In this document: positions 1 to 64,000 of the stretch, piece by piece
Numbering within the stretch: the first letter of the stretch is position 1
Layout: the number at the start of each line of letters is the position of its first letter
NCBI GenBank assembly: GCA_035221665.1
Contig: CM069145.1
Location: 27,590,001-27,654,000, forward strand
From: Okamejei kenojei
Taxonomy: Eukaryota
DNA length: 64,000 nucleotides
Direction of reading: 5' to 3'
Program-made: the position numbers and the translations under genes
Notes under the pieces: model-generated
Databases searched by the model: none
What the model saw: only the letters and a program-made list of their open reading frames with translations
Told to the model about the DNA's origin: nothing

Positions 1-357
1 ACAACAAGCAAGGTCAATATCCTCATAATAATGTTAATGAATGATCTTTTATTTCTCAGGATAACAATAAGTAAATCCCATTAATCGTTAATAATACCAT
101 CTACTGTATGTAACATAGACATCCCGTGGAGAGAGGAAGGTGGGGGAGACACTATAAATCAGATTCATTTTGTTTTGGGAATACATACAGTTCTGGATTA
201 GGACCAGGGCAGTCAGCAGAGGAAGGGAAACATTTGTATGATGGGCAAGACCTAACACCACCTGACCTTCATCTCCACCCCAATCAACATTCTTTCCTTT
301 CTCTACCCAGAGGACATTTAGGCACTGGAAAGACTGTAATTATGCCATGTTGTGCCT

Positions 358-600
358 TTAGTCAGAGGGTGGTGATTCTGTGGAATTCATTGCCACACAA
401 GGCTGTGGAGACCACGTCAATGGATATTTTTAAGGCAGAGATAGAAAGATTCTTGATTAGTACGGGTGTCAAGGGTTATGGGGAGAAGGCAAGAGAATGG
501 GATTAAGAGGGAGAGATAAATCAGCCATGAATTAATGGCAGAGTAGACTTGATGGGCCAAATGCCCTAATTCTGCTCCTATCACTTATGAACATGAATTT
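358..600 (+). mobile_element. CR1 LINE 3' end
   Basis: FSQRVVILWNSLPHKAVE...KGYGEKA plus 3' UTR. Similar short copies at ~3480-3695(+), 15565-15790(+), 30255-30385(+), 43400-43565(+), 48345-48495(-), 62672-62925(-). Confidence 0.85.
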
Positions 601-1087
601 ATGAAACAATGATCCCCACATCTGAGGGAACCATCAGCCAAGGGAGGCCGAAAATATTCATTATCTACGAAAAATAAATCAGTATGTGTAACCAAAATAA
701 CCCTCTAATTTGGCATTTTTATCAAGAGAACATACTCAATGGAAAAATACACAATTCATCTTAGTCTGATCTTGGAAGGATAATGATATCAGATCTGTCA
801 CAATGATACTTCCATGATTTCCGCTAACATCAGGCAAGTTTGAATCAAAAGATAATAACAATATTTTTCCGGAGCAAAGTGAAAACCTAACCCACGAACA
901 TTAAATACAATCCCCACCATATCCTACATACCACCTAATGCAATGCCACTTGAATGACATGCGTAATCAACCCACTCAATGCCACACAACTCATCCCCTC
1001 CCCTGCCCCTTCCTATAAATACCTGCAGCTGGACTATACCAAAAAGAATATAAACTCAAAACACTCCCACATTCTTTTCCTACGTAC

Positions 1088-1201
1088 ATCACTGGTGAGT
1101 TTGCCTGCGTGGACCGAATGAGAAATGTTCAGATCATCCTCCAGTTTTTGTGTTCCAACCATCTGACCTCTTGCCTTCTCAAAGGCTTCTCTGTATTTTA
1201 T
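1088..1201 (-). CDS. NRAP: NRAP exon 26 ([38 protein letters not shown])
   Basis: 114 nt; tatcacag / GAT|gtacgt; putative branch point gctaac at 1220-1225. Confidence 0.95.
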
Positions 1202-4200
1202 CTGTGATAGTAAACACATGTTAGCAGCCAAAGTTCGGGCGAGTGATGCAATAACATAGAGCTGTAGCGGCACCCAACATGGTGAACAAAACAGTCGCTT
1301 TATTCAGACATTACTTTGTTGTTTGGTCCTCTAACATACTGTCATTGCTGCTGGTGAGCGAAAGTGTTGTCTCGAGCTCAGCTACCTGTCGACTCGTGAT
1401 CTCAAGGTAAGATCTGCTTAAGTAGCCGGGCACTCCCCTTAACCCATGACGTCGCGTGACAGTCTTCGTAACCACTGACGAGGGTTCGACCGTAAGTGGT
1501 CTGACCATCAGGTGATGATACCACAGAACATAACTTGAAGAAGTCCTGGAGACACGAGGAACTGCAGATGCTGGAATCTTGAGGAAAACCCATTATGTAC
1601 TGGAGTAACTCTGTGCGTCCGGCAGCAGAGAGATTGTGGAACTCCAGGGAAGAAAGGCCATGAGATAATTTTGATTAGCTATTTGTGATTTGTTTCTAAC
1701 AACTTAAATATATTTTATTTGTTTATTAGTGAAGGATGAGGAATGAGCATATAGAGGTGCAGAGATCATAAGGTGATTAGATAGGGTAAATGCACAAAGT
1801 CCTTTACCCAGAGTAGGGGCATCAAAAAACAGAGTTTATAGGTTTAAGGTGAGGGGGAAAAGATTTAATAGGAACTTGAGGGGCAACTTTTATTTTTATA
1901 CAAAGAGTGGTAGGTATATGGAACAAGCTACCAGAGGAGGTAGTTGAGGCAAGTACTATCACAATGTTTAAGACATTTGGACAGGTACATGGATTGGATA
2001 GGTTTAAAAGGATATGGGCCAAACATAGGCAGGTGGGACTTATGCAGATGGGGCATGTTGGTCAGCACGGACAGGTTGGGCCTAAGAGCCTGTTTCCACG
2101 CTGTATGACTCTATGGCTGTAGATGCTCTATAAACTGTAATAATTTGAAAATTATTTTTATCCTCCATTTAATTTAGAAATCAGGACTGTTTTGACAGAC
2201 GCCAAAGAGGGTTGCTAGGTTATGGCACCAGTCAGAGGGGGTTCAGAGTGGAACCTCTAATATGATAATCAAGCCCTGCTACCACTGGGCCTCACTGAAG
2301 GAGACCAGAGTTGGCTCTTTAAGTCCTGACAATTAGGGTTGGGATAGCCATTGTAGATTGTGGGTCTATGGTATAAGATTTAGCCTTTACTGTAGATTTT
2401 TGAATTGAAGAATTGAATTGGAGAAACTTGATCTCAATGATTAACTAACAACCAATTTACGAATAATGTAGAAGAACATCATGACAACTGCTAAAGTGTG
2501 TGCTGGGATACTTGACACAAAGGCTATAAACTTGGTTTACCTCAGCAGTAAACGAAACAGTTAGCATTAGTCATCCGGGCAATTTATCACAAGATCTCTT
2601 TTGCAAGATATTACTAATATATTTCTGCTGTGCTCAGTGGGTGCACATTGCAGAACTAACCGCTTGGCTCAACAGTTTGCTGGAGCCTTCACGAGCCATA
2701 TTAAAAAACCTGCTTACTTCTCTGTATAAATACTTGCACATAGCAATGATCATTGGAGCTGTGACCTCACCTTTGATCAATGCGCTATCCCCTAGTGTCA
2801 GGCTTCTTGCCCAGAGTAGCGGAATCAAGTACCAGAGGGCATAGGTTTAAGGTGAGGGAGTAAAGATTATTATAGGAATCTGAGGGGTAACTTTTTCACA
2901 CCGAGGATGGTGAACGAGCTGCCATAAGAGGTAGTTGAGGCAGGTGGTATTGCAACATTTAAGAAGCATTTGGACAGGTACATTGATAGGATAGGTTTAA
3001 AGTGATATGGGCCAAATGCAGGTAAGTGGGACTAACATAGATGCGACATGTTGGTCATTGTGGGCAGGTTGGGCCGAAGGGCCTGTTTCCACACTGATGG
3101 CTCTATGACTAAGTAAATGAAAGCACGCTGCTGGTGGTTAACTTAACACATGTTTGAATCTAACCAGCTGTGTCTTGAGGCTGTTTTGCCGGTCATAAAC
3201 TCAACATCTTCACAAACAGAAATATAACTAACAGCCAAGAAAGCACATTTGAGGTTTTGATCACTATTGCACTGTAGGAAATGTAGAATCAAATTCACAC
3301 ACTGAAAGCTCCCACTAACAGTAAAGTGATCATGATGAAATAATCTGGTGTGTGGTTTTGTCTTGGGAATAAATATATAAACCTAATGCACAGGCAGATG
3401 CATATGTGGTGAACCAATTTTCTCATTTGACCAGAGATTAACCAATTAAAGCCAGTCAGTAGTACATAGGTGACAAGCCAGGTGGTGAATCGGTGGAATT
3501 CATTGTCACAGATGATGGTGGAGGCCAGGTCATTAAGCGGGGAGTAATAGGTTCCTTAATTAGTAAAGGTGTCAAAGGCTAAGGGGAGAATGCAGGAGAA
3601 TGGGGCTGACAGGGAAAAATAGATCATGTATGATGGAATTGTAGAGCACACTAGATGGGCCCAATGGCCTAACTCTGCACCTATGTCTTATGATCATACA
3701 AAATGCAGCATTTTGCGGGAGCAGCTTAAGATTGAAATCTATAAAATTAGGGCAGAATCAGTGCATTTCTCAATAAAGGATGCTAAGATATTAAAAAATA
3801 AAATCGGTTCTGTTAAGTTGGAAAGTTTTGCGAGTTCCAAAAGTCTTAGAGGAATTCAAAGTCCCTATGGAGCAACACTGTCAAACATGTCAGAATTTTA
3901 AACTACATTCCTATAAGTTTGCAGAGTGCTGCCAAAGGCCTCAATACGTTGCTTCAAATGTTAACTGAACTAAGAACACCGGAAGGAATTTAATAGCGAA
4001 GAAACCTGGTACCAAAAGTGGCCATCTCTCAGAATGCTGAGAGATGTGTTTTAATCAGAAGTGGACTTCATTAAAATATTAAAAGCCGTGCTACTAGTTA
4101 TTGGCTGTTAAAAGAGACACTATTTAGCCTACAGTACCTGCTATGTACTATTCCCTTTTGCGCTAATCATCTACACTGAATTACATACTGATAATTATTC

Positions 4201-7200
4201 ATGTAATGAGAGGTGGGTCAGTAAAATATTCCAGCACAGGCCATAATCATGACAGAACCAATCCGAACATACATGTAGGAAATAAGTCGTTTTAATGGCT
4301 TCAAAATGGAAGTTTGCCAAAGGCCAAGTAATAGTTGAGGCTGGATTTCATCCAAATGTACGTTCAAAATTGCTCAAATAACTGGCCTTGGGATTGCCAT
4401 TGATTCTAAATAGACATGAACTGTTTAACTCCTTCTTTGCACCTCTGGAAAGAATTAGTTACAGCAATTTCCAATGCAGTTATCCATAGTTATACAGTAC
4501 TTACATCACTAATAATTTCTCGAGAAGCTTTGGCAGCTTGGAATGGAATAGCATCCAACTTTAGTTTATATCCACCATCTTGTAATTTTGTCCATGCCTC
4601 TTTGTAGCGAATCTTTAAAGGAATAAGTCATTTTGTGAGCGAGTATTCACCGCATTCTATTCAGTTTTAAGATCAGTTAAAGGGGCGGCACAGTGGCACA
4701 GCGGTAGAGTTGCTGCCTTACAGCGCCAGACACCCGGGTTCGATCCTGATTATGGGTGCTGGCTGTACAGAGTTTGGACGTTCTCCCTGTGACTGCGTGG
4801 GTTTGCTCTGGGTGCTCCGATTTCCGCCCACACTCCATTGACGTACACGTTTGTAGGTTAATTGGCTTCAGTAAAATTGTAAATTGTGTAGGATAGCATG
4901 TAGGATAATGGTAGTTTACAGGGTGATCACTGGTCGGCACGGACTCTGTTTCCGTGCTGTATCTCTAAATTAAATCTAAAGTCTATATCTAATGTCAAAA
5001 TCTTAGAGATTTAAAGTGCAGAAATGGCAAATAGGGTTCCTGCCAGAAACATTCAAGTATAATCCCAAGGTAAAATGTTCCATCTTATTTATTTTTGTTA
5101 CCTCCTCCATCACAGAAAGCAATAACAATATTGCCTGAAAATCATTTATTAAAATGCATTTGTGTCTTAATTTAGACCAGATTATTCAAGTGCCTTCTGT
5201 TTTTGACAAACGAATTACCCGACAAAGATCATGTAAAAAATATTACAAAATGTAATGGCTACTAATGAGCCAATAACTAAAAACAGGAAAAATAATATTT
5301 TGAGAGTATTAATTTTGCTATAGTATCGCCAGTATAATCACAGACCTTAAGCTAAGTGCCAAGCATGCACTTGCATTCAATTCTTAAGTCATTAAATATC
5401 TCAGTATCGTCCTTCAATGTCTTGCCAGCTGGGGCTAATTAGACATTTGGTACGTTGATGCAAATTGTTTAATTTGCTCAGGGCTTTGTATCTTTTAAGA
5501 AGGTATTTCACTTTTGTGAATATTGGGCTTGACAAGTAAGTGATATCAGTGCTGGGAAATTCAGTGCTGGGAATTATCAAAATCAAGCACTCCCGAGCCT
5601 TATGCAGTATAAAACTTCCCTTACTTTGCTCCAACTTCAATTATTACATTATTTAATTTCTAAAATCAATTCATACTTTTACTTTTCTGTAGGGAACTGC
5701 CAATTAAGTACCATATATCCTCAATTCTCCACTGAATCATAATTCTCCACTGAAATGTCCTGGTGATGTTTATATTGTTAAAGCTGCAGTGCTGGTAGTT
5801 CTTCCACTTTATATCATCTCCAAACACTCTGCTGTCAATAGAGTAACTCCCATTCATGTGGGACCCATTTATTAGCCATCCTGCATTGATATCATGTTTG
5901 AGAGTATGTCATGATTACACCTTTGCTAACTTGGCAATGTCCTCCAGATCTATAGCACTTCTAAATCCTCACATTCGCCCAACGTTGGCATCTAAAACAC
6001 TCTTGATTTTCTTCACTGATCCTGGTGACTGTTCTTTTCATCTGCCAGGACCCAACTCTGAAAACCTCTCTCCAATTGTCTCCACATCTTTAGCTTATTA
6101 GTTTGTTAACATCAACTTTAACCAAACTGTTGGTAACATATCCCAATTATTCTTTCTATTAAATTTTACTTGATATCTGGTGTTACAAACTTATGAACAG
6201 GGATCAGATGAAGACTTGATGGGCCAAGTAGTGCACTTCTAATCCTTATTCACATGTTTATATGTAATCTTACTCTTAACTCTACCTCATTCGGTCATTG
6301 TATTATTTATTTTTATGTTTATTGCATTACTTCCAATTGCACTACAATCTTGCACCATTCTGCTGGTTTGCACGTGTCATTGCATTTATTATTGTATTTG
6401 TGTTCACTGTATGTATGCTGTTTAGCTTCATGCGAACAAGGAACCTTATTGCACCCTGGTGTATATGCGGATAAACTAATCTGCACCTGAATCCCTGTAC
6501 AAACTGTAATGAGTTCATAACCACTTCCGCCAGGATAATTAGGCATGGGCATTCATTGCTGCCTACTTATGATGTCCATCTCCCAAAGATGAAAAACAGA
6601 TATAGTATATCCAATTTAGTATGTACTTCAGGAATCAAATATAAATGTGTCTTTTGTCTTAACTGCACTACATTGGAAATTGGATTTATATGCAATAATG
6701 GTGAATGTAACATTGTTTGCATATCCAACACATCAGATTGGTTGATCATAGATGTTACTATCATATTTAATAGTTTTGGTACTCCTAAATAGTTGCTGAA
6801 AACGGATCAATATCAGGGTCCTGATATTTAATCATTGACAAGTTAATGAATATTGCTTTGTCCCTGTGTTAAATTGCAGAAAATATAAGGAAGACCTTTT
6901 ACTGAACTGCCTTTGTAATGGGGATTGCTTATTACAGAAATGACTACAATGTTAATTCAGTAATAAGCATTAGCAGTACCTCCGATCAGCTCATAAAGCT
7001 ACCTAATATTGCTTAAAGACAGCTCGACTCTGTTCTGAGTCTCACCTCACTGATGTTCATGGCATTAGCTTTAGCCTGCAGAATTTCTGGGAGGTCCTTT
7101 GTCAGTGTGTAGTGATGTTTTACATTTTCTCCATCTTCTCTGTACAGTCTCTGAGAAATAAAAGAATAAGTTCCATTTTAATATGTATCTAGGGCAACAT

Positions 7201-10200
7201 CATCTTACATCTTGGTGGGTGGGAGCAGAATTATATCTTGTAAGGGAAATATGCATGTAACACAGTTGCAATTGTCCTCCTCTCCATTCTAGGTTATTAA
7301 TTAAATAACAAATTGCATTAACAACTCAAGAAACAGGTAGCCACAAAACCAATAAATGCATAAAACTAATTGTGAACAATGATTCATGAGTGCTTAAAAT
7401 GCAGGTACCAATTTAATTCTTCACTGTGTTAACCTATTTATATAAGTGGTTGAGGGCATCGGTATGAGGAAATTGATACCAGTCAATTCAGCATTTGTAC
7501 AACAATTCACGCACTATCTTGTAGACTTATGGAAAATTAATGCTCAAAACAGCTCATAACATTTCATGTTGTTAATCACATTCAAGTTATGATCTTGTGT
7601 TAGATTTGTATTATTAAATCTGATCAGGCAACATGAAGTAAAGCATCGAAGATAGACGCAAAATCTTGGGGTAACTCAGTGGCACAGGCAGCATCTCTGG
7701 AGAGAAGGAATAGGTGATGTTTCAGGTCGAGACCCTTCTCCAGACAAAGCATAATTTTGAAAGAACAGTATTAGATATTTATACAACAGAACTTAATAAG
7801 AGCACCGAATGAAAGTGTACAGCTGTGAGGTTATTACTACCTACGATGGAAACAACAGATCACTTAAAAAATATGTGATTTTATAATACTTCCAGAACAT
7901 CAATTTAATGAATACATTTGTAGAAACTGAATGGTTTAAAGAAGGAACTGCAGATGCTGGAAAGTCGAGGGTAACCAAAATGCTGGTGAAACTCAGCGGG
8001 TGCAGCAGCATCTATGGAGGGAAGGAGATGGGTAACGTTTCGGGCCGAAACCCTTCTTCAGACTGTAGAAACTGAATGTTCAATGCCACAAGGGGAAACT
8101 TTAATCATCTTACTTGTATTACCAAAAACATGTATATTCCTTTCCCACAGATCTTGTAAGCATAAAGACACAGAGGAAAGAGAAACTGAATAAGGTGGCA
8201 TTCTGAAGGTGCCACAAGTTTTGCTTATTAAGAGGGCAAAACTTTCAGGATAAGCCTAATTTTCTCAGGTTCCTGTGGGTAAGTGTGGTGTTTTCCCAAT
8301 GCAGTGTCAGGACGAGTAACATGTGGTTACTTTATACCATTTAACAAACAATAAGGCTTGAGGAGAAAAGCATGCAGGGTGCTCAATAACCGGCTAACAT
8401 GAGGCTGGACATTGACTGTTGGGTTTGGTTAAAAAAATATCACACACTTTGGTCTTGCTCTGCCCATTGGCAGAACAATGGGGCAGCTCGTCGATCTGCT
8501 ACTACATGGCACCAGGGATCTGTGTTCAATCCTGGTCTCCAGTGCAGACTGTGTGCAGTTTGCACATTCTCCTGGTGACAACATGAAGTTTCTCCAGGGT
8601 CTCTGGTTCCCTTCCACATCCCCAAGACATGCAAGTTGATAGATTAGTTGGCCTTTACAAATTGCCTCTGATGCATTGTGATAGAACCTGCTGGGAAGGG
8701 CAGATAGCCGATGGGAATGTAGGGAGAATAGTTTGGGGAAATTCATTTAATTTAGTTTTAATTTAGAGATACAGCATGAAAACAGGCCATTTGACCAACT
8801 GAGTCCATGCCAACCATCAATTACCCATTCACACTAGTTCCGTCCCACTTTCTCATCCACTCCCTGCACATTAGGGACAATTTAACAGATGCCGATTAAC
8901 CTACAAATCTGCATGTCTTTAGGATATGGGAGGAAACCAGAGCACCTGCATGAAACCCACGCAGGCGCAGGGAAATCGTGCAAACTCTACACGGAGGGCA
9001 GGATTGAACCCGGGTCTCTAGCGCTATGAGGCAGCAGCTTTACCAGCTGCGCCACTGTGCTGCCCAAAATTAGTTGGAAAATGTGATCACTCTGTGAACA
9101 AGCTTAGACTCGAGGGGCCAAATGGCTTCTTTCTATGTCATGATGGATACAGAAATGTGGATATGGTCATTGCACTTGAAAACTACAAACGGTGGTACTT
9201 CAACAGCCACATGACTCAATGTTCCTATCCATAATGGATTCTGCCTTTTGCCTGGACTGCCAGTTACTTTTTTAATGGGGCATTAATTCAAGTCATCACC
9301 AGATTCTCCACACCTCATCGCCGTTTGATCTGAAAGATTCCCCCTAACCACCCAAACATTTGAGGATCAAAAACTGCAAAATACATTGAAGCAAACCAAA
9401 TTTGCAATTTGCACTGTGAAATGAAAATACCTAAAATGTTCTTCTTTGAAAGTCGGTAGATATTGTACAGACTCATGCTGTGTAATTTAATCCTAGTTTA
9501 AAAATATACTTAAGTGTTCTTTTTCTAGGCTTATTTGTCCAGCTCAAGGAATGTGAACATAACCAGATATGCACTCTATTTACAGCCATTTTTCTATGAT
9601 TGCAAAATGGTGTATATTTTCCACAGAAAATACAACAGTTCTGATAAAAATGTTAATTCTCTTTCTCTCCATGGATACTGCCTGACCTGCTAAGTGTTCA
9701 TGACATTTTCTGTCCTATAGTAGAGAAATAGCATAAGAAAAAAAATTGGGGCAGTTAACATATAAAACATATATCATATCATTTAATAGCTTACATCCAC
9801 TGCCTGGTTATAACTAATCTTGGCTTGTATCATTTCGGGAGAGTCAGTAACGCTAGTAAATTTCAGGTCACTGGGATATTGCCGATATTTTCTCTGTAAG
9901 GTAAAAACATAAAATCAAAATTTGATGATAAATATTAATATTGAACATATGGTATTGTATAACACAGGTTATTTCCAGCCCCAATAAGAAATTATAGACC
10001 TAAAAGATTAATTCTGCCTCTCTCTCCATTAACGCAACCGCATCTATTGAGGAGACACACAAAATGCTGGAGGAACCCAGCGGGACAGGCAACATCTCTG
10101 AACTGAGGAATGGGTGACCTTTCGGATCGAGACCCTTCTTCAGGCGTCCCCAGCTACAAAATGTGTAAAACCAAATGCATAAAAGTTTATTGCTATGTTT

Positions 10201-13200
10201 AATTTGACAGCCACTGACATTGTGGTCCTTGCCCTGCTCTGGGATTGTCGTCATGGCTACAGCAGGTGGCAAGTTTCAGTTACATTGTCCTATGGATATA
10301 AGAAAGGGTGAAACGAGAAATACTGAATTTCCATTGAGTTTGCCAACAGCACTCCCAAAGGCAGTTTTAACAAAGAACATCGAACAGTGCAGCACAATAA
10401 CAGGCCCATTGGGCCACAAGGTCTGTGCCGAACCAATGCCAAGACCATCACTTATCCATCTGCACATAATGCATATCCCTCTGTTAGCCCTACATATCAA
10501 TGTGCCTATCCAACAGTCCTTTAAATGCCACTATCCTATCTGCTTCAACCACCACCCCTGGCAGCATTTTCCAGGCACTCTCCAACCTCTGTAAACAAAA
10601 CTTTCCCCGTACATTTCCTTTAAACCTTGCTCCTCTTATCTTAAAGCTATGCCCTCTAGTATTTGAATGGCCTCTAGCATTCAAGTTTTGAACTTGATTA
10701 AGTACCTTAAGTACAATGTAAATACATCCCAGTGGCATCAGACAGCATTAACTTGTGAATGGTTGATGTCCCATTTAAATAAAAATAGTTGGGCTGGGCT
10801 GGGCTGGGGTGGGGTTGGGGAGCACAGACATGGTCCTCGCTGCTGCTACTGCACGTGCATTTAGTCGTGAGTGATGAAGTAAGGGGGTGGGTTGGAGCAC
10901 TGAACTCTAAGAACAGTGGCGCTGGCAACAACTTGGCCTTTCTGGGTCAGATACACACAAGCCAACTTCCATCACCAACAGCAGTGAATGTTGCCTCAAG
11001 TTGCCTCTAAAATGGTGTGCACATACTGCTGGTGTTGGACTCAATGTTCAGGGCTCTTTTAACTTATTCCAATCCATTCCAGAGATGTTACAATGCAGAT
11101 TGACATGAAAACAATCTGGATTACAGTTTCTAATTGTGTACTGACTGGTGGTTTTGATCAGCAGGAGCCATTTATCGCACTTACCTCACTGAACAGTTCT
11201 CCTGCCTTTTTAGCTTGCTCAGCATTTAAAGACCCACTGGTTATCCATCCAACACCTCGCATCCAATTCAAGTCAGACTTGTACTGGTTCTGATAAATTT
11301 TAGAAAGTAATATTGTATCAAACTTAGACAGAATTAAGTTTGTGACTCGAGAGAGGTTGATAACATTACCTTGAAGATTACACATGCGAATCACAGTATT
11401 TCTTTTCTATATCTACACAGTAAATCAAACTTTAATATTTAGTAGGAACTTCCTCAGGATGACCTTTAGCAGGATGGTTAGCATCAGTTACAAAATGTGA
11501 TTTTCTGTTCTTTTCCCAAGCCAATTTTTTGCCGCAAGAAAGAATATCACCAGGATTCCCAATCTCCTGCCAATTTAGTTATTTTGCTCACTTTGTTAAT
11601 TAGTTCATCTGTGCATTGAATTAATCTTACTAATTAAGACAGTAACACAAATCGATGACTAAATTATCGATCCAGAATAACAATGTGTTTTTCTACTGAG
11701 GCAGTAACATTTTCTTCCTCCATTTAGTTTTAGTTTTAGTTTTAGAGACGGAAACAGGCCCTTCAACCCAATGAGTCCGCACTGACCAGTGATCCCCGCA
11801 AATTAACACTACCCTACTCACACTAGGAACAATTTAGGTTTATAGTATAATTTAGGTTAAGTATACAAACCCAAGCCAATTACCCTTCAAACCTGTACGT
11901 CTTTGGAGTGTGGGAGAAAACCAAAGATCTCGGAGAAAACCCACGTGGTCAGAAATTCCGTACAGACAACATCCGTTGTCGGGATCGAACCCGGGTCCCT
12001 CGCACTACAAGCACTGTAAGGCAGAAACTCTACCGCTGCACTGCCATGCCGCCCCCTTTACTTTATGAAGGAACAAATAAAGAGGTTCTTCTGCAGTTGT
12101 ATAGGGCTCTGGTGAGACCACATCTGGAACATTGTGTACAGTTTTTGTCTCCTAATTTGAGGAAGGACATCCTTGTGATTGAGGCAGTGCAGCGTAGGTT
12201 CACAAGATTGATCCCTGGGATGGCGGGACTGTCGTATGAGGAAAGATTGAAAAGACTAGGCTTGTATTCACTGGAGTTTAGAAGGATGAGGGGGAATCTT
12301 ATACAAACATATAAAATTATAAAAGGACTGGACAAGCTAGATGCAGGAAAAATGTTCCCAATGTTGGGTGAGTCCAGAACCAGGAGCCACAGTCTGAGAA
12401 TAAAGGGGAGGTCATTCAAGACTGAGGTGAGAAAAAACTTTTTTACCCAGAGAGTTGTGAATTTATGGAATTCCCTGCCACAGAGGGCAGTGGAGGCCAA
12501 ATCACTGGATGGATTCAAGAGAGAGTTGGATAGAGCTCTAGGGGCTAGTGGAGTCAAGGGTTATGGGGAGAAGGCAGGCACGGGTTATTGATAGCGGACA
12601 ATCAGCCATAATCACAATGAATGGCGGTGCTGGCTCAAAGGGCCGAATGGCCTCCTCCTGCACCTATTTTCTATGTTTCTATGTTTCTACATTAGTCATC
12701 ATCATCATCGTTCAAATCATTAGCGATGCAGTGGTGCTGGTTTTCCTACGGGAACGGTGATGGACGTACCACACATCTCTGCCCTCCAGTTCTTGCAGAC
12801 TTCCACCGCTGGAAGTACAGGATTTTGGTGTGTGTGTTTTATCATTGTTCCTTACAATGCTATGTACGACAGTGATCGCAACTTCTACTGAAGTGTGGAT
12901 GGCTGTTGGCTCGCTGGAAGCTCATCCGTCCTTTGACGGGTCTTGTTTTTGGTCCTGCTGGGGGTCCACAGCCCCCTCTTCACCTGGCAAACCAGGTGGG
13001 GGAGACGGTTTCGTCGTCGACTATCTGATCATGGAGCAGGTAGCACGGGATTACATGGTACCCGTGGTGGGAGGAACTCCCCCGACCTGACCTTGCATTA
13101 GTTCTCTTTAATACCTTGGAGTAAATGATGACAAGGCTTTTACTTGGCCTAGAGTTTCCAAATTTGACAACTGTAAAATTGAATAATAGAAAATTTCACA

Positions 13201-16200
13201 TAAACTGAAATACTATAATCTTACTTAATTGAATCCATGTTTTTCGTGGGATAATCTTAATGCTGTCAACATTTTAAGGCTGTTACAGCTTTGTGTATGT
13301 GGTAAGATGACCCAAACAAAGTTATAGATAATTAGGTTAGAACATTAGGGGAGGCCTATTCATCAGAGAAATCAGAGCATGAGGAATACTTACTAAAGGA
13401 AAATAAAAAGTGAACATGTGGGAACTGCAGAGAAGTCCCCTTTCATTATGTTGCAGACTTTCTGATCTATATATAGAATCATGCCAATAGTGTGATCTTT
13501 TCATATTCTCTAACAGATCTATTGTCCAAACTTAGTTGGAACCTTGAAAAATGTGACTTGTACATACAGTATTCAAATACAGTGAAAGTAAAATATATAA
13601 AGTCAGTACTTGCTCCACTGGCAAACATTCCAAAAACACTGTTATCTTACAAGGCATGTTTAAACTGAACTTCAAAAGGAATGTATGTAGAAAGGAACTG
13701 CAGGTGCAGATTTATATCAAAGATAGACACAAAGTGCTATCTTCCAGCCAAAGTGCTGGAATAACCAGAGTCTGAAAAAGGTTCCCACCCCGAAAACATT
13801 ACCCTCCACAAATGCTGCCTGATACGCTGAGTCCATCCAGCGGTTTGTTTACTACTTAACCTTCTTGCTTTCCACTGAAGTGACCTACTGGTACAAAGCA
13901 TGGAAACAGGCCCTTCAGCCCAACTCATGCATGCCAACCAAGAAGTTTTCTTGTGCTAGTCCCATTTGGCCCATATTCTTCTAAACTTTGACGATCCATG
14001 TATCTGTCCAAATGTCTTTTACACATCGTAAATGTACTCAGCTCTACCACTTTCTCCGGCAGCTCATTCCATTTTATCACCACCCTCTGAAGAAGGCTCT
14101 CGACCTGAAACGTCACTCTTTCCTTCTCTCAGAAATGCTGCCTGTCCCGCTGAGTTACTCCAGCTTTTTGTGTCTATCTTCTAAAAATGTTGTCGCTCAG
14201 GCCCCCTGAAAATCTTTCCCCTCTCACCTAAACTCCAATCCTTCTATTTTTAGACTCCACTGGCCCGGGAAAAAAAGACAGTGACCTATATCCCTAATGA
14301 CCTAAAGACCTGATCTATATCCCTAATGATTTGAGATACCTCTATAAAGGTCACCCCTCAACCTCCAATACTGCAGGAATAAAAATCCCCAGCCTACGCA
14401 GTCTCCCCTTATAAACCAAGCCCTCCAGCCCCAGTGACTTGCAGCTTTAATCTGCTATAGCCAGGCAGGGAGATTCCCCACCATACGTCCAGCAAATTTG
14501 TGCTTTGCTCTCAAACTCCAACGTCGGAGTAAATTCACTGACACTTGCATGTGTAAATGCACACTTGCTCACTTGCAGTCTGGCATGCAATTGATGGCTT
14601 TTCTCAGCAAGTTACAGCCCAACTCATGCAACCTCATGCTAAGGTCTTTTACCAAATCATTGTAATCCAAGAATATCGACTGATCAAAAAACTTTCTTTT
14701 GCAATGTAAAGTACATAACCATGATAAACAGCACAAAATAAAATTAGCAATTGTGTTACTCACATTACTTTGAAGAGCATATGCTTTTTTAGCCCATTCA
14801 GTTTTCATATCTCCGGCGAGGTTGGTGTACTGGTGGTATTGATGTTTGTAGCCCCTGTCAGTGGCCAGACTCTGCGCTCTTTTTGCATGCACCAGTTCCA
14901 TCATATCCATTGTGAGATGGATATTGGTCTTGGTTGCCTCCGATTGCTTTCTGTACTCCAGATCGCTCTGCAGCCTGGAGGCTTGGATAGAATGGGCCAG
15001 CTGAGAATCGCCTGCTGCCTCCTTCACTCCAATCAACTTGCCCTTTAGTTTCTCGTATGCCTCCCTGTACTTCAGCTGTTAAAACAATTTGTAAAGAGGT
15101 TAATAAGTGAACTGCCCTGACTTTATTATCTGCCACGTGTAATGCAGGCATGAGAAATGAATAGCAGATTATGATCTGCCTGCAAAGTTTTTTTTTAAGT
15201 GCAATAACAAGGAACTGCAAATGCTGGTTTGTACCAATGAAAGACACACAATGCTGGAGTAACTCAAAACACTGGAACAGATGGGTATCTAAACAATGGT
15301 GAACTGCAAGCAAACCATAATGTTGTGCGTTTACCAAAAATCAAGATTTTATTCCTGGTATAAAGATAATCCTTTCTGAACATTTGCAATGTTGGACCAA
15401 GGATGATGGCTTCACTCATCCTAATAATTAACTCAGAGAATTTCTGCTCATCCAGTCCTCATAATCAGACAACACAGGCTGACAACCTGGAGGCAGTGAA
15501 TGGTTCACAAGAGCCAGTGCACATTTTCATGACTAAGAGAGTACATTTGAGTTACCTCCTACCTTTAGAAAATAGATGAGGAGGAATTTCTTTAGTCTGA
15601 TGGTGGCCTAGTCATTGGGTATTTTTAAAGCGGAGATTGATGGATACTTGATTAGTCAGGGTTGCAAGGGTTATCAGGAGAAGGCAAGAAAGTGGGGTTG
15701 AGAAGGAAAGATAGATCAGCAATGATTTAATGCCATAGTAGAGTCGATGGGCCAAATGGCCTACTTCTGCTCCAATGACATTAACTTATATCGGAGAAAT
15801 GTGAATCACCTGGACTTTTACATTGTCTCCTATTAAAACAACTCCTTTTGTTTTAATTTCAATTAAGTTCATTTTAAATAGTAATATGCACTATCCAGGC
15901 AAATAAAGAAAATGAAAGATATTCAGCATAAGAGGTGTTCACATTGGCAAAATTAATGGTGTGTCAAAGTGCTTGGAATGTGTAACTTACATCACTCGCA
16001 AGATCTCTTTTTGCCTTTGCTTCCAGAATGGCTAAAGCATCCAAGCGCAGTTCAAAGCTTTTGCCTTTCTCTGCCTCCCAGTGACTCTTGTAGATTTTCT
16101 TGATAAAGCATAAATTGTAGAATAGTTTCAGTTAATTGTGCCCTCTGCTAATTAGAGTTTACATCATTCAGGTATAGAAGAGAACCATCAGGTACTCATC

Positions 16201-19200
16201 TCGTTCCTGACTAACCCCAGGTAAGTCTTGATTTAAGGTCAGCGGGGAATTTCTACGGGAATTTTCCCAGTTTCCAGTGCTAACACAGGCAGGGGAGCCA
16301 AAGTTACGCTGTTTTTTTCCCCCAGGTTTCTCTAGCTCTTCCACCAAAATTAAGTAGATGAACAGAGCCAACAACGGGAATTTATTCCTCAGTTTTGATT
16401 TTGCCTTTCTATACAAAATTCAACCTCACAGTGTAAATACAATCACAATTAAATTGGACAGTTCTGAAATTAAACCAAAACTACATAATTGTCATCAGTT
16501 TGATTCTACTTATGCGGAGAGGGAAACACAAGCAGAGTCCATTATGTTTGGACTTTATTTGGCTTATCTGTGTAATGAAGTGCTACCTTATTTTTTCCAT
16601 TTCACTTATCTGCCTGTGCAGTGCACTAGATGTGACCAAGCAAGTACTTTTGTTCCAGGGTACAGTACTCCAACATTGCTTTATTTATGCACTGAAATTG
16701 CTCAGATTTATATGTTAATTTATACGTTTTTAATTATACCAGTTAATCTGCTGTGGTGTCACTCAAGGTACTGCCAATTTAAAAGCAACTTTTTCTGAAG
16801 CACAGCCTACGAATGTCTCCCAAACTTAAAATTATTTTTGATTTCCCCATCTTTTTATTTCTATTTATCTTCCTCCCCTTTCTGACCACTCTCTTTCTCT
16901 CTCGCTCTGTCTCTCTCCCTCATATCACCTTCTCCAGTGCACACACCCAACCTGAATACACTGTCATTGTGTTTCTCTATATATTTGTCCTTTAGTCATA
17001 ATTCCCCCAGAGTTTAGTGGGCATGATACATGATTACCAGGTAAATCCCTTCCAAATGCTCATGAAACTCACCCCCACCCTTCAGGCGCCCACCACCCTT
17101 CATCTTTTACCAACGTAACGTTTGGATTACCACTCCCTCGCCACTAGCCCTGACCTCCCTAGGATCTTGGACATTTGTGAAACTTTAGCACCACGCCGAT
17201 TATCAAGATTGCTTAGCAATTGCTATTTCAACCTGTCATTTAAGCAATGACAAAGAATTTCTTGACCCCAGTTTCTTTATTACTTCAGATTATAGTTTGT
17301 AAACAACGTATTTTGTTTGTGAACTTCTGTACCATGGAACAGCAAGATATTTACCTGAATCAAACCAATCAACACAGTGCTAATGGACTGAATTAGCATT
17401 ACAAGTATCATAAGTTCAAATCCCTCCGTAACTACATGTAGGAAATATGAAATTATATTAAAAACTAATTATTCCTCTATTGTCTTCCAAGAATGGAAAC
17501 TTATCCATGCTAGTCTGTGACTGCAACCCTATATCCCACAAGTTACTGCCAACAGCTTCTGAAGTGACCGAGAAAACCAGTGCACTACAAGGCCAGTACG
17601 TTCCAAGAACAACTATAATTAAGCACAAAATTCACCCTGTGTCTCAAGGACAAATAATAGCATATTTCCACCAGGAGGAAGCAGGATTACGTGTACCTTC
17701 AGTAAGTTGCTCACAAGGACAAGCAAACAGAATAGCAAACCATTGCAGTCTTCTTTGGAGGAGATGGTAGGGGACAGCACAATGGTGCAGCAGTAGACTT
17801 ACTGCCTTACAGCGCCTGAGGCCCAGGTTCGATTCTGTGCTGTCTGTGCGGAGTTTGTACCTTCTCCCCGTGACCTTGTGGATTTTCTCCGGGTGACACG
17901 GTTTCCTCCCGCACTCCAAAGAAGTACATGTTTGTAGGTTAATTGCCTTTGGTAAAATTGTAAAAATTGTCCCTGGTGTGTAGGATAGTGCTAGTGTAGG
18001 GGGCTCACTGGCCGGCGCTCACTCCGTGGGCCGAAGGGCATGCTTCCGCGCTGTAACTATAAAACTAAAACCATTGATCAAAAGCTAAACCCATTATCAT
18101 CTGCACTTTGTAATTTCAGCTTTGAAAATCATTTGTTACTTACATCACTTAAGTGTTGAGCATTTGCCTTGGCTTGCATGAACAATGGCTCATCTTTGCA
18201 GATGCTGTACTGATGAAGACTCTGTTCACCCATTGCTTTGTACATTAGCTGCATAACGTAGAAGAGCAAAAGTGGTCTTAAATAAAATGGCATGTAACCT
18301 TCGCCAATGCCAATGCAATAATTTTACACTTCAATCATTTTTAAAATGTTTGCAGCATTTTCGGATTTAATTTCAGATGTCCAGCATCTGCAGGGCCTTT
18401 TTTAATTTCCATCTGGCATGTTTCCATTACATGCTCACGTTGACTGTGACTAAGTACATTCAAGATTGCAGCTTTTAAAAATCTGAATATTAAAAGGTAC
18501 TAGAACTGTATCTAACTGCCCATGCTTGACAGGCAGTAAATTGGCATAAACACTGAAAATTAAAAACACTCATAGAATTTAGAAACAAGGAACAGCAGAA
18601 GTTGGTTTACAAAAAAGACACAAAATATTGGGCGAACACATCGAGTCAGGTAGTATCTTTGCTGAACAGGGATAGTGACATTTCTGGTTGGAAGCCTCCT
18701 CAAATGTGAAAAAGAGTCCCCTCACCTACCCATGTTCTCCAGAGATGTTGCCTGGCCCACTGAATTACTCCAGCACTTTGTGTCTTTTTTTTAATTCATT
18801 GAAATTGTTTGACTATTGTTTGCCATCATCCTCTCCTGTACCACCTGCAGGTGGCAGGTGGTCCAACGTTAGAAGTTCTTTGTCTACCTCCTTAGTGTCA
18901 ATGACGACTAATTTCCTTCAATGTAGGAAAGGCAAAATTGCAAAAACCTAAGGAGACATAAAATGCTAGATATCTGCAGAATTCTCCTTTTATAAGCACC
19001 TTTACCTAGTCCTTTTTATCACAGTCAGCAATGCTGTGGCAAAATATTTTTGCATTAGCGAACTGGTGGAGCTAACTAGATTCAGAACTGAAAGAGTTCA
19101 GTTACAAGCACCTGGTTGCTTGAACAAAATTTATGTATGAAGCTATGAAAAACAATAGGAATAAAATCAAAAAAAAAAATCTGAAACTTTTAGATGTTTG

Positions 19201-22200
19201 GAAGTAAACACTCAAAACTTTTTCTTCCAAACTTTGCCTGTTTGATCAGCTTTGATTGTGTCAGTGGCATCCATCACTCTTTGAAATACAATGTTTTTTC
19301 ATAAATGATCTCTCTCTGCCTATGCAGTACTCACTTCACTTTGCAAATCTTGGCTCCTCTTGGCATGAATAATCTGTGGAGTGTCTGCCACACTTGTGAA
19401 TTTTAACGCATCAACTCTTTGTCGGTATTTTTTCTGCAAGTTAAAAGAGTACACAATTTACTCTCTGACAATAGGGAACTTACTTTAGAAAGCAAAATAA
19501 AATGGTATATACATGATTCTAGTCAAATGCATGTGAGTGTTCAGTGCTAAAATAATATTAAATCAGTTAATCATGATCGCATTCTCTTTCAGTCTTTCGT
19601 TAATTGTCAAGTAAAGTGAAGTCGAGATAATTGCCATATCGCAAGTATGCTGAGGTACAGCTACAATGAAATTCTTGCTCCCAGCAGCATCACAGGCACA
19701 TGGACTCATACAAAGGACAGAAATACAATTTACACATAAATTGCACATCAATTCTTCAAACAGTAAAAAGAAAGAAAACTGCAAAAATCAAAACATTAAT
19801 GCAAAATACAATTAGAAAACAAGTCCAAAATAGTGTTCTGTCGTTGCTGTTGAACTGATTATTCCATTATTAGGACAGTTATCAGATGTAGATTCATTAT
19901 CGCTGGTAGAATTTACCAACAATTACCCCCTCCCCGCCTCAAATCACCCTAATTATCCCATATGATTTCTTTTCAATACCTTTTCCAAGTGGCTGCACTT
20001 GCACTTTGCATTAACCTGTGCATTAATCTGTCTCTGCAACGTAACCTGCTGTCTACCTGCCAGGCAGGAATGTAAACCTGTCTTGCTGATAGTTAGGATT
20101 ACTTACTCCTGACCGATGAAAGACAAGACAATAAATGCGTCCAAGCAGCCAATATCGGAACCTATAATTTAAGTTGCAATTTCATGCGGACACCAACAAT
20201 TGCTGCTGAATACCTTTCACAATCTGCGTAGGAAGGAACTGCAGATGCTGGTTTCAACCGAAGATGGACACAAAAAGCTGGAGTAACTCAGCTGGACAGG
20301 CAGCATCTCTGGAGAGAAGGAATGGGTGACGTTTCTGGTCGAGCCCCTTCTTCAAGTCTCGACCCGAAACATCACCCATTCCTTCTCTCCAGAGATGCTG
20401 CCTGTCCAGCTGAGTTACTCCAGCTTTATGTGTCTACCTTTCACAATCTTATACTGTCGTTAATCTCCAAAATTTGGAAGGCCAGAGATATTGCAATCGT
20501 TAATTTTTATCGAGTATCATTGGATTGAAATGAAAGGAATAGCCAGTTAACATGACAAGGAAAATCCTAGCTCGCCTGGCCAATCTGTAATGCACACATA
20601 TGCAGAGAGTGTGATGCAATTCTCTTACCATCTCAACAATCCTATGATAACTTGTGTAGTAGAACAGGATATTATACAGTAAAGCAGTAAAACTGCAATG
20701 AAAAGATGCAAGCATACAAAAAAAAAAGAACACTGACTTCAGAAGCGTGCATAAAAGATGGAATTCAGAGCAAACAGTAGGGGCAGCAAATTAAAGTATT
20801 GGTGGTGAAAGTGAGGGGATTAGGAGGTTAAGTCAAGAGTCTGAGGTATTTACAGCAATGGCCTGAACAGCAGGTTAATCTGGCAGCAGATCTGCCACAT
20901 TCCTTCTCTAGCGCTCTCCTAACGCAAATCTCTGGCCCACAGTCATTACAAGATTGGTGGATGATCGTTAAAGGACGCAGTCTTGCTGATATTAAACAGA
21001 GATGAGAAAACGTTAAATCAAACTATCAGACTGAGTGTCAGGTTAAGGTGCAGCTAACCACAACATAAATCTAGCCACTAACTTCAATATTAATAGCTCC
21101 ACTGCGGTTATTGTGTAGCTGGAACCACAAATCTCTCAGTTTTCCTTAGAAAGGAAAAGTGTTCATAATTCTCTAAGATAAAACTGAAATCTTGATCATG
21201 AAAATATGTTCTCTCATTCTAAGTAACAGTGTTTTTGTATTTTCAGTCCAAGCCTGTGGAATGTAACATGTTATCTTTCAGAAATAATTCTGATATATGC
21301 TTTTTGAAACCCATGTTCATGAGCTCTTCACAAATAAAATGTGAAATGTAATCAGACCTCTGTCCAAAAACAAGTCTAAACAGGGAATGACCCATGGAAA
21401 TGGATTGTCTCGAAGAATTCCCGGCTGAGTATCGGTCCAGATGCTGCTATAATTAGGAATCTAGCAACTTATTATGGTTTTAAATACGCTCTTATGAGTA
21501 ACGATGTAGGTAGTCACATGTAGAAATGTTTCAGAACTCCTGATTTGAAAGTATGCAGACATCAGCGGCCAAATCAGTGTTTAAAAATTGCTTGTGGGTT
21601 GATTTAATGGGATCATACCTATTCATCTTAATAAAAACTCCTCCTGAAATATACTGCTTCAAAACCTGACAGCGACAGAGTTTCTGGTCATGTTTTATTA
21701 CTTTATATGAGTACCTTGATTATATTTCCTACAATTTTTGAACTTGACCCACTAAGCCTGATTTAGAGTCTAGTGGTAAATTAAAATATACTCCTATACT
21801 GTATTGGAGTTCCATCCCATGTAGTTTAATTCACATAATTTCTTACTCTATTTTAAATTAATTAAGTTCATTAATATCAGCCACAAATATCCCCACGCTT
21901 CACGGGCACTTCACATTAATTCAGCCAAACCTTCCTCTATGTGTTCTAAAAGGGGCTTATGTCAACTTGCTGGCAATTCAAGTGTTGACAGCAAGTGGCC
22001 CCAACTCATCTACGCCCCCAAGGTGACCTCAGGTTGACCAGCGTAACTGTGGCAGTTGTACCTATTGCTCCCAAATTAATATTTTGTGAATATCTCATGC
22101 CACGATTATCCATTGTATCAACGGTTCCCAATGTTCTGAATGAAAATCTTACTTGTTCACATTGGGTAAAATATACGCCCCTCATAAATAACTGATGACC

Positions 22201-25200
22201 TTACGGGCCATTCAAGAATTGATGCAGTCCCAGGATTGCTAAGACAATGATACCCGAGTATCTTTTTTTAAGTTTACTTTGACTTCTTATGAATTTTCTG
22301 ATGAAATTACGACAAGTCTCATGGATTTCCCCACCAACTACCCTTCCCATCCCACGCCCACTGTATTTTTGGAAGCCCTGCTGAAAGGAATGACCGACCA
22401 GGGGCTAAGAATCAAGTCACAGCCTAGAATTTACTGGCAATATGTTGCTCCCAGTAATCACAAGTCACATAAAAACGTTCATGCCTTGAGAAGAATGGCC
22501 CTTCGCTGGCTAACTCAGAAATGGGATGAAATGCAAATTGGATCTTGGCTCGACACATATTTGTGTTCTCACTAACCATTATTTTATTAAAGGATTCAAA
22601 GTACCTACGATAATTTAATTAACTATTGGAGAAAACTATTCTGTCCAAACTGGTACCATACAATGTACTTTATATATAATTAAGAATCCTGGAACTTTTT
22701 ATAGTCTTAAACACGATCTTCTACCTACTGATGTCGGTATTCGCGTGACGAAACTCACTCTGGGCAATGAGTTTGCTCACCTCACTCAGAATATCCCCAG
22801 CTCTCCTCGCCTGCTCCACATCCAGACTTCTATTTGCCTCCCATCCCACTCCTTTCATCCAGGTCAGATCAGCTCTGTACTTATTCTGGTTAAAAGAAAA
22901 TTAAAAAGCAAATCACCTTCGTTGATAACTGAAATTGTGTTGGTGAGATAAAGACATTTCATTGCATAAACACACGATCCCATGTTTCCCTTCAAACTAT
23001 TATGAGGTCTCTCTCTCTCACACGACTGAAAGCTAGTTTTCCAAAACATTTATTCAGGATGCATGCACTCCCTGGTATGGGACTGCCACCTACTGCCCAT
23101 TATTTGATGTTGTCTGATCGGCACTGAGTTAACTCAACCCGACAACAATAAAGGCAGAGCAAGTGCACTCAGCAACCTCACAATTGCATGGTTTCCAATT
23201 CTTAATTGCTTTCCTCTGACCCTTGCTTGTAAGCGGACGTGGTGCAGTCTAAAGCCTCCACCGTCAGCATCTTGTCAACGCTCGCTGTTTTGCATGCGTG
23301 GAAGTGGCCAGTCAAATGTAGTGATACAACCAATGTTAGAACAATGTTCAGCTTCAGAGAGGCAGGAAGGGACACTGCAGGAAACTACATTTATTTATCT
23401 GGAATCTCACAGTGCCAAAAATGTGAGATTATATTAACCTTCAATCTCCACTTTAAAATGCAATGTTCTTCAAATAGCCTGTCCATCTCACTACAAATAA
23501 ATAAATGTGTGTAGGTTTTCATGCAGTCTTCTAGCAGATGTTAATTAAAGCTTTGGTCAAGAAGTACAGTTTGAAAACGCATACCTCTAGATTCAAGGAC
23601 AGTTTCTTCCCAGCTGTTATCGGGTAACTGAATGGTCCTATCATCAGCTAGTGTGTGGTCCTGACTGCACCCCCCCCCCCCCCCCCCCTATCTCATTGGA
23701 GACCTTGTACCCTTTATTCTTTATTTGTGCACTCTGGGCGGCTTGATTGTAATCATGTATAGTCTTTGACTGGACAACTTTTCATTATACCTCGGTGCGT
23801 GATAATAATAAACTAAAATAAACTAAATAGAAGATAGACTCAAAAAGCTGGAGCAACTCAATGGGATGTGCAGCATCTCTGGAGAGAAGGGATGGGTGAG
23901 GTTTCGGGTCGAGACCTTTCTTCAAACTAAATATAATTTTGTCCCTTCTTTAAGAGCTGGCATTATTTTTCTACCATAGTGGTCTCACCTCACACTGCAG
24001 CCCATATGCTTTCTTTGCCCATTTCAGCTTCATGTCTTCAGGCAGTAGTGTGTAGTCATGGAGCCTCTTCCTATACTCCAAATCACTAGCCAAAGCCTGG
24101 GCTTTTTTGGCATGCTTCAGATTCACCATGTCGAGTGGTAGATGGAACTTATTACTTGTCTCGACAAAGTTCTTCTTATACGCGACCTATTTTGAGCATG
24201 AAGAATTAACAGAATGAACCAAAGCAAAAACTTCCATTAGCACAAAAACAACATGAGTGAAAGCACTGTTTAGTTTAGTTCAGTTTTGTTTAATTTAGTT
24301 TAGAGATGCAGGGTGGAAACAAGCCATTTGGCCAACCGAGTCCACCACGCTGACCATTGGTCAACCGCACACAAGTTCCATGTTATCCCAATTCCTCATC
24401 CTACACTCTAGACGCATTTTACAACAGCCGATTAACCTACAAAACCTGCACATTTTTGGAGTGGGGGAGGAAACTGGAGCATCCGGAGAAAACCCACGCT
24501 GTCACAGGGAGAATGTGCAAACTCTGAACAGACAACGCCCATAGACAAGATCGAACCTGGGTCTCTAGTGCTGTGAGGCAGCAGCTCTACTGCTGTGTCA
24601 CTGTGTTGTAAACGGCATGGCCTGAAATTTGAAAGGTACCAGTTTAGGTGCATCAGTCAACCTGCAGTGGGCCATTGATACTTTCTTGCTGGGGATGGTG
24701 GGCTGGGGGGATGGGAATGTGAGGAATAAATGTATAGTCAGCTAAATTGATAGGTAGGTGTTTGCAAAGGTTTATAATGACTACACACAAAGGTGGAATG
24801 AATTTCTACACCTTAACATTTTTGCAGAAATGTATGAAATGTGTAGGTGTATACTTTTCAAGGTTATAAATTAAAAATGCATTACTAACCAATGCAACAA
24901 ACTCTTCATCACAGTGCAGATTTTACTTCAATATTTTAAATAAAATCCTGCTTTAACAATCGTAGATCATAAGCATGATGCAATGTCAGTTTGAAGGAAA
25001 ATTCAGCTCTTCGATAACTGATGTGTTAATCCATTATGATTTTAAATTGCATATTGAACTGAGGTAAATAATGGGATTTTGATTTTTCTTATCTAATGTA
25101 CCTCACTGCTCATCTTGGAAACCCGCAGAGAATGCAGAGTCTTCAAATCATACACTTTGCTTCTCATTGCTTTGCCCTTGCTTTTCTCATATTCTTCTTT

Positions 25201-28200
25201 GTATTTTATCTTTCAAACAACAGGGGAAAAAAAATTAAATTAAACATGTAGCAGTTGCCTGGTGATAAAGAGTTGAAATAAACGATTTAAACACTTTCTC
25301 AATCTAGTGGGGATAGAAATGACCGTTTGCCTTCACGTGGTGTCCAAATTGAAGACGCTCGAACAAGGCAACAGCCTGTTTATGTAAAGCATGTTAAAGT
25401 AGCGGGGAGGGAAATGTCAGGCAGTCATTAAATGTTGAATGTTAATATCAAAGTCACTTCTCGGCTACAAACACTTTGCCATCCTGTTGTGTACTATGTG
25501 CAAGGTGCTTGGTCTAAAATGCTTGCAAAATTTTCCAAAATCAAAAATATGAACAATCCAGTTTGCTAATATCATGGATAAAGTAAAACATAACGAGTCA
25601 CTTCATGAGGAGAAAAAGGTGGTGTGAGTGAGGGTATGTGATGTCGGTAAAACGAACACTAACCAAAGAAAAGGATCTACCAAAGCCTTGATTAAGAGTG
25701 CCATAAAAAAAGGAGGGAGGGGAGGTAAGCTATTTAGGAACACAATCCTAGACGGAAGGTGCAGGACCAAAGATGAGGCAAAGGAAATAGAGAGATGCCC
25801 CAGATGTGAATCAGGGCGTTGCAATGTTGGATGAAGCCACAGAGACAGGCAAGAGGTAGGCCTTTGGAGAAACCAGTTATAAATCTGAGCCAGCTGAGGA
25901 CTGAGTTGCAGATAGTTGATGTGGTACAAGTTGCAGATATTGTAATGAAGTGAAGTTTGCGCAGCTTGGAAGGAGGAAAACCAACTAGAACAGCATTGGA
26001 ATAACTGGATGAGGAGCGCTCCAGTACATCCAACATGGTTACTGGACTTTGAACTACGGACTGGTTTTTTTCTTTATAAAAGGCGCCAAAATATGGCGAC
26101 TGTACATTTGTGGTTGTTCAAAGGAAATTCACAGTGCTGTGCATACGTGACAATAAAGAACCATTGAACCATTGAACTGTTCCATGATATACAGAAGCAA
26201 CAATTTCTTGAAGTAAGATTTCTGAATGCTGATTCCAATACAGTGCATTTCTCTGCACTGAGAATGGTGCGCAATTTGTTGTATTAAAAATAGTGAAGTA
26301 TTCATAAATTTAACTCTCAACAGTCCCAAAAGAGTCAATGTTTATACAGCAAAAAATCTATTAAATGGGGAACCCATGGTGGTCAAATTGAGGTTCAAAT
26401 GAGGACTTCAGCAGCAGATGCGCTGAGATTAGGATGAAAATGGTCAGTATTGGACAGGGGTTGTTAGGCCAACGTTGTGAGGAAGATGATATAGGGGTGG
26501 CAACACATGGCCTGAGAGAAACCCTCAGTAATGCATAAACCCCTCGGGCTTGGTCTATGACCCAATCAAATCGTGGTTGCTTTGTCCCTTGACTCTATTT
26601 ACTCAATCCCAATTCACATACTTTGATATCATTGCCTAGCATCATCCACAGCCATTTGGAAAGTTGATTCCAGATTTCCAACAACATTTGCATGTAAAAA
26701 TGCATCTTTAGACAAGTTTTAAAATTGAACTCCCTTGTAAGATGGCCTAACAGTATAACAATTTTCTCTGTATCTTTCATGTCATAACTTTTATCATTTT
26801 AAATGCTCTGGTTAGATCATGCTTCAACCCTTTGAACAGACTGAAATCACCATCTTTGTATTTATTTAGATGTAAGTGATGTGACTTAATCTGGATCAAT
26901 GGAAATAAGACACAAAATGCTGGAGTAACTCAGCGGGTCAGGCAGCATCATGGAGAGAAGGAATGGGTGATGTTTCGGGACGAGACCCTTCAGTCTGAAG
27001 AAGGATCTCGACCCAAAACGTCACGCATTCCTTCTCTCCAGAGATGCTGAGTTACTCCAGCATTTTGTGTCTACCTTTGATTTAAACCAACATCTGCAGT
27101 TCTTTCCTATACAAAATAAGACCTAGTCTGAGGACTTTTGACAATTTTATTCACCATAGATGTGTTTCGTTCTAACAATTATTTCCCAGAACACGTTCCC
27201 ACATTCAATGAGCAAGATCACAAGATCTTTTTGCCAGATCAGTAATTAATTTTCAACATTCAATATCAGTTCACCCTACCTTGCAGGGAATAAATAATCA
27301 ACATTATCTGTGAAAATAACGTTACACAGGGAAAACTGTAAAGAAAGATTGCAGCAACTTACATCACTTGCCAAATTCCCGGAGGTTTTAGCAGCTAAGA
27401 GAGCTATCGAATCCAGGTTCACTTGAAATCCTTTACCCTTATTCTTTTCCCAGAGCTCCCTGTATTTGATCTGGGAACAGAGAGGTTTTTTTTTCAAATT
27501 ATATACGAGGTGTGTTCACGCATTTGAAAATACCTAATTGGTACAGTATATGCCAAAAATAATCAACGATATCACCGGCATCTCTCACAGATGGAAGGAT
27601 TCCAAGCACCATTCAAAGATTTGGGGCAATGACGGGCAAACTTCAGAACAATGGTGCAAGAGCGGTGAACTTGATTGACTAAAGGGGCTGTCCTAATTGG
27701 GCGACCTAATTGGCGAGTTTAGAAGAGTTTGAAAAAATTACATGTTGAAGACCTCCTTCGACTATGTAGAAGACCAGCTTCGACTAGCTACGACTAGCTA
27801 CGATTAACTTCGGGAAAATTGGACACCGAAAAGTGGAGAATGAAGACGACCTCCTTCGATCTCCTTCGACCTCCCATCGACTATGCTGAAGACTACCTCC
27901 GTCTACTTTCGATTACCCTCGATTACCTACGACTAACATGCCGACCTACTATGACTGACTACAACTAAACCTACGAGTAAAAAAAGTATAAACTTTTTCC
28001 ATGGCGACCTTTTGTTACTCGCGGGCATTTTTTAACATATTGAAAAAAACGCCGCGACCAAGCTGAGGCCTCGAGTACGCAGAGACCACTCTCGAGCATG
28101 AAGGAGAGTTACGAAGACCTCCTACGACCTCGTGTCAACCATGCTGTGAGTATGAGTCGAGGGCAAACTCGCCAGAACTCGCGGATTAGGTCGCTCAAGG

Positions 28201-31200
28201 GGGACAACCCCTTAATGCACCTCTTTCAAATGGTCAGCAGGGCCATGAGAAGCCGAATGGCTTTCTGTGCTATATGAGCCCATAGATTAAAATGTGGCTT
28301 CCTCTAGCTGGAGAGCCTAGAGTTGAGAATAGGCACAAAGTGCTGGAATAACTCAGGCAGCTTCTCTGGAGAAAAAGGATGGGTGGCATTTTGGGTCGGA
28401 ACCTTTTTTGAGGACACAGAGTCAAAGAAGCAGGCGACCATTGGGGATAAAGAGTTGGAGAAAGTTTTTTTTTAGCAGAGGATTTCAAATATATTACAGA
28501 GGGGTGCCGATGCTTAGTCAGTGTACATTCAAGGTTGACATTGAAGCTTTGATATTATAGGAATCATGGCAGTCAGACAGGAACGAAGAGTTGAGGCACA
28601 GGATCTTCCCTGACACTACATGAATGCAATGATCAGTGCAGTGTCATAGATTGTTATTTCCAGCTCTTAAGATTCATTTTTCATTCAGTTGCCAGTTTTA
28701 AATGGTGCTGCGATAGCAAGCATTTGGGCCGTTGTTTGGCATCTGTTGGGAGATGAGACGAAGTTGCCCTATATCATTGAAAACTGCATCTTTTCAGCCA
28801 AGAAAACAGAAAACAGAGGTTAATTAACTAAGGCACATTAACCACAGGTACATGGCTTAGTCATGTACAGCTCACCTGGAGTAAATTCTATTTTGAGAAA
28901 ATGCTGATGAATACAGCAGGTTGACAGGACCCATTGGAATAAATTGTTTCATGCAACACATTAACGGGGTGATAAACCTGCTCCAAAATTCTAGTATTTC
29001 AACATTTGTGATATTTATGTTGCTTCAATGCTTGAGGGTCTTCGATAAATAATTGAGGCATTCAGCTTTGTTGAACAGTTTGCAATATTTTTCAGCACAA
29101 TTCCATACGAAACGGCAATTCCTAAACCTGTGGCCATCTTCATGAATGGATGAACACTGGAAGCTCTTGATATGAGTTACACACAGAGTGTGAGACATAC
29201 AGAAAAGGAAGCAATGTAACTCAGGAGAACAGGCAGCATCTTTGGAGAACATAAATAGGCGATACTTTGGCTTGGGTCCTTTCTACAGACTGATTATGGG
29301 GGAGCTGGCAGGTGGGGGGGGCATGGGGGTTGGGGGAAGAAAGTTTGGCAGGTAAAAGCTGGTTTACAAGCCCCTCTTTTTGTATAGAAATTGATTGTAT
29401 GTTCTATAAATAAACTGATTGCACGTCTAAAAAACACTTAATATAGTGCCTCAACCTCAATATGTTTCAAATAATTTACAACACCTGAAATACAGGTCCA
29501 CCACTGATTTTCTGGCACCCTTGGTTCCTGAGCCTTGCTAGATTATCCGCCTTGCTGGACCAACAGATGTCATGGCCTCCGAGGGTCATCGAATGGTCCG
29601 CCTAGGCCATCAGCGGGCCAATATACCGGCCCACAAGTCGGCCTTGGAAGTCGGCTATGGGAATGGATCCGCCAGCTCCGGTCGGGCCGGAGTTGCAGAG
29701 CCCCGACTGCAGGGGGCAAATTCGACCCGCTGATCGACCACGGAAGTCCCAATGATGTCGATAACAGATACCTCACCTGGTCTAGGTGCTATATTTTAGG
29801 GGGAACTTCCAGTGGGGGATTACAAATGCACTCTCATAATTTAATCCAGATTAAAGGAGGTGCTGGGCCACCAGTAGCCTGAAAATCAGTGGTGGACCTG
29901 TACCTCTGAAATGTCAGTGCTGTAACGTAGGCTATATTGGAACAAATTTGAGCAAAACAAGCTTCCACAAACAACAAAGTAATTACAGTAAAATACCCTA
30001 TTTTAATGTCTTTGTTTGAGGGATAAATATGGTCTGTAATACAGGAGGGAATTCCACTAATATTCTTCAAGAATTATCATGAGATTCTTAAAAAATCTAC
30101 CATCTGAAAGAATGTACGAGTCTACTATCACATGGAAAACAATGCTGATGGGGATCTGAATACCAGCCCACTCAATACTGGGGTTCAGTTGAAGTGTTAA
30201 TGCTGACCCACAACTGGTACTGAATTGTCAGTTTTGTGCATTTTGAAACTATACAGGTGTTAGAGGTTATGGGGAAAAGGCAGAAGAATGGGGTTAGGAG
30301 GGAGAGATAGGTCAGCCATGATTAAATGGTGGAGTAGACCTGCTGGGCCGATTGGCCTAATTCTACTATTCCTTATGACCTTATATGAATTCACATCCGT
30401 CATCACTTGAGTCAATAAATCGTTCTTGTACTCCATCCTATCTTTCTACTTTCCTTTTTGTCCCTCCGTAACACCTCCTTTATTCAGCAACCCAAAACGT
30501 GTTCCATTTCAAACTATTGCCAGCTCTTTGCTGATCGGAGACTGCAAGTGCTGAGAATTCCAGCTTTGCCTGTTTTTAACTATAGAAAAAGTCGGTCAGA
30601 GCACTGATTGAGTTTGACTCCTCTGATACAAATATAAGTAGAATCAAGGAATTATTAAATAACAAAAGGAGACTATTTGGCCGATTTGTTCTAAGCTAGC
30701 TTTTCACAAGGGAAAAACAGTTAACCCTATTCCCCATAGTTCAACGTTTTTCCTTTTTATGTAGTTTTCTATTTTATTTTGAAAGCTGTTAATTCAACCT
30801 GCTTCCACCATGCTTTCATATACGTTTGTGAAAAAGATGTTCCTTATGTCACGTTCATTTCTTTAGTTATTCACAGTAAATCCATGCCCTCTGGTTTTCA
30901 AGCTTTCCAGCACCAGTGTTATATTCGGAACTCCTTTTGTCCGTTCCGAATATAACATTGTATCCGAATATAACATTTCCACTCTTCGTGCTTTTTACCA
31001 AAATGTTTCACTTTGCAAATGTGTATAATTTCACAGCAAGACTACTTAAATCTTTTTGCAATTAAAACAGACATACGAGTAAAAGAAAGGAATTAATTAA
31101 GTCCAATAAATCCAAAAAGATTCATCAAAGTTTGTACCAACAAGAGTCAACACATGGACTGATGCGAAAGTAATTTTAATAAATTAATCAATCCGTAAAC

Positions 31201-34200
31201 ACTCTTTGACTGAAGTAAACTTAGGAAAAGAGTGATTAAGTGAGGTGTGTTAATACTGCAGATCAGACAAGCATTAGTAAATTGCTGTTTATATGGGATA
31301 AGACTGCCATCTTCTGGCTTCCATTTAGTAGTACAGTGTGAACATCAAATTACAGTAACAGGGTAAACAGTAAAAGCAAGAAAATGAACATGCTGGAAAT
31401 CTGAAATAAAAATAACAGACCCTGGAATTATTCAATGGGTCAGGCAGCATCTGTGGAGGCAGCATTAAAATTACCCCCGGGACGTTATATTCCCTCCACA
31501 GAATTTCTTGCAATCTTTCTACAAATATTTCCAGACCTATTAAGATTTCTAATCTTATGTTATTTTAGAGAATAGCATCAGTTTACCATGACACTGGATT
31601 TCCTCTTTATGCATGTAGACTTGGCTCCAAACCTATTCATTCATCCCAGGCTAGACACAAAAAGCTAGAGTAACTCAGCGGGACAGGCAGCATCTCTGGA
31701 AAGAAGGGATGGGTGTCGTTTCGGGTCAAGACCCTTTTTCAGACCAGTAACTGGTCATATGTGCAAGATTGCAAGCTCACCCTTCTAGCAATCTTACTTC
31801 AACTAAACCCACCTGTTCTTACTATCCATACAAACCTTAATCAGAATTTTGAATTTGTATTTTGTAAATAGTCAAATGTTGTAAAATCATATTAATTAAT
31901 TTATGCGTTTTTAAGATTGATACATCTCTGCTATCTCTACAGATCTCAATCAGATATGATTGTATAAATGTTTATACACATATATAATATACAAATGTTT
32001 TTACATCTATATATTATAGTCAAAAGTTGTAAAAACATTTCTTTTTTTTTAAGATTTACACATCTGTTACACATGTTACACACTAGAAATACAGATCTCA
32101 TTCAAATCTGATCGATGTATATATACATATATATATATATACACAAATGTATGTACATCCATATAATATGTGCACATACATCAATATATCATACATCTAT
32201 ATATTAGATTATATAGAAGTATAAATAGTAAACGCACTTAAAAATTAACAACATTGATTTTAATCTTTTGCCTGTAGTTATAAAATACAACTTCAACAGT
32301 TAATCAAAGCTTATCAATCAGATTTATGATTACATTAATACATATGTAAAATGAGGCACTAAGTTGCGATGTGGAATAAGAAGTGTGGAATAATAAGTAA
32401 GCATTGGTACTCACATCACTATAGAGGTCAGCATTAGCCTTGGCCTTAACTAACTGCGGCACTTCAAGAGGCAATGTGTACTGGGCTTTGGTCTTTTCAT
32501 ACTGCGCTCGATAATTCAACTGTAAAGAACAGAAGTCGAGGCTCAATTGTGTTAACTAAGGCTCATGGGGAATAAAGCAAGTTAAACATATCTACAGTAC
32601 CTAACTGACAATGATAGCAGTAAATTGTCTCTTTATGGATTTTTCCTGCTGAGAAAAGATGGAACAAAAAAATGTAATCTGCATTTACCAATAATTCCCC
32701 AATGTCTAAAAATATTCCATTAAAATGAATATTATTAAAACACTTGTTTTCATTTTTTTTAAACAATTGATTTAAAAATGCGTCTGCCGAATGGTCCCAA
32801 CACAAAATATCCCCTCACTATGTTCTCCAGAGATACTGCCTGACCCACTGAATTACTCCAGCACTTTGTGTCCTTTAATGGTTATTATCCCCATCGCTCA
32901 CATTGCTGTCCCAAGTAATTCATCCCTTATTCAAGTATTAATTTGGGAATTTTTCATTAGCTTACATTACTTATCTGCTGTGCATTATTCTTTGCTCGAA
33001 CTAACTCAGGAGTGTCCGTTACTGATGTATATTTTAGTTTATCCACATGTTGCCTGTAGTACATCTGGAAGCACACAGAAAATTACGAAGATATAAAAAG
33101 ATGAGCAAAAAATCCGATGCAGTGTTAACATACTATACAGGTTATATATATTTTTTAATTTATGAGCATTTAGGATTTATAAACATAATCCATAACCAGA
33201 ACCTTTGTCTTGAACCTTCAAACTATGAATCATAGAAGTTTATGATGTAGAAATAAGCCATTTGTCCCATTGGCCAGAGGAAATGTTATCCACATTCTTA
33301 GTCTCCTAATCTAGTGTCTGTACATTTATCGGTTTCAAACACTAGTCAATTTCTTCAAACACCAATTGGTAAATTTGCTTCCCCTTAATTTGCATCCTAA
33401 AAATCCTCTAGATATAAATATTATTCAATCTCTTCATTCTCTTGATATCAATCTTAAAATTTGCTCTAATTATTGACTCGCTGATCTGTGGGAAAGATAC
33501 AAATTAATTTGTTCAGAGAGTCCTCTATGATTCCTCTTAACCTTCCCGATATAAATTAAAAACGTTGTTCCTCTGTTCTCTGCTTAACAAAAGTCTCTCA
33601 TGCCTGTTATCATATTAGTGAGTCTACTCACTACCTATTCCATGACCTTAACAACCTTCCTACAGAAATGTAGCTTTGAATGTATATTCTTTGATGCTGA
33701 TAGTAATTTAACAAAATATATATATAAATTTAATATTGCCTCTTTGCTTCAATGCTGTGACAATCAGTATACCACATTTTGATATACTATTTCAATATAT
33801 TATGTTCATACAGCTTTATCAACATCCTGCTATTTTCAATACATCCTTCTCAGCATTCTGATAAAGGTCTACAAAAACATTTATTTTTTTACCTCGCTGT
33901 TATTTTGAACAAGTGATGACAAATAATTTCACAATAAATCTGGTTGGGCTGCAACCCACTCTGACGTCAAATTAACAAGGTGACTGCAATAGTCAGCACC
34001 GTCCTTTTAAAAGTTAAGAGCCTTCCAGGCATCAAAATATACTTTCTATTGTAACATCACCCGACTCACTGAATTAATCCCATACATGTTAATGCCCATC
34101 CCATCCCTGCATTCCTGTAGTTTCATCATCCATACCAGATCAGTATTTTATGAAACAGGTAGCATCCTGATACAACATATTTTAGAAAACATTCTCTAAT

Positions 34201-37200
34201 GTAAGCATATTGGTACCACTGGCAAAAGAGAAATCAAACCATTTTATAAGTTTACTTCTCTACAATAAAAGTACGATTTCTTGCCTCAAATTATATTAAA
34301 AGAAAGAATGAGCATTTACAGTATAAAGCATGGTTCATGTCCTCTGAATACCCAGTGTATGGACAGTTTGATTGCAATCATGTACAGTCTTTTCACTGAC
34401 TGGATAGTACAGTGGCAACCTATTTCGACTAGTGTCTTTAACACAGTTAAATATCTGAAGCCTCATTTTGGGACCATTACTGATCAGAATTTGATACAGA
34501 ACCACATAAGGAAACATTTGACAAGATGGTCAAAAGTTTGGCCACAGAAGTGAATCTTAAGAAGCATATCAAAGCAGGAGAGAAATTGGAGAGGCAGAGC
34601 CAAAAAGATGTAATGAGGGAATTCTAGACTTAGCAGATGAATGTATGACTGTCAGAGATGATAAATTTGTGAATGCTAAAAAAAAAAAATCAAAAGCCAC
34701 AATATCTGGGGACAATTGTCGGACTGGAGGAGATTATGGAGAGAGAGGGATGGGATCATCAAAAGATTTATTAACATATGATGCCCATTATGATTGAAAG
34801 ACTCATAAAAAATAACTGTCTGTGCTTACTCCTGAAGATCAGCCATGTGGGAGAGACAGAAAAATACAATTGGAACGTAGCCGGAGCAAGAACGAACAAT
34901 TTGGGAAAGTAATTCAGAGTGGCGAAAACTGGAATTACTGAAGCATCTGCAGTCTTACATCTTTTAACGGGACCAATTTCTTCAGTGTTTCGTAGGCGGG
35001 TGTGACGTCAGCTGAATAAAAACAAAGCATTTGGTCCCCTTCCAAGTCACTTTTGTACTTTATCTGTAAAAAAAGTCCAAAGTCATGATTTTGGATTAAA
35101 CATTATATTTCAAATATTTTGCATTTATAGATACGACAACGTTTTCAAAACTGGATATACATTTATGTTCTGAGTTTGTCAATGACAATGGCTGAATATT
35201 AACATTTATCAATATATAACTGTGAAATATTGGTTTGTGTTAAGAGTACTCAGCTTAGTCAAGAAAGCGAATATTTATTCTTATCTTGAAGCAAGAAAAG
35301 ATCTGATGTTCCTGGACTGTAGCCAATTTTGCAGAAGCCAGTTCACCTTTAAACCTGCATTTTATTGGAGTGTGGAAGGAAGGCAGAGCACGTGGAGAAA
35401 ACCCATGAGTTCACAAGGAGAACGTGCAAACTCCATATAGACAACACCCATAATCATAATTAAACCATATCTCTGGCGCTGTAAGATAGCCACGCTACCG
35501 CTCCACCACTGTGCACATAGCATGTCACAAGGCAACTAACAAGAACGTGGGAAACTGCCCAGAAATGGCTCTCCCTCGATATTCTTTCTCATCCCAAATG
35601 ACACTGGCTCACAGCTGCGGTCAAACCTACTGCACAATTGACTCCCCAGACCGCTCTGGTGCCAAATCTTAAGGAAATTTGTTTCTAACCAGCCCACATT
35701 CCAGTCCTATGGAAGGTCTGTGAATGAGTACAAATGCGATGAACATTTGCATATTTATGGACACACAAGCCAACAATGATCTTACTGGCACATCAATGGG
35801 GATCATCATAGTGATCATTTTTACGTTGTTTGAGTATAATTAAAGAGAAAATTGAAGTAGGGAAAATGAATTATGTGAATGACAAGCAGATATTAACAAA
35901 AGTGAAAAACTGTTTAAAAAGCAAAGAGCTTGAAACTTGAAATGCAATGAGAACAGTTTCATACATTGCCAGCAGATGATACTATAGATTTGACATTTAT
36001 GACAAGCTTGAGAAATATTATTGTAAAGCTATATACACTTAAGCTTCATGCGCGGACAGGATAAACTAACGTGGAGAAATTAGTAAACTAAATGACTGAC
36101 GGAGTTGAATTGATAGCAGCAGAGAAGGCAATTTATCGCAAATGCGGCCATGGCCTTTCTCTCAAAAGTATGTGTTGATATATCTCATACATAACTTTCA
36201 CCATGGATAACTCTATTTTGCCAATAATACCATCACTGCTCACTCTTTAAACCTTCATCTAATGTCATGGAAATGGACTAGAACCAAATAAATCTAATAT
36301 TTAAGTTAATCAAAAGTCTGTTATATTGGTTTGGCTTAGAAAATGAATACAAATTGACACTGAAACATTTCCACTAAATCAATTCCTTGGGGCCACACCT
36401 CTTGCTTTGAACATATTTCCCAGGAAACATCCAGTCTCCCCACTCAGAGTAATTTGGAGAGGTAGCTATTTGACATGAACGCAGGCAATATTCCAAGTAT
36501 AATAGCCTAGAATTTGGTCAGTAGTTGCAGCTGGAGTTAAAGTATTGCTTTGGAGACATCAGGAACTGCAGATGCTGACATATTGAGCAAACTGGAGGAA
36601 CTCAGTGGGTCAGGCAACATCGTTCGTTTAGAGATACAGAATGGAAATAGACCCTTTGACCAAACGAATCCTTGCTGACCATCAATCACCCATTCACACA
36701 ATAGTACTACAGACTCCATACACACCAGGGGAAATTTATAGAGGCCAATTACCCTACAAGCACATCCTTGGGATGTGGGAGGAAACTGGAGGACCCAGAG
36801 GAAACCCACGTGGTCACAACGAGAACTTGCAAACACCACCACTTGATCAGCAGTAGAGTTCCCCGCTGTATCTCTAAAGTCTAAAAATCTAAAGTCTAAA
36901 GTCAGGATCGGACCCAGCTCCACCAGCTAGCTACAACACAGTGCCACCCACTAACAAGATGGGATCAGTGGGGGGAATGGACAGGCAACATTTTGGGTTG
37001 AGACCCTCGCTGCTTTGTTTATTGGAAAATTTGCCAGGGCTCTAGTACACAGGATCAACCTCACAAACGGCAAGGATCCCTTCGCATGGTCCACTATTGT
37101 AGGAAATCTGGGTAGTGTGGTGCTGGTAAAATAGTTAGTGCACAGGTGTGGAGGAGAGACTGTTAAAGAAACCTAGAAACATAGAAAAAATGGTGCAGGA

Positions 37201-40200
37201 GTAGGCCATTTGGCCCATTGAAACAGCACTGCCATTCAATATGATCATGGCTGATCATCTAAAATCAGTACCCCATTCCTGCTTTTTCCCCATATCCCTT
37301 GATGCCTTTAGCCCTAAGCGCTAAATCTAACTCTCTTGAAAACATCCAGTAAATTGGCCTCCACTGTCTTCTGTGGCAGAGAATTCTGCAGATTCACAAC
37401 TCTCCGGGTGAAAGAAAAATTCCTCATCTCAGTCCTAATGGCCTACCCTTTATTCTTAAACTGTAACCCCTGGTTCTGGACTCCCCCAACATCAGGAACA
37501 TTTTTCCTGCATCTAGCCTGTCCAATCCCTCAGGAATTTTTATATGTTTCTATAAGATCCCCTCTCATCCTTCTAAATTCCAGTGAATACAAGCCCAGTC
37601 GACCCATTCTTTCATCATATGTCAGCCCCACCATCCCGGGAATTAACCTGGTGAACCTACGCTGCACTCCCTCAATAGCAATAATGTCCTTCCTCAAATT
37701 CAGATACCAGAAATGCACACAATACTCCAGGTGCAGTCCCACCAGGGCCCTGTACAACTGCAGTAGGACCTCCTTGCTTCTAAACTCAAATCCACTCGTA
37801 ATGAACGGCTACATGCCATTTGCTTTCTCCACTGCCTGCTGTACCTGCATGCTTACTTTCTGTGAAGAATGTACAAGCACACGCAGGTCTCATTGCAGCT
37901 CCCCTTTTCTTAATCTGACATCATTCAGATAATAATCTGCCTTCCTGTTCTTGCCACCAAAGTGGATATCATCGCCTTTAACCACATTATACTGCATCTG
38001 CCATGCATCTGCCCACTCACCCAACCTATCCAAGTCACCCTGCAGTCTTATAGCATCCTCATCGCAGCCCACACAGCCACCCAGCTTTGTTTCATCCACA
38101 AAGTTGGAGATGTCTCATTTAATTCCCTCGTCTAAATCGTTAATATATATTGTAAATAACTGGGGTCCCAGCACCGAGCCTTGCGGCACCCCACTAGTCA
38201 TTGCCTGCCATTCTGAAAAGGATCCGTTAATTCCTACTCTTTGCTTCCTGTCTGCCAGCCAGTTCTCTATCCATGTCAATACCCTGCCCCCAATACCATG
38301 TGCCCTAATTTTGCACACTAATCTCTTGTGTGGGACCTTGTCAAAGGCTTTTAGAAAGTCCAGATACACCACATCCACTGGCACTCCCTTATCAATTCTA
38401 CTTGTTACATCCTCAAAAAATTATAGATCAGTCAAGTATTATTTCACCTTCATAAATCCATGCTAACTTTGACTGATCCTGTCACTGCTTTCCAAATGCG
38501 CTGCTATAACATCTTTAACAATCCAATCAAGCATCTTCCCCACTACCGATGTAAGGCTAACTGGTCTATAATTCCCCCTTTTCTCTCTCCCTCCTTTCTT
38601 AAAAAGTGGAGTTACATTGGCTACCCTGCAGTCCACAGGAACTAATCCAGAGTCAAGAGAACATTGGAAAATGATCACCAATGCATCCACGATTACTAGG
38701 GCCACCTCACTGAGTACTCTGGATGCAGACCATCAGGCCCTGTGGATGTATCTGCCTTCAGTCCCAACAGTTTACCTAACACCATTTCCTGATTAATGTG
38801 AATTCCCTTCCGTTGTTCCCTCCCACTAGATCCTCGGTTCCCCAGTATTTCTGGGAGTTTTTTTGTGTCTTCCTTAATAAAGACAGAACCAAAGTATTAA
38901 TTTAACTGTTCTGCCATTTCCTTGTTTCCCATTATAAATCTATCTGTCTCAGATTGTAAGGGACCTACATTTGCCTTCACTAATCTTTTCATTTTTACAT
39001 ATCTAAAGAAGCTTTTACAGTCAGTTTTTATATTCCCTGCAAGCTTTCTTTCATGCTCTTTTTTCCCCCCTCTTAATTAACCCCTTTGTCCTCCTCTGCT
39101 GAGTTCTAAATTTCTCCCAGTCCTCCGGTTTGCTGCTTCCTCTGGCCAATTGATATGCCTTTTCTTTGGATTTAACACTATCCTCGATTTCCCTCGTTAC
39201 CCACGTTCGAGCCGCTTCCCTCGTTTTATTTTTTCACCAGACAGGAATGAACAATATTTGGAGTTCATCCATGCGGTCTTTAAATCTTTGTCATTGCATC
39301 TCCACAGTCAACCCTTTAAAAAGTTCAGGTTGAACTATTCCCATCAATAAATTCTTCTATTTTAATTTCCCTCATGTTCTTATCTAACTTATTCTCGGAC
39401 TGCTCTTACACAACTTATGGGATGAACATCCACATGCTTATCACAACTCTGAGTGAAGAAATTACTCCTGAATTCCTTACTGGTTTAATTAATGATTATC
39501 TTACATTTATCCCCTAGTTCTCGTCCAGCTCACTAGCCAAAATATCCCAATCGACATTAACCTCATCAAATGTTCCCAATCTTAACACCATTGTCAAATT
39601 ATTTATTTCCAAGGCAAACCATAGCTTCCGACTCATCAAGGAGAGATCTTGCCTGACAAATCTGTAGAAATTGTTTGAGGAAGTAACAAACAGGATAGAC
39701 AAAGGAGAGCCTGTGGATGTTGTTGGATTTTCAGAACGACTTTGATAAGATGCCACATGTGAAAATACTAAACAAAACCATGACGTGTTTGGATTGTGTA
39801 GATTGGGAAATTGTAGATGAGGAATTCAAGCTTACAATGTGTTCATTAGGACTCAGTGAGCATGCCAGGAAACAGCCACTCCAAACCCAAAGAAACTCTA
39901 AGCCAAACACAAGCCCCAGCAGCTTAGTTGGGATCAGGCTTCAGGGAACCAAACTTACTGGGAGGATTTGCCTAGATGAACTTTTAATAGTAGATTGAAA
40001 TATTTCTTGGAGACTATGATCTGGCAAGTTTTGCTTTCATCTTATATGCAATCGGCAAACTACAGAAACAAAGCAATGTTGAATAAATCAAAAGGAAATA
40101 GTTTGAGAGACTTCAGAGTTGATCTTTCTGATTTGTAAGTTTTCCTTGATGGTCATATTTTTAATATTAAACCTGCAATTTTGCCTCTTTGGGTAATTGA

Positions 40201-43200
40201 GCATCTAGTTTTTTGCACCTTTAGTTACATATTTGGTTTGCCTCTCTTCTGCTATATGAACTTTGAGTTTTTCAAGCACAAGTAAAATGCCCTTTGTACC
40301 TGAAACTTGCACTTAACTATGTGTTAGGTAAATGCTAACTTAGGTAAACTGGATTTGATCTGTTGCTTGATCATTTGAAATTATGAGTACAGGCCTGGAG
40401 TTTCAAGATATTGCATCGTTATCAAATTATTGTTTCTAGAATATGATTTCCGTGCACATTTAGTGCCTTTCTTTAAAATATAAACAAATAAAAACCAGGA
40501 TAGATATATTTGCAATCTATTCTGAATCAGACATATTTACTGCACCCAAGCAAATAGCAATATTATAACATTTGAGATTACATTCAACTCTGTAAACTGA
40601 TTTGGATTGCATTTCAAACAAATCAAATCATTCCTTCTCTCCAGAGATGCTGCCTGACCCACTGAGTTACTCCAGCATTTTGTGTCTAAATCAAATCAAA
40701 TGCTATCTTGTCATGAAAGCTTGTCATGTCACTTCTAGTTTTTTGCATTGTTTAATAGATTGCACATGTACACCTAGAAAATTATATAAAGTGTCCCTTC
40801 GTATATCAATTACTTACTATAATATACTTTACAGCTTCTGAAAGGGTATTCAGCACAGGCGAGCATTCTATCTCACATAATATGAATATTTGTAATTGGT
40901 CCAATTTATTATCTTTGCTATCATTTATAAAGAGTGGGGCTATAATTATTATGAATTAGTTACTGGAAATAAGTTACACTGTAACAGATGAGGAATTCCT
41001 GAGAAATGCCAGCACAACTGCTGGTTACTGCTGGCATTTCCCCTTTTAAACACCAAGAAGTTCAAGACTCTCAAGTTAAAGGGCCTGTCCCACTTTCACG
41101 ATCTAATTCACGACCTTTTTTACTCGTGGACATTTTTCATCATGTTGAAAAAACGACCCGACCTACTTGATGCCACGAGTACCTATGACTAGCATCACGA
41201 CTTCCTACGACCTACCTACGACATTGTGACGACCATGCTGCGAGTATGAGTCAAGGGCAAACTCGGCAGAGGTCGTGAATTCGGTTGTGAAAGTGGGACA
41301 GGCCCTTTGGTGTATAGGATTGTAGGTGTCTCAAACTTCCTAAAGTGCCTCCCCGCTGTAATTCCAATGGTGCTCTGGCATTATGGGATGCCAGTTTGCT
41401 GCAGTTTCCCAGCAGTTGTGCTGCATCAGGTTAAATGTAATGCAGATTTAATGAGTTCATTAATTTCATAGAGAAAAGTACCTGTGAAGGACCAAGCCAA
41501 GATGTAGATAGTTAGTATTTTTGTATCAATTAGTGTAAAGGTAATTAATTATTTCTTGACTTTTCCAAATTTCTTTACTTTCTTTAAATTATTTACAAGT
41601 TGTAGATAATATTGTTGTATCGATTAATGTAAAAGTTAATTGCTTTTTAAAGTTCCCAAATTTCATTATTTTCTTTAATTTAATTATAGGTTATAGATGG
41701 TTAGTATTTTTGTATTGATTAATGTAAAGGTAACTAATAGCACTTTAAAGTTCCCACATTTTGTTATTTTCTTTAAATTAAGTATACTTTGAAAATACAG
41801 TATAACCGTTTTTGCATGTTCTGAAATGTCAGAGATATTTAGGCCCTTAAAATGTTGATAGTTTTAATAGCTGGCAAACCTGAGGCACAGCTTAGCCAAT
41901 TGTCAAATGCAGGGTTCCTTACTGTTGAGTAGGTCGAGAACTTTGTGTATCAAGTTGCCACTGAAAGATTGTCCCAAGACAGAGTATGCATGAGAGCAAA
42001 GGGTGCAAGTGGGCTATCACTCCTGGGATATCTGGTCAATTAATTTAAAGATTAACTTAACACTAGCTATTTTTATTCGTACTCACATCACTTGCCAAAC
42101 TTCCAGCTTTCATACAATGTATTGTGTGCCTATCCATGCCGACACCTTCATAGTGACCTTTCACGTGATTTTGGTAGTTTTCTTTGTATTTGAGCTACAC
42201 AAAGAATAGAACAACATTATACATTTACCTCATGTTTCAGTCATACAATCACTAACTACTTAACCAGCATAGGTGGCTCTGAATGGTCTAATGCTACAAA
42301 ACATTAGAACTCAATTTGTGCTACATTGGTGGTAATACTGTACAATACAGATAATATAATATATGAGAACACTGGAAATATTCCAAAATCTATGGAGAGA
42401 GAAAAATGTGGTTAGCACTTCAGGTTGATGACCTTCCATCTGAACCAACAAAATGTTGGTAAATGACCATGTTTCAAGTTATAGAGAGGGGGTGGGGGGG
42501 ATAAGGGGATATCTTTCATATACATGAGAGACTGAATGACACCAGTGTTGGTGGTGTTGGCTGAGCAATGGTAGTGTATGGTTTGTTAACTTCAGATGAT
42601 CTGTCAGGAAGAAATGAAAATGGGCAAAGATAATGTAGGAGAGAGAAAGCAACTTCAGATATCTCTAGCCTTACTCATTTGTGTCATAACAGATCAGTTC
42701 CAGGAATTGCATCTTATTGTCTCCCTTTATTTAATCAATCCTCCATTTCTATATCGTGCAGACGGATAATCGCCCATTTATCCCCCTCTCAACTGGCACC
42801 AGAATCACAGTGTCATTCCATCTCACTTTGCCTCAATGCTAACATGACATTCCCTATATACACTGTAGTCATCTCACTTCTTTGTAACTTAAAGTATATT
42901 TGTTTTCTAAGGCTTCTCCGTTTTAATGAAAAGCAATGCAATTGGATCCAATTGAGGTACCCTGACCTGCTGAGTATTTCCAACATTTTGTGTTTTTATT
43001 TCAGATTTCCACACAAAACAATGCTTTTTTTTGCTTTTCATCTACTTGAAAGATCACTACGAATGCCTCCACAAACTCAACCGCTACCTCTTTTGAACCC
43101 TGGGGCGTAATCTATCTGGTCCAGGTAATTTACCCACCTTCAGAATATTCAGCTTCCCCAGCACCTTATACGTAATAGCAACTGTACTCACTTCTGTCCC

Positions 43201-46200
43201 CTGACTCTCTTGAATTTCTGGTACATTGCTGGTGTCTTCCATTGTGAACACTGACCGGTAAAACGTATTCAGTTCATCCATCATTTCATTGTTCCCCATT
43301 ACTCATATAATTTTGACAGAACTATCAGTTAATTTATCATGATATCTCAAGGTAACTGAAAATAAGTCCTAAAGTTTGACCCTTTCTTTAGCTGTCGGCT
43401 ATGGAGGCAATGGAGATGAATAGGTTCTTGGTTAGTAAAGGCGTCAAAGGTTATGGGAGGAGTCAGGAGAATACAGATGAGAGGGAATAATAGATCAGCC
43501 ATGATCGAATGACAGAGCAAACTTGATAAGGTGAATGGCTTAATTCTGCTCCTATGTTATATTTTTATATGCTTTGCAGCTTACTAAGCATAAAATTAAA
43601 GCAATAAATAACAATCAAATTAAATAATTATAAACAAAATTAAAGCGTGGAATAACTATTGTTAAGTTCATCTTTAAATGAGAATTTTGGACCATGTCAC
43701 GGTTCAGTTTCAATCCATTGTGGCCAATGCTGGAAACCAGCGGTTTAAGCCATCACTTTTTTTTTTAATCATAGAATAGGCCACAAGCAGAGTAAAGTAA
43801 ATGTTAGAAGCAAGGAACTGCAGGTGCCAGTTTACAAAAAAAAACACACAAAGCGCTGGAGTAGCTCAGCCAGCGGGTCAGGCAGCATCTCTGGAGAACA
43901 TGGATAGGTGACGTTTCGGGTCGGGACCCTTCTTCAGATGGCACTTTATTCTGCATTTAGCAAGATTATTCACCTGCATTATCACCGGAAAAGAGCAACA
44001 TAAAACAGCAGCAAGAACAAATATCTGGAAGAACCATTTCAGGATAACAATGGAAGGACTAGTGAAAAGATTCAATAAACCATATCCAGGGTGGAATAAA
44101 AATTATATCAAAGAATAAATGCACATATTTCATTTCTATTATCATTTATAATAAAATAAATATAACAATCCTCTTGTCATTGGTCTCAGCAGCAATAATT
44201 TTAGCTTTAAAAATAGCACAAAGTTGAAATGACTCACATTGCTTGTAAATTTTGATAATTTTGCAATATTCTTGAACTGAGGTGTTTCACAGTAGTTAAT
44301 GCTGTAACCTTTCGATTTGTCTAGGTCCTTTTTGTACCCTATCTGAAAAGGTTATCAGTAAAAAAAATAATTAATTGGAATATGAGGTAGGTTTTGGTAA
44401 AAAACATTAACATTTTTTCTATCATTTTCAAACAAAATATCTTATATATTTTATATAAATGCACCTTTTCAACTACAATAGGATAATATTTTAAAAGTCT
44501 AGTATTCATTGCCTTCATGTAAATATTGCAAGCAACATAAGAACACGTCAGTTTAATGTCAATTGGAGAATCTTTCATGCTGTCCAGAGATGGAGCATCA
44601 CAGTGGCGCAATGGTAGAGTTGCTGCCTTACACACCAGAGACCCAGGTTTGATCTTGGGTGTTGTCAGTACAGAGGTTGGGCATTATCCCTGTGACCGGA
44701 TGGGTGCTCCGGTTTCATCCCACATTCCAAAGACGTGCAAGTTTATGGGTTAATTCGCTTCTGTAAATTGTCCCGAGTGTGTAGGATAGAACTAGTGTAC
44801 GGTTGATTGTTGGTTGACGTGGACTTGGTGGGCCGAAAGGCCTGTTTCTACATTGTATCTCTGAACTAAGACATGGTATATGATTTGGTGTATTTTCTTG
44901 TAGTTTTCTTTTTATTGTTATATCCATGTTCCAAACAAACCCCAGTAATTTTCCCAACTGATTACTTCTCCACCCAAATTGGCTGAATGCTTTTGGCAAT
45001 GTTACTGTTGACTTCCCGTAGGGCTGTTCTAATTTTTTGTCAATAGTTATGAAAACCACAAGTAATTAAACTCCTTTACCTCACTAACAAGCTTGTTAAC
45101 TTCCTGGGCCCGCTTCATGGTTAAGTTCTCATCAGCTGTCATTGTGTGGTATTGGGCTGATCCTTTCATCATTGTATGGTCTTTCTTATATTTTATCTAT
45201 AATCATGAACAAAATTGGCTCTTAATGTGCATTAATGATACAAAAACAGCAACAAGCACTTATTTACAACAAGCACATCAACAGCAATGCCAAAGGTTAA
45301 GGAGAGGCCTGATAGAAGTAAATACAAATTATGAGAGGCGTAGACAGGGTAGACAATCAAAACGTTTTTTCCTAGGGTGGAAATGTCAAAGACCAGAGGG
45401 CATATACATCAAGGTTAGAGGGGGAAAGTTTAAGGATTCTTTTTCGTCAACAGAGGGTGCTGGGTGCCTGGAATGTATTGTCAGTGGTGGTGCTGGTGAT
45501 AAATACGATAGCCATGTTTAAGAGGCCTGTGGATAGGCGCATGGATATGCAGGGAATGGAGGGATATGGATCATGTGCAGGTAGATGAGATTAGTTTATC
45601 TTCGCATTATGTTCAGCAGAGACATTGTGGGCCAAAAGGCCCGTTCTTGTGATGTACTTTTTATGTTTTCTTAGATTACCTCTGCTTAAAATACATGCTA
45701 AAGAGTAATTTTCTGCACATCATTTCTATACTCTATTGCAGAATGAGGATGAATGGCAGTGGTGCAGTTCACAACACAACTTTTCAAAGAGGTCAAGGAA
45801 GAGTAGTCAGGGCTTTGGCTTTGATGATCAAAAGCATGAAGATTGCCAGAGTCATATAAAAGGAAAATATTCCACAGCTAGTTTAATTTTGGCTTGAAAG
45901 TGTCATTGCAAACAGTAAAACCTTGTTATAACAGACTGTGGGGGAGGGAATGGTGTCCATTATTGCCGATTGTCCACTATAACCGAGTAAGTGTTTGTCC
46001 CCCATTGACATCACTGCCCGGGCACCAGGTCAGAATCTTGGAGCCCCGTCACTGAGAGCCCAGTGGGACCTCTCTCACCACAAGGAGAGCAGCGGCCCAA
46101 GATGGCCGCCCGGAACCACCTTGTTCAGCACGGCTGGGGAATGGCAATAACCGCTGCCCCCGCCGCTGATATCCGCATTCAGAGATTGAGAGCAAAGCGG

Positions 46201-49200
46201 GAGGTCCTGGGCATTGTGGTGGCCATGTAGTGGAGTGAGGAAACCCTGCCCCACTCTGTGAGATTCCCTCAACCAGCAGCCCGCCCAGAGTCCACTGTGA
46301 AAGGACATTGGTCTTTAACATTAATTCAATTTCTTCTTCTAGACACTCACCTGCTGAGTCTTTTTAAAGGTAAAAAATGTATTTTTGGTACTGCAAGCTA
46401 AAAATGCTAAAGGCTGTTTGTTACATTGTTTCATAGAGGTAAGTGCCCATTGAAGCAATTGCTTGTCAATTTCTATGCCTTATCAATTTCAATAGCTTCC
46501 ACGGTATAACCAGCAGCCTGTGTTCTTAAACGGGCAGTCCGCTATAAACAAAATCCATTATAAAGAGGTCTGTAATAACGAGTGTTTACTGTACTTGCTT
46601 TTACCCACCAAATACTTACATCACTTGCAAGATCGTTGGCTCTCTTAGCATTGTTGTACGCTGGTGTGATCATTGCAGGGAAACTCCCTTTCCCCCTACC
46701 ATCCTCAAAATCTGCAGAAAACTCAGGCTGCCAAAGGAGAAAAATACATATTGACAATTCCATTCAAAGGCAATTTTATCTGACACTTCACTGAGATACA
46801 CCAATAACAGCAGTAAATCCTCAAAATTTGACCCGTGTAAGAAACCTTACATTTCTAACTGATGCCTCATTAAGTAAAATATGCACATTAGTTAAGCTCA
46901 ATTAAGAGCCAAAGCTTTTTGATCCAAATCAAGTTACCCAAGAAGAAGACACATACTGGGGATCATTATGGTTTGAATTATTGTTTTATTTCTAGTTTAA
47001 ACCTGCCCATCAGCCCACGAGTCTCCACCGACTAGCAATCACCCCGTACACTAACATTATTCTACACACTAGGGATCATTTTACAATTTTTACTGAAGTC
47101 AATTAACCTACAAACTTGAAGGTCTTTGGAGTGTGGGAGGAAATTGGAGCACCCAGAAAAAACCCCACAACTGTCAAAGGGAGAACATACAAACTCTGTG
47201 CAGATAGCACCCATAGTCAGGATTGAACCTGGGTCCCTGGCGCGGTAAGGCAGCAACTCTTCCACTGCGTCATAGTGCCACAGTCTTAATTAGGGGATTG
47301 GAGTAGTAATGTCCTTTGGGTTAATCGTGTATTGTGGAGTGGGACTGAACACCCACCTTCTCCTGGGCATGTTTGGTTTTAAGTTTGCTTTTTTGTATAT
47401 AAATGTGTGTTTTGGTGGCAGTCACTGTTTCGGCTGCAGAGGCTGCTGAAGAATCCCGAATGCAGCAGGCCCTGCTTCTGCTGCACCCTCCCATATCCAA
47501 TTGGACATGAGCTATTAAAATAGGCAACAGTGTCAGCATTTATACAACACCAAAAAAAACTGTGTCCTGTGTCAGCCAACTATCACTCGAAAGAAAACTG
47601 CTATGCCCAGTATCGGCATGAACTATTTTAAGTAAGCACTGTGGACAGGGTGTTGATCCTTTAAAATGTGTCTGATCCCATCAGATTACCTCCATCAAGT
47701 AACCACAGCAAGATAGAATTACTACTTCCTTGCCCTGAAAAATATTCATGTAGTTTTAAAGTGAGGCGGAGAATGATTTCACAGAAATTTGAGGGGAAGT
47801 TATTTCATACAGAGGGTGGTGGGTACATGGAGCGAACTGCCAGAGAACGGTGTTAAGCCAAGGGACAATGTCAACATTTAAAAGACATTTGCACAGATAC
47901 ATAGACGGAAAAGATTTAAAAGCATATTGGCCAAATCTTGGTCATTTGGGCTAGCTTTGAAGGGACATGTTGGTGTGCATGGACGAGTTGGGCTGAAGGG
48001 CCTGTTTCCGTGCTGTATGACTCCATGTGAATAAATGATCTGGATCAAACCAAATAGTAGATTGCATTTCTGTAGAGATCCACTGGCTAACAGCATTAGG
48101 CATTTATGACCTCTGCCACTGTCCGACAGTGACTGTGGATTGAAACGCGGAAGCGAAGAAGGTGCTGGAGATCAGATGCCTCTCTGTCACTTGACCGCGT
48201 GGTTAGATGCCTCTCTGCTACCTGACTTGCCAATGATGACAGAAGAGTGCCAAGTTATAGTGCACTGAGAAGCCAACACACTTCATGTCTGATCCTTCAC
48301 TTCAACTCCAGCCATGCGGAACAACTCCACTTACTATAGACAAGAGACAATAGACAATAGAGGTAGGAGTAGGCCATGCGGCCCTTCGAGCCAGCACCGC
48401 CATTCGCTACGATCATTGCTGATCACCCACCATCAGTACCCTGTTCCTGCCTTCTCCCCATCTCCCTTGACTCCTCTATCTTTAAGAGCCCTATCTATTG
48501 GACATGTGTCAGAAGGAACTGGTACTGGAATGGAGTTGTTGACCCAATTCATATCAGTAAATGGTTTGGAATTAGTTTCTTTCTTTTAGTTATTAATGTT
48601 TATAATTAAGATGTGTGTGTTTTTTCCATTTATTGAGTTTAAATCTTTTTCATTAATTTAATTCATTTAATTGTTTTAATACCTCTGCCCCCTGTACTTC
48701 ATGAGATAGCGATGGCAGGTAATCTATATCTTAAACCGGTCAGAGGTAAAATTCATAGTAGTTGTGAGGATGGTTGTGGAGATGGGGGGGGGGGGGGGGG
48801 GGGGGTGAATACAAGGTGTGCGCTGAATCAAGCATGAGCAGCAGTTAGTCTTGTAAACACAACATTTAACAGTAATAGGCTGGATAATGCAGCCCTCTCT
48901 CTCCATCCCTCCCCCACCCAAATCGTCCTGCTAGTTTTACTGTTTGTGTCCCCCCCCCCCCCCCCCATTATCACCTGCTCCACAGCCAACAATGGACTAT
49001 TGTGGGCTCTTTGCCCACTGGTGCCAGCTCTGATCTGTTCTGCAGCTCTTCAAACCTCTAGTTTCCCTCTCCCCTGACTCTGTCTGAAGAAAGGTCTCAA
49101 CCAAAAACGTCACTTATTCCTTCTCCCCAGTGTTGCTGCCTGACCCGCTGAGTTAGTTACTCCAACATTTTATGTCTATCTTTGATTGCTTTAGATGCTT

Positions 49201-52200
49201 GTTGTACAGAAATATCATTGGTATAATGGTAAACAGAATTTAAGTACTACTAAGTGTGGATGAGGCATAAAAAATATTATAAAATATAAATATGAATAGA
49301 TTATCACTGTCAATCGATCTTCACATTGGCTGGCTCATCACAAAATGTACATTTATTAAGAACAGTTAAATTATTCAAATGATCAAGAAATTACACAGGA
49401 GTGTGATGTTTGAGTACCAACATTGCCTCTTGTTGTCTAACCAACCTGAGTGTACTTTACTGAATTCTCTCTCCTCATGGCTAATTCAGCACCTGCAGCT
49501 TGGCTCCATTTTTCTTCAATGTCCTTCTCATACTCTTCACTATGTTGAAACTGGGATGCAAAATTAAAAAGGAGATGAGCAAAAGTATTGAATGCTGACT
49601 TAAATAAAAACACACAATGCTAGAAACACTGGGGAAATCAATAACCTTCCACCAGATTTCAGGTTTGCTTTTCTTCTGATGCTCACCTCTACTGCTAAAG
49701 TGGGAAAATATTTTAACTTTATATTACTTATTAAATTAAATGATACTTGATAGGTTGTGCTTGCTTTTCAGATTGATTTGGATTCAACTGGCTGCAAATT
49801 GGATGTGCCCTTTGTGCACTTATTATGGGCAAACTGGTCTAATAAGTGCACAAAACTAGTCTGTCAGACCCATTTGTTTGTTGATAAGTCACAGCATTGT
49901 TCCGGACCCCAGTAACCTGAAACAGCCAGAATGGTGAACTGTGGCTCCGGTTTAAGACAATGCTCGCATTAATGGAAGAGGCCGTCAGATGGGGACACTG
50001 CATTTGGCCAACTGTATTTGCTACTTCTCCTCCTGACTCCAGCTCATGTCAGGTATGTTTTAATTAGCCTTTTGGAGGCAGTCTGTAAAGATCCTTTATG
50101 CACACTTGGCTTATTGCTCAGAACCTGGAAAAGAAAACTGGCTGCAGTGCAACTTGCAGTTAGCCACAATCCAGTCTGGTAAATGGCCAGAAACAGATAT
50201 TCAGATCCAGATTGGAAGAGGTAATTGGCACCTTTCAGGCACACACCTAGACCTCTTCACTGCACCCAAGCAAACATGGCACCTGGCTCATTAGTAGCTG
50301 AAACTGAGTCCGTCGTTATCGCATGCCAGAAACACGCATAGTGAAATCAAATTGGAGAACAAACTTCCTAAAATTGGCTATGCCACACTATAAGCAGCAA
50401 ATTTCCCATAATCCAGCTGCGTTTAGGCACCAAATACATGCCATCAAACATACTACAGATCCAACAGAGAATTATCAATGCAGTATTATAGTCATAAATT
50501 CTGTTTCCACCAATAACATAGGCCACTCATTGATTAACGTTACCATTTATTGATGAGCTTCTTTATAAGAAATATTAATTAAAAACAAATAGGTATTACA
50601 AATACTAATTAAGAACTGAACAAAATGTTTTTTTTATACACATTAACATAACCTTTCCCAATTTTAAAGCAGAATAAACAAACAAAACTATCAGATTTTA
50701 TTAACACCAAACAACTTCAGATAAATGTCCCCTTTAATTGCTTTAAAAAAATCTTTAAAACATGACAATTTTCCCAATGGGGTTTAGCATTAGATTACCT
50801 ACTGTTTAAAGTGTACAGTTTTTTTTTAATGAATATTGGGACACATATAACATTTAGAAACAAGTGGTCAAAATATTAGACCTCAGTATAGAGAAATAAA
50901 AATGACCCCTTTTGCATTCTCCATCACTGAAAGGATGTTGGACTATGGGAGTGAAGTCCTCCATATGAAACATTACGGCAAAGCTTCTCATAGATTATGT
51001 AGATCCTGTGAAGGGCCATTAACCCTCTTGTCAAGGCCAGTACTTACCCCACAATCATCATCCACTGCCTTCTCATTATTACTGCAGTTTATAGGATCTT
51101 GCTGTGATCAGATCAGCTGCGATATTTTCTACTTTACAACTATGACCATTCTTTGAGACCATGTATGTCATTGCTTGCAATGCACATCAAGTACTCTTTG
51201 GTTGTGAAATTTGCGTCTTAACTGCAGCTCCTACCGTACTTTCACTTAGATCCCTGTTTGCTAAGAAATATAGGCACCTCTGTGTTAAAATTCTTGATAG
51301 CCACTGCTATCAGGAGATAGTTTAGTGCAGTGCTAAAGCTAGCTCAAGAGCACATGAAGAAGGCTTAGATCAGGAGTAAAATGAAATGATTTTTTTTTTT
51401 AATTAATAAGTTTAGATTTTCACAATGCATTTCGCTCTTTGCAGAAATTCAAAGTACTTTCAATGATGGTTTAGTATCATTACAGAAGGTGAAAATCTGA
51501 ATACAAGTCTCATCATTGAACCGGGTGCAAGATTGAGAAATAACTTAAAAGAAGTGGAACAGAGAAAAATGAGAATTCTACACTTCAAAGTAAAGTTTGT
51601 GTAGCTTTCTTATCACTTCAGTTCAAGTGGTTAGCATCCGCCACATTCATGAAAGCAAAAAAATAACATAATTTCACCACTGTGGTAATTTGTCTTAAGA
51701 TACAAGTCATGCTGTCATTATGTCACAACATTCTCCCACATAAAATGCTAACTTTGAACCATTATATATACATCAATACATCAAATGAGATCTTACTTAA
51801 AAACAAATACGTTTTATGTTTAAAGAGAATAATTATCCTTTAAGTTAGATCTAAAGAAGTGACAAGAGATCTGCAGTTCACATCGTAACTAATAATTTTT
51901 TATACATATTTATTATAAATCTACAATAGCACTATAATATTATTTATAATACTAAACTAACTGTTATGATCTGAAAATTCTCAGACTGACAAGCAATAAC
52001 TGATTGTTTATTGCGTTCAATTGCCAAATTCAGTGCTAATACCATAAAACAAAGTTTGGAATTGCTTTTGAAAAATTGCTTAAATTACCCTACACACAGA
52101 GAGTATGGCCGCAAATGCTGTTGTTTACAAGGGGGAGTGAGAGATTAATATTTGGTAAAACAGCACCAGGGACCAAGGTTTAATCCTCAATATGAGTGCT

Positions 52201-55200
52201 GTTTGTGCGGGGTTTGTATGTTCCCCATGTGACCCCCCCCCCCCCCCCCCCCCCCCCCCCACCCCTCCACTCTCCCACATTCCAAGACGTGCAAGTCTGC
52301 AGGTTAATTGGCTTATGTAAATTGCCCCTGGTGTGTAGCCTTCGAAAGTGGAATAACACGGAACTAGTGTATGGGTGATCGATGGTTCGCGTAGACTCGG
52401 TGGCTTGAAGCGAATCTTCCCACATTGTATCTCTGACATTTCCAAATCTGAAATGGACTTTAGCCAAAGATTGCAACACACATTCGGACTCTTTAACTCT
52501 CTACTCTATCATTTATTGCCCCATAGTTCTGCCCTTCTTCTGGAAATTATAAGCATGCTAGTTTTATAACTTGCTCTTGTCCCAATGAAAGACCATCAAC
52601 CTGAAATGTTAAGGAAGGAACTACAGATGCTAGTTTACACCGAAGACAGACACAAAATGCTGGAGTAATTCAGCAGGACAGACAGCATCTCTGGATAAAA
52701 GGAATGGGTGACATTTTGGGTCGAGACCCTTCTTCAGACCATCTATCTGTCTAGTTGTCTAACCTGAAATGTTAACTTGGTTTTCTTCTCCACAGATGCT
52801 ACATGTCTTGCTAGGTATTTCCAGCATTTCCTATTATTATAATTTCAGATTTCCAACATCTGCAATTTATTTTATTGTCAACTTGGCATTAATTCCGTTT
52901 AAGTTGCAGTTATAGAAGCTGGGAGATTGTGACTAAACGGGCTCAAAGAAAATGACTGCAGTAAACAAAGGAACATACTTAGGAAACCACTTATGAAAAC
53001 AAATGTTGGAGGTTGGTGTTGGAGGCATTGCCTTGAACAGAGTATGGTAAATTAACTAAATCTAATGCCCTGGTTCAAATGTAACATAAAATTGATTGAA
53101 TTGATTGATAGATACGGCATGGAAACATGTCCTTCGGCCTATCGAGTGTATACTGAACATCCATCAACCACTCACATTCTACATCATCCCACTTGCACGT
53201 TCACTTTCTACACTCTAGGGACAATTTAGTGGCCAGTTAACCCAAGATGATACAAGGAGAACATGCCAACTTCACACAGACAGCAACCGAGGTCAGGATT
53301 GAACCCGGGTCTCTGGCGCTGTGGTATAGTAGCTCTACCAGCAGCGCACTGTGCCGCCCTATTGAAGATGTTCAAGTGGAAATTCTATAAAACATTAAAA
53401 ATGAACAACTAGGATTTACATGAATATCTGAAAGCTTACTATACTCAATCAAATCTTGCACCATCTTTCACATTCTGCTCAACTCAGGATTAGACATTAC
53501 AACCGTAATGCTCCTGGAACACATTATACAAAATATCCTGTCATTCACTGCAAACTGTTGTCACAGCAAAAAAAAACATTTATAAGAATATACTGAAACA
53601 AAACATGCAGTTTGGAGTACTTAACCCCCGCAAGAGATTATGATAGAACTCTCTGGCTAGATTTGTAAGTGAGGAGAATATTAAGAAAGATGCTATTCAA
53701 TTCCATGCATATATTTCAGTCAGGAAATTGAATTGATTGAAAGATACAGCCTGTAGACAGTACCTTTGGGCCACGAGTCCCCACCAACCATCGATCGCCC
53801 GTTCACACTAGTTCTACGTTATCGTACTTTCATCCACTCCCAACACACTAGGGACAATTTACAGAGGCCAATTAACCTATAAACCCGCACGTCTTTGGGA
53901 TGTTGGAGGAAACCGGAGCACCCGATGTGAACCCACACAGTCACAGGGATAATGTTCAAACTCCATACAGACAGCACCAGATGTCAGGATCGACCCCGAG
54001 TCTCTGGCACCATAAGGCAGCAGCTCCACCAACTGTGTCACTGTATAGCCCAAAGGATTACAAAGGAATTCATTGTGCTCAACTTCAACAATTAAAATCA
54101 TTTTCATCTTCTGAAAATAGTATTTAGTATTAGCCTAGGTTCTCCTTAAAAAAACATTACTTTCAATTAACTATTTGACAGCAACCCTGTCCAAGTTTGG
54201 CTGATTGTCAAGAACTCTGCCTAGACTTCTGAGTGGAAGATCAGCAAACCAAAATACATCACGCCAGGCCACGTTAATGTGGTTAGCCTAGTTTAATTTG
54301 GACATGTATTCAGGAAATTCGTTTCATCCCTAAAACCGGTCAAATATGGAGATATGTTGGACAATAATCAAGATGGGTTGGTTAGTAAGTTTGCAGACTT
54401 TGCCAAAATTGGTGGAGCTGTGAATAGTGAAGAAGATTGGCAAAGTATCAGCTACAGCAATGGGAGGAGAAATGGCAGAGCAAGTGTGATGTGCTGCACT
54501 TTGGGAGGTTGAATATCAGGGGAAAGTGAATGGCAAGACCCTTAAAAACATTGATGTACGGGGGGATCTTGGGGTCCAAGTCCATAACTCCCTGAATGTG
54601 GCAACACACAGCTAGATAGAGTGATGAAGAAGGCATATGATATGCTTGCATTTTTCAGTCAGAGTGTTGAATTTAAGAGTCAGGAAGTCATGTTACCACT
54701 ATGGAGAACTTTGGTTGGGCTGCATTGGGAGTATTGGACACAGTTTTGGTCACCCATTACAAGAAGGGTGTGAAGGCTTTGAGAAGGGCTCAGAAGAGGT
54801 TTACCTTAATGCTGCATGGATTAGAGACTATTAGCTATAAAGAAAGTTTGGACAAACTTGCATTGTTTTCTATGGCATGTCGAAGGCCGCCGGGAGACCT
54901 GATAGAAGCATATAAAATTATGAGAGGCATAAATAGGGTAGACGGTGATAACCTTTTTCCCAAGGTTAGATGTTAAAAGCTGGAGGACATAGCTTTGAGG
55001 TGAGAGGGGCAAAGGTTAAAGGAGATGTGCACGGCATGTTTTCATTACACAGTAAATGATAGGGGTGGTGGTGGAAAGAGATATGATAGTGCCATTTATG
55101 AGGCTTTTAGACACATGGATATGCAAGAATAGAGGGATATGGATTATGTGCAAGCAGAGAAGATTAGTTTAACTTGGCATTATATTTGGCACTGGTATTG

Positions 55201-58200
55201 TGGGTTGAAGGGTCTGTTCCTGTGCTGTGCAGTTCGATGCTCTATGCTTTATGAAAAAATATTTTCTGCAGCCACGCTAGGATCTACAGAGCCTGTAGTG
55301 CAGAGACCAGAATTGAAAGGAATACTCCAGTCATATATTCCTTGCCTTTATTTAAGAAGTGCTGTATCCTATTTGTTGTACCAACAGTTCCCCCAGTATG
55401 CCGTGGCATGTTCAAAGATTTACAGACATAGACGCACAGATTGTTCTTCCTCAAGACTAAGCCATTCACCCGTCCTTATTCTTTCCGACAAAGTGTATCA
55501 TCTCACACTTCATCAAATGTTATTGGCCATTTATCTACCCATTCTGCCAGCCTATGTCCACTCCATTACTGTTACTGCACTCCATTGATTGCCACAGCTC
55601 CATGTTTGTGCGTCGGGTTTTGGATAACTGGCTCAAAAGCTTGTTCCATTACAGCTTTGTTCACTCTGGCACTCAGATAAAATTATTACTATCTATTCAA
55701 TAATTAAACGACCAAACTGTTACAGCAGTGCAAGAATGAATATCAATCAATATTGTTATGAGGCGCAAGTATATTCTTTATATATATTGTCCTGCATCAC
55801 TCACGAGTGCACTATATTCTGTATAGAAATTAAATCCTTATCGTTTAGCAGTACGCGGCCTATAATTCTTTTAGTTTAGTATAGAGATAGAGTGTGGGAA
55901 CAGGCTCTTCAGCCCACCGACTCCACGCCGACCAGCGATCCACTCTCCCTAACACTATCCTACACACACACACTAGGGACAATTTAACATTTTACCAAAG
56001 TCAATTAACCTACACATCTGTGCATCTTTAGAGCATGGGAGGAAACTGGAGCACTCGGAGAAAACCCCCGCAGGGAAAAATATAATTAGGCTGCCGATCT
56101 GAGCCTTAAAGCATAATTAAAAAAGATCTCTGGGTACAACAGGGCATTACACACATTTCTTAATGCTGAAAATATTAACTAAATAAATCCCCCTTCACTT
56201 ACTTCACTGATAGCTTTTTGCTTCTGGGCAACTTGTACAACCTCTGGACTCATAACATTAGTAGAATACCAACTGTTATCTCCTCCATAAGTAGACTGAT
56301 AAGCATTCTGTAATGTTAGAAAAATGAGAAAAATACTTGATTTATAATGTGACAAATCTTAAAATGTACAACATAAAAATGTAATTAACTTAAAAAGAGC
56401 AAGTAGTCATATGTTACCTCGCTGATAAGATTCATATTTTTCTGGGCTTGGAGAATGCCTGGTGGGAGGTGATAGGACTCCTTTGTTTCATCCCATTCTT
56501 TAGTGTATTGCACCTGCAAACCGGAGTATTTTTAAAAGCTCGTTCATATTTGTTTTTATGTGTAAATAAGTCCGCAGAAATAAAAGGGGAAACACTGAAC
56601 ATTGAAACATTGCAGGGGTCACATCCAATTTTCAACCTTTAGTGCTCGGGTATAGACACTCAAGCTCTAGGGTTGAGGGTCTACACTCAAGCCTCAACAT
56701 TGAGCCCTACATTTTAATAAACTTGTCAGCAAAATTGCAAAACAAAGGACAGGCCTCCTCTTTCACTTTAGATTTTAGGGTGGCACGGTGGCGCAGCGGT
56801 AGAGTTGCTGTCTTACAGCTCTTGCAGCACTGCGGACACGGGTTCAATCCCGACCACGGGTGCTGTCTGTAGGGAGTTTGTACATTCTCCCCGTAACCGC
56901 ATGGGTTTTCCCTGAGACCGGTTTCCTCCCACACTTCAAAGATGTACAGGTTTGTAGGTTAATTGGCTTGATAAATGTAAAAATTGTCCCTTGTGTGTGT
57001 AGGATAATGTTAATATGCGGGGATCGCTGGTAGGTGTGGACTCAGTGGGCTGAAAGGCCTGTTTCTGCGCTGTATCTCTAAATTAAACAAAAAAATCAAA
57101 TTAATTGTTGCAAATGTCAGGTGGTAATATATGATTTTGATCAATAGTGTAAAATTGATGATAATTAGTGTGAAGCCCATTTTCCATCTCACCAAAGTTT
57201 TATTATTATTGACCATACAGGATCTGACATTCTACTGGGGCAATGCCTGTTCACATCTCTGCTGCAGATTGCATTAATGTTCATGAGCTCACTGAGAGGA
57301 CAATTCATCGTACACCACTCGACGATTAGCAGGACTATGGTAAGGAAGAATGGAATAACAATGAACTGCTGGTTTACACCAAAGATAGACACAAAATGCT
57401 GCAGTGACCCGGTGGGTCAGGCAGCATCCCTGGAGGACAAGGATTACGAGTCTGAAGAAAGGTTCCAACGCCTAGCATTGCCCAAGTCTGAAGAAGGGTT
57501 CCGGATTGAAACATCGCCTATGTTCTCCAGAGATACTGCCTGACCTGCTGAGTTAATCCAGCATTTTGTGTCTATCCACAACAAGGAAGTACTTGGTTCC
57601 ATCTGAAATAACTGCACCGTCTGTACCCTGCATCTCAATAAAGGGAGGATTTCAATGTGGAAACTCAAAATGAATTGCTTTGAAGGGACAGGTCGAGGCA
57701 CTACCATACGCACCATCCCAGGTACTCACTTAGGTTGCTTGATGGATTCCCAACCAAAGTTGTGGCATCGTGTAATTAAAGCATAATTATGATGCCCTCA
57801 ATAGACAATAGGATCAGGTCACGTACCTTACTGGCGAGTCGTCCAACAGTACAGGCATGCTCTAGTTGCTTCGATCTTATATCCCACTGAAAAACTGATT
57901 TGTATTTTTCGGCATCTTCACGGTACTTAATCTAAATACAAAAATTCAGCAGACAGTTTTATGATAATGAATTTTACAATGTATTTTAAGGATCCTCTCT
58001 ATAGTAACGTTCTTGTCACAATTTATCTTCATTTCATCACAAAAGAGTCGTTATCCTTGACAATCAATGGCTTTGCCATCGTGTATCAATGGTTCACTGG
58101 CACCATCGTTAATCCCCATTCCATCAATACCCTGGGGGGATGCAAAGCAGAAGCCTCCACGTGGGCAATGCTGACGACAGGAACTGTACCACAGTGACTG

Positions 58201-61200
58201 ACTGAAGTAGCCAATTCTGCAACCACTGTCAACCGTCACTGACCGATCGGAAATACATGATGTACAAGACGGCCGGACACGAGGAAGACGAAGAATATCC
58301 TGGGATCCACCATTGACCAAAATCATTACTGGATTAGCCATTATTGCTAATCGATCAAGTCACTGACTGGAGATCCTCATTTCTAGTAACAGGAGGCCAC
58401 CTGGCCCATCGAGTCAATGCTGGCTCTCAGAGGGATCTTATCTGGCCCATTCCCCCATTTAGTTCCCTGCAATCCATTCTCTCTCTCTCTATCTCTCACA
58501 CTCCATCAACCCCACCTAAGCCACATACCTTCCAGAGACATTAGGGTTGATTGACAGCAGTCAATTAACTTACTTACAAGCACTTGGCACGTGAGTGGAA
58601 ACTGCAGTACCCGAGAAATATCACACGGCCACACTGTAATGGTACTATCTCCACACAAACAGAAGCAGAGCCCAGGATCGAACTTGGATGGCTGGAACTG
58701 TGAGGCAGTACCATTGTGGTACTCTCCCGACTCACCTCCCGACTCACCAAAGCCTTTCCACTATCTTTACATGATGAAATAATCCCCACTTGCTGGTAGA
58801 ATGCAGTTCCAACACCACTCAAGAAGCAGAAAAACATCCAAAGCATCACAATGTATTGGCACTCCATCAGCTATTCTAAAACTTCATTGCCTCCACTACA
58901 AAGGACCACATCTGCAGTTGTGCCATCTAGAGAACGTGTTGCCACAGATTGCCGAAGGTTTCTATTATCTAAATGGTGGCCGATTAGGAAAAGGGGAGAT
59001 GCAGCGAGACCTGGGTGTCATGGTACACCAGTCATTGAAAGTAGGCATGCAGGTGCAGCAGGCAGTGAAGAAAGCGAATGGTATGTTAGCTTTCATAGCA
59101 AAAGGATTTGAGTATAGGAGCAGGGAGGTTCTACTTCAGTTGTACAGGGTCTTGGTGAGACCACACCTGGAGTATTGCATACAGTTCTGGTCTCCAAATC
59201 TGAGGAAGGACATTATTGCAATAGAGGGAGTGCAGAGAAGGTTCACCAGACTGATTCCTGGGTTGTCAGGACTGTCTTATGAAGAAAGACTGGATAGACT
59301 CGGTTTATACTCTCTAGAATATAGGAGATTGAGAGGGGATCTTATAGAAACTTACAAAATTCTTAAGGGGTTGGACAGGCTAGATGCAGGAAGATTGTTC
59401 CCGATGTTGGGGAAGTCCAGGACAAGGGGTCACAGCTTAAGGATAAGGGGGAAATCCTTTAAGACCGAGATGAGAAAGACTTTTTTCACACAGAGAGTGG
59501 TGAGTCTCTGGAACTCTCTGCCACAGAGGGTAGTTGAGGCCAGTTCATTGGCTATATTTAAGAGGGAGTTAGACATGGCCCTTGTGGCTAAGGGGATCAG
59601 GGGGTATGGAGAGAAGGCAGGTACGGGATGATCAGCCATGATCATATTGAATAGCGGTGCAGGCTCGAAGGGCCAAATGGCCTACTCCTGCACCTAATTT
59701 CTATGTTTCTATGTTTCTATGTTTCCTCAACAACACTCCCCCCAAGCCAGCCATCTCTAGCACCAAGAAAATCAAACACTGTAAATGCATGAGATATATC
59801 CTAGTTTCCTACCCTGATGAGACCTGTTCTGACTTAGAATTCTCTCTCTGGTTTTATATTATTATGGGATCTACATCTAGCAACACCACATTGAGACCTC
59901 CTTCTTACATGGACTGCAACAGTTCGAGCAGGCAGCTCTACCGAGCAATTAGAGATGAGCAGTACATGCTGGTAATGTTCACACATGCTAAATGAAGGGA
60001 AAAAAGTTTTTTAATATAAATTATTTGTAATTAGCTCCGATGCTTGCCACATCTTCTCGTAGAGCTGTTCAAAGTTAAGTATTAGAATGTAATAATAAGG
60101 AGCTGCAGATGCTGGTTTATACCAAAGATAGACACAAATGCTGAAGTAATGCTGCAGATCTGAAGAAGGGTCCTGACCTGAAATGTCCATTTTCTTCAGA
60201 GATGCTGCCTCACCTGCTGAGTTACACCTGCATTTTATGTCTATCAAAGTTAAGTATTGTTAGCTTCAGAGTAACAGGTAAATGATATCATCTAAATTGC
60301 ATGGAATGAGTCAAACACTTCCTTTCAAATAATTCTGTCTGAAAGATGAAGATCAGTGCCAGGAGGCCATTACAAGCAAACTCACATTAGAAGAGCAAGA
60401 AAAACAAATAGATTTAGTAGAGAGCAGATTAGATGAAACAATGTAGCTAAAGAATTATCAATAGTTTTATTATTTTCATCTGCAAACATTGGTCTCACGT
60501 TTAATTAACAAAGAAAGAAAAAGAATTTCACTTCCAATAAATGGCCTCATATTGATAACATTCAACTTTAAACACACAAGTCTATATTGACAGCGTAGGT
60601 TTTAGGCGAGCATTAAAGAAAGATTACTATTTCAAAAACAAATTTCCTGATCTCAATTAATTCAATTTTTAAAGTACGATTCTTGTTCCTATTATATTCA
60701 GTTACTGGTATCAGTCAGAAAGTATATTGGAAAGTATTAGATAATTTTAATTTATTTTTTGTAAGTTAACACAAAAGAGATGTGGTCTTATTAAAACGGA
60801 AGGAAAATAGACTGTATTTAAAGAATTAAAATTCAGATTCCAATTACTAGAGAACAATTTCAACAATACCTGAACTAAAGTTCAACTGTAGTATAAGATA
60901 TTAGTGGTTAAAAATAATGTTATACCAATACACATTAATGGTAAAGGACATGCTAAGGTGATCGTGAACGTTTTCGTTGTACACAGTATATAAGGCAGAA
61001 TATGTTCCAGACAAAGTTTTTGTGATTTTCCTTTCAAATCTACAACACCAACATAATAAGAATCTGTTCCATTATGCAAAGTTATGCAAAATTAATTTAG
61101 TATTTCTGGACCAGATTGCTGATTTGTGGTTGATAGCAGCAAAACATTATGAGGAGGAATAAATAACGATAAGTATAGCTGAGTCTATGATTTTAACCTT

Positions 61201-62239
61201 TGCTTGAAGGCGAAGGTTTCATGCCACAGTTGCCATCCAGAAATAGATGCTGCTCCAACACAGATTCATTGGAAGATTTGCATGTCACCGAAAGCAAGAG
61301 AAAAAGTTTTCTGAATTTATCACAAAACCTGTGCAACGTGACATACTCAGTCATCTGATAATTAGTTACTTACGATTTAATAACTGCTTTGTTGTTTCAG
61401 TTGAAACAGAACCCATTCTTAGGAAGGGGGGAAATCCCGTTGCAAATGATTTCGAGTTGTTTAAATGATTTCAGTCTTGGATGATCTTTAAGATTAAAAT
61501 ATTTTAATGTCCTTTAATAGTCATATGTACCCACCTCACTTGACTGGCTTTGTTTTTTCACGTTCATGTTCAACGGAGTGTCAAGGATACTTGTGAACTT
61601 GTTCAGTTTGGGGTTGTGCCTGCGAATTAAAGGGGGAAAAAACATTGCACGTAATTTAGAAAATTAAGTCAATAGCTTTGCCTTGCAATTTCACCTAAAG
61701 TTACCCAGGCAAGATTCTCAAAATCATACAATCTATTCTTACTATTAATAGATTGAAGAATTCCGGTGGTATAAATATCTAAAATTAGAATAGCCGCGAG
61801 ACTGTTAGTATACACAGTAACAACAAAAATAGACTCGAGCAGTTTAACAGTTACTGATGACATTGTACTTCTAATTTTATGTTTTCAATGTATTTGCCAT
61901 CTTTTAAAGATACATTAATAACATATAAACGTTGGTGAATATCAATAGGCCACAGAAGCCATCACTAATATCAAAAATGACTTACGCCTGGCAATAAGGC
62001 TTCTTCTCATGGCTGATAAAGTTATTTACTGTCAGGATCATTTTGCAGACCTCACAATGAAAGCAAGACTTGTGCCATGTCTGTAGATAGCAAAAGTAAA
62101 CATTGTATTAACTGTCCCCAATCTGAGTTGATAATGACACTTCAATGAAAGTCTGGCAATGTTCACTTACCTGATCCAAGCAAACTAACTTTTCTGCGGG
62201 ATAAACCCCGAATCCACAGCGGGCGCATGATGTGTTCAT
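1088..62239 (-). CDS. NRAP: NRAP gene span (5' 26 coding exons, 995 aa; 3' end outside window): LIM domain + nebulin modules/super-repeats
   Basis: Manually spliced GT-AG exons form one open frame: [20 protein letters not shown] start, [13 protein letters not shown] motif, S(D/E)xxY(K/R) nebulin modules, WMKGVGW/WMRGVGW super-repeat motifs. The LIM + super-repeat architecture distinguishes NRAP from LASP1, NEBL and NEB. Confidence 0.96.
1263..1525 (-). mobile_element. Solo LTR (Gypsy-like), 263 bp
   Basis: Minus strand begins TGTGG and ends CTACA; flanks GAGC (1259-1262) / GAAC (1526-1529) are a 4-bp TSD with 1 mismatch; TATA-like TACTTAAG; AATAAA at 1299-1304; CpG-rich versus flanks. Confidence 0.7.
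1760..2120 (+). mobile_element. HER1-like CR1 LINE 3' end
   Basis: [14 protein letters not shown]; tail gcctgtttccacgctgtatgactctatg. Similar copies at ~2795-3110(+), 10375-10670(-), 13890-14430(-), 45300-45670(+), 47750-48025(+). Confidence 0.85.
4505..4612 (-). CDS. NRAP: NRAP exon 25 ([36 protein letters not shown])
   Basis: 108 nt; cctttaaag / GAT|gtaagt. Confidence 0.95.
4682..4980 (+). mobile_element. tRNA-derived V-SINE (HE1-like)
   Basis: A box TGGCACAGCGG 4694-4704, B box GGTTCGATCC 4737-4746; V-domain (gagtttggacgttctccctgtgactgcgtgggttt); LINE-like tail ending ctgtatctctaaa. Confidence 0.88.
7046..7150 (-). CDS. NRAP: NRAP exon 24 ([35 protein letters not shown])
   Basis: 105 nt; tttctcag / GAG|gtgaga. 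Confidence 0.95.
7934..8063 (-). mobile_element. Short Penelope-like insertion with intact minimal hammerhead motif
   Basis: Minus strand gtCTGAAGA-A-GGGTT-TC-GGCCC-GAAAC-GTT-acc; 15-bp TSD TGTAGAAACTGAATG (7919-7933, 8064-8078). Confidence 0.75.
8034..8061 (-). ncRNA. Putative minimal type I hammerhead ribozyme core
   Basis: CUGAAGA / stem II / GAAA / UH triplet GUU; stem I only ~2 bp. Confidence 0.55.
8745..9065 (-). mobile_element. V-SINE (HE1-like) nested in an older plus-strand SINE (~8478-8700 and ~9070-9140)
   Basis: Reverse complement of the same head, V-domain and tail; the host SINE resumes after it. Confidence 0.8.
9795..9893 (-). CDS. NRAP: NRAP exon 23 ([33 protein letters not shown])
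   Basis: 99 nt; ccttacag / GAT|gtaagc. Confidence 0.95.
11185..11289 (-). CDS. NRAP: NRAP exon 22 ([35 protein letters not shown])
   Basis: 105 nt; tttatcag / GAG|gtaagt; WMRGVGW motif exactly 7 modules (243 aa) after the previous one. Confidence 0.96.
11723..12056 (-). mobile_element. V-SINE (HE1-like)
   Basis: (TTTAG)n tail, V-domain, B box ggatcgaacc (rc), head ...catgccgcccc. Confidence 0.88.
12070..12689 (+). mobile_element. CR1-clade LINE 3' fragment
   Basis: [13 protein letters not shown]...[12 protein letters not shown]; tail tttctatgtttctatgtttc. Confidence 0.93.
12697..13095 (-). mobile_element. Short structured non-LTR retroposon with (GAT)n tail (possibly non-autonomous RTE-related)
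   Basis: (CAT)n at 12697-12708; direct repeat CATTAGT at 12690-12696 and 13096-13102; GC/CpG-rich with several perfect hairpins. Confidence 0.6.
14764..15075 (-). CDS. NRAP: NRAP exon 21 (three modules, [16 protein letters not shown]...[11 protein letters not shown])
   Basis: 312 nt open frame; tttaacag / AAT|gtgagt; overlaps ORF 14569..15036. Confidence 0.96.
15991..16098 (-). CDS. NRAP: NRAP exon 20 ([36 protein letters not shown])
   Basis: 108 nt; tttatcaag / GAT|gtaagt. Confidence 0.95.
17770..18070 (+). mobile_element. V-SINE (HE1-like)
   Basis: Head, ggttcgattc B box, V-domain, gggccgaagggc tail. Confidence 0.85.
18144..18248 (-). CDS. NRAP: NRAP exon 19 ([35 protein letters not shown])
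   Basis: 105 nt; ttatgcag / GAT|gtaagt. Confidence 0.95.
19335..19433 (-). CDS. NRAP: NRAP exon 18 ([33 protein letters not shown])
   Basis: 99 nt; cttgcag / GAA|gtgagt. Confidence 0.95.
20226..20434. mobile_element. Palindromic (inverted) Penelope-like insertion
   Basis: ~75-bp near-perfect inverted arms (20267-20343 vs 20358-20434); 15-bp TSD TACCTTTCACAATCT (20211-20225, 20435-20449). Confidence 0.8.
22781..22885 (-). CDS. NRAP: NRAP exon 17 ([35 protein letters not shown])
   Basis: 105 nt; ttaaccag / GAG|gtgagc; WMKGVGW super-repeat motif. Confidence 0.96.
23585..23815 (+). mobile_element. Rex1/Babar-like LINE 3' end with internal poly-C
   Basis: agattcaaggacagtttcttcccagctgttatc ([11 protein letters not shown]), then 3' UTR ending aataaactaaa. 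Confidence 0.55.
23989..24186 (-). CDS. NRAP: NRAP exon 16 (two modules, [11 protein letters not shown]...[11 protein letters not shown])
   Basis: 198 nt open frame; aaatag / GAG|gtgaga; [10 protein letters not shown] and SDLEYRK motifs. Confidence 0.95.
24269..24605 (-). mobile_element. V-SINE (HE1-like)
   Basis: Same family, reverse orientation, (TTTAG)n tail. Confidence 0.85.
25102..25209 (-). CDS. NRAP: NRAP exon 15 ([36 protein letters not shown])
   Basis: 108 nt; tttgaaag acceptor / GAG|gtacat donor. Confidence 0.93.
26912..27113. mobile_element. Palindromic Penelope-like insertion
   Basis: Inverted arms around cttcagtctgaag; 9-bp TSD AAATAAGAC (26903-26911, 27114-27122). Confidence 0.78.
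27363..27470 (-). CDS. NRAP: NRAP exon 14 ([36 protein letters not shown])
   Basis: 108 nt; gttcccag / GAT|gtaagt. Confidence 0.95.
27683..28212. mobile_element. Non-autonomous PIF/Harbinger-like DNA transposon (MITE), 530 bp
   Basis: Termini AGGGGCTGTCC...GGACAACCCCT; TAA TSD at 27680-27682 and 28213-28215; internal CGAC-rich short repeats. Confidence 0.75.
29493..29900. mobile_element. Tc1/mariner (pogo/Tigger-like) MITE, 408 bp
   Basis: Perfect 20-bp TIR CAGGTCCACCACTGATTTTC / GAAAATCAGTGGTGGACCTG flanked by TA on both sides. Confidence 0.85.
30914..30977. repeat. 18-bp inverted repeat plus an extra direct copy of one arm
   Basis: CAGTGTTATATTCGGAAC - 11 nt - GTTCCGAATATAACATTG, then TCCGAATATAACATT again. 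Confidence 0.8.
31868..32170. repeat. Degenerate tandem duplication, 2 x ~150 bp, TA-rich
   Basis: tagtcaaa.gttgtaaaa, ttttaagatt, tacagatctca and acaaatgt.t.tacatc.atata each occur twice in the same order. Confidence 0.75.
32415..32519 (-). CDS. NRAP: NRAP exon 13 ([35 protein letters not shown])
   Basis: 105 nt; ctttacag / GAT|gtgagt; inside ORF 32304..32546. Confidence 0.95.
32966..33064 (-). CDS. NRAP: NRAP exon 12 ([33 protein letters not shown])
   Basis: 99 nt; cttccag / AAT|gtaag. Confidence 0.95.
34959..35063 (-). CDS. NRAP: NRAP exon 11 ([35 protein letters not shown])
   Basis: 105 nt; ttttacag / GAT|gtaag; KLVPLKD end. Confidence 0.93.
36625..36949 (-). mobile_element. V-SINE nested in a Penelope-like repeat (~36560-36620 and ~36970-37008)
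   Basis: Same SINE family; the host repeat aggaactgcagatgctg...gagaccct is split around it. Confidence 0.75.
37174..39325 (-). mobile_element. CR1-clade LINE, 5'-truncated ~2.1 kb, frameshifted RT
   Basis: Frames give [73 protein letters not shown]; (TATGTTTC)-type tail at ~37174. Confidence 0.93.
39630..39775 (+). mobile_element. CR1 RT fragment
   Basis: [33 protein letters not shown]. Confidence 0.75.
41080..41306. mobile_element. Non-autonomous PIF/Harbinger-like MITE, 227 bp
   Basis: Perfect 20-bp TIR AGGGCCTGTCCCACTTTCAC / GTGAAAGTGGGACAGGCCCT; TAA on left, TTG on right; internal blocks shared with 27683-28212. Confidence 0.8.
41505..41787. repeat. Degenerate AT-rich tandem repeat, 3 x ~95 bp
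   Basis: Units start tagat at ~41505, 41603, 41694 and share ttgtat..atta.tgtaaa and ttcc.a.attt...tttctttaa. Confidence 0.8.
42087..42194 (-). CDS. NRAP: NRAP exon 10 ([36 protein letters not shown])
   Basis: 108 nt; tttgtgtag / GAT|gtgagt. Confidence 0.95.
43084..43305 (-). mobile_element. Internal CR1 ORF2 fragment
   Basis: [21 protein letters not shown]...[12 protein letters not shown] resembles the CR1 pre-RT region. Confidence 0.75.
43910..43937 (-). ncRNA. Putative minimal hammerhead ribozyme core in a Penelope-like repeat (43805-43940)
   Basis: CUGAAGA-A-GGGUC-CC-GACCC-GAAAC-GUC; stem I 5' arm truncated. Confidence 0.55.
44238..44342 (-). CDS. NRAP: NRAP exon 9 ([35 protein letters not shown])
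   Basis: 105 nt; cttttcag / AAT|gtgagt; [10 protein letters not shown] motif. Confidence 0.94.
44595..44870 (+). mobile_element. V-SINE (HE1-like)
   Basis: Head, V-domain, tail. Confidence 0.82.
45080..45196 (-). CDS. NRAP: NRAP exon 8 ([39 protein letters not shown])
   Basis: 117 nt; ttatag / GAG|gtaaag; nebulin module. Confidence 0.93.
45913..46591. mobile_element. Degenerate Tigger-like non-autonomous DNA transposon
   Basis: Imperfect TIR CAGTAAAACCTTGTTATAAC / GTAATAACGAGTGTTTACTG followed by TA; subterminal TCC-x-TATA repeats; GC-rich interior. Confidence 0.6.
46620..46727 (-). CDS. NRAP: NRAP exon 7 ([36 protein letters not shown])
   Basis: 108 nt; ctttggcag / GAT|gtaagt; NRAP-typical [14 protein letters not shown]. 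Confidence 0.95.
46990..47282 (-). mobile_element. V-SINE (HE1-like)
   Basis: Reverse copy; ggattgaacc B box. Confidence 0.82.
48925..49185 (+). mobile_element. Longer Penelope-like terminal-repeat fragment
   Basis: Extends ~150 bp upstream of a degenerate CTGAAGA...AAACGTC motif. Other family copies at ~1555, 7647, 10050, 13690, 14087, 18585, 23830, 28335, 29215, 31650, 32790, 40630, 57360, 62785, 63858. Confidence 0.65.
49446..49550 (-). CDS. NRAP: NRAP exon 6 ([35 protein letters not shown]), divergent linker module
   Basis: 105 nt phase 0-0; atcccag acceptor, CAG|gttggt donor; aligns ungapped with the recalled human module VRYHQQYQKEM...GAE..RE...YGQ; not in the ORF track. Confidence 0.8.
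52165..52435 (+). mobile_element. V-SINE with internal long poly-C
   Basis: V-domain interrupted by a C run at ~52233-52260. Confidence 0.78.
52613..52760 (-). mobile_element. Penelope-like insertion nested in an older copy of a related repeat
   Basis: 15-bp TSD AACCTGAAATGTTAA (52598-52612, 52761-52775); hammerhead core mutated (GAAA to AAAA). Confidence 0.75.
53095..53359 (-). mobile_element. V-SINE (internally deleted)
   Basis: Tail, head and B box present; part of the V-domain missing. Confidence 0.8.
53725..54044 (-). mobile_element. V-SINE (HE1-like)
   Basis: Near-complete reverse copy. Confidence 0.85.
54330..55250 (+). mobile_element. Degenerate CR1/HER1-like LINE 3' fragment
   Basis: Broken RT C-terminal motifs ([17 protein letters not shown]); 3' end gggtctgttcctgtgctg shared with the SINE tail. 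Confidence 0.8.
55870..56072 (-). mobile_element. V-SINE 3' half
   Basis: Tail and part of the V-domain; further partial copies at ~35325-35515(-) and ~58385-58720(-). Confidence 0.8.
56203..56307 (-). CDS. NRAP: NRAP exon 5 ([35 protein letters not shown])
   Basis: 105 nt phase 0-0; ttacag / GAA|gtaagt. Confidence 0.9.
56778..57087 (+). mobile_element. V-SINE (HE1-like)
   Basis: TGGCGCAGCGG A box, GGTTCAATCC B box, V-domain, tail. Confidence 0.88.
57827..57931 (-). CDS. NRAP: NRAP exon 4 ([35 protein letters not shown])
   Basis: 105 nt phase 0-0; tttag acceptor, AAG|gtacgt donor; KSVFxWD motif recalled from NRAP. Confidence 0.92.
58960..59725 (+). mobile_element. CR1-clade LINE 3' fragment, open ORF2 C-terminus
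   Basis: QRDLGV...[13 protein letters not shown]...[11 protein letters not shown]...LWNSLPQ; (TTCTATGT)n tail. Confidence 0.93.
60084..60243. mobile_element. Penelope-like insertion, partly inverted
   Basis: 15-bp TSD TCAAAGTTAAGTATT (60069-60083, 60244-60258); tctgaagaagggtcctgacctgaaa. Confidence 0.72.
61535..61619 (-). CDS. NRAP: NRAP exon 3 ([28 protein letters not shown])
   Basis: Acceptor ttcgcag; donor GAG|gtgggt; 85 nt restores phase 0; supplies the last LIM ligand (H). Confidence 0.93.
61986..62080 (-). CDS. NRAP: NRAP exon 2 ([32 protein letters not shown]), LIM core
   Basis: Acceptor ctacag; donor GC|gtaag; H-x2-C-x2-C-x2-C LIM ligands; 95 nt, phase 2 end. Confidence 0.96.
62171..62239 (-). 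CDS. NRAP: NRAP coding exon 1 ([23 protein letters not shown]), LIM start
   Basis: ATG with A at -3 (tcaaaATG); CxxC; donor CAG|gtaagt; 69 nt. Confidence 0.95.
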
Positions 62240-62299
62240 TTTGATTGTGGTTTAATGGGACAACGAAAAAGCTTCCCCTTTCCCTTGAGTTGTGCTTCG

Positions 62300-62670
62300 T
62301 GTGCCCCAACTTTTATCCTTCCTCTGTGCTGGAACCTGTTGCTGGCAGTCAACTGCTTTATTTCACAGCTGGGACTGCCTCGTCCCCCGTTCTTCGCCTA
62401 TTGGTTGAAGCTGCCCGTTGCCGGGCCCTGATCTTCAGGATGCAGCTTGTGTGTGGTCACCAGAGCTGCCAACCACAAGGCGCTCACATGTGCGAATTGA
62501 ATCAGGTTTAAGTCGGGAGAGTGACTGGCCCTCATGAATGTCTCGTCCCAAAATAGGATGGAGTGATATGTTGCTAAATACAATTTGACGTCAACCCCAC
62601 GCAGAAGGGAACTGACAACATTTTATGGGCACAGTAAAAATCAGATAAATAAGGCCCATATTTTGGAGCA
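62300..62670 (-). promoter_or_regulatory. Putative NRAP proximal muscle promoter
   Basis: Perfect CArG CCAAAATAGG 62548-62557; CRE TGACGTCA 62586-62593; GATA AGATAA 62643-62648; CArG-like 62619-62628 and 62657-62666; E-boxes CAACTG 62350-62355 and CAGCTG 62366-62371; CCAAT (minus) 62400-62404; TATA-like GATAAAAG (minus) 62310-62317; repeat-free up to a LINE tail at ~62672. Confidence 0.65.
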
Positions 62671-64000
62671 CATAGAAACATAGAAATAGGTTTCTAGGAG
62701 TAGGCTATTCGGCCCTTCAAGCCAGCACCGCCATTCAATATGATCATGGCTGATCATCCAAAATTGGTACTACATTCTTGCTTAAGATAGACACAAAAAG
62801 CTGGAGTAACTCAGTGGGACAGGCAGCATCTCTGGAGAGAAGGAATGGATGACATTTCCCTCGATTCCCCCATATCCCTCGATTCTGTTAGCCCTAAGAC
62901 CTAAATCTAACTCTCTCTTGAATACGCTCGAGTACAATTCAGTTTCCTGTGAATTTTCTTTCAAAACGCTTCAAAATCGTCCAATTGTTTAGTAAGTGAA
63001 TTATTGAATCATCTTTTACTTATCAAGTGAACATTATAAACCATATGATTATTCTTATAGCAACTCAGTTAATCAACCAATGTAAATAGAAACATTGGAT
63101 GATAGTATTCACCTCATCTTATCATTACAACATGACCTTATTCAAACCAATGGAGTTTAAAGGAACAAGAACAAATCAGTAACTTAATAGCATATTTCGA
63201 ATTCAACTTTTTTTTAATGAAAGATTTCTACTTGTTTTCTTTCATCTCCAAGAAGACAATGTTAGATCTCTGCATATATTCTGCATTGGTGTTACTCAAT
63301 TTACATACTTCAATCCTTCCACTATTTTAACGGGATTCGTTCTTCTGTAGAACTTGGAAGTGATTAATAAAACTGTCATGCTATCCATGATTCATTTAGG
63401 ATTAACATTCATGTTTCATGATATAATCATAGCCCCTAGAATGAGTTTACACGTTAAAGTGTCTATAATAATTGTACGGTGTGCATAGATCAATTTGGAT
63501 TTGTTTCTAATGATAGTGATTTTAGAAAATTAATATGCTCTTTTAACTTTTATTACACCAATCCACTTTGCATACATTAAAACAACCATTGACCTAAAAT
63601 AATAAGAATTACAAATGAGTAAAAATTCCAGCCTGTGTAGCATATGACTTAACAGGGAGCATGTAGTAATTTACAGAATATGATTTAATTGAGCTAGTGT
63701 CAGTGAACTATATGGGCATTGGACACTTATTCATGAATAACCTGCTCCCAAACGCTCAGTTAAATTTGGCAGCACTGTTCATTTCCAGATTTTATTCCAG
63801 CCTCAGTTCAAAGACAGAATAGCTGAATTCCAGTGGCAATCTGAGAATGTTTTGGCATCTGAAGAAGGGTCTCAACCCAAAACTTCACCCATCCCTTCTC
63901 ACTAGAAATGCTGCCTGTCCCGCTGAGTTACTCCAGCTTTTTGTGTCTATCTTCATGATAAAACTGAAATAAAACACAAAATGCTGGATATACTCAGCAG

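What the first reader, a model, noticed from the sequence alone, without database searches (positions are those of the whole stretch)
7647..63950. Abundant family of short Penelope-like insertions carrying a minimal hammerhead ribozyme motif
Seen: about 20 copies of a 100-260 bp repeat whose conserved centre reads CTGAAGA-A-GGGTC-NN-GACCC-GAAAC-GTC-acc. This is the hammerhead core (CUGANGA, stem II, GAAA, UH) with a vestigial, palindromic stem III (ACGU). Stem II varies while keeping pairing (GGGUC/GACCC, GGGUU/GGCCC, GGGUC/GAUCC). Known: Penelope-like elements carry minimal type I hammerheads that are thought to cleave as dimers. Inference: this is a non-autonomous, retrozyme-like family mobilised by a Penelope RT/GIY-YIG protein. 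At about one copy per 3 kb here, it may be a very high-copy ribozyme family in this genome. The class is known; whether this skate/ray family is characterised or active is not something I can determine.
Basis: partly seen in the sequence, partly recalled or inferred. Interest (0 to 1): 0.7.

Follow-up and report, generated by a model that had tools for sequence, protein, structure and literature searches.

The report
Ribozyme-bearing stubs of Penelope retrotransposon
These short repeats are the ribozyme-motif-bearing ends of a known kind of jumping gene (a 4-kb Penelope-like element), left as an estimated million mostly decayed stubs; their fixed start and end points likely mark where the element's RNA begins and where copying starts.

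Summary
The repeat and its minimal hammerhead motif are real: 33 hits in the window, 0 in a reversed control. Only 3 of 16 core-spanning window copies keep an intact core. It is not a stand-alone retrozyme family: longer copies run upstream without a break into a GIY-YIG + zinc-finger + RT ORF of a ~4.0-kb Neptune-type Penelope-like element, and all five sequence clusters have ORF-linked members. An 860-kb sample gives 0.42 hits/kb (~1.1 million genome-wide, ~140,000 intact cores). Copies carry target duplications and have two preferred 3' ends. Head-to-head pairs (66, versus 7 tandem) carry exactly one tail in 53 of 66. 5' ends pile up just before the motif (171 of 209), not at the cleavage site (4 of 357). 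Best reading: run-off products of two-site, two-strand priming on uncleaved RNA that likely starts just before the hammerhead. Distant relatives show compensatory stem changes, so the motif is selected in the master elements, while inserted copies decay neutrally. Helix I is only 2 bp here; cleavage is untested. This scan already reported the same family and reading on other DNA, including this genome. New member of a known kind.

The parts
7644..7746 (-). solo stub, hammerhead to first 3' end point, core mutated
7939..8067 (-). solo stub with intact hammerhead core (C3 at 8061) and tail, flanked by a 17-bp target duplication that ends 2 nt before C3
10046..10145 (-). solo stub, core mutated at 15.2
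13686..13849 (.). head-to-head pair, left arm tailed, right arm untailed
14086..14181 (+). solo stub, stem II broken
18586..18789 (.). old head-to-head pair, one tail
20228..20440 (.). head-to-head pair, left arm tailed, right arm untailed; 15-bp target duplication at 20211-20225 and 20435-20449
23825..23928 (-). solo stub in an intron next to a nebulin-repeat exon
26901..27110 (.). head-to-head pair, right arm tailed
28325..28411 (-). decayed solo stub
29194..29292 (-). decayed stub with ~24 nt of upstream pLTR-like sequence
31642..31745 (-). solo stub, core mutated
32781..32876 (+). decayed solo stub
40629..40688 (+). stub truncated 3' of the hammerhead
49081..49186 (+). stub extending ~28 nt upstream into the pyrimidine-rich pLTR; the only window copy with >=25 nt of upstream element sequence
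52611..52829 (.). tailed stub (52611-52740, minus) with an adjacent, more diverged opposite-strand arm
57365..57578 (.). head-to-head pair with 39-nt spacer, one tail
60095..60245 (.). head-to-head pair, one tail, 15-bp target duplication
62775..62858 (-). stub truncated inside the core
63858..63962 (+). solo stub, core mutated

Best explanation
The repeats are short, target-duplication-flanked copies of the pLTR end (minimal hammerhead plus tail) of an autonomous ~4.0-kb Neptune-type Penelope-like retrotransposon, likely made by its RT/GIY-YIG protein copying an uncleaved RNA that likely begins a few bases before the hammerhead. Shown: sequence continuity with the ORF, the tandem unit, target duplications, two 3' end points, one tail per inverted pair, a 5' pile-up before the motif, none at the cut site, and neutral decay of inserted cores. 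Inferred: the endonuclease makes staggered nicks on both strands and RT starts inside the RNA at one of two sites about 30-40 nt apart. RT then runs off the RNA 5' end, probably the transcription start at an initiator-like TCAGT. Extending one strand gives a 95-135-nt solo. Extending both strands from different sites gives a head-to-head pair with one tail. The ribozyme is maintained in master elements, probably needs a dimer or the element protein, and plays no part in making the stubs.
For: Copies picked by their upstream sequence run continuously from the hammerhead into GIY-YIG and RT. L100 holds a 3,993-bp tandem unit with the ORF start ~160 nt after C3. A 769-aa open frame hits Pfam RVT_1 (1.9e-6) and GIY-YIG (0.0022, under the curated cut-off). 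31 of the 150 scored GIY-YIG hits are 100% identical, among 137,521 candidates. ORF-linked copies fall in all 5 clusters (4, 13, 47, 6, 2 hits, some counted twice from overlapping loci). Target duplications of >=12 nt: 17 of 65 pairs (shuffled mean 0.2) and 19 of 159 unpaired copies (shuffled 0-1). 3' ends are bimodal: 162 of 357 at model positions 88-110, 128 of 357 at 127-134. Exactly one tail in 53 of 66 pairs, expected 32.8, p=3e-7. 171 of 209 copies reaching the motif stop within 25 nt upstream (5.9%/nt versus 0.14-1.9%/nt inside); only 4 of 357 start at the cut site (0.26%/nt). This parallels the anole PAc element: both strands cut and extended, two internal RT starts that define the tail, ribozyme not needed for insertion and active only with protein (PMC11167929).
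Against: No RNA 5' end could be observed: all runs were contigs. The 5' pile-up is spread over several bases, not one. The TCAG-T-CTGA palindrome at that spot could also stop or re-prime RT. The largest window cluster is very short-biased (5 of 77 long, against 17 of 44 in the youngest), which a non-autonomous source would also give. No fully intact ORF was seen among the fetched loci: L096 is 5'-truncated, L100 and L103 have frame breaks. Only 5 of 28 relatives with an ORF end showed the motif downstream. PAc is a Poseidon-clade element, so transfer of its mechanism is inference.
Confidence: 0.78

Rival explanations
1. Most stubs come from ORF-less short copies that are themselves transcribed and mobilised in trans: a SINE- or retrozyme-like non-autonomous family.
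For: Fixed 5' start, own target duplications abutting the start, 72 of 77 copies in the commonest window cluster lack upstream sequence. Three copies on one contig (C23) share ~100 nt of upstream sequence found nowhere else by that search, which may point to a local secondary source. The motif region is present in three RNA-library runs (DNA not excluded).
Against: Every cluster has ORF-linked members. Tandem units, which define animal retrozymes, are 7 of 79 adjacent pairs. Junctions of inverted pairs differ from copy to copy. No start at the cut site.
Confidence: 0.14
2. The 5' boundary is an RT stop or re-priming point set by RNA/cDNA structure (the TCAG-T-CTGA palindrome and the hammerhead), on ordinary long transcripts, not a transcript start.
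For: Head-to-head junctions often fall at this palindrome or in stem II; 0 of 51 paired arms extend >=25 nt upstream. Palindromes at inverted junctions are described for rotifer elements (PMC3846280).
Against: 120 of 158 unpaired copies stop there too, with the target duplication directly adjacent. Folding gives no stable hammerhead helix to stall on (stem II probability <=0.2; z -0.93 and 0.08).
Confidence: 0.06
3. The hammerhead-plus-tail segment is an exon: splicing from a donor at the ORF start to an acceptor just before the motif removes the ORF or back-splices a ~160-nt circle, which is then retrotransposed.
For: Donor-like and acceptor-like sequences sit at these places; 3 genomic copies at 2 loci carry the exact GT-AG junction. 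In D. virilis an intron ends at helix I (PMC4209133).
Against: 1,610 copies hold the donor-side sequence and 0 of 30 examined have the exact junction. Joins from this region to the motif are scattered: 3 exact among about 23 such joins in the 100 of 115 matches listed (my reading of the strings). No such joint appeared among the listed contig joints (lists were cut).
Confidence: 0.02

Closest known systems
EN+ Penelope-like elements, Neptune/Nematis type (PMC8557442)
   Same: Single RT + C-terminal GIY-YIG ORF, zinc-finger-like linker, pLTR, partial tandems, adjacent inverted 5'-truncated copy, one-sided 30-40-bp tail, heavy 5' truncation.
   Different: Here most insertions are only the last 95-135 nt, with a sharp 5' boundary just before the ribozyme; about a million copies; ORF about 1,200 codons with a long low-complexity N-terminal part (L100, estimated across frame breaks).
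Minimal hammerheads of metazoan PLEs (PMC4209133)
   Same: Core, extra base between 9 and 10.1, G10.1-C11.1, palindromic CG at 15.2/16.2, mostly single or opposite-strand dispersed motifs attributed to truncated PLEs.
   Different: Helix I is only 2 bp (4-5 bp typical there, 2 bp in D. virilis); estimated ~140,000 intact cores versus ~4,000 (coelacanth) and ~9,000 (Xenopus) reported there by a different method.
PAc, Poseidon element of the green anole (PMC11167929)
   Same: Two internal RT start sites defining the tail, both strands cut and extended, ribozyme dispensable for insertion.
   Different: Other clade (no zinc-finger linker); there the ORF starts in stem II, here ~160 nt downstream. 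The genomic one-tail-per-pair count is from this family, not from PAc.
Animal non-LTR retrozymes (10.64898/2026.07.22.740005)
   Same: Short, non-coding, type I hammerhead, related to PLE pLTRs.
   Different: Retrozymes are defined by tandem units each with a full ribozyme; these copies are solo or head-to-head, continuous with an ORF, and mostly decayed.

Membership tests
EN+ Penelope-like element (Neptune/Nematis type) | Single ORF with RT and C-terminal GIY-YIG | tested here: met
   RVT_1 1.9e-6; GIY-YIG 0.0022, both just under curated cut-offs; 2,231 homologues at E<=1e-20 among 7,987 scored
EN+ Penelope-like element (Neptune/Nematis type) | CX2-5CxxC zinc-finger-like linker between RT and EN | tested here: met
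   C-x4-C-x2-C in the L096 translation; feature from PMC8557442 passages
EN+ Penelope-like element (Neptune/Nematis type) | pLTR in partial tandems, inverted 5' copy, one-sided tail | tested here: met
EN+ Penelope-like element (Neptune/Nematis type) | RT phylogeny within Neptune rather than Nematis | not tested
   no labelled reference sequences were at hand; Neptune is preferred because the bioRxiv paper reports only Neptune and Poseidon in vertebrates
Minimal type I hammerhead (min-HHR) | Core CUGANGA / GAAA / UH with extra base after A9 and G10.1-C11.1 | tested here: met
   42 motif hits in 924 kb versus 0 reversed
Minimal type I hammerhead (min-HHR) | Palindromic 15.2-16.2 allowing a dimeric helix III | tested here: met
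   CG invariant in 10 of 10 aligned sequences; 4-bp duplex of only -3.1 kcal/mol, not the predicted dimer minimum
Minimal type I hammerhead (min-HHR) | Covarying helix II and helix I | tested here: met
   Across 3 family copies and 7 relatives: score 0.689 versus 0.181 shuffled, 0/500, slid controls <=0.184. Helix II pairing was part of the selection scan; helix I was not.
Minimal type I hammerhead (min-HHR) | Helix I of 4-5 bp | tested here: not met
   only 2 bp in this family; 3-5 bp in most relatives
Minimal type I hammerhead (min-HHR) | Self-cleavage 3' of H17 | not testable with these tools
   needs in vitro assay; no genomic trace of cleaved templates
Non-LTR retrozyme | Tandem units each with a complete ribozyme | tested here: not met
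   7 tandem of 79 adjacent pairs
Non-LTR retrozyme | Non-autonomous unit separate from an ORF-bearing element | tested here: not met
   secondary ORF-less sources are not excluded
Non-LTR retrozyme | Circular RNA intermediate | not testable with these tools
   only assembled contigs were served

The most novel reading that the evidence does not exclude
A vertebrate Penelope element whose dominant product is a 'strong-stop'-like cDNA of the first ~100-130 nt of its own transcript. These stubs keep the RT-binding tail and internal promoter and so re-amplify as a SINE-scale, ribozyme-bearing family of about a million copies, some with protein-dependent cleavage inside host introns.
Probability: 0.15. 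Interest if true: 0.6.

Novelty: new member of a known kind. Interest (0 to 1): 0.3.

Why it matters
How Penelope-like elements insert is still largely open. This family gives a large natural record of end points that matches, in a second clade, the two-site, two-strand priming shown in vitro for one anole element. It also predicts a transcript start and a role-free ribozyme in stub formation, both easy to test. The ribozyme-bearing end alone covers 3.9% of the sampled DNA, so it matters for repeat annotation of cartilaginous fishes. The class, the motif and the insertion layout are all described.

Tried and rejected
Rfam scan: no hammerhead family matched. PDB sequence search with the ORF: 0 hits. 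C14 locus first taken for a tandem element is a local segmental duplication. Splicing or back-splicing: rejected, exact junction not enriched. Host exons spliced onto the motif: target duplications mostly abut the start; 4 of 28 tailed short copies had a duplication 16-600 nt upstream, of which L075 and L157 are explained by neighbouring inverted arms and L152 and L169 were not resolved. 5' transduction at L075: the 243-nt spacer is a 96% copy of DNA beside the target. Stem II variation among genomic copies as selection: rejected. Core more conserved than flanks: core non-CpG identity 0.94 versus mean 0.86, median 0.90, upper quartile 0.93 in the rest, so it marks invariance among masters, not selection on copies. 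Folding does not favour the hammerhead fold in monomer or dimer. No protein fold or complex job was run.

Full report
Observation. A profile from natural copies finds 33 hits in the window; a shorter first profile found 35, with 0 in the reversed window. 20 of 33 reach the start of the motif, 16 span the core and 3 of those pass an intact-core test. Rfam has no hammerhead match at E<=1. The window holds no fragment of the element's ORF. It lies in a nebulin-repeat gene on the minus strand; between 1037 and 27515, 10 copies are sense and 6 antisense to it, so sense copies are tolerated in introns.

What it belongs to. The own genome is 2.76 Gb. A search with an upstream-extended copy gave 30 loci in which shared upstream sequence runs from about 110 to more than 1,450 nt, through a pyrimidine-rich region into GIY-YIG and RT coding sequence. 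The GIY-YIG peptide has 137,521 candidates; of 150 scored, 31 are identical, so one subfamily is young. L100 shows a 3,993-bp tandem unit with the ORF start about 160 nt after C3; L103 is a similar full unit. L096 has a 769-aa open frame with RVT_1 and GIY-YIG hits and a C-x4-C-x2-C linker, the Neptune/Nematis mark (PMC8557442). No fetched copy had a whole intact ORF. Named homologues include shark and ray proteins at 63-74% identity.

How many. I sampled 86 stretches of 10 kb at round coordinates on 29 large contigs; small contigs were not sampled. They hold 357 hits, 0.415/kb (bootstrap 0.36-0.48), or 1.14 million extrapolated. Pairs count twice, so insertions are nearer 0.95 million. 43 of 192 core-spanning hits are intact, about 138,000 extrapolated. 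The segment covers 33,440 of 860,000 bases and ORF pieces 12,311.

Anatomy of insertions. Of 79 adjacent pairs (sample plus window), 66 are head-to-head, 6 tail-to-tail, 7 tandem. 53 of 66 have exactly one tailed arm, 9 none, 4 two; 32.8 would be expected with one (p=3e-7). 3' ends cluster at model positions 88-110 (162 of 357) and 127-134 (128 of 357). Target duplications of 10 nt or more (one mismatch allowed) flank 25 of 65 pairs (shuffled mean 2.0) and 31 of 159 unpaired copies (shuffled 2-9), and in unpaired copies mostly end 0-7 nt before C3. Of 209 sampled copies that reach the motif (1 dropped at a locus edge), 38 extend 25 nt or more upstream; a null of 80 random stretches gave 2. Loss there is 5.9% per base against 0.14-1.9% inside, and 0.26% at the cut site (4 starts). 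Loose contig ends in other runs fall at the same -4 to -1 positions.

The ribozyme motif. In inserted copies it decays neutrally: G12 is lost as a CpG and pair-breaking changes equal pair-keeping ones. In 80 metagenome loci encoding relatives, the same motif lies up- or downstream of the ORF; 5 of 28 loci with an ORF end show it within 600 nt, 0 in reversed control. I aligned 3 family copies with the 7 relatives having a 12-nt stem-loop II and the CG helix III; the other motif hits were left out. Covariation is 0.689 against 0.181 shuffled, and at most 0.184 slid. Helix II was part of the selection, helix I was not and still covaries. This family pairs only 2 bp in helix I, and folding does not favour the active shape. 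So the motif is a selected structure in master elements, and its activity here is unknown.

Mechanism. Shown: the end points, duplications and one-tail rule. Inferred from PMC11167929: staggered nicks on both strands, RT starting inside the RNA at two sites that define the tail, unprocessed RNA as template. Inferred here: RT runs off a transcript that begins at an initiator-like TCAGT (initiator consensus recalled, from no call; an Inr-like motif in a pLTR is noted in PMC3846280, an internal promoter in PMC2377424). Rivals are ORF-less secondary sources (0.14), a structural stop (0.06) and splicing (0.02). All 5 k-means clusters contain ORF-linked copies, but the commonest window cluster is 72 of 77 short, and three C23 copies share an upstream stretch, so secondary sources remain possible. 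The exact splice junction occurs in 3 copies at 2 loci against 1,610 copies of the donor side and scattered neighbouring joins.

Literature seen. PMC4209133: parts 1-2 of 4. PMC11167929: parts 1-2 of 4. 10.64898/2026.07.22.740005: parts 1-3 of 5; its supplements, which list one cartilaginous fish, were not seen and may bear on prior description. PMC8557442, PMC3846280, PMC2377424: search passages only. Searches for a description in sharks or skates gave 0 papers or listings I did not open. Repbase and Dfam could not be searched, so 'not in print' is not claimed.

Earlier scan notes. My reading was written before the look-up. Eight earlier notes, one on this genome, reach the same reading; a look-up by sequence found none. 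They are not independent support.

Verdict. New member of a known kind; interest 0.3.

Noticed in passing
window 1037-33082, minus strand: Exons of a nebulin-repeat gene (Pfam Nebulin in 5 of 5 tested frames; more exons by tblastn); the stubs lie in its introns in both orientations.
   Followed up: partly
L075:2122-2587: Young inverted pair with a perfect 15-bp duplication whose 243-nt spacer is a 96% copy of DNA just left of the target (1839-2085), suggesting a template switch onto local DNA during insertion.
   Followed up: partly
L004:1343-1498, L295, L296 (all contig C23): About 100 nt upstream of the motif is shared (79-80%) by only three found copies, all on one contig; possible local secondary source or rare pLTR variant.
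   Followed up: partly
L184-L213, L062:3000-3400: Many copies run past the tail 30-250 nt into the ORF start and then jump to a pLTR or hammerhead, forming internally deleted mini-tandems with scattered junctions.
   Followed up: partly
window 406-584, 8878-8987, 12082-12381, 37331-37934, 58963-59695 and other copies: Other dispersed repeat families, by recall a shark SINE and CR1-like LINE 3' ends; names come from no call.
   Followed up: no
L265:2460-2510, L266:235-285, L272:290-340: Distant relatives also have TCAGT a few bases before the hammerhead core, as this family does.
   Followed up: no
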